Under the pieces are notes generated by a model, which was given only the letters and a program-made list of their open reading frames with translations, was not told the DNA's origin and did not search any database. Both the position numbers and the translations under genes were made by a program. From Octopus sinensis (Eukaryota), in NCBI RefSeq assembly GCF_006345805.1, contig NC_043023.1, positions 15,376,001 through 15,440,000 of the forward strand: a DNA stretch of 64,000 nt. Direction: 5' to 3'. Positions 1 to 64,000 of the stretch are shown here, piece after piece (within the stretch, counting starts at the first letter, position 1; the number at the start of each line of letters is the position of its first letter).

Positions 1-351
1 AATGTTCATACTCAGATGGGGCTCATTTATGTCATAATAACCTTACTTTTTCTGTGTCTGACCATGTCTTACAATCATCCTTAAAAATTAGCTGCTGTAG
101 TACAATGCAACAGTTATACCATCCTCTGGGTTATAACTGGATTCATCGAGTCCAAAACGTCATCTGGCAAAAATGTACTTCCCTCATTTTTGGACTTCTT
201 TGAATAAAGCTCCAATAATTGTTGTTGTTGCTGCCTTTGTCGATTTTTCAACAGTTTTAAAGAAGCTAATTAGTCTTCCATGATTTAACAATTTTGTATC
301 ACAAAAATTTGTTAACTGACCTGCAAGAGCTTCGAAACCCTCATCGCCAGA

Positions 352-589
352 TGTTGTAACATAATTGTTCCGTACAATAAATAAGATAACCAGAAAATTG
401 TAACAACAATCTAATGAACTAACAAATCTTTTAAGAACCAACATTCAATATTACTTAGGAAGTAAACCAAGTGACACCTTCCGACTTCAATTGACTCTGA
501 ACCGCAAACCCACTCAGATCGTTACTATTTATACTTTACTCGAACCAGTCTATCTCTCACAAGGGGACATGGTAACTCTCATCACAACA
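352..589 (-). mobile_element. Gypsy LTR (copy downstream of A); PBS and gag relic continue to the window start
   Basis: Reverse-complement paralog of 25363-25600, with TGTTGT...ACAACA termini and PBS TGGCGATGAGG. Confidence 0.8.
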
Positions 590-1540
590 GGTGCCATTCT
601 AACCAGATGCCCATCATAAATCCATGCTTGGTGTCTGGTAAGAACAAGACCATGAAAACCTGCTCTACAGAAGGATTTAGCAAAAAATAAGTATGATGAT
701 AATCACTTGCATGGGTTGAGCGGGGATGTGCTTGAACCATAGGTAGAGTGGGGCATTAGGCTTTTGAAAAATATTTCCCACTCTACACCCAAAACTGTGA
801 CAAACAGCAATAAGCCTCCAGCTAGTGCCAGAATATGTGGGCAGTAGCACAAAGGGTGCAGATCCTGGGATCCCTGAGTGTGTCCAGCAGAGGATAACTG
901 ATCACGGCTGGGAACTGGAGTGTAATACATTTGTGTCAAAATAATATATCCACAAGAAAACAGAGCAAATTAATATAATCAATATTGTTTGAATAAAAAA
1001 CACAAATCGTAATTAGTGAGTTGATGCAAATGAGGAAAATGTGAAAAATGAATTTATTTTGTAAAAAGTAATACATTTGCTGTATTTTATTCAGCAGGAC
1101 ATCTGTTTTATCATTGATATTGTTATTGATCAATATGAATAAGTATATGTTTAGTTAAGGTAGATTATTGAGAGAATGATTTAGCACAGATTACACAGTC
1201 ATAAGAATCTTCTCCTGTATGAATATGCTTGTGTTTAGTTTATTATTTCTCTCTATGAAAGAATGACTTGTCACAGATGTCACAGTGATATGATTTCTCT
1301 CCTGTATGAATGGATTTGTGATGAGTTCAATATTGTTCCACAGAGAATGATTTACCTCAGATATCACAGCAATAGAGTTTCTCTCCTGTATGAATACGTT
1401 TATAAGTATATACTGCATATTCCTGAGAGAATGATTTGCTGCAGACATCACAGTCACATAGTTTCTCTCCAGTATGAGCAGACTTGTAATTAATTAAATA
1501 TTTTCTTAAATGGAATGATTTGCCTGCAGATACTACAGTG

Positions 1541-2592
1541 CTATGGTTTGTCCCCTGTATTAATGCATTTGTGTCTATTTAAGTACCTCTTCTGAGAGAA
1601 TGATTTACCACAGATATAGCACTGATATGGTTTCTCACCTGTATGAACTGATTTGTGAGAATCAAGGTAACTTTTTTGAGAGAATGATTTACCACAAATA
1701 TCGCAGTGATGTGGTTTCTCTCCTGTATGTATGGCTTTGTGTTTAGTAAGGTTATATTTTTTAGGGAATGATTTACCACAGATATCACAGTGATATGGTT
1801 TCTCTCCAGTATGAACGACTTTGTGATAAGAAAGGGCAGTCTTTTGAGAGAATGATTTACCACAAATATCACATTGATATGGTTTCTCTCCTGTATGAGT
1901 GTATTTGTGATGAGTGAGGCAATATTTCTGAGTGAATGATTTACCACAAATATCACATTGATATGGTTTCTCTCCAGTATGAGTGTATTTGTGATGAGTG
2001 AGGCAATATTTCTGAGTGAATGATTTACCACAAATATCACATTGATATGGTTTCTCTCCAGTATGAGTGTATTTGTGATGAGTGAGGCTATATTTCTGAG
2101 TGAATGATTTACCACAAATATCACATCGATATGGTTTCTCTCCTGTATGAATGGATTTGTGAGTAGTGAAATAACTTTTTAATGAAAAGGATTTATCACA
2201 GATATCACACTGATATGGTTTCTCACCTGTGTGAATATATTTGTGAGAATTAAGGCTACTTTTTTGAGAGAATGATTTACCACAAATATCACACTGATGT
2301 GGTTTCTCTCCTGTATGAATGGATTTGTGTTTAGTAAGGTTATATTTTTTAGAGAATGATTTACCACAGATATCACAGTGATGTGGTTTCTCTCCAGTAT
2401 GAGTGTATTTGTGATGAGTAAGGTGACTTTTTCGAGAGAATGATTTACCACAAATATCACAGTAATATTTCTTTCCCCTGGATCAATACATTTGTGAACA
2501 GTGAGATTTCCCTTATTAGAAAAAGTCTTTTTACAGATATCACATTGGTCTGATAACTTTTCTCTTTCTTTTAACATCTCCAGACTATTCAT
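1541..2592 (-). pseudogene. C2H2 zinc-finger locus A (12 finger units, first and last degenerate), one early frameshift
   Basis: ATG 2592 ([17 protein letters not shown]). Relative to paralog I (CCAGGTGG), a 1-bp deletion at ~2475-2478 (CCAGGGG) shifts the frame after finger 1. The other frame holds continuous CxxC...HxxxH-TGEKP repeats to TAG at 1541-1543. The frameshift could be an assembly error. Confidence 0.9.
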
Positions 2593-3029
2593 TATTGTTC
2601 TATAGTATACAGACAGAAAATATATTTTCCCCTTCTTCTTTATATATATCTTCTACAGCAAATCTGATCTTGAATATCTGAAAATGATACAAACACCTTT
2701 CCAGATTTTCTCACATTCAAACACAATGCAAAATACTTTTGTAAATATTCCTGGCAACGAGGAAAACAAATGTTGCTATTAATTCAGAACAAATATTTCA
2801 CCGTTATTCACCAGAGATATATTATTTATAACGGCTGACATTCGTTTTCAAAACATGATCAATATTCATGATGTATCTCACGTAAAACTCCTTTATACGA
2901 GTATCTGAAATGACACAGAAACAGTAGAAGATATAGGAAAGACTTAAAAAGCAAAGGTTTAACAATAAAAATTATAACTACATTTTCATAATGATAAACT
3001 GTGGATATAAACTTTTACCCGAATAAATT

Positions 3030-4245
3030 ACACTTTAAAATGATACTCATGACACAAGACATTACTTTCGTCTATAATGACCTGAGTCACAAATCTAATA
3101 CTTTCTCTAGTTTAGTTTCAATGCACCCAAACAAACAAAAGGAAAAGCAGTGTAAATAAGGGACAGAGTCAAAACTATTGAAAAGGTTGCAAGACGCAAC
3201 GAAAATTTTAGGAAAAAAGGAAATAAGTAAGAAATAACTGCAAAATTTTACCGATGAGTGTGCTAAATTATAAGGCATCAACCACAGTGAAAATTTTGTT
3301 GATCCGACAAATGCGTCGGTGCACACACAGACGATAGAGAGATTGTGGGAGTCAGTTAAGAGATCAGTTGTTCGCCCAGGCATTCGTGCCTGTTACTTAA
3401 AGCAATACCTCTCCAAGTTCCTATTTATGGAAAGCATCAAACCTGCTGCCAAGAGAATACACGTATTCTTATTGGCAGCAGCAAGTCTTTATCCTGGCCC
3501 AAGATAATTTTTTCCTCCAACCCATCTCATTTCTTTATCATCAATGTCGATGGACCACTCAAAGAGGTATGTATACATTATCATTTTCGTAACATAATTT
3601 CTGTAGTATTTCAAGATGTTTCTGACACGTATTTTGATTCATATGGCGGAGATCCAACATTTCTTCACTTTTTCCAGAATTTCTTCTCTTTTTTTTTTTT
3701 TTGCGAAATATGTACAAAAATACGGAGTTTATGATTCATGTGTGAGTGTGTGTTCTTGATACTCGTTTAGAACACGTAGTTTTACACCAATTACACTATT
3801 TTTTCTTAGTTTAAAGGCCGTGGACTGAAGATGTGAAATTTCCGAAGCCTCTCCCTCACCCCCCTTTCGCGAGCGCGCATTTTTAAAATCATATTCGTTT
3901 AGAGCAAGTTGTTTTACACCTATTACGCTATTTTTGTTTTTGGGCCCGGGTCAGACGCTTTCGGAAATTCCCGATGTAAATTTTCCGAGGCCTCTCCCCC
4001 ACCCCTCTTTCGCGAGTGCGCATTTTTTTTGTCATATTCGTTTAGAGCAAGTTGTTTTACACATATTACACTATTTTTTTTTTGTTTTGGTGCCCGGGTC
4101 AGCCCCTCAGACGCTTTCGGAAATTCTCGATGTGAATTTTCCGAGGCATCTCCCCCACTCCCCTTTCGCGTGCGCGCATTTTTTTTTCATATTCGTTCAT
4201 ATTTTTTTCTTGTGTCTTTGAATGGTGTAACGCTTTAGTTTAACC
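3030..4245 (+). mobile_element. Merlin (IS1016/IS1595-related) DNA transposon relic, 5'-truncated
   Basis: Transposase C-terminus GINHSENFVDPTNASVHTQTIERLWESVKR (~3270-3507), internal tandem repeats, terminal inverted repeat ...GGTGTAACGCTTTAGTTTAACC ending 4245, followed by 8-mer GTTAATTC. Confidence 0.8.
3770..4200 (+). repeat. Subterminal tandem repeat of the Merlin element, ~145-155-bp unit x3
   Basis: Motif TTTCGCG recurs at 3864, 4009 and 4164. The paralog has two units (63117, 63261). Confidence 0.85.
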
Positions 4246-4934
4246 GTTAATTCTATTCGCCAATAAATGTCTTTAATTAAGCCAAGAAAATTTGGATTTT
4301 ACTTGGCATGGCCATGAAAAAGCACCGAATTTTTACCTTTTTTTTTATTATAGTAGATATTCCATTTGCTGACTGTGTCGATTCAAAGCCGTCTATTGAA
4401 TTATCATAGAGGTATTATTTGCTAAACATCTATATTTGCTGTTCCTGTCGAAATAATCCACGTTAATTATGTCTGATTTTTGCTCCTGTGAATAATCTGC
4501 AATCTAATAAAACATAAATAGCTGACTGCAACATGAGGCCAGTGGTACCGCGATGATAAAACAAGATACACCTTTTCGTAGACAGAATCAGCAAATGGCT
4601 TAAACTTGAAAAGAAACGAATACACAAACGTATCAATGATCCAGACCTTCAACACATGTGAATGCAGAATTTCTTTAAAAAATTTACATTATTAATAAGG
4701 TTACAGAAGGAAAAGTCGTGGTGGGTTGGTGTTTAAATTATAGTTGTGTTTATGTTTGATGTATTCTAAAAGTCAGGACAGTCGGGAACACAAGCGAATT
4801 TCATTAAGAGGTCTGCTCAGTCAGGGGTGACCATGGGCTAAACAACAGTGACTTGCCACGTTTCTGAAGATAGTAGAATATTATTGTCCACCGTTTTGTA
4901 GTTTAACATTTTCCATAATATCTGAAGGTGGAGG

Positions 4935-5050
4935 GGTTAAACTAAAGCGTTACACCATTCAAAGAAACAAAAAAAAAATGTGTGTAATAGGTGTAAAACA
5001 AGCCAATGTGGTTAGCCATGGATGGCTTCTAAACTTCCTTTAGTTTAACC
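4935..5050. mobile_element. Minimal Merlin derivative (two termini, ~115 bp)
   Basis: GGTTAAACTAAAGCG at 4935 and CCTTTAGTTTAACC ending 5050. Confidence 0.75.
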
Positions 5051-5163
5051 GAATTAACATCGATGTCAAACTAGCAACTTTTAAAACTTTTTACTTTTGT
5101 TTGGAGTTTCGAATTAGCCAGGTTAATCGGCTTCTGCTAAAAAATAAATATATATTACATCTT

Positions 5164-5640
5164 ACCTGTTTTGATAAATAGATCATATGTTACGATAATT
5201 AGATTAATGTGAATTAATGTTAATTACGCAAAAGAGCAATTAACGGGAATATAGTTTAAAGACGCTCTAAAAGTCGGCATGGAAACTCAACGAAACGAAC
5301 TAAAATCCTGACGTATACCTCGTATTACTACACATTTGTCGGATGATAAAACTGAGTTGGTAAATTTTTAATGTTTTATTATTGCTATAATTACTACTTA
5401 AAATTTTGAATCTTAAGAAAAAAATCCAAATGATGGCAAAAGATACAAAACTAAAGCTTATTTTCCAGTCGATCGCTACTTTTACGCTGTTCTGTTGTCG
5501 AACCCGTAAGTTACAGGGACGGAAAGAAACGAATCCAGCTTATCAGAGTGATGTTGGATGAGGATAGGGGGAAACATGCAGGCATCAGTGTTCGAAAACC
5601 ATTTTTGGTTTGTTTATATTCCAGTAACTTAGTTGTGCAA
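5164..5640 (-). promoter_or_regulatory. Putative promoter and non-coding first exon of A
   Basis: Core TTAGTTCGTTTCGTTGA (5287-5303, minus) followed ~135 nt later by CAG|GTAAGA (donor at 5165). The same module is found gene-sense upstream of C, D, E, F and G. Confidence 0.6.
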
Positions 5641-5835
5641 TGGAAGAGGGCGGGGGTAAAGAATACGCACACCACCCGTTTACGGTGTAAGCCTAACCAA
5701 TGCGTCGCAGGAGGCGGAAGAGGTCAAGCAGGACGCACGTGTGGTCATCGACGAAGGGACAGTTCGAGCAGAGACGAGGAAGCGACAGGACGTGTCAAAT
5801 TCGTAAGAGACCTCGGATCTTCGCCGAGGTAAGGC
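5640..5835 (+). promoter_or_regulatory. CpG-rich putative promoter and first exon of B
   Basis: GC box GGGCGGGG, CCAAT box and GCGGAAG in a CpG-rich patch, then GAG|GTAAGG donor at 5829. Confidence 0.55.
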
Positions 5836-5969
5836 CTTTTGTATTTCTTCCTCCCGTTGCTTCTCCTTCTGTTGTCCTCTTCGTCCATCACACCACACAT
5901 ACGCATATACGTACGTACGTACATACATTCATACGCACATACACATATCCATGCATGCATACGTACAGA

Positions 5970-6182
5970 ATGTTGTTTACCTCAATAGACGTCATTGATT
6001 GGTTGAAATTGCAGAAATTGAAGAGATAAAAAAGAACAAATATCTTACAAACTATAGGATTTTCTCAATAAAGCCAAGAGAAAAATATGTTTTATAAACA
6101 CATTCTACCAGTATACGAAGTTTGAAATTTTTTATTTAGTTCGAAATTATGTTAAAAACTGCCGGTCAAACCGAAAAGATCC
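5970..6182. mobile_element. MITE family A half element upstream of B
   Basis: Ends CCGGTCAAACCGAAAAGATCC. With its flank 6183-6290 it is the reverse complement of ~34930-35290. Confidence 0.8.
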
Positions 6183-6486
6183 TAAATTCTTTCTAGAGTA
6201 GTTCGAAAATTTAGTTAGGAAATTCAATACTTGTCCTTCTCATCAAGTAAACTCTTAGCAGGAAAAGAATAAGAAAAATGCCTTTTATCAAACGCTTTCT
6301 TAGCAACATTTGTTTTCCTCATTGCCAGGAATATTTACAAAAGTATTTCGCATTAAGTTTGAATGTGAGAAAATCTGGAAAGGTGTTTGTATCATTTTTA
6401 GATATTCAAGATCAGATTTGCTGTAGAAGATATATATAAAGAAGAAGTGGAAAATATATTTTCTGTCTGTATACTACAGAACAATA

Positions 6487-7456
6487 ATGAATAGTCTGGA
6501 GATGTTAAAAGAAAGAGAAAAGTTATCAGACCAATGTGATATCTGTAAAAAGACTTATTCTAGTAAGGGAAATCTCACTGTTCACAAATTCATTCATGCA
6601 GGGGGGAAACAATATCATTGTGATATCTGCGGTAAATCATTCTCTCAAAAAAGTCACCTTACTCATCACAAATACAATCATACTGGAGAGAAACCATATC
6701 AGTGTGATATCTGTGGTAAATCATTCTCTCAAAGGAATGCCCTTTCTTATCAAAAAATTCTTTCATACTGGAGAGAAACCAAATCAATGTTGTATTTGCG
6801 GTAAATCATTCTCGCATAGAAGTTCCCTTGATTCTCACAAACACATTCATACAGGAGAGAAACCACATCAGTGTGATGTTTGTGGTAAATCATTCTCTCA
6901 AAAAAGTAGCCTTAATTCTCACAAATACATTCATACAGGTGAGAAACCGTATCAGTGTGATATCTGTGATAAATCCTTTTCATTAAAAAGTTATTTAACT
7001 ACTCACAAATCCATTCATACAGGAGAGAAACCATATCGATGTGATATTTGTGGTAAATCATTCACTCAGAAATATTGCCTCACTCATCACAAATACACTC
7101 ATACTGGAGAGAAACCATATCAATGTGATATTTGTGGTAAATCATTCTCTCAAAAGACTGCCCTTTCTTATCACAAAGTCGTTCATACTGGAGAGAAACC
7201 ATATCACTGTGATATCTGTGGTAAATCATTCCCTAAAAAATATAACCTTACTAAACACAAAGCCATTCATACAGGAGAGAAACCACATCACTGCGATATT
7301 TGTGGTAAATCATTCTCTCAAAAAGGTTACCTTGATTCTCACAAATCAGTTCATACAGGTGAGAAACCATATCAGTGCTATATCTGTGGTAAATCATTCT
7401 CTCAGAAGAGGTACTTAAATAGACACAAATGCATTAATACAGGGGACAAACCATAG
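6487..7456 (+). pseudogene. C2H2 zinc-finger locus B (11 finger units), one frameshift
   Basis: ORFs 6487-6804 and 6536-7456 overlap. There is one extra A in the A-run at 6752-6757. Ends TGDKP-TAG. Inverted paralog of A. Confidence 0.9.
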
Positions 7457-8406
7457 CACTGTAGTATCTGCAGTAAATTATTCCATTTAAGAAACTATTT
7501 AATTAATTACAAGTCTGCTCATACTGGAGAGAAACTATGTGACTGTGATGTCTGCAGCAAATCATTCTCTCAGGAATATGCTGTATATACTTATAAACGT
7601 ATTCATACAGGAGAGAAACTCTATTGGTGTGATATCTGAGGTAAATCATTCTCTGTGGAACAATATTGAACTCATCACAAATACATTCATACAGGAGAGA
7701 AATCATATCACTGTGACATCTGGGACAAGTCATTCTTTCATAGAGAGAAATAATAAACTAAACACAAACATATTCATACAGGAGAAGATTCTGATGACTG
7801 TGTAATCTGTGCTAAATCATTCTCTCAATAATCTACCTTAACTAAACATATACTTATTCATATTGATCAATAACAATATCAATGATAAAACAGATGTCCT
7901 GCTGAATAAAATACAGCAAATGTATTACTTTTTACAAAATAAATTCATTTTTCACATTTTCCTCATTTGCATCAACTCACTAATTACGATTTGTGTTTTT
8001 TATTCAAACAATATTGATTATATTAATTTGCTCTGTTTTCTTGTGGATATATTATTTTGACACAAATGTATTACACTCCAGTTCCCAGCCATGATCAGTT
8101 ATCCTCTGCTGGACACACTCAGGGATCCCAGGATCTGCACCCTTTGTGCTACTGCCCACATATTCTGGCACTAGCTGGAGGCTTATTGCTGTTTGTCACA
8201 GTTTTGGGTGTAGAGTGGGAAATATTTTTCAAAAGCCTAATGCCCCACTCTACCTATGGTTCAAGCACATCCCCGCTCAACCCATGCAAGTGATTATCAT
8301 CATACTTATTTTTTGCTAAATCCTTCTGTAGAGCAGGTTTTCATGGTCTTGTTCTTACCAGACACCAAGCAGGGATTTATGATGGGCATCTGGTTAGAAT
8401 GGCACC

Positions 8407-9420
8407 TGTTGTGATGAGAGTTACCATGTCCCCTTGTGAGAGATAGATTGGTTCGAGTAAAGTATAAATAGTAACGATCTGAGTGGGTTTGCGGTTCAGA
8501 GTCAAGTGAAGTCGGAAGGTGTCGCTTGGTTTACTTCCTAAGGAATATTGAATGTTGGTTCGTAAAAGATTTGTTAGTTCATTAGATTGTTGTTACAATT
8601 TTCTGGTTATCTTATTTATTGTACGGAACAATTATGTTACAACATCTGGGGATGAGGGTTTCGAAGCTCTTGCAGGTCAGTTAACAAAGTTTTGTGATAC
8701 AAAATTGTTAAATCATGGAAGACTAATTAGCTTCTTTAAAACTGTTGCAAAATCAACGACAAAGGCAGCAACAACAACAATTATTGGAGCTTTATTCAAA
8801 GAAGTCCAAAAATGAGGGAAGTACATTCTCGCCAGACGACGTTTTGGACTCTATGAATTCAGTTATAACCCAGAGGACGGTATAACTGTTGCATTGTACT
8901 ACAGCAGGTAATTTTTAAGGATGATTGTAAGACATGGTCAGACAGAAAAAGTATGGTTATTATGACATAAATGAGCCCCATCTGAGTATGAACATTATTT
9001 TAATTTCATATTACCCGAAAAAACTCAATGAAATTTGTTTTAAAGAAACAATAGAATTACTGTCTAACATATTCGGTGATAAAACTTCTCTAACACTTGG
9101 ATGGTGTTTTGGAATATAATGAAAAAAGAGGATGGTGATTTTATCACATACACAGGAACAATTAGAATGTATGATTATTTTTAAACTCAAAGAATTTACA
9201 CCTGAGATATTCAGGTGTCTTATTTTGGTAAAAGGCCTTACAACAACTGAATATACAGAAATTCATACTGCAGAACTAAATTCTGAAGATCAACCTAGAG
9301 GGCTCTCAACAGAAACAAAATTCGACTCCCAAATGAGAAAATTTGTACACGTAAAAATGATTGGAATACATATTAAACTTCAGTTCGATACTGGAAGTGA
9401 TATTTCAATAATAAATATGG
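8407..9420 (+). mobile_element. Ty3/Gypsy relic: 5' LTR (8407-8644), PBS, decayed gag, aspartic protease
   Basis: LTR TGTTGT...ACAACA containing TATAAATA, followed by a TGG PBS. Gag ATG 8715 with Gln-rich N-terminus and stops; FKETIELLSNIF...FKLKEFTPEIFRCLILVKGL; protease LQFDTGSDISIIN. Confidence 0.85.
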
Positions 9421-9719
9421 ATGAAGACCCCCTTCGGTCATGAGTGACCATGGGTTTGCACCTAGAAAGTTACCCTCCCAGGCACAAGTCTGGGCAAGGT
9501 TGTTTATGGAAGGCCAGCAGCCGCCCATGCATACCGGCCTCCCCTCTCCACGCCACCAGTGTTGTCCAAGGGAAAGACAAAGGTCGATATAGCTTAGCAC
9601 CAGTGACGTCGCAACTCATTTCTACAGCTGAGTGAACTGGAGCAACGTGAAATAAAGTGTCTTGCTCAAGAACACAACATGCAGCCCGGTCCGGAAGAAA
9701 ATAGGGGAACCTATCTATT

Positions 9720-10050
9720 TGACAGTGGCCATGCTGGAGCAGTGCCTTTAGTCGAGCAAATAGACCCAGGACTTATTCTATTGGTCTCTTTTGTCGAACC
9801 GCTAAGTGACGGGGATATAAGCACCTCAGCATCGGTTGTCAAGCAATGCTAGGGGGACAAACACAGACACACAAACATACATATATACGATGGGCTTCTT
9901 TCAGTTTCCGTCTACCAAATCCACTCACAAGGCTTTGGTTGGCCCGAGGCTATAGTAGAAGACACTCGTCCAAAGTGCTACACAGTGAGACTGAACCTGG
10001 GACCATGTGGTTGGTAAGCAAGCTACTTACCACACAGCCACTCCTACGCC
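9720..10050 (-). mobile_element. tRNA-derived SINE family 1 (further copies ~16840-16965, 26440-26780, 26810-27187, 33410-33640, 36410-36800, 47230-47830, 50017-50100, 56040-56400, 56415-56820)
   Basis: Head GGCGCAGGAGTGGCTGTGTGG (A box) ... GGTTCAGTCCC (B box), internal (TA/TG)n, shared 3' body. Confidence 0.85.
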
Positions 10051-11113
10051 TATATGTACACATTACACAAGATATTGTTTGCTTATTTCTCTGTTGTCTG
10101 TATTAAAGAAATATTTTCAAATTATTTCACTTTAATAGAATTTATTATTTCTTTAGCTTGTATTAAATAATTTTGACCTCATAACCCATTAAAATAATTG
10201 CATTATCTTTTTAACTTATCTCTCTGCTTTTATATATTATGTTGGGTGTGTAGGCATGTATAAATATATATATAGAGAGAGATTTTAAAAGTGTCCCATA
10301 TATATGGTTTTCTAATTTGGCAACCCTATCCAAACGTGTCCCTTATGAGCCTATACAATTGATGATACAGCATAGAATTCACACTTGATCAATGTTTGAT
10401 AAAAGTTACACATTTCTCCAAACTGATCTACAATAAATGTTTGTTTTGAAGTTATATAATTTGTTGATATTATTTAATATACAAAATACTTGGTGTTAGA
10501 TGCTAAGATACAGTGATGAGAGATAAACGAAGGGATAAGTTTGTTCATTAAATGCTAATGATGGTGGTTATCTAGTGAATATGCGATGGAGCCATTGAGT
10601 AGATGGTAACCATGTGAGAGAAGGAGTGTGAAGGAAGTATATTTCCCAGTCACTGATGAAATGTTAAAATAAGACAATGGTAGGAAATTCTCAAGAGAGC
10701 TGAACAGCGGAAGGTCTTTGGAGAGGAAACCCTACTCAGGCAAGATCCAGAGGTAATGCGTTGACATATAAGGTTAATTGAAGGAAAAGCTTGTAACATC
10801 AGATGAACATATTTTGCAACCACGTCTCAAAGCAAAATAAGGCGAACACATGCAATTGCGGGTGTGTATGTGCGTGACCTGAGTCAATGCATGTCTAGGA
10901 GTCAGAAGTCAATGCAAGGGTGGCACAAAATTAGAATGTTCTGCTTTATATTAGGGATAAACCAGAAGTCCCTGACTGCTATGTCATCTGGAAGTTTATA
11001 GGAAGCTTCTAAAATATTCAAGAAGGTCGAGGGAGATTACTCTCTTTAAATCCCATTTTCATTTTGCTTTCCTGTCTGACCGCCAGGGATCACTCAGGTT
11101 TTAGTTATACAAG

Positions 11114-11311
11114 GTGGTGAGCTGGCAGAAACGTTAGCACGCTGGGCGAAATGCGTTGCCGTATTTCGTCTGCCATGATCTTCTGAGTTCAAATTCCACC
11201 GAGGTCGACTTTGCCTTTCATCGTTTCGGGGTCGATATAACGGACTTAACCCGTGCGTCTGTCCTTGTTTGTCCTCTCTGTGTTTAGCCCCTTGTGGGTA
11301 ATAAAGAAATA
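11114..11311 (+). mobile_element. tRNA-derived SINE family 2 with 11-bp TSD (copies 21100-21275, 22286-22461, 28100-28330, 54235-54440)
   Basis: GAGTTCAAATTCC B box, GTCGACTTTGCCTTTCATC core, AATAAAGAAA tail; TSD AGTTATACAAG at 11103-11113 and 11312-11322. Confidence 0.85.
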
Positions 11312-11745
11312 AGTTATACAAGATTCCCTTGATTGTGTCGAGAATGATGAAAATTTGTGTGGGCCTCTGACCAGGTATTGCCCTGAGTTTTGCAAAATCT
11401 GATGCAGATTCTCCGCTAAACTTTCTATTATGCTCAATGTGACAATCACACGCTACACACCTTCCTTCCAAGCATTGCTGCAAACAGCAGAAGAGAGCTA
11501 GAATCTTAACACTTAGTGTGAATGCACAGCAGAGTTTAGAGTCAATATTTCCCGAGTGGCTTCACTCTGTGTATCTTAGCTCCGTTGCTATAGCAACAGT
11601 CTGCATGTATGTACGTACGTATGTATATATGTATACCATTGTTCAGTTTTATTTCAAAATTACTTGCCAATACAGAAAGAGCCAATTTCTAACCTAAATC
11701 CAAGGATCCTTCATTGGAATTTCACCATCAAAAACAGAGTATGTA

Positions 11746-12145
11746 GGTCTTTTCAGTTTGAACAGTAGTTTCTAAAAAAAATTTCCACGTAACTAAACAC
11801 TTTTAAACTTCGTATACTGGTAGAATGTGTTTATAAAGCATCTTCTTCTCTTGGCTTTATTGAGAAAATTCTACGGTTTGTAAGATATTTGTTGTTTTTT
11901 TTCTGCAATTTCAACCAATCATTGACGTCTATTGAGGTGAAATCATTCTGTGCCATATGAATATGTCCCTTGTTTAAGAAACAGATTGGGTTTATTTACA
12001 TTTGTGAAGAAAAAAAGATACCCTTTCCTCCACCCCTAAATCTAAAAGAGATTGAAATGCAATGGATCGATACTAGGGTCATAATAATGGGTGACAATTT
12101 CATATGACACCGCCAGAAAAACTGCTGTTCAAACCGAGAAGATCC
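11746..12145. mobile_element. MITE family A, short monomer form
   Basis: Termini GGTCTTTTCAGTTTGAACAG / CTGTTCAAACCGAGAAGATCC; body matches one arm of the palindromic form. Confidence 0.8.
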
Positions 12146-12189
12146 AGTACATTTCTAAATATCTCATAGAGATTTATGCAGTAGTGGTA

Positions 12190-12691
12190 CGATAAAGATA
12201 CCCTTCCCCCACCCCTAACCCTAAAATAGATTGAAATGCAAAGATCGATACTAGGGTTATAATTATGGGTGACATTTTCATTTGACACCACTAGAAAAAA
12301 ATCCCATTTTCTGTAGTGGTGTCGTATGAAATTGTCACCCACAATTATAACCTTAGTATCGATCTTTGCATTTCAATCTATTTTAGGGTTAGGGGTGGGG
12401 GAAGGGTATTTTTTTTTCTTTGCAAATGTAAATAAACCCAATCTGTTTCTTAAACAAGGGACATATTCATACAGCACGGTATGTTTTGACTCCAAATAGA
12501 CATATTTCATTGGTTAAAATTGTCGAAATCCTTGATTTTAAAGTGGAAATATGTTACAAACTATAGAACTTTCTCAATAAAGCCAAGAAAAAATGATGTT
12601 TTATAAACACATTCTACCAGTATACGATGTTTAAAAGTGTTTAGTTAACTATAAATTGTGTTGACATATGCCATTCAAAAGGAAAAGATCA
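12190..12691. mobile_element. MITE family A arm (further arms at 13718-13945, 14075-14383, 18010-18245)
   Basis: Conserved TTCTACCAGTATACGAAGTTTAAAAGTGTTTAGTTAACTA...AAAAGGAAAAGATC ends. Confidence 0.8.
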
Positions 12692-13012
12692 GCGCAAACT
12701 TGTACAAAGTACAGATGGCTGCATGTTAATATGTCTTAGGAAAAACAGCCTTCTCTCATATTCAATAAGCTTGGTGGCACCCTGGTAGTAAATATCATTG
12801 TGGAAAACGTAAAACCACCTATAATTGTAATATATATATTAATTACCAGAGTGACCCACGACCTGACTGTTTATCGACGCCGGTTACTATTTAAGAAAAG
12901 TGGTCCCACTGCGCACTATCGCGCTAGCTAGTTGTGACTAGTCGATCCTACGACTACCTAGCGCGAGTGCATGTATGCAAATTAATAGATGCACGCATGC
13001 GCAAAACATGTA

Positions 13013-13524
13013 CTGTACATCCTCAAGTATAATCCGCATTTTCCCCCCAAATTTAAAGGTCAAAATCCCAGGTGCGGATTATATACGAGGTAAAAAATGA
13101 AAAATATTCTGTAAGCAATGTCCGAGTCTCTCTTTGCTGTCCAGCAATGTTTATTCAGATGCATTTTGTGATGTCGGGCGTGAAAATACCTTAAGCTAAG
13201 CCTGAAAGCAATGAAGTCATAAAAGAATCATCCATAACTTGCAGTAAGCAACATTTATTAAACGTTATTACTGTTCTTTCTTTATTTTCTGCAAACAAAA
13301 TGCACAAAAAAGCTACACGTTTGCATTATGTTATATATACAATAATAAGAAAGGAGGTTACCATATACATTTTCACAAACCAAGGATGTTATATAGACCT
13401 CCTTGACTCAGGTTAGAGAAGGGGTGCATATTATACACAAGGTTTAAGTTTTTCAGAGGTACAGCCCCCTAAAAATTCCCCTGAGTATTATGCTCAAGGG
13501 CGGACTATACTCGAGGATTTATGG
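13013..13524. mobile_element. Tc1/pogo-like MITE
   Basis: Inverted termini CTGTACATCCTCAAGTATAATCCGC / GCGGACTATACTCGAGGATTTATGG flanked by TA. A second copy starts at 14707 and is split by the Helitron. Confidence 0.75.
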
Positions 13525-13614
13525 TATGTATTTAAAGGCTGTATATCAAATAATTTTTTTTTTTTAAACAAGGTAAATAATTTTTTCACACAAAGTAAAT
13601 AATTATCAACTAAT

Positions 13615-13717
13615 TAGAGAGAGAGTCAGTTTAGATGAGATGCAGTTTGGGTTCATGCCAGGGAAAAGCACCACTGATGCTATATATTTCTGGTAAGACA
13701 GATGCAGGAGAAATACC
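13615..13717 (+). mobile_element. RTE RT fragment
   Basis: RERVSLDEMQFGFMPGKSTTDA...RQMQEKY, truncated by a MITE A arm. Confidence 0.75.
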
Positions 13718-14953
13718 TGATCTTTTTCTTTTGAACGGCAGTTTTCAACACAATTTCTAGTTAACTAAACACTTTTAAACTTCGTATACTGGTAGAATGT
13801 GTCAAAATAAAACCTTTTTTTCTCTTGGCTTTCTTGAGAAAATTGTAATTTGTTTGTTTAACGAAGTTCAATTTTTCGAATTTTAACCAATCAATGGCCT
13901 CTATTGAGATAAAATCATTTGCTGCGTCTAAAACTGAGACAACATCACCCTAACCCAAACCCTAAATTTTAGCATTTCGTTTTTTTTCTCAATTGTTTAA
14001 TTAATTTAAGGATAACAATTAAGAAAAAAAACGAAACGCTAAAACAAAAGCAAAAATTCAACAAAAACAAAATGGTTAGGGTTAGGTGTGGGGGAAGAGT
14101 ATCTTCTTTTCTTCGCAAATGTAAATGAACCCACTCTGTTTCTTAAACGAAGACACATTCATACAGCACAGAATGTTTTGACTCCAAATGGACGTATTTC
14201 ATTGGTTAAAATTGCCAAAATCCTCGATTTTAAAGTGGAAATATGTTACAAACTATAGAACTTTCTCAATAAATCCAAGAAAAAATGATGTTTTATAAAC
14301 ACATTCTACGAGTATACGAAGTTTAAAAGTGTTTAGTTAACTATAAATTGTGTTGACATCTGCCGTTCAAAAGGAAAAGATCCGTGCAAACTTGTACGAA
14401 GTACAGACGTCTGCGTGTTAATATACATCTCAGGAAAAACAGCCTTCTCTGATATTCAATAAGCTTGGTGGCACCCTGGTAGTACATATCATTGTGGAAA
14501 ACGTAAAACCACCTATAATTGTTATATATATATTAATTACTAGAGTGACCAACGACTTGACTGGTTACAGACACCGGGTACTATTTAAGAAAAGTGGTCC
14601 CGCTGCGCTCCATCGCGCATCCGCGCTAGCTAGTTGTGACTAGTCGATCCTACAACTACCTAGCGTAAGTGCGCGTATGCAAATTAATAGATGCGCAAAA
14701 CATGTACTGTAAATCCTCGAGTATAATCCACATTTTTTCCCCCAAAATTTAAAGGTCAAAATCCTAGGTGCATATTGTACACGAGGTTAAAAATGAAAAT
14801 TATTTTCTAAGCAATGTCTGAGTCTCTATTTGCTGTCCGGCAATGTTTATTCAGACGCATTTTGTGATGTCGGGCGTGAAAATACTTTAAGCTAAGCCTG
14901 AAAGCAATGAAGTCATAAAAGAATCATCCATAACTTGCAACATTTATTAAACA

Positions 14954-17900
14954 CTAGCAGAGATACCCGGATTTGCCCGGTTACATTCTATAGAAGAATT
15001 AGACTTTTCTGTTATATATATATATATATGGATACACACAAATATATGTATATTAATATAAATACATGAAAGTACATGAAGTTTGTTAAAAAAAAGGGGA
15101 TCATGTATATACCGCCTGGCTTTTGAGATTATAACACCTCGTTGTAAACAATGTTCCTTGTTTTTCCTTGTGGAGCATATACAAAAAGGGTTCTTTTGGT
15201 TCCTACTCTTGAGCAGCCAACATACAGTTGCCTATGCGAGAAGCAGGGCTCTTCCAAGAGAAGACCAGCTACAGAGAGGGTTTGACCCCGAGATTTGTTA
15301 ATGGACATGGCAAAGCTGACACGAAGGGGGAATTGCAGTCTTCTGAATGTAAATGGAATTTCTGCTCCTGATGGAGTAAGAGAAAATCTTGGAATAAAGA
15401 CGTCATCACCTTTTCCACATCCAAAAAGAATGATCGCCTCGATAACCTGTGATATCATTTTCTTTATCACCAGTCATGTTCCATTGCAAAGTCTTGGTGG
15501 TAATATGTGTGGAGGTAGTCGAGGAGGCTCCAGTGAATTGAGAAATTCAGGAGGACAGTTCACAACTTCATTTATATCTGGAATTGTATCAACAGACTTG
15601 TAAGTGTGTATAGTGCCGGGAAGAGAATGCATTAGCTGTTGATTAATTTTGTTAACAGTGACATTTTTTGGAGCTAATATTGCTCTTTCACACTGCCAAT
15701 TGTGATTTTGGTAGTTTTGTGTGAAGTTGGGAAAGACTTTGTTTTTGAGGTCATCTATAGAATTAACAACAGAGGAAAATGACCACACTTCCATTTGTCC
15801 TGCACCATCGAAAGGCATCTTGCCTTCACCAAGTGTCAAAATGTCCTGTGCAAACTTTGTGGACATTTTGTCGCCGTGTAGCTGAGCTCTCATGTTAGTG
15901 GTGAGACTAAAGATTGTAACATGATGCCACAGGGTAGAGGACTTTAGGCATGCTTGAACTTCATCAGCTCTAGTGCTTTTCGGAAGGACAGGAAGAGTTT
16001 GCCTGAAATCACCTGACAACAGAAGCGTTACACCTCCCATTGGAGCCTGACAGTCTCGGATGTCTTTCAGGGCTCTATCTAATGCTTCCAAAGCTCCCTT
16101 GTGAGCCATAGTGCACTCATCCCAGACAATTACATAACACATTTTAAGTACTTGTCCCTGATCTGAGCTTTTGTTGATGTTTCATGAAGGCATTTCGGAT
16201 GCTGCTAAATTGAGAGGGAGTTTAAAAGTTGAGTGTGCTGTCCTGCCTCCGGGTAACAAAGTAGCTGCAATGCCAGAGGAGGCTACAGCTACTGCAATGT
16301 CCTGATGCTACCTAACTTCTGCAAGGAGAAGCTTTGTAATAAATGTTTTTCCTGTCCCTCCAGGAGCATCGAGGAAGAAGATTCGTCCCTCGCGTTGGCG
16401 TACACTGTTAAGAATAGTTCTGTAGGCCTGCAGCTGGTCCGGAAGTAATTTAGGCTCATTTTCAACAATGTACTTTGAAAGCGCTTGAGTGTCGTAGGTT
16501 GTTTCACGAATGACAGCAGTAGGAAGGCTATTTGACCCTTACCTGAATGCTTGTGGCAGACCATACGTCGACAATACATTTCCACCCAGTTTAGCAATTC
16601 TGTCTTCAATGTCAATGAGTGTTTTGTTATAGATTTCATTGCTGATATCCCTCCATGTCAGGATAGAGCAGTTGAGCTTGGCGCTGAAGGGGACAATGTT
16701 TTTGAGATTCCGGTTCGAATGTAAGGCAAGTTTGAAAGTGTTCCCAACAGTTATTAGTTGTAGTGGTAGAGTGTTTATGCCGAATATGTACGTATGCACG
16801 TATATATATGTATGTATGCCTGTATATTTGTACAAAATCCACTGAGAAGGCTTTTGTTGATCTGAAGCTACAGCAGAAGACACATGCCAAGTCACCACAC
16901 AGTGGGACTGAACCCAGGACCATGTGTTTGGAACGTAGTTTGTTACCACACAGCCACACCTGCCCCTATGTATGTGTGTGTGTGTGCGCGCGTATGTGTA
17001 GATATATTATGCACGTATATATGTGTACATATTACATGTACATCTATATATATACATCTACACATAAAATACAAAATACAAAGTTATATCTTGATATCGC
17101 TAGTGATAACAATACTCAAAAATATATAACAGACTGGAATTGTAGGCCTATCTCTTGCAATTTCGATCAATTGGATCTTGTCCTCCCTCATGTATAGAAG
17201 TGTACGGCTGCAGTGAAATTCATTTTTGGACTTTCTTCTATCGAAGGCATTTTAACAAAAATGCTTCCGTAAAGAAGGTGAAAATATTGTCAATTTCCCC
17301 AAACAGGGACACAATTCAATTTTTAAACAATAACCAAAGCACCTTCTCCGAGAGGGGGAGGGTTACGGTTTACAATTATTTAACAAATGCAACACAACAA
17401 CATTTCCCTGACGAGGAACCAACAAACGTGATTGCAATAGTCAAACAGTAATAATAACAACAAACCTTTTTAATTTATCCCCATTTATGTGAAACCACTT
17501 ATTCAAGTTCAAGTCATTGATGCAATTTTATACGAATTGCTAATACACACACACACACATAATAAGGGTGAAAAATTGAATTTTAATTTGATTAATTTCA
17601 ATTGAAAACCAGTGGTGTAGCATATAAGACCATAGCGGATCTTCCTCTAGCAAAAACGATGACCACTATTGATGGCACATCCCTGTTATATAATACTTTC
17701 ACTTAAATAGTTTCACACTTGCAAAGAGAAAGTAGGAGAAAGTGTGGTGGTAATAGCAGAAGTAAACCACTTGAAATGAGAGAGGCAACTCGTAAAATAT
17801 TGAGTTTTCTCGAATTTTTGCTTAATTGGGGGTCAAATTAAAAAAATTTTACATGCCATGACCCAATCGAATCTACTTGGGAAAATCACAGGTAAATTCC

Positions 17901-17984
17901 AATTGAAGAAATTACATATTGTAGAATTGTATTAAAAAGAAACATGGGAACAGGCAGAGAAAATCTGCCTTTTATCATAAGAGA
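14954..17984 (-). mobile_element. Helitron, internally deleted (3.03 kb), with decayed PIF1-like helicase
   Basis: 5' TC (TCTCTTATGATAAAAGGCAG) at 17984, 3' hairpin CCGG-GCAAAT-CCGG then CTAG at 14954, inserted between A and T with no TSD. Helicase motifs FFLDAPGGTGKTF, WDECTMAHK, LLSGDFRQTLPV, RLQFPLRVSFAMSINKSRGQTL at 15129-16400, with stops and frameshifts. Confidence 0.93.
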
Positions 17985-18278
17985 TTATTACTGTTATTTC
18001 TTTATTTTCTGATAGGATGTTGTCTCAGTTTTAGACACAGCAAATGATTTTAGCTCAATAGAGAGCATAGGATTGGTTAAAATTCGAAAAATTAAACTAC
18101 ATTAAACAAACAAATAACAATTTTCTCAAGAAAGCCAAGAGAAAAAAATGTTTTATTTTGATACATTCTACCAGTATACGAAGTTTGAAAGTGTTTAGTT
18201 AACTAGGAATTTTGTTGAAAACTGCCATTCAAAAGGAAAAGATCCGGCTTAGAGTGATTTACTGCAGATATTACAGTT

Positions 18279-19268
18279 CTATGGTTTCTCTCCTGTACGA
18301 ATGTTTTTATGAGAGGTTAAAGAGCGCAAGCAAGACAATGATTTACCACAAATATCACACTCATAAAGTTTCTCTCCTGTATGAATGGATTTGTGATAAG
18401 TAAGGCTATGCTTATGGGAGAATGATTTACCACAAATACAACATTGATATGGTTTCTCTCCTGTATGAATGGATTTGTGAGAAGTAAGGTGAATTTTCTG
18501 AGAGAATGATTTACCACAAATATCGCATTGATATGGTTTCTCTCCAGTATGAATGGATTTGTGATAAGTAAGTCTATGCTTATGGGAGAATGATTTACCA
18601 CAAATACGACATTGATATGGTTTCTCTCCAGTATGAATGGATCTGTGACAAGTAAGGTGAATTTTCTGAGCGAATGATTTACCACAAATATCACAGCAAT
18701 ATGATCTTTCTCCTGTATGAATGTATTTGTGAGAAGTCAGGTGAATTTTTTGAGAGAATGATTTACCACAAATATCACAGCAATATGGTCTTTCTCCTGT
18801 ATGAATGTATTTGTGAGAAGTCAAGTGAATTTTCTGAGAGAATGATTTACCACAGATATCACAGTGATAAGGTTTCTCTCCTGTATGAGTGGATTTGTGA
18901 GAAGCAAGGTTACTTTTCCGAGAGAATGATTTACCACAAATATCACACTGATATGGTTTCTCTCCTGTATGAGTGGATTTGTGTCTAGTCAGGTTACATT
19001 TCTGAGAGAATGATTTACCACAAATATCACAGTGATATGGTTTCTCTCCTGTATGAATGTATTTGTGAGAAGAAAGGTGACATTTATCAGAGAATGAATT
19101 TCCACAGATATCACATTGATATGGTTTCTCACCTGTGTGAATGGATTTGTGTCTAGTAAGGTGAATTTCCTGAGAGAATGATTTACCACAAATATCACAG
19201 TGATATGGTTTCCTATCTGCATGAATGAATTTGTGAACAGTGAGATTTCCCTGATTAGAAAAAGTCAT
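18279..19268 (-). CDS. C2H2 zinc-finger protein C (329 aa, ~10 intact fingers)
   Basis: Open ORF of TGEKP-linked fingers. The family ATG (MNPQEM) at 19330 is out of frame; the in-frame ATG is at 19268. Paralog of G. Confidence 0.9.
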
Positions 19269-19299
19269 TTTACAGATATCACATTGATGTGATAATTTT

Positions 19300-20929
19300 C
19301 TGTTTCTTTTGTCATCTCTTGAGGATTCATTATTGTTCTATAGTATACAAACACAAAATATAATTTTGCTTCCTTTTTTTATATATTTCTATTGCTTATA
19401 TTTCCAGCAGTTCCGATCTTCATCAATTTCTGAAGATGATACAAACACCTTTGCAGATATCTCCCGCTCCAAACAGAATGTGAAAGACTTTAGCAAATAT
19501 TCCAGGCAATGATGGAAACAAATGTTGCCATCAATTCAGAAGAAATATTTCACAGTTTTCCACCATAGACAAATCGTATAAAAAGAGTTATGTCAAATAT
19601 TTATAACATCTTCCATTAGATGATCAATATTCATGAAGTATCACTAACATTTCACCTCCTGAAATGACACAGAAACAGAAGAAGATATAGGAAAGACTTA
19701 AAAAGCAGAGATTCAACTATAAAAAAAATATAACTACATCTTCATAATGATAAACTGTGGATATAATCCTTTAATTTGTCTTTGAAATTTATTTATGGTA
19801 ATTTATAATATGGTAACCCTTTTGTTACCATATTTCTGCTGAGATTCAGTGTGTTTCTTTCAATTATTTTAAATATAATAAAGAATTTAGTAAACTAACT
19901 TAGTTATCATTCAACTAGTGTTAGGAACATAAATTGTAACTAAGGTTTGGTGGAAGATTTTAATTCAAAACTTATGAAAACAAGACATTTTACCACAGAG
20001 CCAGAGCCCGTTTTGGCCGGGTTAGTAACAAGAGGGTGTGGTCTTTGAAATTTATTTTGTTATTAAAATTATATGATACAACCTTGTGTAATGTCTACAT
20101 TTACACGGACTTCAGTTCCTCTTCCTTCAGATATTATGTAAAACATTATCCCTTTAGTGTTCAGATTATTCTGTTAAATGTAATTCTTTTTCACTCAAAT
20201 TGTTTTGAATTAATCATGCAATATCTTATAGCTTTGAGGTTTCAATGATGTGATTGTTTATTTCTAGAATGTCAATGTAGGTTAGGTGTGAGAGGCCAGA
20301 TACCACCAGTTTGAATATAAAACATGCAGAATATCTGGGCCTGATATGGCCGGTTTAAACAATAAAGGGTTCAACTATAGGATATTGGACAATAATATGA
20401 TAAGTGAATACTGTTTAACCCTAGGTTATCCCTGACTGAGCAGATCTATTATTGAAATTAGGTAATGTTCATGATTGTTACAACTTCTGTAACAGATCAA
20501 ACATAAACATAAACTACAATTTAGTGAACCAACCCATCATGACTTTTCCTCTCGTAACTTTATCAATAATAAAAACAAACTGCACTCACATATGTTGAAG
20601 GTGTGGTCACTAATTTAGAGAAAGTGTTCTGTGAATTGACGTATGAAGATTAGAGCCAGGACAGAATGGCGATCCTTCGGTATAGGTACACACGTGACTC
20701 TGTTTACGTTTCTGAAGATAACAAAAACACTTTTCTCTCCCCCCCCCCTACATATAAAGAAACACCTTTTTGAAATGTATCCAGTACTTCCGAAGTACAC
20801 CGGTATTTATACCGTAAGATCGCCTTTCTTTTTAAAACAAAGTAAATAAAACACAAAAGCATAGGTACTACTAGCGAAGACTGGACCCGGTACGCGCTAG
20901 CTAGTCGTAAGTAGTCGTTCCTACAACGA
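19300..20929. repeat. 5' region of C, inverted paralog of the 5' region of G (43727-45290)
   Basis: Mirror ORFs 20036-20248/44425-44637 and shared MITE B and C fragments. Confidence 0.92.
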
Positions 20930-21378
20930 AAATTTTAGGAAAAAAGTAAATAAGAAATAACTGCAAAATTTTACCGATGAGTGTGTTAAATTATACGGCA
21001 CAAAAAGAAAATGACTCTCCCCAGACACAACAGAATATGCTTCAATACACGAATTCATATAAAGAATCTTGCAAACCAAATAGAATTAATATCTGTTTCT
21101 TTATTACCCACAAGGGGCGAAACACGGACGAAACAAACAAGGCCTGACAAACGGATTAAGTCGATTACATTGACTCCAGTGCGTAACTGGTACTTAATTT
21201 ATCGACCCCGAAAGGATGAAAGGCAAAGTCGACCTTGGCGGAATTTGAACCCAGAACGTAACGGCGGACGAAATTAATATCGATGTCAGACTAGCAACAT
21301 TGAATACTTTCATTATTGTCTGGAGTTTCGAATTTTCCAGGTTCTTCTGCTTTCACTAAAAATAAAATATGTACGATA

Positions 21379-21545
21379 TCTTACCTGTTATGATAAATAA
21401 ATCAGTGCTAAAAGTCAATTAACGCAAACCACACCAAAAAAGCCATTCAGCGGGAAACGTAATTTAAAGAAAGCTCAAAAATTAGACATGGAATGTCGAC
21501 GAAACGAACTGTATATCCGGATGTATATATATCGTAATACTATAG
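21379..21545 (-). promoter_or_regulatory. Putative first exon of C (inverted copy of D's)
   Basis: CAGTTCGTTTCGTCGAC core (21495-21511, minus) and CAG|GTAAGA donor at 21384. Confidence 0.55.
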
Positions 21546-21689
21546 CACATACTTAAATACACAGAAACGTGTGCGTATATGTGTGTTTCATTTAAATTCT
21601 GTATAATTAAATTGCGACCAGGCTGAAGTATCAGCTCATAGGATTCATTTAACAAAGCAACACCAGAACATATTTTTAATTTGGTAGTT

Positions 21690-22180
21690 ATACTGTTGCA
21701 CAACGAAGTTACAGGAATGTAAACAAAGCAACAATGGTTTTCGAATACTGGTAGAAATAACACACACGAGTCTTCCTGTTTTCCCTCCGTCCCTCTTTGA
21801 TAAGTCCTGTTGGTTTCTTTCCGTCCCTGTAATTTAAGGGTTCGGTAACAGGATAGTGGAAAAGTACCAATAGATATGAAAATAAGCAGTCAGTTTTATA
21901 TGTTTTGTCATCATTTGGATTTTTCCTCATAACTCACATTTTTGAAAAGTAATTATACCAATAAAAAACATTGAGAATTTACCAACTTAGTTTTAGCATC
22001 CGATAAATGTATATAGTATTACGATATATACAACATCCGGATATACAGTTCGTTTCGTCGACATTCCATGTCTATTTTTTGAGCTTTCTTTAAATTACGT
22101 TTCCCGCTGAATGGCTTTTTTGGTGTGGTTTGCGTTAATTGACTTTTAGCACTGATTTATTTATCATAACAGGTAAGATA
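21690..22180 (+). promoter_or_regulatory. Putative promoter and first exon of D
   Basis: Core at 22046-22062; CAG|GTAAGA donor at 22173. Confidence 0.6.
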
Positions 22181-22554
22181 TCGTACATATTTTATTTTTA
22201 GTGAAAGCAGAAGAACCTGGAAAATTCGAAAGTCCAGACAATAATGAAAGTATTCAATGTTGCTAGTCTGACATCGATATTAATTTCGTCCGCCGTTACG
22301 TTCTGGGTTCAAATTCCGCCAAGGTCGACTTTGCCTTTCATCCTTCGGGGTCGGTAAATTAAGTACCAGTTACGCACTGGGTCAATGTGATCGACTTAAT
22401 CCGTTTGTCTGTTCTTGTTTGTTTCGTCCGTGTTTCGCCCCTTGTGGGTAATAAAGAAACAGATATTAATTCTATTTGGTTTGCAAGATTCTTTATATGA
22501 ATTCGTGTATTGAAGCATATTCTGTTGTGTCTGCGGAGAGTCATTTTCTTTTTG

Positions 22555-22800
22555 TGCCTTATAATTTAGCACACTCATCGGTAAAATTTTGCAGTTATTT
22601 CTTACTTATTTCCTTTTTTCCTAAAATTTTCTTTGCGTCTTGCAACCTTTTCAATAGTTTTGACTCTGTCCGTTATTTACACTGCTTTTCCTTTTGTTTG
22701 TTTGGGTGCCTTGAAACTAAACTATGGAAAGTATTAGATTTATGACTCAGGTCATTATAGACGAAAGTAATGTCTTGTGTCATGAGTATCATTTTAAAGT
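22555..22800 (-). mobile_element. Merlin internal fragment upstream of D
   Basis: Reverse complement of ~3030-3275. Confidence 0.7.
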
Positions 22801-22879
22801 GTAATTTCTTCGGGCAACAGTTTATATCCACAGTTTATCATTATGAAAATGTAGTTAAAATTTTTATTGTTAAACCTTT

Positions 22880-23264
22880 GCTTTTTAAAGTCTTTCCTAT
22901 ATCTTCTACTGTTTCTATGTCATTTCAGATACTCGTATAAAGGAGTTTTACGTGAGATACATCATGAATATTGATCATGTTTTAAAAACGAATGTCAGCC
23001 GTTATAAATAATAGATAATAACTCTGTTTATATAATATATCTATGGTGAATAACGGTGAAATATTTCTTCTCAATTAATAGCAACATTTGTTTTCCTCAT
23101 TGCCAGGAATATTTACAAAAGTATTTCGCATTGTGTTTGAATGTGAGAAAATCTGGAAAGGTGTTTGTATCATTTTCAGATGTTCAAGATCAGATTTGCT
23201 GTAGAAGATATATATAAAGAAGAAGGGGAAAATATATTTTCTGTCTGTATACTACAGAACAATA
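22880..23264 (+). promoter_or_regulatory. Conserved splice signals upstream of the ZNF ATG (copy D shown)
   Basis: Polypyrimidine tract ending CATTTCAG at 22928, candidate donor ATG|GTGAAT at ~23045, proximal YAG|AACAATAATG at 23257. Paralogous distal acceptors at 2905, 19659, 32931, 38275, 44982, 50599 and 62173. Confidence 0.6.
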
Positions 23265-24374
23265 ATGAATAGTCTGGAGATGTTAAAAGAAAGAGAAAAG
23301 TTATCAGACCAATGTGATATCTGTAAAAAGACTTTTTCTAATAAGGGAAATCTCACTGTTCACAAATTCATTCATGCAGGGGGGAAACTATATCATTGTG
23401 ATATCTGTGGTAAGTCATTCTCTCGAAAAAGTCACCTTACTCATCACAAATACACTCATACTGGAGAGAAACCATATCAGTGTGATACCTGTGGTAAATC
23501 ATTCTCTCAAAGGACTGTCCTTTCTTATCACAAATTCGTTCATACTGGAGAGAAACCATATCACTGTGATATCTGTGGTAAATCATTCACTCAGAAATGT
23601 AGCCTCACTCATCACAAATACACTCATACTGGAGAGAAACCATATCACTGTGATATTTGTGGTAAATCATTCTCTCAAAAGACTGCCCTTTCTTATCACA
23701 AATTCGTTCATACTGGAGAGAAACCATATCACTGTGATATCTGTGGTAAATCATTCTCTAAAAAATATAACCTAACTAAACACAAATCCATTCATACAGG
23801 AGAGAAACCAAATCAATGTCGTATTTGCGATAAATCATTCTCTCAAAGAAGTTACCTTGATTCTCACATATCCATTCATACAGGGGAGAAACCACATCAG
23901 TGTGGTGTTTGTGGTAAATCATTCTCTCAAAAGAGTAACCTTAATTCTCACAAATACATTCATACAGGTGAGAAACCATATCAGTGTGATATCTGTGATA
24001 AATCCTTTTCATTAAAAAGTTATTTAACTACTCACAAATCCATTCATACAGGTGAGAAACCATATCGATGTGATATTTGTGGTAAATCATTCACTCAGAA
24101 ATGTAGCCTCACTCATCACAAATACATTCATACTGGAGAGAAACCATATCAATGTGATATTTGTGGTAAATCATTCTCTCAAAAGACTGCCCTTTCTTAT
24201 CACAAATTCGTTCATACTGGAGAGAAACCATATCACTGTGATATTTGTGGTAAATCATTCTCTAGAAAATATAACCTTACTAAACACAAATCCATTCATG
24301 CAGGAGAGAAACCATATCACTGTGATATCGGTGCTATATCTGTGGTAAATCATTCTCTCAGAAGAGGTACTTAA
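23265..24374 (+). CDS. C2H2 zinc-finger protein D (369 aa, 12 intact fingers, frameshifted tail)
   Basis: ORF MNSLEM... with 12 fingers. A deletion junction at 24325-24329 shifts only the last ~15 codons. Confidence 0.92.
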
Positions 24375-25362
24375 ATAGACACAAATGCATTAATACAGGG
24401 GACAAACCATAGCACTGTAGTATCTGTAGTAAATTATTCCGTTTAAGAAACTATTTAATTAATTACAAGTCTGCTCATACTGGAGAGAAACTATGTGACT
24501 GTGATGTCTGCAGCAAATCATTCTCTCAGGAATATGCTGTATATACTTATAAACGTATTCATACAGGAGAAAAACTCTATTGGTGTGATATCTGAGGTAA
24601 ATCATTCTCTGTGGAACAATATTGAATTCATCACAAATCCATTCATACAGGAGAGAAATCATATCACTGTGACATCTGTGACAAGTCATTCTTTCATAGA
24701 GAGAAATAATAAACTAAACACAAACATATTCATACAGGAGAAGATTCTTATGACTGTGTAATCTGTGCTAAATCATTCTCTCAATAATCTACCTTAACTA
24801 AACATATACTTATTCATATTGATCAATAACAATATCAATGATAAAACAGATGTCCTGCTGAATAAAATACAGCAAATGTATTACTTTTTACAAAATAAAT
24901 TCATTTTTCACATTTTCCTCATTTGCATCAACTCACTAATTACGATTTGTGTTTTTTATTCAAACAATATTGATTATATTAATTTGGTCTGTTTTCTTGA
25001 GGATATATTATTTTGACACAAATGTATTACACTCCAGTTCCCAGCCATGATCAGTTATCCTCTGCTGGACACACTCAGGGATCCCAGGATCTGCACCCTT
25101 TGTGCTACTGCCCACATATTCTGGCACTAGCTGGAGGCTTATTGCTGTTTGTTACAGTTTTGGGTGTAGAGTGGGAAATATTTTTCAAAAGCCTAATGCC
25201 CCACTCTACCTATGGTTCAAGCACATCCCCGCTCAACCCATGCAAGGGATTATCATCATACTTATTTTTTGATAAATCATTCTGTAGAGCAGGTTTTCAT
25301 GGTCTTGTTCTTACCAGACACCAAGTAGGGATTTATGATGGGCATCTGGTTAGAATGGCACC

Positions 25363-26425
25363 TGTTGTGATGAGAGTTGCCATGTGCCCTTGTGAGAGAT
25401 AGACTGGTTCGAGTAAAGTATAAATAGTAACGATCTGAGTGAGTTTGCGGTTCAGAGTCAAGTGAAGTCAGAAGGTGTCGCTTGGTTTACTTCCTAAGGA
25501 ATATTGAATATTGGTTCGTAAAAGATTTGTTAGTTCATTAGATTGTTGTTACAATTTTCTGGTTATCTTATTTATTGTACGGAACATTTATGTTACAACA
25601 TCTGGCGATGAGGGTTTCGAAGCTCTTGCAGGTCAGTTAACAAATTTTTGTGATACAAAATTGTTAAATCATGGAAGACTAATTAGCTTCTTTAAAACTG
25701 TTGAAAAATCAACGACAAAGGCAGCAACAACAACAATTATTGGGGCTTTATTCAAAGAAGTCCAAAAATGAGGGAAGTACATTCTCGCCAGACGATGTTT
25801 TGGACTCGATGAATCCAGTTATAACCCAGAGGACGGTATAACTGTTGCATTGTACTACAGCAGGTAATTTTTAAGGAAGATTGTAAGACATGGTCAGACA
25901 CAGAAAAAGTAAGGTTATTATGACATAAATGAGCCCCATCTGAGTATGAACATTATTTTAATTTCATATTACCCCAAAAAAAACTCAATGAAATTTGTTT
26001 TAAAGAAACAATAGAATTAATGTCTAACGTATTCGGTGATTAAACTTCTCCAACACTTGGATGGTGTTTTGGAATATAATGAAAAAAGAGGATGGTGATT
26101 TTATCACATACGCAGGAACAATTAACAGAATGTGTGAATATTTTTAAACTCAGAGAATTTACACCTGAGATGTTCAGGTGTCTTCCTTTTGTATAAGGCC
26201 TTACAACAACTGAATATACAGAAATTCACACTGCAGAACTAAATTCTGAAGATCAACCATTAAAGATCCTAGAGGGCTCTCAACAGAAACAAAATTCGAC
26301 TCCCAAATGAGAAAATTTGTACATGTAAAAATGATTGGAATACATATTAAACTTCAGTTCGATCCTGGAAGTGATATTTCAATAATAAATATGGATACAT
26401 GGAAGAAAATAGGGGAACCTATCTA
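25363..26425 (+). mobile_element. Ty3/Gypsy relic: LTR 25363-25600, PBS 25603, gag, protease
   Basis: PBS TGGCGATGAGG resembles the complement of the tRNA-Ser(GCU) 3' end (TGGCGACGAGG). Protease segment ...DISIINMDTWKKIGEP is uninterrupted here. Confidence 0.85.
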
Positions 26426-28959
26426 TTTTACATGTTTCAGGCATTTGACAGTGGCCATGCTGGAGCACCGCCTTTAGTTGAGCAAATAAACCCCAGGACT
26501 TATTCTTTGTAAGCCTTGTACTTATTCTATTTTTCTCTTTTGCCAAACTGCTATGTGACGGGTGTGTAAACACACCAGCATCAGTTGTCAAGCAATGTTG
26601 GGGGGACAAACACAGACACACAAGCATACATATATATGATAGGCTTCTTTCAGTTTCCGTCTACCAAACCCACTCACAAGGCTTTGGTCGACCCGAAGCT
26701 ATAGTAGAAGACATTGAACCAATGTGCCACATTGTGGGACTGAACCCGGAATCTTATGGTTCATAAGCAAGCTACATACCACACAGCCACTCCTGCGCCT
26801 ATACTCTTTACCCGTTTCAGTCATCTGACCACGGCCATGCTGGAGCACCGCCTTTAATCGAGCAACTCGACCCCAGGACTTATTCTTTTGTAAACCCAGT
26901 ACTTCTTCTATTGGTCTCTTTTGCCGAACTGCTAAGTAACAGGGACATAAACACACCAGCATCGGTTGTCATGCAATGCTAGGGGGACAAACACAGACAC
27001 ACACACGCATATATATATATACACGACGGGCTTCTTTCAGTTTCCGTCTACCAAATCCACTCACAAGGCTTTGGTCGGCCCGAGGCTATAGTAGAAGACA
27101 TTTGACCAATGTGCCACGTTGTGGGACTGAACCCAGAACCTTATGGTTCATAAGCAAGCTACTTACCACACAGCCACTCCTGCGCCTATGTTGAGAAAAA
27201 CAGCAAAATTTCTTTGTAGCATGACAGGTGACAAATTAAATTTCATAGGCGAAATGTGGGGATATGTCACATTTCCAGTGAAAGCATGCAAGGAGAATGT
27301 CTTCATCATTAAAAATGTTGATTATCTGTTTGGTACCTTTTTTTTTTCTTGTTTCAGCCCAGAGCTGCGGCCATGCTGATGCACCGCCGTTTTGTGCTAC
27401 ACTGTTATTACGAAGAACCACCCCCAATATGTGGCACTTGGTGAAGAATGGGGTTTGATATAGCTACTCTCATTTGCACCTCTTGCTGTGAGGTAGGTTC
27501 ATCTGGGACTCTTGACAGGAAGATGTCCAGCTTTGATTTAAAAACCACTGCATCTACTTTGTGGATCATCGTCTAGCGTTCGTTTTCCATGCTAGCATGG
27601 GTTGGATGGTTCAACTGGGGTCTGGGAAGCCAGAAGGCTGCATCAGGCCCAGTCTGATCTGGCAGTGTTTCTACGGCTGGATGCCCTTCCTAACGCCAAC
27701 CACTCAATGAGTGTAGTGTGTGATTTCTATGTGCCACCGGCACCGGTGCCAGATGAGGCTGGCAAACGTCCATGATCGGATGGGGCTTTTTACGTGCCAC
27801 CGGTACAAGGAGCCAGAGGAGGCTGGCAAACGGCCATCTAAACATTTAATACCTTGTGTTTTGTAAATCAAATAATATCAACAAATTATAAAACAAACAC
27901 ATAACAAGAAGAATTTTTGCAGAACAGACGTTATTTTAATGAAATATATCTTGTAATCACCTGAAAAGACACATCTACACTGTTGGATACTCATAAAGCA
28001 ACTCTTCAATATTGCACTCATAAAGGATCAAAGCAAGATGTGTTGAAACAATTGTAGTGATCAATAAATATTCTTGTATCTTCCATTAATTATATCATCA
28101 TCATCTATTTCTTTGCTGCCCACAAGGGGCTAAACATAGAGGGGACAAACAAGGACAGACAAAGGGATTAAGTCGATTACATCGACCCCCCCCAGTGCGA
28201 AACTGGTACTTTATTTATCGACCCCAAAAGGATGATAGGCAAAGTCGACCTTGGTGGAATTTGAACTCAGAACGTAACGACAGACGAAATACCGCAAAGC
28301 ATTTCGCCCGGCCTGCTAACGTTTCTGCATCATCATCTTCGTTTAATGTCTGCTTTGCTTGATGGCATGGGTTGGACGGTTTGACCGGGTCTCTGGGAAG
28401 CCACATGGCTGCACCAGGCTCCAGTCTGATCTGGCAGTGTTTCTACAGCTGGATGCCTTTTTCTCCATGCTGAGCAGGGCCATCTCTCTGACAGGATCTG
28501 TCTTTGGTCTTTGCTAAATTTACTGTATGGTTTTTCAATCCAGATTTTGCTTCCATACCTGAAATTTGTTCTCTAATTGTGGTAGGGATTCAGCAATAAG
28601 AACAAGGTCATCAGCTTGGAAGTGATCCCAAGGGCAGCCAATCTTAAATTCCTTCCTAATGCCAACCACTCCGTGAGTGTAGTGGGTGCATTTTACATGC
28701 CAACAGCACAGGTGCCAGGCAAGGCTGACAACGGCTATGATCGGTTGGTGCTTTTCACCGGCATAGAAGCCAGTCAAGGTGTTGCTGGCATCAGCCATGT
28801 TCGGATGGTGCTTTTTACTTGCCACCGGCACAGGTATCACAACTACAATTTCCATTTGATTTTTTGTTGTTCATGTACTTGACTCAATAGGTCTCCTCAT
28901 ATATAAATGTAAGTTCCATGGATCAAGGTGTAGAATTGTATCAAGTAGAAGCACAAATG

Positions 28960-30200
28960 ATGCTATCTTCCTGGTGAGGCAAAAGCAGAAGTACTTGGTC
29001 AAAGATATATCTTTGTATTTGGCTTTTGTTGACATGGAAAAAGCTTTGGACAGAGTCCCCTACTCCATTATTTGGTGAGCAATAGAGAAGCTAGGGAGAG
29101 ATGAGTGGTTGGTGAGACATGTAAAAGCCATGTATAGGGATGCTGTCAGTAAGGTAGACGTCACCAATGAGTATAGCATGAATTTTAGTGTCAAAACAGG
29201 AGTCCACCAAGGATCGTTTTTCACCCCACTCTTGTTTATCATAGTCCTGCAAGCAATAACAGAGGAATTTAAGATTGGCTGTCCTTGGGATCTCTTCCAA
29301 GCTGATGACCTTGTTATTATTGCTGAATCCCTACCAAAATTAGAGAACAAATTTCGGATCTTTTCCTTTTGAACGGCACTTTGTAACATAATTTCTAGTT
29401 AACTAAACACTTTTAAACTTCGTATACTGGAAGAATGTGTTTATAAAACATCATTTTTTCTTGACTTTATTGAGAAAATTCTATAGTTTGTAAGATATTT
29501 CGTCTGAAAATTTGAGTATTTTGGCAATTTTAACCAATCGCTGGAGTCCATTTAGGTAAACATTCCGTGCTGTATGAATATGTCCCTCCTTTAAGAAACA
29601 GATTGGGTTTATTTACATTTGTGAAGAAAAAAAGATACCCTTCCCACACCCCTAACCCTAACTCTAAAATAGATTGAAATGCAATAGATCGATACTAGGG
29701 CCATAATTATGGGTGACATTTTCATTTGACACCGCTAGAAAAAAATCCCACTTTCTGTAGCGGTGTCGTATGAAATTGTCATCCATAATTATGGCCCTAG
29801 TATCGATCTATTGCATTTCAATCTCTTTTAGATTTAGGGTTCGGGGTGGGGAAAGGTATCTTTTTTTCTTCACAAATGTAAATAAACCCAATCTGTTTCT
29901 TAAAGGAGGGACATATTCATTATGCACAGAATGTTATTTACCTAAATGGAGGTCAGCGATCAGTTAAAATTGCCAAAATACTCGAATTTTCAGACGAAAT
30001 ATCTTACAAACTATAGAATTTTCTCAATAAAGCCAAGAAAAAATGATGTTTTATAAACACATTCTAATAGTATACGAAGTTTAAAAGTGTTTAGTTAACT
30101 AGAAATTATGTTGAAAAGCACCGTTCAAAAGGAAAAGATCCCAAATTTCAGGTATGGAAGCAAGATCTGGATTGAAAAACCATACAGTAAATTTAGCAAA
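28960..30200 (+). mobile_element. RTE-clade LINE reverse-transcriptase fragment (interrupted by MITE A)
   Basis: LYLAFVDMEKAFDRVP...GVHQGSFFTPLLFIIVLQAITEEFKIGCPWDLFQADDLV. Confidence 0.85.
29356..30141. mobile_element. Palindromic MITE family A, full-length (786 bp) with 8-bp TSD
   Basis: GGATCTTTTCCTTTTGAACGGCA...CCGTTCAAAAGGAAAAGATCC. TSD CAAATTTC at 29348-29355 and 30142-30149; empty paralogous site at ~52850. Confidence 0.93.
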
Positions 30201-30739
30201 GACCAAAGACAGATATGGCCTTGCTCGGCATGTAGAAAAGAAGTCAGGAGAAACTCCATGTAGTGTACCCAGTACAAGCTATGGACACATATTGTTCATT
30301 AGATTATAGGCTGCAGATCGTGGGATAGCCTAAGCATGTCCAGCAGAGAACAACTGATCATCGTTGGGAACTGGAATGTGATACAATGGTGTCGAAATGA
30401 TATATCCCCAAGAAAACAGCAAATTAATGTAATTAAAATTGTTTGAATGAAAACCACACACATTATAATTAATGAGTTGATGCAAATGAGGAAAATGTAA
30501 AAAATTTATTTGTCTGAAAAAAAGTAATACAATTGCTGTATTTTATTCCCCATTTTATCACTGGTATTGTTATTGATCAATATCAATAAATACAGGTTTA
30601 GTTAAATTACATTAAGAAGATTATTTTGCACAGATAACACAGCAATATGTCTTTTCTCCTGTATGAATGCATTTAAAATTAGTTAAACAACATAATCCTA
30701 AGAGAAGGATTTACTACAGATATCAAAACCAAAAATCAA

Positions 30740-31040
30740 AATCATAATCGATCAACATCAATGGAATTCGTAGCTGTGATACCAGTGCCGGTGGCACATA
30801 AGTGAACCATCCGAACGTGGCCGTTTGCCAGCCTCGTCTGGCACCTTTGCAGGTGGCACGTAAAAAGCACCCACTACAATCACGGAGTGGTTGGCGTTAG
30901 GAAGGGCATCCAGCTGTAGAAACACTGCCAGATCAGACTGGAGCCTGGCACAGCCTTCTGGCTTCCCAGACCCCAGTTGAACCGTCCAACCCATGCTAGC
31001 ATGGAAAGCAGACGCTAAATGATGATGATGATGATGATCA
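30740..31040 (+). mobile_element. Retroposon 3' end with (TGA)n tail (copies ~27570-27830, 28330-28460, 28640-28860, 37200-37430, 47440-47680, 53700-53910, 54100-54235, 54725-55010, 55290-55445)
   Basis: Shared GGAGTGGTTGGCGTTAGGAAGGGCATCCAGCTGTAGAAAC...CCAACCCATGCTAGCATGGAAA...GATGATGATG. Confidence 0.85.
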
Positions 31041-31121
31041 CAGTGATACAATATCTGCCCAATCTAAGTGGATTTGTGACAAAAATATTTTCTTACGCAG
31101 AATGATTTACTGCAGATATTA

Positions 31122-31277
<156 letters not shown>

Positions 31278-31345
31278 TTATGAGTGGACTTATGATTACT
31301 CAAATATTTTCTTACACAGAATGATTTACTGCAGATATCACAGTG

Positions 31346-32566
31346 CTATGATTTCTCTCTTGTATGAATGTATTTGTGTCTATTAAAGTTACTTTTACGA
31401 GAGAATGATTTACCACAGATATCACAGTGATATCGTTTCTCTCCTGTATGAATGTATTTGTGTCTAGTAAGGTTACTTTTTCCAGTGAATGATTTACCAC
31501 AGATATCACACTGATATGGCCTCTCATCAGTGTGAGTAAGTTCATGAACAGTTAAATTACTTCTTAATACAAAGGATTTATCACAGATATTGCAGTGATA
31601 TGGTTTCTCTCCTGTATGAATGGATTTGTGAGAAGTAAGGTTACCTTTTTGAGAGAATGATTTACCACAAATATTGCAGTGATATGGCTTCTCACCTGTA
31701 TGTGTATATTTGTGAGTAGTTAAATGACTTTTTAATGGAAAGGATTTATCACAGATATTGCAGTGATATGGTTTCTCTCCTGTATGAATGTGTTTGTGTG
31801 TAGTAAGGTTACTGTTATGAGAGAATGATTTTCCACAAATATCACAGTGATATGGTTTCTCTCCTGTATGAATGTATTTGTGATGAGTAAGATGATCTTT
31901 CTTAGAGAATGATTTACCACAGATATCACAGTGATATGGTTTCTCTCCTGTATGAGTGTATTTGTGAGAAATAAGGCTACCTTTTCGAGAGAATGATTTA
32001 CCACAAATTTCGCAGTGATATGGCTTTTCATGAGTATGGAAACGTTTGTGTCTAGTTAAATCACTCCTTAGTGAAAAGGATTTATCACAGATATCGCATT
32101 GATATGGTTTCTCTCCTGTATGAATGTATTTGTGAGTTTTAAGGTGACTTTTTTGAGAGAATGATTTACCACAAGCATCACAGTGATGTTGTTTCTCTCC
32201 GGTATGAATGTATTTGTGACAAGTTAGGCCAGTCTTTTGAGAGAATGATTTACCACAGATATCACAGTGATGTGGTTTCTCTCCTGTGTGAATGTATTTG
32301 TGACAAGTAAGGCTACCTTTTTGAGAGAATGATTTACCACAAATTTCGCAGTGATATGGTTTCTCTCCTGTATGAATGTATTTGTGATGAGTAAGATGAT
32401 CTTTCTGAGAGAATGACCTGCCACAGATATCACAGCGATATTGCTTTCCACTTGGATCAATACACTTGTGAACAGAGAGATTTGCTGTATTAGAAAAAGT
32501 CTTTTTACAGATATCACATTGGTCTGATAATTTTTCTCTTTCTCTTGTCATCTCCGGCGGATTCAT
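31346..32566 (-). CDS. C2H2 zinc-finger protein E (406 aa, 13 intact fingers plus degenerate first finger)
   Basis: Uninterrupted ORF. ATG MNPPEM at 32566; the frame stays open upstream to 32698 without an ATG. Confidence 0.93.
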
Positions 32567-33779
32567 TATTCTTCTGCAGTATGCAACACCAAAATATATT
32601 TTTCTTTTCTTCTTTATAAATGTCTTTGTTGATTCAAATACTTCTACTGCTATATTTACAGCAAATCTGATCTTCTCGAATATCTGAAGATAATACAAAG
32701 ACCTTCACAGATTTTTCCAAATTCAAACAGAATGTAAAATACTGGCAATGAAGAAAACAAACGTTCGTATTAATTCCAAAGAAATATTTCACAGTTATTC
32801 ACCATAGATTTGTAATAGAAACAGGGTTATATATATCATTTATAATATCTTCCATTAGTCTTCAAATGATGATCAATATTCATGATGTATCTGATGTAAA
32901 AACTCCTTTATACCACTAACATCTCATATTCTGAAATGACACAGAAACAGTTGAAGATATAGGAAAGACTTCAAAAGCAGAGATTCAACTATAAAAAATA
33001 TTACTACATTTTCAAAATAAAAAAACTGTTTATATAAACCTTAACCTGAATAATTAGTCTCTATACACAGACTTCCGTTCCTATGCCTTCAGATATTATG
33101 TAAAATGTTAAACTACAAAATATTGGACAATAACTTCCTACTATCTTCAGAAATGTGATGAGTCACTGTTGTTTAGCCCGGAATCATCCCTGGCTGAACA
33201 GGTCTATTAATGAAATTAGGTTGGGTTCACGACTTTTAAAATAACAATAATGAAATTACTGTATACAGTGCTCAGGTGCACCACAACTTGTCAAAAGTGC
33301 GTATAAAGTATATGCAGTAATGTACAAATGTATGGGAAGTGAACAGTGTATGAGTCAGATACATGCTTGCGTGTGTATGGAGGGGAGAAAATCAGGTGTA
33401 GTGTTGGCGAATCTGAGGAAGCATGGAAAGAAGCCCGTCGTATATATGTGTATATGTATGTTTATGTGTCTGTGTTTGTCACCCTAAAATCGCTGGACAA
33501 CCGATGCTGGTGTGTTTACGTCCCCATAACTTAGTGGTTCGACAAAAGAGACCGAATAGAATAAGTTCTGGTGTCGATTTGCTCGACTAAAAGGTGGTGC
33601 TCTAGCATGGCCACAGTCAAATGACTGAAACAGAGAGAAGAGATAACTATTAAAGCCAATCATTTTGACAAAATAAACAGCAAATAGTGATACGTAGCAA
33701 GTTATACCTCTATAATAAAGCGATAGACAGCTTCGAATGGACACAAGTAACAAATGGAATGTCTACTGTAATAAAAGAA

Positions 33780-34124
33780 GGCGATCTTACGGTATAAGTA
33801 CCGGTGTACTTCCGGAAGTACCAGATACATTTCAAAAAAGTGTTTTTTTTATACATGGAGGGTTAGGTTTAAAGTTAGGGCTAGGGTATGTGGCGATCCT
33901 TCGGTATATGTACACACGTGACTTTGTTTACATTTCTGAAGATATGGGCTCCAGCGGTGGTGCCCCAGCATGACCGCGGCTTAAACATTTTTAAGGATTT
34001 TAATGATTTATAACAGAAACCCTTTTCTCCCACCCCTAACAGAAACCCTAAACCTAACCCTCCATATATAAAAAAAAACCCCACTTTTTTTAAATGTATC
34101 CGGTACTTATACCGTAACATCGCC
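33780..34124. mobile_element. MITE family B (GGCGAT termini, probable 8-bp TSD)
   Basis: TIR GGCGAT(C/G)TTACGGTATAAGTACCGG; flanks TAAAAGAA/TAAAAGAC. Shorter relatives at 20650-20825 and 43834-44009. Confidence 0.8.
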
Positions 34125-34329
34125 TAAAAGACATAAAAAATTTGGTGCTTTTTCATCGACATACCAAGTAAAAATGAAGATTAGATTTTCTTGGCATTAT
34201 CCAAGAAGTTTAACGGAGAATGGAATTAATATCGAAATCAGATTAGCAACATTCAAAACTTTCACAATTGTCTGGAGTTTCCAATTAACCAGGGTCATCG
34301 GATTTTACTACAAACAAAACATGTATTGT

Positions 34330-34650
34330 ATCTTACCTGTGATGATAAATAAATTAGTGTTTAATATGAATTAACGTTAATTACGGAAAGTATCGATTTG
34401 GCGGGAAATATAATTTAAAGGCACTTTAGAAAAATCGATACGGAACGTCAACGAAACGAACTAACTTCTAAATATTGTATCCATCCTATTACTACGCATT
34501 TGTCGGATGCTAAAACTGAAGTGGTAAATTTTTAATGGTTTTTATTGCTATAATTACGTTTACGAAATGTGAATTATAATGAAAAAACCCCGAATAATGG
34601 CAAAAAATACAAAAGTATATGCTGACTACTTATTTTCAGGTTTTTTGCTA
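34330..34650 (-). promoter_or_regulatory. Putative promoter and first exon of E
   Basis: Core at 34448-34464 (minus); CAG|GTAAGA donor at 34336. Confidence 0.6.
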
Positions 34651-35051
34651 CTCTTACGATCTCCTCTTTAAACCGGGTAGTGTCGTTCTTCGTTTATTTC
34701 TTTTTAAGGTTAAGGTGGGAAACCCGTGGGTTGTTTTCTAACCAATACCCAAGAAATTATGTAAAGCTGACTCGCAAAGTCTTATCCAATATTATTTTTA
34801 TTAAATCCAAATTCAATCGTTTAAAGAGTATTAGAAATAAAAACGGGAGAGACTCCCTTAGTTTTATTTATTTATTTTTATCTAGTTTCAGCATACGAGC
34901 TGTGGCCATGCTGGGGCACCGCCATTCTTTTTAAGAAGGCGTGTGATAAAAGGCATTTTGCTGATATTTTCTCTGCTAAGAGTTTACTTGATAAGAAGGA
35001 CAAGTATTGAATTTCCAAACTAATTCTTCAAACTACTCTGGAAAGAATTTA

Positions 35052-35480
35052 GGATCTTTTCGGTTTGACCGGCAGTTTTTAAAAATAATTTCTACGTAAC
35101 TAAACACTTTTAAACTTCGTATACTGGTAGAATGTATACTGCTAGATCGCTTATTTGTGTAATTAAAACATCTTTTTCTCTTGGCTTTATTGAGAAAATC
35201 CTACAGTTTGTAAGATATTTGTTGTTTTTTATTTCTGCAATTTCAACTAATAAATGACGTCTATTGAGGTGAAAACATTCTGTGCCGTATGAATATGTAC
35301 CTCGTTTAAGAAACAGATTGGATTTATTTACATTTCTGAAGAAAAAAAAACATACCCTTCCCCCCACTTCTAACCCTAAAACAGATTGAAATGCAATAGA
35401 TCGATACTAGGGTCATAATTATGGGTGACAATTTCATATGATGCCGCTAGAAAAAACTGCCGTTCAAACGGAAAACATTC
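35052..35480. mobile_element. MITE family A, short monomer form, between the E and F promoter modules
   Basis: Terminus GGATCTTTTCGGTTTGACCGGCAG; body homologous to 11746-12145. Confidence 0.8.
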
Positions 35481-35629
35481 GATGGGAGTAAGACACACGT
35501 GTCTGTTCCCCACACCCACCACTATCTGACAAGTCGTGTTGCTTTCTTTGACATTGTGGTTCGGTACGCGGAGGACGTAAAAGTAGCAATAAAAATGTCA
35601 GCTTCTAGCTTTGTATCATTTGTTATTAT

Positions 35630-35850
35630 TTGCATTTTTTCTTACAATTCACATTTTCAAAAAGTTACAACTTTACTTTTAGCATCAGACAAAAGTGTTA
35701 TTAATACGGGAAGCACAACAACCGGATTCTTAATTCGTTTCGTTGACGTTCCGTGTCGGCTTTTCGATGTGTCTTTTTCGCTAGATCGCTTATTTGTGTA
35801 ATTAAAAATATTATAAAACACCGACTAATATATTATAAGAGGTAAGATGT
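35630..35850 (+). promoter_or_regulatory. Putative promoter and first exon of F
   Basis: Core at 35730-35747; GAG|GTAAGA donor at 35842. Confidence 0.6.
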
Positions 35851-36594
35851 AAGACATATTTTCTTTTTAGTAAAAGACTATGTATCTGGCTAATTTGAAA
35901 CAGCAGGCAGTTTTGAAAGTTTTAAATACTGCTTCTCTGAAATCGATATTAATTCTATTGTCCAGTAAACTTCGTAAATTATGCCTAGAAAATCTGGATT
36001 TTACTTGTGGCCATGAAAAAGCACCAGATTTTTAATTACAATTATTTTAATAAATACTTCCTTATTTTAGTAGATATTTCAGTGTTTTCATTTCAAGTTT
36101 TAATTTGGAAAACTGACAGTTCATTCTATTAATAAACTGGTATAATTTTAGTAAAAAATAAAATTAAGAAGTGATTTTGTTATGGTTATCTGGATTGCTA
36201 TAACCTTTAGAATAATACCTATCCAAACCGATTTTGGACATTTTCATTTTTAACTTAAAAACCACGGGAGGGGCCTTTTCGGTTAAAATAAAACAAGTAA
36301 ACATTTTCAGGGGAAAAGGTGAACAATTCAAGGGATGTTTTGCTGGTGTTTCTAGCAGAACCCAAACCACCCTCCCTTTTCACTCTCACATGTATTATCT
36401 TTTTCTTACTTGTTTCAGTCATTTTGACTGCGGCCATGCTGGAGCACCGCCTTTAATCGAGCAACTCGACCCTGGGACTTATTCTTTGTAAGCCCAGTAC
36501 TTAATGTATCGGTCTATTTTGCCGAACTGCTAAGTGACCGGGACATAAACACACCAGCATCGGTTGTCAAGCAATGCTAGGGGGACAAACATAT

Positions 36595-36639
<45 letters not shown>

Positions 36640-36854
36640 TAGGACAGGCTTCTTTCAGTTTCCGTCTACCAAATTCACTCAAAAGGCATTGGTCGGCCCG
36701 AGGATATAGCAGAAGACACTTGCCCAAGGTGCCACGCAATGGGACTAAACCCGGAACCATGTGGTTGGTAAACAAGCTACTTACCACACAGCCACTCCTG
36801 TGTGTTGATGTTTTTTTTTTAAATATTTTTCTCCTATTATATTTTATGGAATGA

Positions 36855-38010
36855 CTAGCAGATACCCGGCGTTGCTCAGTATTAAAAGGTCATAATTTGT
36901 GTTTATATATATTACAGTTATGTTGAAAAAGGTGATATAGGAAAGTGCAGCATTGATGACAAAACATTTGTGGAGTAAAAGATGGGCTAACTGGACTAAG
37001 CGACTTGTCATTTGTCCGAGTATTCCTTGCCCTAACCAGTCATGGAAAATTGGGGGTGGAGGGTATGTGGTTTTGAATGCACCGAAAAGCTGTCAGTGGA
37101 TATGTTTTCCTTTCTGGCATCTAACATGACCCATCGTCTGAAGTTTTGACATCTCCTTTGGGTTTATTGTCCTACATCACTCATGAAGTAAATTTTGAGG
37201 ACCTGTGACACATAAAAGCACCAACCGACCGTGGCCATTTGCCAGCCTCCTCTGGCCGGTGGCACGAAAAAAGCACCCACTATACTCACGGAGTGGTTGG
37301 CGTTAGGAAGGGCATCCAGCTGTAGAAACACTGCCAGATCAGACTAGGGCCTGGTGCAGCCTCGTGGTTTCCCAGATCCCGGTCAAACCGTCCAACCGAT
37401 GCTAGCATGGAAAACAGACGTTAAACGATGATGAAGATTTGGTTGGTTGTTCATTTGTGGGTAACAGGGAACCATTGCCCTTCGACTGTGAATGTCAGTG
37501 TAAATCCATGTTCAACTATCTCCTTAGATGCACCAAACAATGTCATTTGTGATGCAGGATTGTCTGATATTGTTCAGGAAATCCGACTGGATGGAAGTAC
37601 CTTCCAGAAGAGGTTGAGAAGGAGCTGGTAGTGCTGGCAATATTACCTTACTGCCTGGGCATTGCATGCCATTAGTTTCATTGGAAATTTTAAAGCTTTA
37701 CAGAAACAACGATTTGAGTTTAGCACACTAATTTGGCCAAAATTATCATTTTCATAAAAATGGGATGGATTATATATGAAAGCAGCTCCAGGATTTGTGA
37801 AGAACGCATTTATACATAGTCTGTTTGTGAGAGCTATTCTATTGGACCACTGTCTAATCATTAAAATGTTTTAATGGCTAAGCATTAAATGCTGCAGCAT
37901 GTGTTTGCTGATCTTGCAAAAGTCTCATCTCCCTTCTGTATTGAGACTCCATCTGACGTGCTGCGGCTTGCCTTTGCTCATCTTGAGAAAGTCCCATCTT
38001 GCTTCTGTCT
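36855..38010 (-). mobile_element. Second Helitron relic (RepHel N-terminal region and 3' terminus) in the intron of F
   Basis: Minus strand reads GLSQDEQRQAAARQ...RLLQDQQTH, AAFIYNPSH...CKALKFP, QMTLFGASKEIVEHGFTLTFTVEGQ (37455-38000). Degenerate hairpin and CTAG|T at 36855. The 5' end was not found. Confidence 0.7.
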
Positions 38011-38653
38011 TAAGAAGCAAGATGGAAATATTGTCCAATAATATGTAATTTAATCTTTTACATAATATCCGAAGGTAGAGGAGCTGAAGTCTGTGTATAT
38101 GTAGACATTACACAAGGTTGTATCATATAATTTCAATAACAGAATATATTTCAAAGACAACTTAAAGGATTATATCCACAGTTTATGATTATGAAAATGA
38201 AATTATATTTTCTATTGTTGAATCTCTGCTTTTTAAGTCTTTCCTATATCTTCTACTGTTTCTGTGTCATTTCAGAATATGAGATGTTAGTGGTATAAAG
38301 GAGTTTTTACATCAGATACATCAGGAATATTGATCATCACTTGAAGACTAATGGAAGATGTTATAAATAATACATATAACCACGTTTATATAATTTATCT
38401 ATGGTGAAGAACTGTGAAAAATTCCATCTGAATTAATAGCAACATTTGTTTCCATCATTGCCTGGAATATTTGCTAAAGTATTTCCCATTCAGTCTGAAC
38501 TTGGAAAAATCTGCAAAGGTGTTTCTATTACCTTTAGATATTGACAAAGACCAGACTTGTGGAAAATATAACTAGAGAATTATTTGAATCAACCAAGGAA
38601 TATATAAGAAGAACAGGAAAATATATTTTGTGCTTGTATACTATAGAACAATA

Positions 38654-40289
<1,636 letters not shown>

Positions 40290-40899
40290 CACTGTGATAT
40301 CTGCAGTAAATAATTGTGTGTTCAGTATTATTTAACAGATCACAATTCCACTCATGCTAGATATGTCAGTGTGATATCTGTGTTAAATCTTTCTCTGAGG
40401 AATGTGCTATATATACTCATAAATATTTTCTAATAGGAGAGAAGACCTATCACTGTGATATGTATAGTAAATCATTCTGTGTGGAACAATATGTAACTAA
40501 TCCCAAATGCATTCATAAGGGTGGCAAAAAGCACAACACTGTGGCATCTGTGATGTCATTCTCTTGTAATTACTTAACGAAATACAAACATATTCATACA
40601 AGATTGGATTCTTGTGGCTGTGTTATCTTTGGTAAATCATTCTCTCAATAATGTACCTGAACTTAACATATATGTATCCATATTACTCAATAACAATATC
40701 AGTGATATTGTGAATTAATGTAATAAACAGAAAGAAAATTAAAGTTGTCTTACTCTTTTTTCTCTGCTCATTTTATACGCAGAACATTCTACCAAATGTT
40801 GTAATGGTGAGACACACGTAAATTATAGAATTCACAGTGGATCAGTGTATGATAAAAGTCACACACGTCTCCAAACTAACCTACTATAAGCGTTTATTT

Positions 40900-41210
40900 T
40901 CTCTCTATCCACTCAGTTGAAGTCGACTCTCGGTCACTCGGATCAGTGTCCTCCAGTCAGTTCTATCCTGGGTCGCTTCTTTCAGATTGGCCATGTCCAT
41001 TACGGTATCACTGTTGCTGGTCGGCCTCTTCCTCTCTTGCCACTGACTATTCCGAGCATGATGTCCTTCTCCAGGGATTTTCTCCGCATAATATGACCAA
41101 AATATGCCAATCTATGCTTGGTGATCCTAGCTTCTAGCGACATTTTCGGCCTTATCTGCTTAAGAACTTCTCCATTGGTGAGCCTCGCTGTCCACGGAAT
41201 CCGCAAATTT
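40900..41210 (-). mobile_element. RTE LINE 3' fragment
   Basis: RIPWTARLTNGEVL...RLAYFGHIMRR...GKRGRGRP. Confidence 0.85.
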
Positions 41211-41599
41211 GTTGATATTATTTAATTAAATATCAAGATACAGTGAATGGGAGACTTTTACATTTAAACCGCCTGAAATTTCATCTAGTTGTAACTTCTC
41301 CCCGTTAATTAATCCTTCAAATTAGTGCTGAAAGAAGAAATGTTTGATTTCATGGTAGGGGTGAAACATCAGTGATATTATAATGGCTCAGAGTTACTTC
41401 CCTTAGCATTAAACAGAAAGAAATGCCTTCAAACTTTATATTTCGTCTTTATTCCTCTTCGACCAGATCCAGCTGGAATAGCTCTCTGCTGTCTCTGATA
41501 TTGCCTCTAGAGCATTGCTCATGTTCTTCCCAGAGACTGAGGGTTGTTTCTTTAAATCGTAGTGTGATTTGCCCATAAGATCGCGCCTCTGTAGTGGGA

Positions 41600-41905
41600 G
41601 AAGCGTGGTCCTTTGCTATTTGTAAGACCCGCAAAAGAGAAAGCAGGTCAACCCCCGACACCGAGAGCATCGACGGATGGATGAATGCGCATCCAGGCTC
41701 AGCGGTTGCGTCGGAAGTCGGGGACAAGAAATAGGAAGAAAGAATGAGAGAAAGTTGGAGCAAAAGCGTACAACTGGGGTCGCCACCCACTGCCGGAGCC
41801 TCGGGTGTTTTCGCTCAATAAATACACACAACGCCCGGTCTGGGAATCGAAACCGTAATCCTCCGACCGAGAGATCGCTGCCCTAACCACTGGTCATTGC
41901 GCCTC
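41600..41905 (-). mobile_element. tRNA-derived SINE family 3
   Basis: Minus strand GGAGGCGCAATGACCAGTGGTTAGGGCAGCG...GGTTTCGATTCCCAG (A/B boxes) followed by a non-tRNA body. Confidence 0.75.
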
Positions 41906-41980
41906 CACTGTTGTTGCTGTTGTTGGAGGTGTTTGTGTTGAACTTATTGTTATTGTTGTGGGTGATGTGGTTGTTATCGT

Positions 41981-42636
41981 GGATCTTTTCCTTTTGAACG
42001 GCACTTTTCAACACAATTTCTAGTTAAGTAAACACATTTAAACTTCGTATACTGGTAGAATGTGTTATGAAACATCATTTTTTCTTGTCTTTATTGAGAA
42101 AATTCCATATATTGTAACATATGTCGTCTTTAATTTCGAGCATTTCGGCAATTTTAACCAATCGCTGACCTCCATTGACATAAACAACATTCCGTGCTGT
42201 ATGAATATGTCCCTCGTTTAAGAAACAGATTGGGTTTATTTACATTTGCGAAGAAAAAAAGATACACCCCGCTCCTAACCCTAAAATAGATTGAAATGCA
42301 ATAGATCGATACTAGGGCCATAATGATGGGTGACATTTTCATTTGACACCGCTAGAAAAAAATCCCATTTTCCGTAGCGGTGTCGTTTGAAATTGTCACC
42401 CATAATTATAACCCTAGTATCTATCTATTGCATTTCAAATGGACGTCAGCGATTAGTTAAAACTTCCGAAATGCTCGAAATTAAAGTCGAAATATGTTAT
42501 AACATATAGAATTTTCTCAATAAAGCCAAGAGAAAATGATGTTTTATAAACACATTCTACCAGTATACGAAGTTTAAAACTGTTTAGTTAACTAGAAATT
42601 ATGTTAAAAAACTGCCGTTCAAAAGGAAAAGATCCG
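41981..42636. mobile_element. Palindromic MITE family A (internally deleted right arm)
   Basis: Same termini and hairpin centre as 29356-30141; no TSD recognised. Confidence 0.9.
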
Positions 42637-42779
42637 AATGTTGTTGTTGCCACCAACACCGCTATTGTTTACATTAATTTGAAATTTGCCAGCAAAATCT
42701 CATAAAATGGCAATGTTCTATAAGTTGTACAAGCTTTTATGCTTTATATGAAAATAAAGAAGTTAAGTATGTTATGTGA

Positions 42780-43050
42780 CTCCGGCGTAACCGTAACCGC
42801 CAAAAACGGGTGGTGTGGCTATTCGTTACCTTGGCCCAATTCACATTTTCAAAAAATTATTATAGTTGTAAACAAACATTAACAGTTTACCACCTTAATT
42901 TCAGCATCAGACAAAAGTGAGTAAATACGAAGCGCACAACAACCGGATTGTTAGTTCGTTTCGTTGACTTCCGTGTCGGCTTTTCTATGTGTCTTCCAGT
43001 AATATTTCCCGCTCGTTCGAGTGTGTAATTAATAATGTAATACATATCTT
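42780..43050 (+). promoter_or_regulatory. Putative promoter/first-exon module of G (family donor deleted)
   Basis: Core TTAGTTCGTTTCGTTGACTTCCG at 42951. The segment carrying GTAAGA is missing at ~43035. Confidence 0.5.
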
Positions 43051-43457
43051 CTTTTTAGTAAAAGCCTATGTATCTGGCTAATTGGAAAATCCAGACAGTA
43101 TTGATAGTTTTAAATAATACTAGTCTGAAATCGATATTAATTCTATTGTCCAGTGAAGCACCTGGTTTTTAATTTCAATTATTTTGGTAGATAATCCATT
43201 TGCTGGTTGTGTCCATTCAAAGCTGTTTGTTGTTTTATCACAGATGTATCATTTGCTAAACATCTGTATTTGCTGTTTATTCTGTCAAAATGATACACGT
43301 TAATAATTCTGTCCATTTCAGCTTCTCAGAATAAATAATCTGCAACATCATAAAACATCAATAGCTAACTGAAACATGTGGCCAGTGATAGCACTATGAT
43401 AAAAAGCAGATACAGCCTTTTGTAGACAGAATCGGCAAGGGTCATAAACTGGCGATG

Positions 43458-43793
43458 GGTACTACTCTAGAAGAGTGGTCCCGGTGTGCGCACTCGCGCT
43501 TGTTAGTCGTGACTAGTAGATCCTTACTTTGTGTTTTTGTTTTATTTAATTAGTTAAAAAAGAAATTATTTACTAAAGAATATGAAAACTAAAAGAATAT
43601 ATCCCGCACATTTTATTTGATTTGTGTAAAAAATCATATACATCGTTCTAAGAAATAATTTATTTACTTTCTTTAAAAAATTCTTTTATTTTATTCTGTA
43701 AAATCAAGTCATTTGCATACGCGCAAGTCGTTGTAGGATCGACTACTTACGACTAGCTAGCGCGTACCGGGTCCAGTCTTCGCTAGTAGTACC
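43458..43793. mobile_element. MITE-like family C with ~70-bp imperfect TIRs (GGTACTACT...)
   Basis: Inverted ends around an AT-rich core. Partial copies at 12880-13010, 14577-14704 and 20863-20929. No TSD found. Confidence 0.6.
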
Positions 43794-45282
43794 TATGCTT
43801 TTGTGTTTTATTTACTTTGTTTTAAAAAGAAAGACGATCTTACGGTATAAGTACCGGTGTGCTTCCGTAAGTACCGGATACATTTCAAAAAGGTGTGTTT
43901 TTATATGTGGGTGGGGGGTGGTTTAGGGTTAGGGGTGGGAGAAAAGGGTTTATGTTATCTTCAGAAATGTAAACAAGGTCACGTGTGTACCCATACCGAA
44001 GGATCGCCATTCTGTCCTGGCTCTACTCTTCATACGTCAATTCACAGAGCACTCTCTAAATTAGTGACCACACCTTCAACATATGTGAGTGCAGTTTGTT
44101 TTTATTATTAATAAAGTTACGAGAGGAAAAGTCATGATGGGTTGGTTCACTAAATTGTAGTTTATGTTTATGTTTGATCTGTTACAGAAGTTGTAACAAT
44201 CATGAACATTACCTAATTTCATTAATAATAGATCTGCTCAGTCAGGGATAACCTAGGGTTAAACAGTAGTCATCATATTATTGTCCAATATCCTATAGTT
44301 GAACCCTTTATTGTTTAAACCGGCCATATCAGGCCCAGATATTCTGCATGTTTTATATTCAAACTGGCGGTATCTGGCCTCTCACACCTAACCTACATTG
44401 ACATTCTAGAAATAAACAATCACATCATTGAAACCTGAAAGCTATAAGATAATGCATGATTAATTCAAAACAATTTGAGTGAAAAAGAATTACATTTAAC
44501 AGAATAATCTGAACACTAAAGGGATAATGTTTTACATAATATCTGAAGGAAGAGGAACTGAAGTCCGTGTATATGTAGACATTACACAAGGTTGTATCAT
44601 ATAGTTTTAATAACAAAATAAATTTCAAAGACCACACCCTTTTGTTACTAACCCGGCCAAAACCGACTCTGGCTCTGTGGTAAAATGTCTTGTTTTCATA
44701 AGTTTTGAATTAAAATCTCCACCAAACCTTAGTTACAATTTATGTTCCTAACACTAGTTGAATGATAACTAAGTTCTTTATTATATTTAAAATAATTGAA
44801 AGAAACACACTGAATCTCAGCAGAAATATGGTAACAAAAGGGTTACCATAAATAAATTTCAAAGACAAATTAAAGGATTATATCCACAGTTTATCCTTAT
44901 GAAGATGTAGTTATATTTTTTTTATAGTTGAATCTCTGCTTTTTAAGTTTTTCCTATATCTTCTGTTTCTGTGTCATTTCAGGAGGTGAAATGTTAGTGA
45001 TACTTCATGAATATTGATCGACATAACTCTGTTTATATGATTTGTCTATGGTGGAAAACTGTGAAATATATCTTCTGAATTGATGGCAACATTTGTTTCC
45101 ATCATTGCCTGGAATATTTGCTAAAGTATTTCACATTCTGTTTGGAGCGGGAGATATCTGCAAAGGTGTTTGTATCATCTTCAGATATTGATGAAGACCA
45201 TAACTGCTGGGAATATCAGCAATAGAAATATATAAAAAAGGAAGCAAAATTATATTTTGTGTTTGTATACTATAGAACAATA

Positions 45283-46755
45283 ATGAATCCTCAAGAGATG
45301 ACAAAAGAAAGAAAAACGTTATTATACCGATGTGATATCTGTAAAAAGACTTATTGTAATAAGAGAAATCTCACTGTTCACAAATTCATTCATGCAGGGG
45401 GGAAGCCATATCACTGTGATGTCTGTGGTAAATCATTCTCTGATAAAAGTCACCTTACTAAACACAATTACATTCATACAAGAGCGAAACGGTATCACTG
45501 TGATATTTGTGGAAAGTCATTCTTTCAGAAGGTTCACCTTACTTCTCACAAATACAGTCATACAGGTGAGAAACCATATCAATGTGACATTTGTGGTAAA
45601 TCATTCTCTCATAAAAGTAGCCTTACTCAACACAAATCCATTCATACAGGAGAGAAACCTTATCAGTGTGATATTTGTGGTAAATCATTCTCTCATAAGA
45701 TTAGCCTTACTTGGCACAAATCCACTCATACAGGAGAGAAACCATATCAGTGTGATATTTGTGGTAAATCATTCTCTGGTAAAAGTAACCTTACGAATCA
45801 CAAATCCATTCATACAGGTGAGAAACCATATTACTGTGATATTTGTGGTAAATCATTCTCCTTTAAGCATAGCCTTACTTATCACAAAGTCAGTCATACA
45901 GGGGAGAAACCACATCCCTGTGATATATGTGGAAAATCATTCTCTCAGAAAATTCACCTGACTTCTCACAAATTCATTCATACAGGAGAGAAACCTTATC
46001 AATGTGATATTTGTGGTAAATCATTCTCCCATAAGCACAGCCTTACTTATCACTTATCCATTCATACAGGAGAGAAACCTTATCACTGTGATATCTGTGG
46101 AAAATCATTCTCTCAGAAAATTCACCTGACTTCTCACAAATACATTCATGCAGGGGAGAAACCTTATCAATGTGATATTTGTGGTAAATCATTTTCTCAA
46201 AAGACTGGCCTTACTTATCACAAATCCGTTCATACAGGAGAGAAACCATATCAATGTGATATCTGTGGTAAATCTTTTTCATTAAAACGTAATTTAACGA
46301 CTCACAAATTCATTCATACAGGTGAGAAACCATATCAGTGTGATATTTGTGGTAAATCATTCTCTCAAATGAGTAGCCTTACTTATCACAAATCCGTTCA
46401 TACAGGAGAGAAACCATATCCCTGTGATATCTGTGGTAAATCTTTTTCATTAAAACGTAATTTAACTACTCACAAATTCATTCATACAGGTGAGAAACCA
46501 TATGAATGTGATATTTGTGGTAAATCATTCTCTCAAAAAAGTCACCTTTCTTCTCACACATCCATTCATACAGAAGAGAAACCACATGACTGTGATATTT
46601 GTGGTAAATCATTCTCTCAGAAGAGAGGCCTTACTAAACACAAATACATTCATACAGGAGAGAAACCTCATCAATGTGATGTCTGCGGAATGTCATTCTC
46701 TCAAAGACGTTACCTTGATTCTCACAAACACATTCATACAGGAGAGAAACCCTAG
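45283..46755 (+). CDS. C2H2 zinc-finger protein G (490 aa, 17 fingers)
   Basis: Uninterrupted ORF from ATG MNPQEM to TGEKP-TAG. Confidence 0.95.
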   Translation: MNPQEMTKERKTLLYRCDICKKTYCNKRNLTVHKFIHAGGKPYHCDVCGKSFSDKSHLTKHNYIHTRAKRYHCDICGKSFFQKVHLTSHKYSHTGEKPYQCDICGKSFSHKSSLTQHKSIHTGEKPYQCDICGKSFSHKISLTWHKSTHTGEKPYQCDICGKSFSGKSNLTNHKSIHTGEKPYYCDICGKSFSFKHSLTYHKVSHTGEKPHPCDICGKSFSQKIHLTSHKFIHTGEKPYQCDICGKSFSHKHSLTYHLSIHTGEKPYHCDICGKSFSQKIHLTSHKYIHAGEKPYQCDICGKSFSQKTGLTYHKSVHTGEKPYQCDICGKSFSLKRNLTTHKFIHTGEKPYQCDICGKSFSQMSSLTYHKSVHTGEKPYPCDICGKSFSLKRNLTTHKFIHTGEKPYECDICGKSFSQKSHLSSHTSIHTEEKPHDCDICGKSFSQKRGLTKHKYIHTGEKPHQCDVCGMSFSQRRYLDSHKHIHTGEKP

Positions 46756-48319
46756 CACTTTAATATCTGCAGTAAATCATTCAAAGTCTATTCATAAAGG
46801 AGACAAACCATATAACTGTGATATCTGTGGTAAATCATTCTCTTGGGAATGTGCTATATATACTCATAAATGTATTTATTCAAGAGAGAAGCCCTATCAC
46901 TGTGATAACTATGCTAAATCAATCTCTGTGGAACAATATTTAGCTAATCTCAAATTCATTCATACAGGAAAGAAACCATAGCACTGTCAGTCTTTTACCA
47001 TGTGGGTTAACTCAACATGAATACATTCATACAGGAGAAAAACCGTAACGCTGTGACATCAGTGATTAATCATTCTCTCGTAATTACTTAACTAAACACA
47101 AACATATTCATACAGGGTAAGATTCTGATGACTGTAATCTGTGCTAAATCATTCTCTCAATAATCTACCTTAACTAAACATATTCTTATTCATATTGATC
47201 TATAAAAATAACTGGCATAAAATAGATGTCTTATCTTTCTTTTACTTGGTTCAGTCATTTGACTGTGGCCATGCTGGAGCATCGCCTTTAGTCGAGCATA
47301 TCGACCCCAGGACTTATTCTTTGTAAGCCTAGTACTTATTCTCTTTTGCCGAACTGCTAAGTTACAGGGACATAAACACACCAGCATCGGTTGTCAAGCG
47401 ATGTTGCGGGGACAAACAAAGGCACACAATCGTACACACACGTGGCACGTAAAAAGCACCATCTGATCGTTGCCGTTTGCCAGCCTCGTCTGGTACCTAT
47501 GTAGGTGGCACGTAAAAAGCACCCACTACACTCATGGAGTGGTTAGGAAGAGCATCCAGCTGTAGAAACACTGTCAGATCCGACTGTAGCCTGGTGCAGC
47601 CTCTTGGCTTCCCAGACTCTGGTTGAACCGTCCAACCCATGCTAGCATGGAAAACGGACGTTAAACGATGATGATGATATATACGACGGGCTTCTTTTCA
47701 GTTTCCGTCTACGAAATCCACTCACAAGGCTTTGGTCGGCCCGAAGCTATAGTAGAAGACACTTGCCCAAGGTGCCACACAGTGGGACTGAACCCGGGAC
47801 CATGTGGTTGGTAAGCAAGCTACTTACCATACAGCCACTCCTACGCCTGGTGAAATAAAATACAGCAATTGTATTACTTTTTATTGAATAAATTAATTGT
47901 TTCCATTTTCCTCATTTGCTTCAACTCATTAATTATGATGTGTGTTTTCCATTCAAATAATATTGATTAAATTAATTTGTTCTATTTTCTTGTGGATGTG
48001 TCATTATCACACCAATATCTGACATTCCAGTTCCCAATTACGATCGGTTGTGTCCTCCTGGACATGTTTTGAGTCTCAGGATTTGCAGTATTTGTGATAG
48101 CAACCCACATATTCTAGAACAAACTGGAGGCCTACTGCTTTTGTCATAGTGTTTGGTGTAGAGTGGATGATACAGCCTACTTATTTTTTGCTAAATCATT
48201 CTGTAGATCCGGTTTTCATGGTCTTGTTCTTACCAGACACCAAGCAGGGATTTATGATGGGCATCTTGGTTAGAATGGCACCTGTTGTGATGAGTGTAGA
48301 CTGGTCCGAGTAAAGTATG

Positions 48320-48690
48320 CTCCCACCGCCAATCTCTGGGGCCCCTTCCATCTGTCCTTCTGCAACGGCGCTTGCGGTGGTTTGGACATGCATGTAGGCA
48401 TCCGGTGGATGAACTGAGCCGTGATGTCCTCCCAACTCCACTTCCCAACTGGCGGAAACGCATGGGCGGGCAGCTGAGGACCTGGGTTTCGATGATCAAG
48501 GAGGACCTCTCTGTGCTCACGGGTCCACAGGTGGTCTGCCTGCGCCGATGGAACCGTGACTGGCTTGCTATCTCCAGTGAACTGGCGCAGGACCGTCGTG
48601 CGTGGGCTGCCATGGTTCGAGATGCCTCGAGGGTGGTAGAAGAAGCCAACTGAACCTGCCTGGGGTGAATGTCGCCACAAGTACAAGTAA
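48320..48690 (+). mobile_element. RTE-type LINE 3' fragment
   Basis: RWFGHACRHP...WRKRMGGQLRTWVSMIKEDL...LAQDRRAWAAMV. Confidence 0.8.
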
Positions 48691-48714
48691 GTAGAAGAGG
48701 GTGCCATGAAATCG

Positions 48715-49110
48715 GTCTTTCTGTTTATCAGGTAACCCTGGCTGAGGGGCATAAGCCAAGATTATGGTTGCTAACCCATGTTGCAACACTAATCTAAGCT
48801 TAAGTATTCTATCACAGACTCTGACTACCTTGATTACCTTATCAACCCATTCTCTCTGCAAGAAGTATATCCATGCCCTCAACTCCATCAGTATTCCCTA
48901 CCCAGAAAATCTTATACCTACGTTCTTTGCTTGTGAGGAACCTAGTAGAACTTCCTCTCCACCTTACTTCTTGGAAGCAGCACAAATCTACATGGCTCCA
49001 TTCAAGAATCTCAACAATCTCACCAGACCTATCTTTCAATGTGCCAATTCTGAGGTTGTGGAAGGTGTGGGCCTGTAAGACCCTGGGGTGGGGGACAGCA
49101 GCATCAGGTA
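48715..49110 (-). mobile_element. RTE LINE endonuclease fragment
   Basis: GTLKDRSGEIVEIL...VDLCCFQEVRWRG...DRILKLRLV...AYAPQPG. Confidence 0.85.
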
Positions 49111-49519
49111 CCTGAAAAGAAAGCTTGAATTTGACAGAACTCATAAACATACAATAGCCTTCAACCTGCATACACTACACCATTATTTTGTGCACTAAAT
49201 TATCACTGCATTCCACAGGAGATAAACACTAAGTATGGATGGGGGAGCATCTAAGCCATTGGAGGTGTTCAGGGGAAAGGTATCCAATGGGGTCAGAGCA
49301 TAGGGACTTCCAGTATAGGTGATGGGGGTGGGATGGGCGAACACACCAAGAATGGCAAACACTCTGGCTGCCGGTGCAAAAGAATAACAACAACAATGAT
49401 AACGATAATGAGATAGAACTGGACATTTGCATTCTTAACTAGAGCTGTAAGCAACCGTATTCGGTTAGCCAAACTGTGTCAAAATTAGATAAATTATATT
49501 TGGTGTTGCTACATGATTT

Positions 49520-50016
49520 TACTTCACGAATGCTTTTTAGCAATTGCCATTTGGTGCATGAGAGAGTTCGATGCAGCTGCCCTCATCTGCACCTCCTGCC
49601 GTGAAGTTGGTTCATCTAGGATACCTGACAGGAAGAGATCCAGTTTTATTTTAAAGACATCTGCATCCACCCCATGCAGGTCTCACAGGTCCTTCGAGAG
49701 GATATTGAAGAGCTGTGAACCTCTGAAGCCCAGGCTATCACAGTATCTTGTCCTATATCTTGATGGCAAATTTGGAGTCCTTGGCACTATGCAGTGGCTC
49801 CCAGTTCTAGTATTTGTGTAACACTCGATGCCAATGTTTGGGACAAGTCCTAGGATCTTCCAGATGCATATTATGGCATATCTTTCTCGCCTACGCTCTA
49901 AGGAGTAGAGTCTTAATCTCTTGAGTCTTTCCCAATAGCCCATATGCTGCACAGAGGCTATCTTTGTGTAGCTTCGTTGGATTGCCTCAAGTTCTGTGAT
50001 TAATTTGACACTGGAT
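49520..50016 (-). mobile_element. CR1/L2-like LINE 3' fragment (related pieces 55500-55830 + and 27400-27560 -)
   Basis: ELEAIQRSYTK...YWERLKRLRLYSLERRRERY...SLGFRGSQLFNILSKDL. Confidence 0.8.
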
Positions 50017-50963
50017 GGTTGTCCAGCGATGTTAGGGTGACAAACACAGACACATAAGCACACACACAAACATACATGTACACATATATACGACGGGCTT
50101 CTTTCCTTGCTTCCTCAGATTCGCCAACACTACACCTGATTTTCTCCCCTCCATACACACGCAAGCATCTATGTGACTCATACACTGTTCACTTCCCATA
50201 CATTTGTACATTACTGCATATACTTTATACACACTTTTGACAAGTTGTGGTGCACCTGATCACTGTATACAGTAATTTCATTATTATTACTTTAAAAGTC
50301 GTGAACACAACCTAATTTCATTAATAGACCTGATCAGCCAGGGATGATTCCGGGCTAAACAACAGTGACTTATCACATTTCTGAAGATAGTAGGAAGTTA
50401 TTGTCCAATATTTTGTAGTTTAACATTTTACATAATATCTGAAGGCAAAGGAACAAAAGTCTGTGTATAGAGACTAATTATTCGGGTTAAGGTTTATGTA
50501 AACAGTTTATTATTATGAAAATGTAGTAATATTTTTTATAGTTGAATCTCTGCTTTTTAAGTCTTTCCTATATCTTCTACTGTTTCTGTGTCATTTCAGA
50601 ATATGAGATGTTAGTGGTATAAAGGAGTTTTTACATCAGATACATCATGAATATTGATCATCGTTTGAAGACTAATGGAAGATATTATAAATAATATATA
50701 TAACCCTGTTTCTATTACAAATCTATGGTGAATAACTGTGAAATATTTCTTTGGAATTAATACGAACGTTTGTTTTCTTCATTGCCAGTATTTTACATTC
50801 TGTTTGAATTTGGAAAAATCTGTGAAGGTCTTTGTATTATCTTCAGATATTCGAGAAGATCAGATTTGCTGTAAATATAGCAGTAGAAGTATTTGAATCA
50901 ACAAAGACATTTATAAAGAAGAAAAGAAAAATATATTTTGGGGTCGTATACTGCAGAAGAATA

Positions 50964-52300
50964 ATGAATCCACCGGAGATGACAAGAGAAAGAGAAAAAT
51001 TATCAGACCAATGTGATATCTGTAAAAAGACTTTTTCTAATACAGCAAATCTCACTGTTCACAAGTGTATCGATCCAAGTGGAAAGCAATATCGCTGTGA
51101 TATCTGTGGTAAATCATTCTCTAAGAAAGAGCATCTTACTCATCACAAATATATTCATACAGGAGAGAAACCATATCAATGTGGTATTTGTGGTAAATCA
51201 TTCTCTCATAGGAGTAGCCTTACTTGTCACAACTCAGTTCATACAGGAGAGAAACCGTATCACTGTGACATCTGTGGTAAATCGTTCTCCCAAAAAAGTC
51301 ACCTTAAAACTCACAATTACATTCATACGGGAGAGAAACCATATCAATACGAGATCTGTGATAAATCCTTTTCACTAAGGAGTGATTTAACTAAACACAA
51401 ACTTTCACATACTCATGAAAAGCCATATCACTGCGAAATTTGTGGTAAATCATTCTCTCGAAAATATAACCTTGATTCTCACAAATACATTCACACAGGA
51501 GAGAAACCACATCAGAGTGATATTTGTGGTAAATCATTCTCTCAAAAAGGTTGCCTGACTTCTCACAAATACATTCATACAGGAGAGAAACGATATCACT
51601 GAGATATATGTAATAAATCCTTTTCAATAAGAAGTTCTTTAACTAAACACAAACTTATTCATGCTCATGAGAAGCCATATCATTGTGATATCTGTGATAA
51701 ATCATTCTCGCGTAAAAGTAATTTTAATAGACACAAATACATTCATACAGGAGAGAAACCACATCACTGTGATATCTGTGGTAAATCATTCTCTCATAAC
51801 AGTAACCTTACTAAACACAAATTCATTCATACAAGAGAGAAACCACATCACTGTGATATCTGTGGTAAATCATTCTCTCATAACAGTAACCTTACTAAAC
51901 ACAAATACATTCATACAGGAGAGGAACCATATCACTGTGATATTTGTGATAAATCCTTTCATTAAAAAGTCATTTAATTACTCACAAACTTACACATACA
52001 GGTGAGAAGCCACATCACTGCGATATTTGTGGTAAAACATTCCCTCATAAGAATAGCCTTACTTATCACAAATCAATTCATACAGGAGAGAAACCATATC
52101 ACTGCAATATCTGTGGTAAATCCTTTGTAGTGAGAAGTAATTTAACTGCTCATGAACTTACTTACACTAATGAAAGGCCATATCAATGTGATATCTGTGG
52201 TAAATCATTCTCTGGAAAAAGTACCCTTAATAGACACAAATACATTCATACAGGAGAGAAACCATATCAGTGTGATATCTGTAGTAAATCATTCTCTTAG
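50964..52300 (+). pseudogene. C2H2 zinc-finger locus H, truncated paralog of E
   Basis: ATG MNPPEM 50964. Cys lost in fingers 5 (YEIC) and 7 (SDIC). TGT>TGA stop at 51600-51602 and a 1-bp deletion at ~51960. Finger repeats continue to ~52300. Confidence 0.9.
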
Positions 52301-52799
52301 GATTATGCTGTTTAACTAATTTTAAATGCATTCATACAGGAGAGAAGACATATTGCTGTGTTATCTGTGCAAAATCATTCTCTTAACGTAATTTAACTAA
52401 ACCTGATTTATTCATATTGATCAATAACAATGCCAGTGATAAAATGGGGAATGAAATACAGCAATTGTATTACTTTTTTTGAGACAAATAAATTTTTTAC
52501 ATTTTCCTCATTTGCATCAACTCATTAATTATGATGTGTGTGGTTTTCATTCAAACAATTTTAATTACATTAATTTGCTGTTTTCTTGTGGATATATTAT
52601 TCCGACACCATTGTATCACATTCCAGTTCCCAACGATGATCAGTTGTTCTCTGCTGGACATGCTTAGGCTATCCCACGATCTGCAGCCTATAATCTAATG
52701 AACAATATGTGTCCATAGCTTCTACTGGGTACACTACATGGAGTTTCTCCTGACATCTTTTCTACATGCCTAAAAGGGCCATCTCTGTCTTTGGTCTTT

Positions 52800-53610
52800 G
52801 CTAAATTTACTGAATGGTTTTTCAATCCAGATGTTGCTTCCATACCTGAAATTTGTTCTCTAATTTTGGTAGGGATTCAGCAATAAGAAGGTCATCAGCT
52901 TGGAAGAGATCCCAAGGGCAGCCAATCTTAAATTCCTCTGTTATTGCTTGCAGGACTATGATAAACAAGAGTGGGGTGAAAAACGATCCTTGGTGGACTC
53001 CTATTTTGACACTAAAATTCATGCTATACTCATTGGTGACATTTACCTTACTGACAGCATCCCTATACATGGCTTTTGCATGTCTCACCAACCACTCATC
53101 TCTCCCTAAACGACGATGCTGTGGTGATCTCATTCTTGCTCACAACATCATAAGCAGAAAGTGTAACCTCTCGAAAGATCTGTTCTTCACTCCTGCTCCA
53201 GAGCGTCGGCTGCAGGGTCACTCTGAAAAGCTCTATCTGTGACAATTTCATCTCAATCGATGGAGAATGGCTTTCTCAGTCCGGGTTGCGGATCCGTGGA
53301 AAAAGCTGCCGGATAAGATAGTGAAGATGCCAACGACCACTCGGTTCAAAGTCCCTCTTGACCAGAAATGGCCTGAACACTTTGTATGACTACCCTCCCT
53401 GTACATAATTCCATATCCCCCTACATGGCCTTGCTTTTTGCTTTTTGAGCCAAAAAATTAACTTAACTTAGCTTCTCTATTGCTCCCCAAATAATAGAGT
53501 AGGGGACTCTGTCAAAAGCTTTCTCCATGTCAACAAAATCCAAATGCAAAGATATATCTTTGACCAAGTACTTCTGCTTTTGCCTCACCAGGAAGATAGC
53601 ATTGCTGGTG
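52800..53610 (-). mobile_element. RTE RT fragment (paralog of 28960-30200) interrupted by a CR1-like piece at 53108-53470 (+)
   Basis: ORF 52822-53133 (-). Insert reads RRCCGDLILAHNII...LQGHSEKL and ends in an AACTT repeat tail. Confidence 0.8.
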
Positions 53611-56583
53611 CTTCTAGTTGATACAATTCTACACCTTGATCCATGGAACTTACATTGATATATGAGGAGACCTATTGAGTCAAGTACATCAACAACAAAA
53701 AATCAAATGGAAATTGTAGTTGTGATACCTGTGCCGGTGGCAAGTAAAAAGCACCATCCGAACATGGCTGATGCCAGCACCACCTTGACTGGCTTCCATG
53801 CCGGTGAAAAGCACCAACCGATCATAGCCGTTGCCAGCCTTGCCTGGCACCTGTGCTGGTGGCATGTAAAATGCACCCACTACACTCACGGAGTGGTTGG
53901 CATTAGGAAGGAATTTCAGATTGGCTGCCCTTGGGATCTCTTCCAAACTGATGACCTTGTTCTTATTGCTGAATCCCTACCACAATTAGAGAACAAATTT
54001 CAGGTATGGAAGCAAGATCTGGATTGAAAAACCATACAGTAAATTTAGCAAAGACCAAAGACAGATCCTGTCAAGGAGATGGCCCTGCTCGGCATGGAGA
54101 AAAGGGCATCCAGCTGTAGAAACACTGCCAGATCAGACTGGAGCCTGGTGCAGCCATCTGGCTTCCCAGAGACCCGGTCAAACCGTCCAACCCATGCCAT
54201 CGAGGAAAGCAGACATTAAGCGATGACGATGATGCAGAAACGTTAGCAGGCCGGGCGAAATGCTTAGCGGTATTTCGTCTGTCGTTGCGTTCTCAGTTCA
54301 AATTCCGCCAAGGTCGACTTTGCCTGTCATCCTTTTGGGGTCGATAAATAAAGTACCAGTTTCGCACTGGGGTCGATGTAATCGACTTAATCCCTTTGTC
54401 TGTCCCCTCTATGTTTAGCCCCTTGTGGGCAGCAAAGAATTAGATGATGATAATGATATAATTAACGGAAGATACAAGAATATTTATTGATCACTATAAT
54501 TGCTTCAACACATCTTGCTTCGATCCTTTATGAGTGGAATATTGAAGAGTTGCTTTATGGGTAGCCAACAGTGTAGATGTGTCTTTTCAGGTGATTACAA
54601 GATATATTTCATTAAAATAACGTCTTTTCTTCAAAATTTCTTCTTGTTATGCGTTTGTTTTATAATTTATTGATATTATTTGATTTACAAAACACAAGGT
54701 ATTAAATGTTAAGATGGCCATTTGCACCATCCGATCATGGACGTTTGCCAGCCTCACCTAGCACCTGTGCCGGTGGCATGTAAAAAGCACCAACCGATCG
54801 TGGCTGCTGCCAGCCTCCCCTGGTACCTGTGCCGGTGGCACGTAAAGAGCATGCACTACACTCACGGAGTGGTTGGCGTTAGGAAGGGCATCCTGCCATA
54901 GAGACACTGCCAGATCAGACTGGGCCTGGTGCAGCCTTCTGGCTTCCCAGACCCCAGTCGAACCATCCAACCCATGCTAGCATGGAAAACGGACACTGAA
55001 CGATGATTATGCTGTGAATGTGAGATAATGAGTTGGCACAAAAGAACTACCATTTGAGACTTATCGATGCCAGTGCTATCTGGCTGCGCCCCCTTCCGTG
55101 CCAGTCACACTTGAAAAACACCCACTACACTCTTGTTGTTAAGCAACAAGACAGGTAAGGGAAATAAAAAATCTGTGGTCGTCTTGTTGCAGTCGAGGGC
55201 GCTTTCCATTGACGCACGACACCACTGGGAGGTGGCCCTTGAAGTCGCTGGAAATGGAGATCTCCAGGTCCAAATTCTTGGACGGCCCCGCTACACTCTC
55301 GGAGTGGTTGGCATTAGGAAGGGCACCCAGCTGTAGAAACTCTGCCAGATCAGATTGGAATCTGGTGCAGCCATCTGGCTCACCAGCCCTCAGTCAAAAT
55401 CGTCCAACCCATGCCAGTATGGAAAGTCGATGTTAAATGATGATGAACCATTTACATTTTTACAATAGATATTTATAGGGAAGTCCCATATTGAATAATT
55501 CTAACCAATTGCATTGTAAACCACAGCAATTTTAGAACAGGACAACATTGCATAGTGCCAAAGATCCCGGCAATGACATCATGCTTCAGGACCAGCTTCT
55601 GCAACAGCCTGGGTTTCAAGGGCCCACAGCTTTTTAATATTCTCCCAAAGAGTCTGAGGAACTTGCACAAAGTAGATGTAGTGATTTTTAAATCAAAGCT
55701 GGACATCTTCCTGTCGAGAGTCCCAGATGAACCTACCTCACGGCAAGAGGTGCAAATCAGAGTAGCTATATCAAACTCCATTCTTCACCAAGTGCCACAC
55801 ATTAGAGGAAGTTCTTCGTAATAACATTCTAGTACAAAACGGCGGTGCATCAGCATGGCCGCAGCTCTGAGCTGAAACAAGGAAAAAAAAAATTGGTACC
55901 AAACAGATAATCAACATATTTAACAATGAAGACATTGCATGCTTTCACTTGAAATGTGACTTATCCCCACATTTCACCTATGAAATTTAATTTGTCACCC
56001 GTCATGCTACAAAGAAATTTTGCTGTTTTTCTCAACATAGGCGCAGGAGTGGCTGTGTGGTAAGTAGCGTGCTTATGAACCATAAGGTTCCGGGTTCAGC
56101 CCCATTGCATGGCATCTTGGTCAAGTGTCTTCTACTATAGCCTTGGCTTGACCAAAGCCTTGTGAGTGGATTTGGTAGACGGAAACTGAAAGAAGCCCGT
56201 CGTATATATATATATATGTGCCTGTTTGTGTTTGTCCCCCTAGCATTGCTTGACAACCGATGCTGGTGTGTTTATGTCCCCGTCACTTAGTGGTTTGGCA
56301 AAAGAGACCGATATCATAAGTACTGGGCTTACAAAAGAATAAGTCCTGGGGTTGATTTGCTCGATTAAAGGCAGTGCTCCAGTCAAATGACTGAAACAAG
56401 TAAAAGAGTATAGGCATAGGAGTGGCTGTGTGGTAAGTTTCTTGATTCTGAACCATAAGGTTCCGGGTTCAGTCCCACTACGTGGCACCTTGAGCAAGTG
56501 TTTTCTACTATAGCCTCGGGCAGACTGAAACCTTGTAAGTGGATTTGGTAGACAAAAACTGAAAGAAGCCCATCATATATATG

Positions 56584-56620
<37 letters not shown>

Positions 56621-56824
56621 AAGTTTGTATGTCTATGTTTCTCCCCCCAACATCGCTTGACAATTGAAGCTGGTGCGTTTATGTCCCTGTAACTTAGCGG
56701 TTCGGCAAAAGTGACTGATAGAATAAGTACTGGGCTTACAAAGAATAAGTCCTGGTGTTTATTTGCTCGACTAAAGGCGGTGCTCCACCATGGCCACTGT
56801 CAAATGACTGAAACATGTAGAAGA

Positions 56825-58248
56825 GATAGGTTTCCCTATTTTCTTCCATATACAGTCAACTCTTGCTACTTTGCCACCCTGCGGGACTGAGCCAAAGTGG
56901 CATAGTACCGAGGGTCTGTTATCTAAACACTACATAACCAAAAATTTACTGAACATACGAATAAAAATTCATAGGGTAGGAAGTAAGGCCAATAAGAAGT
57001 TTAATGCAATGGTAAAAAGAAGACATCCATGTTTATTAAGTTCAAATTGCTTTTAGTTAATCCTAAAGCTCTCAAAAATTGTCGGCTGACTCATCTACTT
57101 TTGGCGGTTTTCGTTCATTTCATTGTCTAGCCTATCATACGCCTGCATGACCCTGGGTTCTCTGCTGCATAAACTTTCGGATAGTGCTCCATGCTCTCTG
57201 GGCATCTGCAAAACTGGTATAGTAGGGAGAGTTCACTGTATCCATATTTATTATTGAAATATCACTTCCAATGTCTAACTGAAGTTTAATATGTATTCCA
57301 ATCATTTTTACGTGTACGAATTTTGTTTCTGTTCAGAGCCCTCTAGGATCTTTAATGGTTGATCTTCAGAATTTAGTTCTGCAGTGTGAATTTCTGTATC
57401 TTCAGTTGTTGTAAGGCCTTTTACCAAAAGAAGACACCTGAACATCTCAGGTGTAAATTCTTTGAGTTTAAAAATATTCACACATTCTGTTAATTGTTCC
57501 TGCGTGTGATAAAATCACCATCCTCTTTTTTCATTATGTTCCAAAACACCATCCAAGTGTTAGAGAAGTTTTATCACCGAATATGTTAGACAGTAATTCC
57601 ATTGTTTCTTTAAAACAAATTTCATTGAGTTTTTTTGGGTAATGTGAAATTAAAATAATATTCATACTCAGATGGGGCTCATTTATGTCATAATAACCTT
57701 ACTTTTTCTGTGTCTGACCATGTCTTACAATCTTCCTTAAAAATTACCTGCTGTAGTACAATGCAACAGTTATACCGTCCTCTGGGTTATAACTGGATTC
57801 ATCGAGTCCAAAACGGCGTCTGGCAAAAATGTACTTCCCTTATCTTTGAACTTCTTTGAATAAAGCTCCAATAATTGTTGTTGTTGCTGCCTTTGTCGTT
57901 GATTTTGCAACAGTTTTAAAGAAGCTAATTAGTCTTCCATGATTTAACAATTTTGTATCACAAAAATTTGTTAACTGACCTGCAAGAGCTTCGAAACCCT
58001 CATCGCCAGATGTTGTAACATAATTGTTCCGTACAATAAATAAGATAACCAGAAAGTTGTAACAACAATCTAATGAACAAACATATCTTTTACGAACCAA
58101 CATTCAATATTACTTAGGAAATAAACCAAGCGACACCTTCCGACTTCACTTGACTCTGAACTGCAAACCCACTCAGATCGTTACTATTTATACTTTACTC
58201 GGACCAGTCTATCTCTCACAAGGGGACATGGTAACTCTCATCACAACA
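56825..58248 (-). mobile_element. Ty3/Gypsy relic: LTR 58011-58248, gag, protease interrupted by an insertion
   Basis: Reverse-complement paralog of 25363-26425. Confidence 0.8.
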
Positions 58249-59198
58249 GGTGCCATTCTAACCAGATGCCCATCATAAATCCCTGCTTGGTATCCGGTAA
58301 GAACAAGACCATGAAAACCTGCTCTACAGAATGATTTAGCAAAAAATAAGTATGATGATAATCACTTGCATGGGTTGAGCGGGGATGTGCTTGAACCATA
58401 GGTAGAGTGGGGCATTAGGCTCTTGAAAAATATTTCCCACTCTACACCCAAAACTGTGACAAACAGCAATAAGCCTCCAGCTAGTGCCAGAATATGTGGG
58501 CAGTAGCACAAAGGGTGCAGATCCTGGGATCCCTGAGTGTGTCCAGCAGAGGATAACTGATCATGGCTGGGAACTGGAGTGTAATACATTTGTGTCAAAA
58601 TAATATATCCACAAGAAAACAGAGCAAATTAATATAATCAATATTGTTTGAATAAAAAACACAAATCGTAATTAGTGAGTTGATGCAAATGAGGAAAGTG
58701 TGAAAAATGAATTTATTTTGTAAAAAGTAATACATTTGCTGTATTTTATTCAGCAGGACATCTGTTTTATCATTGATATTGTTATTGATTAATATGAATA
58801 AGTATATGTTTAGTTAAGGTAGATTATTGAGAGAATGACTTAGCACAGATTACACAGTCATAAGAATCTTCTCCTGTATGAATATGTTTGTGTTTAGTTT
58901 ATTATTTCTCTCTATGAAAGAATGACTTGTCACAGATGTCACAGTGATATGATTTCTCTCCTGTATGAATGTATTTGTGATGAGTTCAATATTGTTCCAC
59001 AGAGAATGATTTACCTCAGGTATCACAGCAATAGAGTTTCTCTCCTGTATGAATACGTTTATAAGTATATACAGCATATTCACAATAGAATGATTTGCTG
59101 CAGACATCACAGTCACATAGTTTCTCTCTAGTGTGAGCAGACTTGTAATTAATTAAACATTTTCTTAAACAGAATGATTTACTGCAGATACTACAGTG

Positions 59199-61836
59199 CT
59201 ATGGTTTTTCCCCTGTATTAATGCATTTGTGTCCATTTAAGTACCTCTTTTGAGAGAATGATTTACCACAGATATGGATTCTCGTGTGTATGAACGTGTT
59301 TGTGATCAGTTAAATATTTTTTTAAACAGAATGACTTATCACAGATATCGCAAGAATATGGTCTCTCTGCAGTGTGAATGTATCTATGAGAGGTTAAACT
59401 GCTTCTAGAAGAAAATGATTTACACAGATATATCACAGGGATATGGATTGTCTCCTGTATGTGTGTATTTGTGATAAGCAAGGCGACTTTTTTCAGAGAA
59501 TGCTACACCACAGATATCACAGTGATATGGTTTCTCTCCTTTATGAACTGATTTGTGATAAGTAAGGCCACTCCTATGAGAGAATGATTTTCCACATATA
59601 TTGCAGTGATATGGTTTCTCTCCAGTATGAATAGGTATATGAGAAGTGAGGCTGCATTTCTGAGTGAATGATTTACCGCAAATATCACAGGGATATGGCC
59701 TCACATTAGTATGAATGAGTTTGTGAGTAGTTAAATAACTTTTTAATGAAAAGGATTTATCACAGATATCACACTGATATGGTTTCTCACCTGTATGAAC
59801 TGATTTGTGATTAGTAAGGTGACCTTTTTGAGAGAATGATTTACCACAAATATCACATTTATATGGTTTCTCTCCTGTATGAGTGTATTTGTGATAAGTA
59901 AGGCCTCTCCTTTGAGTGAATGATTTACCACAAATATCACAGGGATATGGCCTCTCATGAGCATGAGTGAGTTCGTGAGTAGTTAAATGATTTTTAATGA
60001 AAAGGATTTATCACAGATATCACACTGATATGGTTTCTCACCTGTATGAACTGATTTGTGATGTGTAAGGTGACCTTTTTGAGAGAATGATTTACCACAA
60101 ATATCACATTTATATGGTTTCTCTCCTGTATGAGTGTATTTGTGATAAGTAAGGCCTGTCCTTTGAGTGAATGATTTACCACAAATATCACAGGGATATG
60201 GCCTCTGATGAGCATGAGTGAGTTCGTGAGTAGTTAAATGACTTTTTGATGAAAAGGATTTATCACAGATATCACACTGATATGGTTTCTCACCTGTATG
60301 AACTGATTTGTGATATGTAAGGTGACCTTTTTGAGAGAATGATTTACCACAAATATCACATTTATATGGTTTCTCTCCTGTATGAGTGTATTTGTGATAA
60401 GTAAGGCCTGCCCTTTGAGTGAATGATTTACCACAAATATCACAGGGATATGGCCTCTCATGAGCATGAGTGAGTTCGTGAGTAGTTAAATAACTTTTTA
60501 ATGAAAAGGATTTATCACAGATATCACACTGATATGGTTTCTCATCTGTATGAACTGATTTGTGAGTAGTAAGGTTACATTTTTGAGAGAATGATTTACC
60601 ACAAATATCGCAGTGATGTGGCTTCTCACGTGTATGTGTAAGTTTGTGAGTAGTTAAATAAGTTTTTGATGAAAAAGATTTACCACAGATATCACACTGA
60701 TATGGTTTCTCACCTGTATGAACTGATTTGTGATAAGTAAGGTGACCTTTTTGAGAGAATGATTTACCACAAATATCACATTTATATGGTTTCTCTCCTG
60801 TATGAGTGTATTTGTGATGAGTGAGGCTACATTTCTGAGTGAATGATTTACCACAAATATCACATTTATATGGTTTCTCTCCTGTATGAGTGTATTTGTG
60901 ATAAGTAAGGCCTGCCCTTTGAGTGAATGATTTACCACAAATATCACAGGGATATGGCCTCTCATGAGCATGAGTGAGTTCGTGAGTAGTTAAATAACTT
61001 TTTAATGAAAAGGATTTATCACAGATATCACACTGATATGGTTTCTCATCTGTATGAACTGATTTGTGAGTAGTAAGGTTACATTTTTGAGAGAATGATT
61101 TACCACAAATATCGCAGTGATGTGGCTTCTCACGTGTATGTGTAAGTTTGTGAGTAGTTAAATGAGTTTTTGATGAAAAAGATTTACCACAGATATCACA
61201 CTGATATGGTTTCTCACCTGTATGAACTGATTTGTGATAAGTAAGGTGACCTTTTTGAGAGAATGATTTACCACAAATATCACATTTATATGGTTTCTCT
61301 CCTGTATGAGTGTATTTGTGATGAGTGAGGCTACATTTCTGAGTGAATGATTTACCACAAATATCACATCGATATGGTTTCTCTCCTGTATGAATGGATT
61401 TGTGAGTAGTTAAATAACTTTTTAAAGAAAAGGATTTATCACAGATATCACACTGATACGGTTTCTCACCTGTATGAATGTATTTGTGAGAATCAAGGGA
61501 ACTTCTATGAGAGAATGATTTACCGTAAATACGACATTGATATGGTTTCTCTCCTGTATGAATGGATTTGTGTTTAGTAAGGTTATATTTTTTAGAGAAT
61601 GATTTACCACAGATATCACAGTGACGTGGTTTCTCTCCAGTATGAGTGTATTTGTGATGAGTAAGGTAACTTTTTTGAGAGAATGATTTATCACAAATAT
61701 CACAGTAATATTTCTTTCCACCTGGATCAATACATTTGTGAACAGTGAGATTTCCCTTATTAGAAAATGTCTTTTTACAGATATCACATTGGTCTGATAA
61801 CTTTTCTCTTTCTTTTAACATTTCCAGACCATTCAT
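59199..61836 (-). CDS. C2H2 zinc-finger locus I (31 finger units; 617-aa ORF covers the first 21, later frameshifts)
   Basis: ATG MNGLEM 61836, ORF to 59983. A 1-bp deletion at ~59990, a net +1 shift at ~59430 and an 11-bp deletion at ~59275. The family stop TAG is at 59199-59201. Confidence 0.92.
59778..60532 (-). repeat. 252-bp (3-finger) tandem repeat x3 inside I
   Basis: Units start at 59778, 60029 and 60281. Confidence 0.95.
60336..61368 (-). repeat. 504-bp (6-finger) tandem duplication inside I
   Basis: Fingers 6-11 match fingers 12-17; offset exactly 504. Confidence 0.95.
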
Positions 61837-62309
61837 TATTGTTCTGTAGTATACAGACAGAAAATATATTTCCCCCTTCTTCTTTATATATATCTTCTAC
61901 AGCAAATCTGATCTTGAATATCTGAAAATGATACAAACACCTTTCCAGATTTTCTCACGTTCAAACACAATGCAAAATACTTTTGTAAATATTCCTGGCA
62001 ATGAGGAAAACAATTGTTGCTATCAATTCAGAAGAAATATTTCACCGTTATTCACCATAGATATATTATATAAACAGAGTTATTATCTATTATTTATAAC
62101 GGCTGACATTCGTTTTTAAAACATGATCAATATTCATGATGTATCTCACGTAAAACTCCTTTATACGAGTATCTGAAATGACACAGAAACAGTAGAAGAT
62201 ATAGGAAAGACTTAAAAAGCAAAGGTTTAACAATAAAAATTATAACTACATTTTCATAATGATAAACTGTGGATATAAACTTTTACCCGAATAAATTACA
62301 CTTTAAAAT

Positions 62310-63342
62310 GATACTCATGACACAAGACATTACTTTCGTCTATAATGACCTGAGTCATAAATCTAATACTTTCTCTAGTTTAGTTTCAATGCACCCAAAC
62401 AAACAAAAGGAAAAGCAGTGTAAATAACGGACAGAGTCAAAACTATTGAAAAGGTTGCAAGACGCAATGAAAATTTTAGGAAAAAAGGAAATAAGTAAGA
62501 AATAACTGCAAAATTTTACCGATGAGTGTGCTAAATTATAAGGCATCAACCACAGTGAAAATTTTGTTGATCCAACAAATGCATTGGTGCACATACAGAC
62601 GATAGAGAGATTGTGGGGGTCAGTTAAGAGATCAGTTGTTCGCCCAGGCATTCGTGCCTGTTACTTAAAGCAATACCTCTCCAAGTTCCTATTTATGGAA
62701 AGCATCAAACCTGCTGCCAAGAAAATACACGTATTCTTATTGGCAGCAGCAAGTCTTTATCTTGATAATTTTTTCCTCCAACTCATCTCATTTCTTTATC
62801 ATCAATGTCGATGGACCACTCAAAGAGGTATGTATACATTATCATTTTCGTAACATAATTTCTGTAGTATTTCAAGATGTTTCTGACACGTATTTTGATT
62901 CATATAGCGAAGATCTGACATTTCTTCACTTGTTCCACTTTTTTTTTTTTTTTTGCGAAATATGTACAAAAATACGGAGTTTATGATTCATGTGTGAGTG
63001 TGTGTTCTTGATACTCGTTTAGAACAAGTAGTTTTACACCAATTACACTATTTTTTCTTAGTTTAAAGGCCGTGGACTGAAGATGTGAAATTTCCGAAGC
63101 CTCTCCCCCACCCCCCTTTCGCGAGCGCGCATTTTTTTTTTATCATATTCGTTTAGAGCAATTTGTTTTACACCTATTACGCTATTTTTGTTTTTGTGCC
63201 CGGGTCAGACGGTTTCGGAAATTCCCGATGTAAATTTCCGAGGCCTCTCCCCCACCCCTCTTTCGCGAGTGCGCATTTTTTTTGTCATATTCGTTCATAT
63301 TTTTTTTAGTTTCTTTGAATGGTGTAACGCTTTAGTTTAACA
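62310..63342 (+). mobile_element. Merlin relic, paralog of 3030-4245
   Basis: ORF 62584-62853 (VHIQTIERLWGSVKR), same terminal repeat and GTTAATTC flank. Confidence 0.8.
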
Positions 63343-64000
63343 GTTAATTCTATTCGCCAATAAATGTCTTTAATTAAGCCAAGAAACTTTGGATTTTACT
63401 TGGCATGGCCATGAAAAAGCACCGAATTTTTAGCTTTTTTTTTTTTATTACAGTAGATATTCCATTTGCTGACTGTGTCGATTCAAAGCCGTCTATTGAT
63501 TTATCATAGAGGTATTATTTGCTAAACATCTATATTTGCTGTTCCTGTCGAAATAGTCCACGTTAATTATGTCTGATTTTTGCTCCTGTGAATAATCTGC
63601 AATCTAATAAAACAGAAATAGCTGACTGCAACATGAGGCCAGTGGTACCGCGATGATAAAATAAAATACACAAACGTATTCAACACATGTGAATGCAGAA
63701 TTTCTTTAAAAGATTTACATTATTAATAAGGTTACAAAAGGAAAAGTCGTGGTGGGTTGGTGTTTAAATTATAGTTGTGTTTATGTTTGACGTATTCTAA
63801 AAGTCAGGACAGTCGGGAACACAAGCGAATTTCATTAAGAGGTCTGCTCAGTCAGGGGTGACCATGGGCTAAACAACAGTGACTTACCACGTTTCTGAAG
63901 ATAGTAGAATATTATTGTCCACCGTTTTGTAGTTTAACATTTTCCATAATATCTGAAGGTGGAGGGGTTAAACTAAAGCGTTACACCATTCAAAGAAACA

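Follow-up and report, generated by a model that had tools for sequence, protein, structure and literature searches.

Does a dense cluster of C2H2 zinc-finger genes in an octopus represent a dedicated system that builds new genes from interchangeable parts, or is it the product of the birth-and-death that shapes gene families elsewhere? A preliminary description of this stretch of 64,000 nucleotides (henceforth the window) had favoured the former, proposing nine loci derived from a single cassette whose first exons, finger arrays and transposon flanks recombine independently. Here we argue that the cluster is very probably a lineage-specific poly-C2H2 cluster in Octopus evolving by ordinary birth-and-death, and that it reveals no new mechanism. 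Lineage-specific C2H2 expansions are known from coleoids, where published work covers trees, expression and chromosome maps and not fine structure of the kind found in these nine loci (PMC12513265, PMC9068888, PMC9795677).

Anatomy of the nine loci

A stop-free search for the pattern C-x2-4-C-x12-H-x3-5-H in the 64-kb window found 126 C2H2 fingers, all within nine clusters (A to I; Table 1), while a DNA profile of the 84-bp unit found 181 units, decayed ones included. All nine loci follow a common plan, namely a shared upstream core, a 14-residue leader and one exon of 84-bp finger units, and the start context (YAG 7 nt before the ATG) is the same in each. These searches, together with the shared core and leader, bear out the proposed derivation of the nine loci from one cassette. 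The finger search also recovered the order and strands given previously (- + - + - + + + - from A to I), and the divergent pairs A/B, C/D and E/F are real, with head-to-head start codons 3.9, 3.9 and 6.1 kb apart. By contrast, the figure of 11-31 fingers per array did not hold, as intact in-frame fingers number 9-26 per locus. Decayed fingers, said to follow every array, form a homologous tail of 5-6 units past the stop in eight of the nine loci (C has no tail).

Table 1. Coordinates of features in the window. Finger clusters are from the stop-free C2H2 search and units per locus from the 84-bp DNA profile.
Feature	Coordinates	Strand	Details
Finger cluster A	1643-2461	-	
Finger cluster B	6535-7354	+	
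Finger cluster C	18381-19283	-	
Finger cluster D	23313-24299	+	
Finger cluster E	31140-32434	-	
Finger cluster F	38702-40271	+	
Finger cluster G	45331-46737	+	
Finger cluster H	51096-52249	+	
Finger cluster I	59284-61704	-	
Locus A	1131-2592	-	ATG 2590-2592; 17 units; 10 intact fingers in frame 1544-2482
Locus B	6487-7865	+	ATG 6487; 16 units
Locus C	18282-19330	-	ATG 19328-19330; 12 units, 11 intact
Locus D	23265-24821	+	frame 23265-24374 open, 369 aa, 12 fingers; then decayed tail; 18 units
Locus E	30651-32566	-	frame 31346-32566 open, 406 aa, 13-14 fingers; about 22 units
Locus F	38654-40682	+	24 units
Locus G	45283-47194	+	frame 45283-46755 open, 490 aa, 17 fingers; then decayed tail; 22 units
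Locus H	50964-52415	+	17 units
Locus I	58793-61836	-	frame 59983-61836, 617 aa, 19-21 fingers; 36 units
Upstream core A	2593-3030	-	
Upstream core B	6301-6486	+	
Upstream core C	19331-19790	-	
Upstream core D	22820-23264	+	
Upstream core E	32567-33055	-	
Upstream core F	38143-38653	+	
Upstream core G	44853-45282	+	
Upstream core H	50478-50963	+	
Upstream core I	61837-62285	-	
Far-upstream module B	4780-4928	+	
Far-upstream module C	20394-20606	-	
Far-upstream module E	33086-33234	-	
Far-upstream module F	38029-38099	+	partial copy
Far-upstream module G	44068-44265	+	
Far-upstream module H	50297-50445	+	
Far-upstream module, additional copy	63811-63959	+	at window end
Shared 3' flank A	1-1130	-	homology among A, B, D, I; cut by window start
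Shared 3' flank B	7866-9422	+	homology among A, B, D, I
Shared 3' flank D	24822-26399	+	homology among A, B, D, I
Shared 3' flank I	57237-58792	-	homology among A, B, D, I
Partial 3' flank G	47801-48300		part of flank of A, B, D, I
Conversion tract, 3' half of finger 1	23368-23384	+	D coordinates; about 2474-2489 in A
Finger 1 of F	38698-38777	+	identical to D finger 1 (23309-23388)
PIF1 helicase piece, Helitron-like	15477-16181		3' of C; only such coding piece in window

Reading frames are open in four loci (D, E, G and I) and disrupted in five (A, B, C, F and H). Among the latter, A carries a 1-bp deletion after finger 1, B has a +1 frameshift in the A-run of finger 3 (the frame from its ATG is 105 aa), and C has lost 1 bp between its ATG and finger 1, so that the two are out of frame. 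Each of these three changes is an indel of one base within a short base run and might reflect an error of assembly, in which case fewer genes would be dead than counted here. Locus F has a frameshift in finger 4 and a second one at unit 18, and H has a TGA in finger 8, is missing cysteines in fingers 5 and 7, and shifts frame further along. In the open loci, the decayed tail of E is split by an insertion, and the 617-aa frame of I is followed by a frameshift, six further fingers and a decayed tail.

The leader, common to all nine loci, is charged and follows the pattern MNxxEMx[KR]ER[EK]KLS; its DNA identity between subfamilies (see below) is about 80-87%, like that of the adjacent non-coding core. 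Finger 1 has KCIDP in place of KFIHA in A, I, E and H, with loss of its second zinc-binding histidine. Pfam matches of the intact D and G proteins were to zinc-finger families only (zf-C2H2, E=4e-62 and 7e-89; zf-H2C2_2, E=7e-95 and 6e-138, respectively). We also scanned gene-strand open stretches of at least 35 residues, joined by X, upstream of B, D, E, F, G, H and I, and found no Pfam family at E<=0.05; KRAB (PF01352), SCAN and BTB were absent from both the proteins and these stretches. For motifs known to Pfam and for coding stretches of at least 35 residues, the earlier observation that the loci have no visible effector domain is therefore upheld.

Upstream modules, 3' flanks and transposons

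The upstream core extends from -1 to about -440/-510 (in B only to -186), contains two conserved, splice-acceptor-like motifs (a pyrimidine tract plus AG, at about -380 and -7), and is also conserved beside two O. sinensis zinc-finger genes. Further upstream, a second module is found in gene orientation ahead of B, C, E, G and H, and partially ahead of F. It is separated from the core by 1.4 kb in B and 0.6 kb in C/G and abuts it in E, H and F. An additional copy at the end of the window suggests a tenth gene on the plus strand past base 64000, which would be the partner of I as B is the partner of A.

This module had been described as a promoter with a first exon, followed by an intron filled with MITEs and Helitrons. 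Its copies ahead of six loci are confirmed, while A, D and I lack it. Nothing in the sequence identified it as a promoter or an exon. Its CCAAT-like core is conserved neither in B nor in the window-end copy, and the module had no match beside the two O. sinensis zinc-finger genes, which leaves it without cross-species support as a promoter. Nor does every cassette contain a filled intron, as DNA between module and core exists only in B and C/G, and the sole Helitron-like coding piece, a PIF1 helicase fragment, sits 3' of C. An Octopus origin of the window is indicated by this PIF1-like ORF, whose best matches are O. bimaculoides proteins (81-84% identity), and by interspersed repeats, which recur at an O. 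sinensis locus with up to 91-93% identity.

On the other side of the arrays, A, B, D and I share a 3' flank that is partly present in G and has weak homology in E, H and F. Within the flank of B, a short reading frame (9123-9440) contains a retropepsin-like FDTGSDISIIN motif. The claim that five loci carry the head of a Gypsy LTR stands as regards the repeated flank (shared by four, partial in G) and is unproven as regards its identity, for which searches of Pfam, relaxed to E<=10, and of PDB sequences gave no match. Other traces of mobile DNA include foldback and LINE elements, a weak match to an IS1595-type transposase upstream of I, with a homologous stretch upstream of A, and a roughly 390-bp SINE-like repeat for which Rfam and tRNA scans returned nothing, meaning it has no detectable tRNA head.

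Block duplication, finger turnover and gene conversion

Upstream DNA divides the loci into the subfamilies {A,B,D,I}, {C,G} and {E,H}, each with 100% bootstrap, with F standing alone; flanks are 94-100% identical within a subfamily. The two-gene block at 22555-33502, containing D (+) and E (-), has an inverted copy at 50017-62545 containing H (+) and I (-), and 1-4969 is a direct copy of 57657-64000. Copied blocks are roughly 5-12 kb in size, both direct and inverted, and have different end points. Furthermore, an inverted repeat spans 20944-22611 between the heads of C and D, with arms (20944-21524 and 22033-22611) that are 96-99% complementary and a spacer of about 508 bp.

Unit-level alignments of paralogs revealed gain and loss of whole fingers, as well as internal duplications of 3 and 6 units in the arrays of I, A and D; the one in I covers 504 bp (6 units) and includes an exact run of 323 bp (60337-60659 = 60841-61163). 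Entropy at the DNA-contact positions (-1, 2, 3 and 6) was 2.8 bits vs. 0.69 elsewhere in the finger, and zinc ligands and linkers were nearly invariant. In matched fingers, amino-acid-changing codons accounted for 4-41% of contact positions (21-41% in four out of six pairs) vs. 2-11% of other positions. However, nucleotide divergence between E and H was about 8% in fingers vs. about 3% in flanks, with silent change also raised, so some pairs may be non-counterparts or flanks may have been homogenised. The signal that DNA-contact residues diverge fastest is thus suggestive and not a formal test of selection.

Identity among paralogs was significantly clustered (permutation test, p=0.0005), with significant fragments in the pairs D-F, B-F and F-G. 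While trees of the upstream DNA and leader placed A, B, D and I together with 100% bootstrap, the tree of neighbouring finger 1 instead grouped A, I, E and H with 98-99% bootstrap, and five sites within the 17 bp of the conversion tract split {A,I,E,H} from {B,C,D,F,G}. Locus F is a patchwork drawn from other subfamilies: the upstream DNA adjoining its finger 1, itself identical to that of D, is only about 81% identical to D, and its finger 3 is 98% identical to finger 3 of G. Site patterns also differed between the 5' and 3' parts (Fisher p=8e-5), although this included finger-3 columns that are non-orthologous between A/I and B/D; with these removed, p was about 0.003 (hand estimate). A four-taxon site test in the 3' flank of A, B, D and I gave 8/2/6 informative sites, a nearly star-like pattern that resolves little.

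Mosaicism is real but small: conflict was limited to variable block ends and, within the coding exon, to short tracts that measure 17 to about 100 bp in finger 1 or comprise single units. That parts of these loci have different nearest relatives is therefore correct to the extent of the conflicting bootstraps and clustered identity reported above, whereas their recombination as independent modules is not. The separate trees suggested as a check gave conflict in finger 1, whereas core, leader, tail and 3' flank sort into the same subfamilies; independent recombination of promoter, UTR, array and transposon flank is thus not what the trees indicate.

Birth-and-death and competing explanations

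Under birth-and-death, the ancestral gene would have consisted of about 0.5 kb of upstream DNA with splice-acceptor-like motifs, a start codon, the 14-residue charged leader, one exon of 84-bp units and a stop, followed by an already decayed finger tail and the 3' flank. Local copying would then have produced blocks of about 5-12 kb in both orientations, one or more of them with two genes. Subsequently, arrays would have grown and shrunk by whole fingers and by blocks of 3-6 of them, divergence would have been fastest at DNA-contacting residues, short tracts would have passed between paralogs by gene conversion, transposon insertions would have come to differ per copy, and frameshifts and stops would have disabled about half of the copies. 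The data show this anatomy and history of the cluster, and the five broken loci out of nine fit passive birth-and-death, not a maintained system. By analogy with other zinc-finger families, we infer that the D, E, G and I proteins are sequence-specific DNA-binding regulators of transcription, possibly with transposons among their targets.

The same processes are known from vertebrate poly-zinc-finger clusters, and the KRAB clusters of human chromosome 19 and mouse resemble the octopus loci in their tandem and inverted paralogs, fingers confined to one exon, canonical TGEKP-linked C2H2 units, finger gain, loss and internal duplication, contact residues that appear to change fastest, short gene conversions, many pseudogenes and transposon-rich surroundings (PMC2604467, PMC5363842). 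In the KRAB family, upstream exons encode an N-terminal KRAB domain, and the proteins recruit KAP1/TRIM28 and silence transposons. Unlike them, the octopus loci belong to a mollusc, have only the short leader before finger 1, and lack KRAB, SCAN and BTB in proteins and upstream open stretches. The idea of a KRAB-less, transposon-linked zinc-finger expansion in octopus has already been published (PMC10547256, PMC12513265, PMC9068888).

An alternative, which we consider unlikely, is that the cluster is dead DNA, i.e., a satellite-like amplification of a zinc-finger pseudogene unit in which frames are open only through youth. Such amplification could account for the five disabled copies, the old decayed tails carried by eight of the nine, the zinc ligand lost from finger 1 in A, I, E and H, flank differences of only 1.6-4% within subfamilies, and the lack of a close annotated relative among retrieved sequences or an exact gene call on record. 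However, four frames of 369-617 aa have stayed open in arrays that present a large frameshift target, variation is concentrated at DNA-contact residues and almost absent from zinc ligands and linkers, and distant O. sinensis paralogs conserve the core and its acceptor-like motif about as well as the coding arrays.

A comparison can also be drawn with the FiNZ genes of cyprinid fish, a large set of poly-zinc-finger genes that lack KRAB, encode only a short charged stretch at the N terminus and have been proposed to counter transposons (PMC10547256). The FiNZ domain is well defined, spans 28 residues and is backed by knock-down experiments, whereas the octopus leader has 14 residues and is conserved no better than neighbouring non-coding DNA. 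We find it quite improbable that the leader and atypical finger 1 constitute a new KRAB-independent effector or recruitment motif of octopus zinc-finger proteins and that selection favours the exchange of fingers among neighbouring paralogs as a source of new binding specificities against transposons in the same genome.

The dedicated system, in which promoter and first exon, array and transposon flanks would recombine independently and the resulting genes would watch the transposons embedded among them, is highly improbable. Although adjacent segments do give strongly conflicting trees and significantly clustered identity, the tracts in conflict are short segments within the coding exon, away from module borders, and the remaining parts agree by subfamily. 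F is a patchwork of three subfamilies, transposon-derived DNA is abundant in the cluster, and transposons across the genome are predicted to be enriched for octopus zinc-finger motifs (PMC10547256); against this, five of the nine loci are disrupted, no recombinase turned up when ORFs and upstream stretches were scanned with Pfam, and A, D and I have no far-upstream module, even though two of them have intact frames. Nothing resembling the recombination signals, recombinase or donor-acceptor asymmetry of V(D)J-like or antigenic-variation-like cassettes was noticed in Pfam scans or in inverted-repeat scans of four short regions. Finally, spread of the unit by transposition as part of a mobile element, rather than by segmental duplication, is barely credible: the retropepsin-like FDTGS motif in the flank following A, B, D and I and the weak transposase fragment upstream of I, with its homologous stretch upstream of A, are outweighed by duplicated blocks that end at different points and include a two-gene block, by the local position of all copies, by the lack of visible terminal repeats bounding a unit, and by a flank with no Pfam or PDB match, leaving transposon identities unconfirmed.

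With the C2H2 expansions of coleoids, especially the octopus-specific ones, which are expressed mainly in nervous and embryonic tissue, the cluster shares its Octopus origin, local clustering, long arrays and recent duplication in a single lineage (nine paralogs in 64 kb). An O. sinensis relative is built in the same way, with a short acidic leader and a single-exon array of 664 aa. The particular leader subfamily of the cluster was not retrieved from annotated proteomes. When G was used as a protein query, the matches were unspecific zinc-finger proteins, most of them from vertebrates (37-60% identity), which say little about origin, and looking up the exact sequences of G and D yielded no recorded gene. 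The only specific match in a leader-specific search was a weak one to O. sinensis (47% identical); the search index probably ignores very common finger words, so the absence of this subfamily is weak evidence. The cluster thus offers a compact example of how octopus zinc-finger clusters grow and decay through bidirectional block duplication, unit turnover, conversion and rapid pseudogene formation, with processes of vertebrate KRAB zinc-finger clusters also at work in a KRAB-less mollusc family. It may also be of value for annotation, as single-exon finger arrays appear to be missed or mis-modelled. For example, the O. sinensis model P0121 (112 aa) sits on a 664-aa open frame, hopping from finger to finger.

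Common origin of the nine loci

A stop-free search for the pattern C-x2-4-C-x12-H-x3-5-H in six frames found 126 fingers in the AT-rich window (GC approximately 0.32–0.47), all of them within nine clusters (loci A–I, lettered in positional order), in exact agreement with the number and orientation of loci in the preliminary description (see Table). The same nine arrays were recovered by Tandem Repeats Finder with a period of 84 bp, and a DNA profile built from intact finger units counted 181 units when decayed ones were included.

The cluster and the common origin of its loci are real. All nine loci, C included, share a start-codon context (a pyrimidine tract and YAG 7 nt before the ATG) followed by a 14-residue leader and then finger 1, and the DNA directly 5' of the ATG (the upstream core, ~440–510 bp) is common to all nine, with just 186 bp retained in B. 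A homologous tail of 5–6 decayed fingers follows the stop in 8 of the 9 loci (it is absent in C), meaning that tail decay predates the copies and goes back to a common ancestor. The flank beyond the tail is partly common to A, B, D, I and G and, more weakly, to E, H and F. As for coding state, A, B and C each carry a single-base lesion within a short run of bases, where an assembly error is possible; the decay of F and H is certain. We also observed that a second sense frame is open through all nine finger arrays, and sometimes an antisense frame, as a by-product of the repeating codon pattern, which makes such frames an easy cause of false gene calls.

Table. Zinc-finger loci and other features of the window (units include decayed fingers).
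Feature	Position	Strand	Details
Locus A		-	17 units; 1-bp deletion after finger 1
Locus B		+	16 units; +1 frameshift, A-run in finger 3
Locus C		-	12 units; 1-bp deletion between ATG and finger 1
Locus D		+	18 units; open frame, 369 aa, 12 fingers
Locus E		-	~22 units; open frame, 406 aa, 13-14 fingers
Locus F		+	24 units; two frameshifts
Locus G		+	22 units; open frame, 490 aa, 17 fingers
Locus H		+	17 units; one stop, two cysteines lost, one frameshift
Locus I		-	36 units; open frame, 617 aa, 19-21 fingers; frameshift, then six further fingers
Second-frame or antisense open stretches (examples)	1582-2178	-	
	45302-45958	+	
	18656-18985	+	
Foldback-type palindromes	29349-30148, 11775-12662, 42005-42610		~0.6-0.9 kb
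SINE-like repeat	26427-27189 (tandem), 36406-36800, 56037-56825, 9717-10056, 47677-47848		387 bp
Fragments with LINE reverse-transcriptase-like motif	near 28538-28870 and 53659-54024		QADD; QADDLVLIAES
LINE-type fragments and other open stretches	28538-29398, 48233-49174, 52825-54024		
PIF1/Helitron-like helicase ORF	15132-16181	-	Pfam PF05970, E=2e-32
IS1595/ISXO2-type transposase C-terminus	62542-62850	+	weak match, E=0.026, under Pfam cut-off

Block duplication, finger turnover and gene conversion

The preliminary description had proposed a self-rearranging modular system, but the cluster is better explained by ordinary segmental duplication, turnover of finger units and short gene conversion, with approximately half of the copies dead. 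Self-comparison and 200-bp painting of best non-self matches resolved the subfamilies {A,B,D,I}, {C,G} and {E,H}, with F standing alone; flank identity is 94–100% inside a subfamily, and subfamilies differ from each other by ~20–25%. The duplicated pieces exceed gene size and have differing end points. Specifically, [D+ E-] at 22555-33502 reappears inverted as [H+ I-] at 50017-62545, and 1-4969 (A and the beginning of B's upstream region) reappears directly as 57657-64000, an arrangement which implies a putative tenth gene past the window end. An inverted repeat (20944-21524 vs. 22033-22611, 96–99%) separates the heads of C and D, and we read it as a scar left by inverted duplication. The upstream region common to A and I also carries a 143-bp tandem repeat of 2.5 copies (3830-4197 and ~63050-63300).

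Whole fingers were gained or lost between copies whose flanks differ by just 1.6–4% (unit-level alignment). Locus I contains an internal duplication of six units (its copies, offset by 504 bp, include 323 bp of exact identity), three-unit blocks are duplicated within I and D, and units are triplicated within A. Among 121 intact fingers the zinc ligands were invariant, and entropy at contact positions -1, 2, 3 and 6 was 2.4–3.0 bits vs. a mean of 0.69 elsewhere. In matched fingers of recent copies, amino-acid change affected 4–41% of contact codons (21–41% in 4 of 6 pairs) vs. 2–11% of other codons, these being descriptive counts over six pairs that are suggestive of selection. Silent change in matched fingers also exceeded that of flanks, so some finger pairs may not be true counterparts.

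The suggestion that the parts of each locus are mosaic held at a small scale, as seen in conflicting trees and clustered identity, but not in the sense of independent modules: promoter, intron, array and flank mutually agree at the subfamily level, and conflicting tracts fall elsewhere than their borders. In neighbour-joining trees, the upstream core grouped ABDI, CG and EH with 100% bootstrap each, and the leader grouped ABDI (100%) and EH (99%), whereas finger 1 grouped AEHI (98–99%) and gave ABDI no support. Five of the six sites supporting the AEHI|BCDFG split lie inside 17 bp of finger 1, encoding KCIDP in A, I, E and H vs. KFIHA in B, C, D, F and G. Identity was significantly clustered (p=0.0005, Sawyer-type permutation of polymorphic sites), with significant fragments between D and F and between B and F in finger 1 and between F and G in finger 3. 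Along ~800 bp of F, the nearest relative changes from C/G to E/H, back to C/G, then to D and to G. Within {A,B,D,I}, AI|BD was supported by 23 sites vs. 0 for AB|DI at the 5' end and by 6 vs. 8 in the 3' flank (Fisher p=8e-5), where the count of 23 takes in finger-3 columns with non-orthologous units (A/I vs. B/D), p being ~0.003 by hand estimate without them. Tree conflicts and clustered identity of this kind are signatures of short-tract gene conversion and unequal exchange.

Similar processes have been described elsewhere. Recent poly-zinc-finger paralogs show positive selection at contact residues, conversions detected by GENECONV, and fingers gained and lost (Emerson and Thomas, PMC2604467), and mouse clusters show recombination, duplication, pseudogenes, finger-coding units that were duplicated, deleted or inverted, and a particular transposon content (Kauzlaric et al., PMC5363842). 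C2H2 expansions and clusters specific to octopus and squid are also known (PMC12513265, PMC9068888, PMC9795677). The cluster is a newly found case of an already described type, apparently without annotation.

Upstream DNA and the search for an effector domain

The putative promoter/exon-1 module of the preliminary description, here the far-upstream module (a 150–200-bp piece further 5' than the upstream core, with its own core ATTATTGTCCAATATTTTGTAGTTTAAC), does recur in gene orientation before H, E, B, C and G and partially before F (with an extra copy at 63811-63959), but is missing from A, D and I, where DNA with a weak transposase match occupies its place. It abuts the upstream core in E, H and F, with a gap of ~0.6 kb in C and G and ~1.4 kb in B, and was not found near two O. 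sinensis zinc-finger relatives. We also noted that, within the DNA separating the module from the upstream core in C/G (19860-20393, 44266-44852), a 190-bp piece has 77–78% identity to positions 9657-9842 of an O. sinensis comparison locus (L001, CM016860.1), 160–340 bp upstream of a zinc-finger gene; the intervening DNA of C/G may thus be an ancestral part that the other loci have lost, rather than an insertion.

The upstream core with TGTTTCT..TTTCAG at ~-380 adjoins both O. sinensis zinc-finger genes at ~70–77% identity, comparable to the conservation of their coding arrays (72–74%). Such conservation argues for constraint and is consistent with a genuine splice acceptor at ~-380; in E, stops occur in all frames beyond this motif (read from the alignment).

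No effector domain was visible, as previously proposed: Pfam matches of the intact proteins D and G were to C2H2 families only, and upstream open stretches of ≥35 aa on the gene strand of B, D, E, F, G, H and I matched no Pfam family at E≤0.05, a scope that a shorter exon or a motif outside Pfam could escape. The same architecture, here with a 33-residue acidic leader and then a single-exon array, is seen in a relative from O. sinensis, and that species was also the source of the sole leader-specific protein match. A KRAB-less fish family carries a short N-terminal motif (Wells et al., PMC10547256). The annotated P0121 (zinc finger protein 714-like, 112 aa) appears to be a mis-spliced model. 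The underlying DNA is an uninterrupted single-exon zinc-finger ORF of 664 aa (L001:9875-11869), and the sequence of P0121 hops between successive fingers of this ORF.

Transposon content

Transposon consensus sequences are predicted to be enriched for octopus zinc-finger motifs (PMC10547256), and we infer that the cluster proteins bind DNA, possibly with transposons as targets. Of the "Gypsy LTR head" in the preliminary description, what stands is a 3' flank common to A, B, D and I with a short ORF (FDTGSDISIIN); its Gypsy identity is unproven, and the flank had no match in family or structure databases. Pfam likewise returned nothing for the three open stretches searched (28538-28870, 48233-48724 and 48845-49174), and the SINE-like repeat, which forms two tandem pairs and has 85–93% identity to O. 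sinensis copies, had no tRNA or Rfam match.

Interspersed repeats of ~400 and 330 bp are common to the window and an O. sinensis locus (up to 91–93%). Together with the O. bimaculoides matches of the PIF1-like ORF and the O. sinensis leader match, they place the window in an Octopus genome. The palindromes are near-perfect (arms meeting within 6–8 nt, 83–94% complementary) and have the appearance of a foldback or long-terminal-repeat MITE-like family; an O. sinensis locus also contains single arms, each ~330 bp long. The ORF with the weak transposase match is antisense to the zinc-finger genes and lies upstream of I; DNA homologous to it recurs at ~3150-3460 upstream of A. Finally, the PIF1-like ORF, located 3' of locus C, is probably a Helitron remnant; the best matches of its part 15477-16181 were many O. 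bimaculoides proteins (81–84%).

Follow-up and report, generated by a model that had tools for sequence, protein, structure and literature searches.

The 5' region of the zinc-finger gene C is very likely a chimera, which arose when the beginning of the neighbouring gene D was partly duplicated in inverted orientation by snap-back or template-switch synthesis. The small inverted partial duplication is real and evolutionarily fixed. It is known from one Octopus sinensis assembly (GCF_006345805.1), where it lies in a window of 64,000 nucleotides (NC_043023.1, positions 15,376,001 to 15,440,000 of the forward strand). The genes of this window, designated A to I, form an octopus-type zinc-finger gene cluster. 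The inverted repeat is composed as follows, with positions counted within the window:

20924 to 21544, minus strand: left arm, the derived inverted D copy upstream of C, 96.8% identical to the right arm
21545 to 22011, no strand: single-copy spacer of 467 bp between the arms
22012 to 22635, plus strand: right arm, the parental copy in its ancestral setting upstream of gene D, with paralog homology crossing both ends

In a blastn self-comparison the arms (20924-21544 versus 22635-22012) match with 96.8% identity over 626 columns (E = 0), which confirms the inverted copy of about 620 bp of the D upstream region described in the initial annotation. Alignment by MAFFT gave 619 aligned positions with 13 substitutions (6 transitions, 7 transversions), 4 indel events and a K2P distance of 0.021. 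The left arm carries the D core promoter, the putative exon 1, the splice donor and about 460 nt from the start of intron 1. The arm ends, which would conceal any microhomology of the inner junction, read ...ACTATA and TATAGT..., and the spacer between them is made up of D-type far-upstream sequence (21696-22011) and of a part with weak similarity to a repeat (21545-21695).

The direction of copying is given by the paralogs. The inner end of the right arm at 22012 is crossed by the homology of D to A (22285-21696 versus 5052-5640) and also by that of D to E (22298-21847 versus 34211-34668), while the outer end at 22635 is crossed by D-I and D-A homology (22555-23320). The latter segment, 97.5% identical to 62545-61781 of I, is an intron segment of D, A and I which reaches the coding exon. 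Since paralogous sequence of A, I and E continues through its two ends, the right arm is the parent. In the left arm, homology to every paralog is broken at both ends. Copying from D to C, as originally proposed, is therefore upheld: both flanks of the right arm are ancestral, and both flanks of the left arm are novel. The locus thus has an inverted copy adjacent to its source, a single-copy spacer, one ancestral arm and one novel arm, which are the features of a fold-back duplication.

Both arms contain a SINE-like element of the tRNA-derived type:

21091 to 21274, minus strand: SINE-like insert in the left arm, at an insertion point identical to that of the right arm
22283 to 22464, plus strand: SINE-like insert in the right arm, specific to D and not present in the A or E units (comparison of units)

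The left arm thus bears two D-derived marks: its SINE-like insert sits where that of D does, and it shares the breakpoint by which D departs from A and I (22555). Further SINE-like copies are found at 28103-28290 and 54272-54445 and in a 31-kb Octopus vulgaris locus (L001, 30342-30523). With SINE copies as outgroups, at least 4 derived changes were assigned to the D arm and at least 2 to the C arm, therefore the arms have aged independently. The D-specific insert in both arms, together with the private changes, makes it unlikely that the repeat is a transposon, a palindrome created by the assembly or the outcome of simple gene conversion.

As an alternative, an element of Foldback type, with long terminal inverted repeats, would have inserted between the two genes and would span 20924-22635. 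Such a transposon would be in keeping with the presence of palindromic repeat families in this genome (e.g. 29349-30148), but is hardly conceivable here. The right arm is crossed at either end by paralogous gene sequence, the flanks ...CTACAACGA and TCTTTGCGTC... form neither a direct repeat nor a target-site duplication, and no further copy of the whole arm-spacer-arm unit was seen in the window of 64 kb or the O. vulgaris locus of 31 kb. An assembly artefact, whether from a chimeric read with a palindrome or from a haplotype copy put in the wrong place, is also very improbable. The repeat comes from one assembly in which several zinc-finger frames are broken, some of them in homopolymer runs, which may indicate imperfect polishing. 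Palindromes from chimeric reads, however, have identical arms and no spacer, while here there are 13 substitutions and 4 indels (a clustered change included), derived states on both arms and a unique spacer of 467 bp. The repeat lies inside the window, and its outer microhomology join sits in unique sequence without collapse of a long repeat.

The outer junction joins two truncated sequences:

19297 to 20929, minus strand: G-type part of the C upstream region or intron, matching G at 45316-43728
20924 to 20929, no strand: outer junction CAACGA, at which a truncated G-type repeat is joined to a truncated D-type intron segment (homology breaks)

The C upstream region at 19297-20929 matches G at 45316-43728 with a BLAST identity of 92% (gaps counted) and a K2P distance of 0.028. 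The match ends precisely at ...CCTACAACGA, at 20929 in C and 43728 in G, and the earlier observation that C mirrors G up to this point is therefore correct. The junction is novel, with microhomology and without extended homology between the unrelated flanking sequences. The short microhomology which had been proposed for this non-homologous junction is borne out, at 2 to 6 nt. The hexamer CAACGA had been assigned to both parents. It is intact in C, G and the A copy; D, which is the actual parent, reads CAAAGA and I reads CAATGA, so this holds for G and not for D. Strict microhomology between the present-day parents is 2 nt, and it would reach 6 nt only if D once had the state of A.

The labels given to the two sides of this junction could not be maintained. 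The G-type repeat, taken for the end of a MITE, runs on past CAACGA as GCGCGTATGCAAAT both in G and in another, third copy (14622-14700), so that the C copy is truncated at this point and has no MITE terminus there. The supposed Merlin fragment (81 nt) is part of the intron segment common to D, A and I up to the coding exon. Neither transposase nor terminal-repeat evidence for a Merlin or MITE identity was found.

Within and next to the arms are the elements of what we call the exon-1 unit of the family:

21495 to 21510, minus strand: C copy of the family core motif AGTTCGTTTCGTCGAC, a putative transcription-start region (motif search)
22047 to 22062, plus strand: parental core motif of D (motif search)
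21378 to 21387, minus strand: copied splice donor of C, CAGGTAAGAT (CAG/GTAAGAT), with the putative end of C exon 1 at 21385 (exact 10-mer)
22170 to 22179, plus strand: splice donor of D, putative exon 1 (exact 10-mer)
21978 to 22009, plus strand: conserved upstream block TTTACCAACTTAGTTTTAGCATCCGATAAATG, in the spacer just inside the D arm (A, D and E comparison)

The core motif occurs exactly six times in the 64 kb, once per exon-1 unit, against a chance expectation of 0.04. All four exact occurrences of the donor 10-mer in the window take the equivalent place in an exon-1 unit (A, the C arm, D and E); the F unit has the variant GAGGTAAGAT, the G unit is without the conserved donor, and an exon-1 unit is altogether missing from B and H, which are recent duplicates. 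The predicted splice of C would lead from 21385 to its coding exon, with an acceptor at 19430/19429 or, following the initial annotation, at 19658, and the putative exon 1 of D would end at 22172. One base distinguishes the two putative exons, which in the sense of the transcript read GTCTAA in C (plus-strand position 21482) and GTCTAT in D (22075). The unit is predicted to comprise promoter and first exon, and exon 1 is recognised solely by the conservation of motif and donor. Directly upstream of the core, the block TTTACCA...CATCCGAYAAATG is kept closely in A, D and E (3 mismatches or fewer), and is degenerate in F and G. C has no copy of this block and carries unrelated sequence at that position of its arm. 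The left arm stops 34 nt upstream of the core, in agreement with the initial description of an arm which holds core motif and donor and ends about 35 nt upstream of the core. Head-to-head exon-1 pairs are not unique to C and D, as E and F form an old pair of this type with 71% identity.

The E/F pair is an argument for a different history, in which C and D formed an old head-to-head palindrome whose central 620 nt were recently homogenised by gene conversion. The distribution of differences, 4 in the inner half versus 13 in the outer half, points in the same direction (binomial p = 0.049), but the effect is marginal, with p = 0.12 if the clustered changes at 21142-21145 are taken as one. We consider this history decidedly unlikely. 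The sequences which meet at the outer end of the tract are unrelated and have only 2 to 6 nt in common, and at the inner end identity falls from 99% to zero similarity. Moreover, the remaining spacer holds no in-register relic of a palindrome, and the arms differ at 17 sites, with private changes on both. A D-like 3' flank left of C, which would be a sign of a larger former palindrome, was sought and not found. The spacer was also considered as a decayed palindrome, and this was rejected; its sole in-register inverted match (21689-21733 with 21807-21855) is intrinsic, because the single-copy unit of A has it too.

The favoured reading, inverted partial duplication, belongs to the class of fold-back, templated-insertion and MMBIR events. 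Structure, direction of copying, both junctions and independent ageing of the arms are observed, and we infer a repair mechanism of the following kind. A break or stalled fork would have been repaired by snap-back or template-switch synthesis, with a 3' end priming on the opposite strand of the nearby D sequence. About 620 nt would then have been copied from D, from 34 nt upstream of the core to about 460 nt into intron 1, and the copied tract would have rejoined the other end by 2 to 6 nt of microhomology, inverted and 467 bp from its source. The product would be the G-type body and intron of C joined to the exon 1 and core promoter of D type.

A related history concerns the state of C before this event. 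The initial annotation had held that a template switch replaced a G-type promoter of C, which is an assumption, given that the divergence of the arms (13/619) is like that of C and G (43/1567; Fisher p = 0.45). As the two are indistinguishable, divergence gives no order for the arm duplication and the C-G split. The replacement of a G promoter is weakened further by the lack of an exon-1 unit in B and H and of a conserved donor in the G unit. There is a real chance that C was from the outset a G copy with a truncated 5' end (starting at 43728) and no first exon, in which case no G-type promoter was replaced, and that it was put beside the inverted D segment in one multi-switch event or afterwards. 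Other recent duplicates likewise break in intron 1 (the D-I/A end at 22555 and the B-D start at 6301/23079) or have no exon-1 unit, as in B and H; the K2P distances of 0.021 for the arms and 0.028 for C and G are in accordance with this history, and a G-like exon-1 remnant sought between C and D was not found. On the other hand, it requires two events or a more complex single one, and the flanking signature of a 3.3-kb insertion was not found at the 3' end of C, which lies directly against a repeat (18016-18247). In its product this alternative does not differ from the inverted partial duplication set out above, and only the history departs from the one first proposed.

Whether the copied unit serves C has to be considered together with the state of the gene:

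19289 to 19330, minus strand: start codon of C at 19330, followed by a 1-nt deletion in an A-run near 19296-19300 (reading-frame comparison)

In this assembly the frame of C is broken 30 nt (about 10 codons) after the ATG, and the recipient gene may be decaying. If the core marks starts, the putative starts of C (about 21510, minus strand) and D (about 22047, plus strand) are divergent and 537 bp apart, bidirectional promoters being defined here operationally by divergent starts less than 1 kb apart. From the sequence, transcription of the copied unit of C is a possibility which we regard as somewhat doubtful. The missing upstream block and the frameshift of C weaken the initial proposal that C and D fire from a symmetric bidirectional promoter, and leave promoter capture by C as no more than possible. 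A wider proposal would be that inverted copying of a promoter-plus-first-exon unit is a recurrent route to expression for promoterless octopod zinc-finger duplicates, with C/D as a young and E/F as an old case, and that the C/D palindrome co-regulates genes of different subfamilies; this we consider unlikely. Transcripts through both arms could possibly form a hairpin of about 600 bp and give rise to small RNAs against the shared first exon.

It is useful to compare this locus with known systems. Chimeric genes can arise when a partly duplicated gene takes up a 5' exon or promoter from another source. C, with its G-type body joined to a D-type first exon and core promoter, is similar; the recruited exon of C is non-coding, so the protein would be unchanged, and the recipient, in distinction to such genes, is apparently frameshifted in this assembly. 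Mammalian sex-chromosome palindromes, with arm-to-arm conversion, have arms of kilobases to megabases which are more than 99.9% identical. They also consist of inverted arms and a spacer carrying 5' parts of genes, whereas the C/D arms are about 600 nt long and 97-98% identical, and ongoing conversion is not evident, given the private changes on both.

Events like that of the C/D repeat are known, and the locus is a clear instance of them. As in the fold-back, MMBIR and FoSTeS class, the inverted copy stands beside its source, the spacer is unduplicated and the junction has a microhomology of a few bases. Human constitutional fold-back inverted duplications have spacers from 766 bp to 70 kb and microhomology of 2-8 bp (PMC3907307), and for yeast breaks a study describes templated inverted insertions mostly of 5-34 bp (PMC11724301). 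In the human cases megabases are duplicated and terminal deletions are present, while the C/D tract is about 620 nt in an otherwise intact chromosome. The event of C and D is old and fixed (about 2% divergence), and not de novo. Head-to-head paralogs with a shared bidirectional promoter and an origin by inverted duplication are described for the collagen IV gene pairs (bioRxiv 10.1101/2023.10.18.563013). C and D are likewise related genes diverging from a short interval, with putative starts less than 1 kb apart, but the part duplicated is the promoter-proximal region and first exon and not the gene, the two genes are from different subfamilies of the cluster, and the start sites are putative.

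Expansions of C2H2 zinc-finger genes in cephalopods are well documented (PMC12513265, PMC10547256). The acquisition of promoters by new zinc-finger copies is less described. If C were transcribed from the copied unit, the locus would be a base-resolved case of a short microhomology-mediated inverted copy supplying promoter and first exon. As it stands, it illustrates the mosaic, breakpoint-rich evolution of a zinc-finger cluster.

Exact-protein look-ups for C, D, I, G and E, made with their open reading frames, returned no match. In a homology search, the full D protein found mostly vertebrate zinc-finger proteins and one Octopus vulgaris protein (63% identity), and its N-terminal 63 residues found no relative. 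The locus of this O. vulgaris protein, L001 mentioned above, has repeat families in common with the window (80-92%) and also the SINE-like element (86%). It was tried as the orthologous cluster and rejected because the exon-1 unit is absent there. Metagenome contigs scanned for the C junction and for a degenerate core motif gave no match. Rfam found nothing in the window, and around the repeat one chance-level match only; a tRNA scan found no genes.

The initial annotation had also suggested that the repeat could extrude a cruciform. Cruciform extrusion from duplex DNA is not expected across a loop of 467 bp, cruciform-prone repeats having a very short spacer or none. On this established knowledge extrusion from the duplex is unlikely. 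As single-stranded DNA the region is predicted to form a long stem of about 500 bp (-636 kcal/mol), and folding would occur only for single-stranded DNA or for RNA covering both arms. Elsewhere in the window, 29349-30148 is an example of a palindromic repeat family, self-complementary at 90.8%.

The window is AT-rich eukaryotic DNA (G+C about 35%) and contains nine tandem-array C2H2 zinc-finger genes with a finger period of 84 nt, designated A to I:

1135-2461, minus strand, C2H2 zinc-finger array of gene A
6535-7861, plus strand, C2H2 zinc-finger array of gene B
18381-19283, minus strand, C2H2 zinc-finger array of gene C
23313-24817, plus strand, C2H2 zinc-finger array of gene D
31140-32434, minus strand, C2H2 zinc-finger array of gene E
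38702-40355, plus strand, C2H2 zinc-finger array of gene F
45331-46737, plus strand, C2H2 zinc-finger array of gene G
51096-52249, plus strand, C2H2 zinc-finger array of gene H
58794-61704, minus strand, C2H2 zinc-finger array of gene I

C2H2 gene expansions are documented in cephalopods (PMC12513265, PMC10547256). The interspersed repeats of an Octopus vulgaris zinc-finger locus are 80-92% identical to those of the window, which marks the DNA as octopod. Recent duplicates (C with G; D with A, B and I) differ by about 2-3% in flanks and introns, while in-register identity between their finger arrays is no more than 82-85%, so that turnover within the arrays is much faster than in the flanks. 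In this assembly many frames are broken. Frameshifts follow finger 1 in A, finger 3 in B and finger 4 in F, and another affects the last finger of D; C carries a frameshift just 3' of the ATG, and H is interrupted by an in-frame stop. The breaks in A, B, C, D, F and H could be either widespread pseudogenes or assembly indel errors.

The divergent neighbours C and D are separated by an inverted repeat. By blastn the arm upstream of C (20924-21544) matches the arm upstream of D (22635-22012) at 96.8% identity over 626 columns (E = 0), with a spacer of 467 bp. The alignment has 619 matched positions with 13 substitutions and 4 indel events (K2P 0.021), and identity falls sharply to noise at either end. 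With other copies of the SINE as outgroups, derived changes number at least four in the D arm and at least two in the C arm; several C-private changes lie within the outermost 81 nt of the arm. A palindrome made by a chimeric read is unlikely, since the arms have aged independently, the spacer is unique and the location is inside the window, which is not the pattern of such an artefact; the repeat was read in one assembly. The structural part of the initial annotation is correct and well supported.

The D arm is the source. Rightward of 22555 and down to the coding exon, D shows collinearity to I (97.5%) and to A (94%) that passes the outer end of its arm (22635) unbroken. Leftward, collinearity runs from 22285 to 21696 with the A unit 5052-5640 (about 73%) and from 22298 to 21847 with the E unit, both passing the inner end at 22012. 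The likeness of the left arm to the A, E and I paralogs ends at the arm's own limits, and this arm contains features private to D, namely a SINE-like insert in exactly the same place and the break at 22555 that sets D apart from A and I. As paralog homology continues through the ends of the right arm only, and the left arm has D-private features, copying went from D to the C side, as had been proposed.

What was copied includes an exon-1 unit, that is, a core motif followed by a splice donor, whose conservation suggests a putative promoter with a non-coding first exon. Six such units are found in the window (A, the C arm, D, E, F and G), each with one match to AGTTCGTTTCGTYGAC (6 matches against 0.04 expected). 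The donor CAGGTAAGAT, about 110 nt 3' of the motif, has one exact match in each of A, C, D and E and none elsewhere in the window; F carries the variant GAGGTAAGAT. In G (unit 42900-43160) it was lost by a deletion of about 45-57 nt, so that the first exon of G may be defective or may use another donor. The C copy has motif and donor and begins 34 nt 5' of the core, in agreement with the earlier estimate of about 35 bp; this leaves it without the block TTTACCA...CATCCGAYAAATG (D 21978-22009), which has close matches in A, D and E and loose ones in F and G. The spacer stretch 21696-22011 is far-upstream sequence of the D type (72% identity to A), and 21545-21695 has weak similarity to a repeat and nothing stronger. 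A small inverted match within the spacer is present also in the single-copy unit of A, and is thus no relic of an older palindrome.

At the outer junction, the similarity of C (19297-20929) to G (45316-43728; K2P 0.028) stops at ...CCTACAACGA. This point had been read as the end of a MITE; since the repeat runs on with GCGCGTATGCAAAT in G and in a third copy at 14622-14700, the C copy is truncated and no MITE end lies here. Its partner, formerly labelled a Merlin fragment, is a D-type segment cut off within an intron common to D, A and I. Nor do both parents carry the exact 6-mer CAACGA, which is present in C, G and the A copy, with CAAAGA in D and CAATGA in I; only TC/GA is common to both present-day parents. 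The two sequences are joined non-homologously, through 2-6 nt of microhomology, and no target-site duplication was found at the inverted repeat.

The initial annotation held that a G-type promoter of C was replaced, which is one possible history. It is equally workable that C began as a 5'-truncated G copy and that no such promoter was replaced: the breaks of other recent copies likewise fall inside intron 1 (at 22555 in D and at 6301 in B), and no exon-1 unit of B or H was found within the window (5640-6535; 47000-51000). B resembles D only from 6301 (97.9%), and B and H look like promoterless partial duplicates. Between C and D no G-like exon-1 remnant was found, and left of C no D-like 3' flank. 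Divergence gives no order, as the arms (13/619) and C-G (43/1567) do not differ (p = 0.45) and D-I, D-A and I-A are alike (0.018-0.028); the arm copying, the C-G split and the D/I/A duplications form a single burst.

The adjacent inverted copy, single-copy spacer, microhomology join and untouched source arm fit a break or stalled fork repaired by snap-back or template-switch synthesis. In human fold-back inverted duplications the single-copy spacer ranges from 766 bp to 70 kb and the inverted microhomology is 2-8 bp (PMC3907307), and yeast breaks gain short templated inverted insertions via a foldback route (PMC11724301). The C/D copy lies between the two in size and, in distinction to them, is fixed; it is a fresh instance of a known rearrangement class, in a gene family whose evolution is known to be rapid and mosaic. 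An older C/D palindrome made alike by gene conversion is disfavoured, because both tract ends fall between unrelated sequences, although E and F do carry an old inverted pair of exon-1 units (71% identity) and the C/D arms have 4 differences in the inner half against 13 in the outer (p = 0.05, or 0.12 with a cluster counted once). Constraint on the promoter and exon, the presence of a CpG-rich SINE in the outer half or mere chance could explain this gradient equally well. The E/F pair (34133-34533 / 35659-36036), with cores at 34447-34462 (minus) and 35732-35747 (plus) 1.27 kb apart and a repeat (35044-35478) between them, is the older equivalent of C/D.

The introns of A and I (4641-4969; 63679-64000) contain inverted copies, 98.8% identical to each other, of an intron segment which is in sense orientation in C, E, G and H, 0.7-1.3 kb 5' of the finger exon. 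The copy in A is 83 nt away from the exon-1 unit (5052-5640, minus strand). Here the cluster has a second inverted rearrangement.

Capture of a promoter by C from the D-type copy is plausible. The structure would allow splicing from 21385 to the C coding exon, with the end of the conserved acceptor TCATCTTCAG at 19430. Two features weaken the functional reading, the truncation of the upstream region and the broken frame of C: the loss of 1 nt from an A-run some 30 nt 3' of the ATG at 19330, which may reflect either true decay or an error in the homopolymer, leaves a frame of 329 residues starting within finger 1. The putative C and D transcripts would have the same, and not complementary, first-exon sequences; hairpin RNA could arise only via read-through across the spacer. 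As single-stranded DNA the region is predicted to fold with the spacer as loop and a stem about 500 bp long (-636 kcal/mol); extrusion of the suggested cruciform from duplex DNA is not expected over a 467-bp spacer.

Elsewhere, an ORF at 15474-16142 (minus) encodes part of a PIF1-like helicase domain (E = 3e-30) and may be what is left of a Helitron. A nearly perfect palindromic repeat (29349-30148, self-reverse-complementary at 90.8% over 804 nt; also 12194-12413) is part of a family with many copies in the window, including 11748-12121, 14076-14384, 18016-18247, 35052-35464 and 41981-42638. A large inverted segmental duplication links 26396-29093 with 53469-56852 at 85-92% identity, its best block being 27565-29093 against 55007-53469 (92%).

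Follow-up and report, generated by a model that had tools for sequence, protein, structure and literature searches.

The window (the whole 64-kb stretch of DNA that was analysed) contains nine C2H2 zinc-finger loci, all of which begin with a leader of the form MN.(L/P)EM.KEREKLS followed by a finger designated finger 0. Across the window we counted 131 matches to the C2H2 pattern, 125 of which lack stop codons and 26 of which are regex-intact and lie in locus I, a count consistent with the figure of ~140 fingers given in a preliminary description of this DNA. The fingers of locus I are 28 residues long, have the form C-X2-C-X12-H-X3-H and are joined by TGEKP-type linkers, and are thus canonical tandem Krüppel-type fingers; in Pfam the locus matches zf-C2H2 (E=1.7e-111) and zf-H2C2_2 (E=3e-157). 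The parts of the locus are as follows.

58779-61836, minus strand: locus I, a C2H2 zinc-finger gene, one of nine in the octopus cluster
59983..61836, minus strand: locus I open reading frame as assembled, 617 aa (ORF listing and translation)
59420..59779, minus strand: older fingers F24-F27 and stop codon, ending …TGDNPYPCDISV, stop (frame translation and finger list)
58779..59419, minus strand: remnant tail of decayed fingers, interrupted by stop codons and frameshifts, that ends in YDCVICAKSFSQ, stop, STLTKHILIHINQ, stop

The assembled reading frame consists of a leader of ~16 residues, a degenerate finger 0, fingers F1-F20 and a premature stop inside F21. The stop that follows F27 (after …TGDNPYPCDISV) is at a position equivalent to the end of locus F, and a relic of decayed fingers like that at 58779-58862 in locus I is also found 3′ of loci A, B and D (at 1120-1203, 7793-7876 and 24749-24832). 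Frameshifts are present in loci A, B, F and H as well, several of the loci being frameshifted pseudogenes, and a Helitron-type PIF1 helicase fragment, whose best matches are in Octopus bimaculoides, is interspersed in the cluster together with other transposon remnants.

Pfam searches with the products of loci I, D and G returned zinc-finger families only, with no PR/SET, KRAB (PF01352) or SSXRD domain, and the ORFs in the 2.1 kb upstream of locus I had no Pfam match. Rfam and tRNA scans of the window likewise gave no match. Exact look-up of the products of locus G and locus I (617 aa) found no record in the protein collection, and a homologue search with the full 617 aa was dominated by generic vertebrate zinc-finger proteins and returned no orthologue. 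A search with the N-terminal 93 aa returned only short Octopus zinc-finger proteins at about 60% identity, one of which (P0246) led to the syntenic Octopus vulgaris locus (L001). Locus I is presumably expressed, and its product presumably binds DNA.

The cluster is syntenic with a region of the O. vulgaris sequence OX597842.1 that is 90-94% identical to it; the comparison covers loci A-C, and the orthologue of locus I is expected about 45 kb further along (near 24.36-24.37 Mb by extrapolation). The O. vulgaris annotation gives sister locus A's orthologue a single exon, coding for 406 aa and starting at the same ATG. The locus A orthologues differ in number of fingers (10 versus 13), and fingers of the TQKY(C/S)L type number three in the window locus and one in O. 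vulgaris. Locus C has 11 fingers in the window versus 19 in its orthologue, the latter having repeats of its own. In-array expansion therefore recurs in this cluster.

Block repeats within the locus I array

Comparison of the fingers of locus I base by base resolved a six-finger repeat and a three-finger repeat, made up of finger types that are lettered A to F independently of the loci.

60871..61374, minus strand: six-finger repeat copy 1, F5-F10, types A B C D E F (base comparison)
60367..60870, minus strand: six-finger repeat copy 2, F11-F16 (base comparison)
60787-60870, minus strand: hybrid finger F11, B type at its 5′ end (TATAAA, YKC) and A type in its body
60115..60366, minus strand: three-finger unit U1, F17 (B), F18 (E) and F19 (F) (base comparison)
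59864..60114, minus strand: three-finger unit U2, F20 (B), F21 (E) and F22 (F), 251 nt (base comparison)
59780..59863, minus strand: finger F23, B type, with Tyr>Asn at +6 (59812) and the ancestral ACT kept at +5

The six-finger repeat has a period of 504 bp and extends from 60337 to 61369 (2.05 copies), with one mismatch in 529 bp. This mismatch (61164 versus 60660; CAT versus TAT on the coding strand) gives SSKTHL versus SSKTYL at helix position +3, and it is the single difference that the preliminary description had reported between the copies. When the repeat is placed in phase with the fingers (60871-61374 versus 60367-60870) the second codon of the first finger (R versus K) contributes two extra differences, which mark the duplication breakpoint. 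The two copies are alike but for +3 of the C finger, where copy 1 has CAT (His; 61164), and the breakpoint codon, where it has CGA (Arg; 61370-61371). Near-identity passes the 504-bp boundary by 30 nt (60337-60366), a 5′ segment common to B- and A-type fingers. Because of this extension and the hybrid structure of F11, we attribute the repeat to unequal crossing-over between the B finger that follows F and finger A, an origin of the 504-bp copy of which the hybrid junction finger is diagnostic.

In the E-F-B phase the three copies of the 252-bp repeat lie at 60283-60534, 60031-60282 and 59780-60030. They differ at exactly seven sites and by one 1-bp deletion: −1 (L/S/L), +3 (Y/H/H), a linker residue (E/Q/E), two adjacent sites in the +2 codon (A/T/R), a synonymous site in the +5 Thr codon (ACA/ACA/ACT) and +6 (Y/H/N). 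The preliminary description had tallied the same seven sites, with five in contact codons, one in a linker and one synonymous, and the same indel. We note that the E-F-B phase produces conflicting shared derived states and apparent double substitutions, both of which are removed by the B-E-F phase. In the B-E-F phase U1 has two changes of its own (E finger −1 Leu>Ser at 60248 and linker Glu>Gln at 60207), U2 has B finger +6 Tyr>His (60063), F finger +2 Thr>Arg (59907) and the 1-bp deletion, and three derived states are common to U1 and U2 (the synonymous A at B finger +5, E finger +3 His and F finger +2 Thr).

The base missing from U2 is a G that followed an A5 run; its loss, between 59990 and 59991, falls within the +2 codon and shifts the frame such that a stop is reached two codons later (SLKII, stop at 59983-59985). 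The preliminary description recorded the indel without its effect on the frame. Since six whole fingers with all of their zinc ligands can still be read beyond the deletion, up to the locus-F-type stop, the deletion is either very recent, perhaps in one allele only, or a sequencing error.

The repeat copies are 98.4-99.8% identical, whereas identity between the flanks of locus I and loci A, B and D is only about 89%, and the copies are therefore far younger than the gene duplications. Judged by the 90-94% identity of the syntenic O. vulgaris region, they are probably younger than the species split too.

Substitutions in the young fingers and their causes

The repeat units fit a consistent tree that needs no multi-nucleotide events. 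Polarised on this tree, nine substitutions have occurred, of which seven are nonsynonymous and in contact codons (−1, +2, +3 and +6), one is in a linker and one is synonymous. Were mutation uniform, so strong a concentration in contact codons (seven of nine) would have a P of 4e-6 to 6e-6, which bears out the preliminary claim that the copies differ mostly at DNA-contact codons. The excess of seven contact nonsynonymous changes over one synonymous change indicates a contact omega above 1 with P of 5e-4 to 3e-3, a test of nine events, and correction for nine loci raises this P to about 0.004-0.03, nominally significant. All-pairs per-column piN/piS was dropped as a test of selection because old finger pairs are saturated, and was replaced by minimum-spanning-tree counts on close finger pairs. 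For locus I these counts give omega_contact of about 7-8 (P 0.001-0.014), and the 7:1 event count gives about 14, bounded below near 2 (one-sided), the denominator being one synonymous change among nine substitutions in all. The changes to Arg at +2 of F22 and to Asn at +6 of F23, two of these seven in contact codons, lie downstream of the frameshift and are untranslated if the assembly is right.

Fingers of this family have common backbones and differ mainly at contact codons, so that sequence copied from paralogous fingers elsewhere, by ectopic gene conversion or by short-read mis-polishing, would land at those codons with neither new mutation nor recent selection. In keeping with such copying, one toggle, between TAT and CAT, makes up three of the seven changes in contact codons; finger types C and E have the context AAAAA(G/C)T(C/T)ATTTAACTACTCAC in common and both toggle between Tyr and His at +3. 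Candidate donors for E −1 Ser, E +3 His and C +3 His/Tyr lie nearby, with matches of 11-15 nt in C fingers and at 31719-31733 in locus E (E −1 Ser matches C fingers over 11 nt, and E +3 His matches a locus E finger over 15 nt), and non-allelic conversion is the process favoured for Prdm9 (Oliver et al. 2009, PMC2779102). However, five of the seven variant sites have no donor at an exact context of at least 11 nt within the 64-kb window that was searched, outside which lie more than a thousand octopus zinc-finger genes, and this argues against local gene conversion. Moreover, each change is a lone base flanked by at least 30 nt identical to the ancestral copy, whereas tracts from diverged finger types should carry synonymous differences (pS between types in locus I is 0.06-0.73, and 0.6-0.7 between its two backbone groups) and only one synonymous change is present in total. 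We consider this explanation unlikely, if the best of the alternatives.

Relaxed constraint alone, in which contact sites are neutral, the backbone is purified and locus I is a chance extreme singled out post hoc, we consider quite unlikely. The preliminary description had staked its claim on dN/dS at −1/+2/+3/+6 exceeding that at other positions, and this it does: window-wide, contact omega is 1.44 versus 0.47 at other positions, with an excess of nonsynonymous changes in contact codons (binomial P 2e-15). The values for single contact positions (1.15-1.67) are not significant after correction, and once locus I is set aside contact omega comes to about 1 (0.87-1.29), not significantly above it, as relaxed constraint predicts. 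The highest omega of all positions (1.88) belongs to a non-contact residue between the Tyr and the first Cys, meaning that fast sites are not just base contacts, and the frameshifted pseudogenes in the cluster are in keeping with weak constraint. In addition, the young duplicates in O. vulgaris locus C have 3-5 synonymous changes, and their nonsynonymous changes number 2-3 in contact codons and 2-3 elsewhere, an omega of about 1. Nevertheless, with the backbone filtered at omega 0.45 and contact sites neutral, contact codons would receive at least seven of nine substitutions with a P of 4e-5 to 1.3e-4, and the 7:1 excess is nominally significant after the correction for nine loci. Positive selection on specificity, as proposed in the preliminary description, is a probable cause in locus I, where contact dN/dS appears to be well above 1, but is not significant outside it; against cluster-wide values of about 1 to 1.4 for contact omega and about 0.45 for the backbone, locus I is an outlier, and one that rests on few events.

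A third possibility is that the repeats are mis-assembled, or that locus I is a pseudogene whose differences are meaningless. Consistent with this, the 504-bp copies are one base apart, the deletion that truncates the frame sits beside an A5 run, loci A, B, F and H are frameshifted too and the 617-aa product is absent from the protein collection. Against it, the hybrid junction and the nested, phylogenetically consistent differences fit real unequal exchange, an independent chromosome-level assembly of O. vulgaris has similar in-array expansions in the same cluster, seven contact changes in nine are not expected from random decay and the post-deletion frame is open across six intact fingers. 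We therefore regard an artefact or a dead gene as very unlikely.

Least probable is a PRDM9-type minisatellite undergoing continuous homogenisation of its backbones with positive selection at contacts, a reading in the direction of the preliminary description, for although the array, like Prdm9 (PMC2779102), has identical or near-identical fingers that vary at −1, +3 and +6, only 8.3% of finger pairs in locus I exceed 90% nucleotide identity (0-12.7% in the other eight loci), compared with 100% in mouse Prdm9 (Oliver et al. 2009, PMC2779102), pS between types reaches 0.73, adjacent fingers are 60-80% identical (mean identity in the locus 77%), high identity does not reach beyond the 3- and 6-finger blocks, which have a recombination junction, and the gene is one of nine cluster paralogues with no SET, KRAB or SSXRD domain in its product or in the ORFs of the 2.1 kb upstream. 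Both "PRDM9-like" and "concerted evolution" are thus descriptions that these data contradict: the backbones are identical because the 3- and 6-finger blocks were recently duplicated, that is, through the youth of the copies, with homogenisation uninvolved.

Taken together, the best explanation, which we hold with moderate confidence, is that a birth-and-death octopus cluster has given rise to locus I, a lineage-specific poly-C2H2 zinc-finger gene in which young block duplication was followed by diversifying selection at contact codons. By this explanation the array exon grew recently by unequal crossing-over or replication slippage in in-register 84-bp finger units, with duplication first of a B-E-F three-finger block and then of an A-B-C-D-E-F six-finger block. 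The new fingers then gained single-base substitutions almost exclusively in the four DNA-reading codons, for which diversifying selection on binding specificity would be the best account, and the 1-bp deletion now truncates the assembled frame inside the second B-E-F unit. A stronger claim, which we put forward only tentatively and think doubtful, is that locus I is an active gene caught in the course of adaptive re-targeting, with contact replacements fixed at at least ten-fold the synonymous rate among fingers ~1-2% diverged.

Comparison with known zinc-finger systems

Duplication of fingers within an array followed by divergence of contact residues is an established mode of evolution in KRAB-ZNF, FiNZ-ZNF and PRDM9 genes, and coleoid cephalopods have undergone one of the largest expansions of C2H2 zinc-finger genes outside vertebrates. 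Locus I evolves in this known manner and reveals no new mechanism.

Like PRDM9, locus I has recently duplicated fingers that differ at −1, +3 and +6 and, on a count of nine events, a very high apparent dN/dS at these positions, and array length varies between related species in its cluster. Unlike PRDM9, it lacks PR/SET, KRAB and SSXRD domains in its product and in the ORFs of the 2.1 kb upstream, it belongs to a multigene cluster, 8% of its finger pairs rather than all of them exceed 90% identity, it duplicates blocks of 3 and 6 fingers rather than single fingers, and its +2 position varies as well.

Locus I belongs to the lineage-specific C2H2 expansions of octopuses (Albertin et al. 2015, as cited in PMC12988792; Holzinger et al. 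2025, PMC12513265) in that it lies in a tandem cluster of many-finger genes, nine loci per 64 kb, that is syntenic with O. vulgaris OX597842.1 and interspersed with transposon remnants. The base-contacting positions are the most variable across the fingers of the window, as they are in an entropy analysis of octopus fingers that also predicted transposon binding for octopus zinc-finger proteins (Wells et al. 2023, PMC10547256). In the octopus zinc-finger papers compared here we found neither dN/dS at the level of fingers nor an analysis of in-array duplication for cephalopods, and Holzinger et al. (2025, PMC12513265) call a ZNF-transposon arms race an open question, with no mention of positive selection.

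There are further parallels with the KRAB-ZNF clusters of mammals (Nowick et al. 2011, PMC3126818) and the FiNZ-ZNFs of cyprinids (Wells et al. 2023, PMC10547256). As in those families, the cluster shows birth and death with many pseudogenised neighbours, arrays commonly diverge by gaining and losing fingers (as the unequal finger numbers of orthologues show), nonsynonymous change is faster at contact than at other residues (contact omega 1.44 versus 0.47) and contact residues appear to be under positive selection in recent paralogues. The differences are that locus I is of mollusc lineage, has no KRAB or FiNZ domain and has only a leader of ~16 residues. By analogy with these families, selection may have been driven by changing targets such as transposable elements, which would then be the putative targets of locus I. 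The arms race is stated as an open question (PMC12513265), and locus I offers a candidate, a concrete test case with dated, polarised and contact-specific changes in freshly duplicated fingers. If locus I were indeed re-targeting adaptively, it would combine a tempo of PRDM9 grade with the absence of SET and KRAB domains, and it would provide direct finger-level evidence for an arms race between mollusc zinc-finger proteins and their targets, probably transposons.

The zinc-finger gene cluster and its neighbourhood

Nine arrays of 84-bp units, lying on either strand of the window, yield C2H2 zinc fingers when translated, and each array opens with the leader MN.(L/P)EM.KEREKLS, followed by a degenerate first finger.

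Zinc-finger loci in the window
1120-2592, minus strand, locus A
about 6490-7876, plus strand, locus B
18279-19310, minus strand, locus C
23265-24832, plus strand, locus D
31125-32698, minus strand, locus E
38630-40370, plus strand, locus F
45259-46987, plus strand, locus G
50832-52300, plus strand, locus H
58779-61836, minus strand, locus I

Pfam searches of the proteins encoded by loci I, D and G returned zinc-finger families only. Window positions 1-20858 are collinear with a syntenic chromosome segment of O. vulgaris (L001; OX597842.1:24407831-24430299) at 90-94% identity, which places the window in a close octopus relative of O. vulgaris that is distinct from the assembled genome. In the O. 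vulgaris annotation, the locus A orthologue is a gene of one exon and 406 aa with the same ATG. A decayed relic, Y/DDCVICAKSFSQ*STLTKHILIHI(D/N)Q*, is common to the 3′ sides of loci A, B, D and I (1120-1203, 7793-7876, 24749-24832 and 58779-58862, respectively), which indicates that whole genes were duplicated as units together with their dead finger tails. Loci A and B lie in inverted relative orientation. Flank identity between locus I and loci A, B and D reaches only about 89%, so that the gene duplications far predate the copies within the locus I array, which are 98.4-99.8% identical.

Finger number also changes from species to species. In O. vulgaris, the locus C orthologue (L001 19293-20888) has 19 fingers versus 11 in the window; its adjacent fingers are 81-95% identical and form repeated blocks of their own (THKHRL / SDKS(N/H)L / HISSL). 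At locus A, three tandem TQKY(C/S)LTHH fingers (1880-2131) correspond to one TQKCSLTHH finger in O. vulgaris (L001 4741-4824), which has extra fingers at this locus that are absent from the window.

Among the elements between the loci is a stop-interrupted PIF1/Helitron-type helicase ORF on the minus strand (15129-16142), part of which (15474-16142) best matches Octopus bimaculoides at 82% identity. Comparison of 14072-18251 with L001 18834-19850 leaves about 3.2 kb of the window without a counterpart in the syntenic O. vulgaris interval and, because the helicase ORF lies within it, this stretch probably came from a lineage-specific insertion of a transposon into the cluster. A tandem element of ~143 bp (…CCGAGGCCTCTCCCCCACCCC…TTTCGCGAGCGCGCATTTTTTTT…) lies 5′ of both locus A and locus I (3830-4197 and 63080-63270) and had no match in Rfam and tRNA scans. 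The interval that separates locus D from locus E holds two copies of a 387-bp unit with 87% identity (26427-27189).

Recent duplications within locus I

In gene order, with fingers numbered along the array and finger types given as letters, locus I reads F0-F4, ABCDEF, ABCDEF, BEF, BEF, B E′ F′ and older fingers. Positions 60337-61369 hold 2.05 copies of a 504-bp, six-finger unit, whose two copies differ, as the preliminary description had it, at a single base (61164 versus 60660; His/Tyr at helix +3 of the type-C finger). The three 252-bp copies span 60283-60534, 60031-60282 and 59780-60030, and the seven variable sites and 1-bp deletion given for them in the preliminary description were reproduced site by site.

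The second type-A finger (F11, 60787-60870) opens with a B-like TATAAA (YKC) on an A-type body; the first (F5) opens with TATCGA (YRC). Near-identity of the 504-bp copies reaches exactly 30 nt (60337-60366) into the B finger after the second copy, a segment common to A-type and B-type fingers. The hybrid F11 and the 30-nt overrun are the trace expected if finger A had exchanged unequally with the B finger that comes after F, and such a preserved crossover junction argues for a biological origin of the 504-bp duplication.

For the 252-bp repeat, B-E-F is the best phase and one that requires no double hits. We polarised the states of its two successive units, U1 (60115-60366) and U2 (59864-60114), against the corresponding fingers (types B, E and F) in the 504-bp units.

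Derived states in the B-E-F units
U1 and U2 in common: B +5 synonymous A, E +3 His, F +2 Thr
U1 later: E -1 Leu>Ser, linker Glu>Gln
U2 later: B +6 Tyr>His, F +2 Thr>Arg, 1-bp deletion
F23: B +6 Tyr>Asn

With the +3 change in finger C of the 504-bp pair, the total is nine substitutions: seven nonsynonymous at contact codons, one nonsynonymous in the linker and one synonymous. A TAT<->CAT (Tyr/His) toggle makes up three of the seven contact-codon changes (61164/60660, 60492/60240 and 60315/60063), at +3 or +6 in three finger types; both residues are common at these positions across the finger family.

Substitutions at contact codons

Chance expectations were derived from the real codons of the ancestral fingers at transition:transversion ratios of 1 to 4. 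The probability that an accepted change is a contact-codon replacement is 0.10-0.11 under uniform neutrality (P for at least seven of nine, 4e-6 to 6e-6) and 0.15-0.18 with a backbone omega of 0.45 and neutral contact sites (P 4e-5 to 1.3e-4). Set against the one synonymous change, the seven contact replacements give P 5e-4 to 3e-3 for a contact omega >1; the point estimate from these events is about 14 and its one-sided lower bound is near 2, and a minimum-spanning-tree count restricted to locus I gave about 7-8 (P 0.001-0.014). The case for selection at locus I rests on these nine events.

The variants may instead derive from donor fingers elsewhere in the genome, or be polishing errors introduced via cross-mapped reads. 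In a donor search of the 64-kb window only, E -1 Ser had an 11-nt match to type-C fingers and E +3 His a 15-nt match to a finger of locus E, but at five of the seven variant sites the derived allele lacked an exact context of at least 11 nt elsewhere in the window. Every change is a lone single base amid ancestral sequence, whereas tracts copied from donors with many synonymous differences would be expected to bring such differences along.

Across the 125 intact fingers in the window, amino-acid entropy peaks at -1, +2, +3 and +6. Omega was computed on spanning-tree edges between fingers at most 8 nt apart, against the pooled synonymous rate.

Omega by finger position
-1: 1.15
+2: 1.67
+3: 1.63
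+6: 1.33
+5: 1.24
Zinc ligands and Phe: about 0
Codon 2 (Tyr-X-Cys, non-contact): 1.88

Pooled contact omega was 1.44 versus 0.47 elsewhere (P 0.008 for contact omega >1; P 2e-15 for contact enrichment among replacements), so that contact dN/dS does exceed that of other positions, as the preliminary description had proposed. Codon 2 of the 28-codon unit (Q/H/R/K/P/E) had the highest omega among close finger pairs, above every contact position (nominal P 0.002). Without locus I, contact omega was 0.87-1.29, not significantly >1. In an independent set of young duplicates from the O. vulgaris locus C array, replacements number 2-3 at contact codons and 2-3 elsewhere, next to 3-5 synonymous changes, which gives a contact omega of about 1; this array is more homogenised than locus I despite that value. 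Locus I is an outlier within the cluster.

Reading frames and likeness to known systems

The 1-bp deletion, whose shift of the frame the preliminary description had missed, removes a G after an A5 run in a +2 codon (between 59990 and 59991) and leads to SLKII* with a stop at 59983-59985, leaving an assembled ORF of 617 aa (59983-61836). The downstream frame is open to 59420 across six fingers that keep their zinc ligands, and locus F stops at the equivalent point (…TGD(K/N)PYPCDI…); this leaves two readings of the deletion, a very recent event or a sequencing error. Beyond 59420 lies a tail of decayed former fingers, present in loci A, B and D as well. Four more loci carry frameshifting indels: A (about 2470-2480), B (6697-6781), F (38948-39027 and 40120-40202) and H (51930-52012). 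Locus A, frameshifted here, is intact in O. vulgaris (406 aa). These frameshifts stem from genuine birth-and-death pseudogenisation or from a degree of assembly indel error; a 4-bp deletion among them points to real pseudogenisation in the cluster, and others fall at short homopolymers.

Locus I had been read as PRDM9-like, with homogenised backbones under concerted evolution and positive selection at contact codons. Homogenisation of Prdm9 is measured as the share of finger pairs with >90% nucleotide identity, and in mouse Prdm9 all pairs exceed this value, above every other mouse ZNF gene (Oliver et al. 2009, PMC2779102). In locus I the share is 8.3% (0-12.7% in the other eight loci), mean finger identity is 77%, neighbouring fingers are 60-80% identical and pS between finger types is 0.06-0.73; high identity is seen only within the 3- and 6-finger blocks of recent origin. 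Pfam searches of the locus I product and of ORFs within 2.1 kb upstream found no SET or KRAB domain, the upstream ORFs giving no match. The contact-site excess in young copies thus stands, the homogenised, PRDM9-like array does not, and the likeness to PRDM9 is limited to where young copies differ.

Most likely, unequal crossover recently expanded an octopus ZNF array that is lineage-specific, and the specificity residues of the new fingers then took up diversifying substitutions; the array also carries the frameshift, very recent or artefactual. The latest cephalopod-specific study is without a selection analysis and leaves the arms-race idea as an open question (PMC12513265). Finger gain and loss within arrays is already established in primate KRAB-ZNFs (PMC3126818) and zebrafish FiNZ-ZNFs (PMC10547256), as is positive selection at those residues of recent paralogues that contact DNA; locus I therefore represents no new mechanism and is useful as a test locus.
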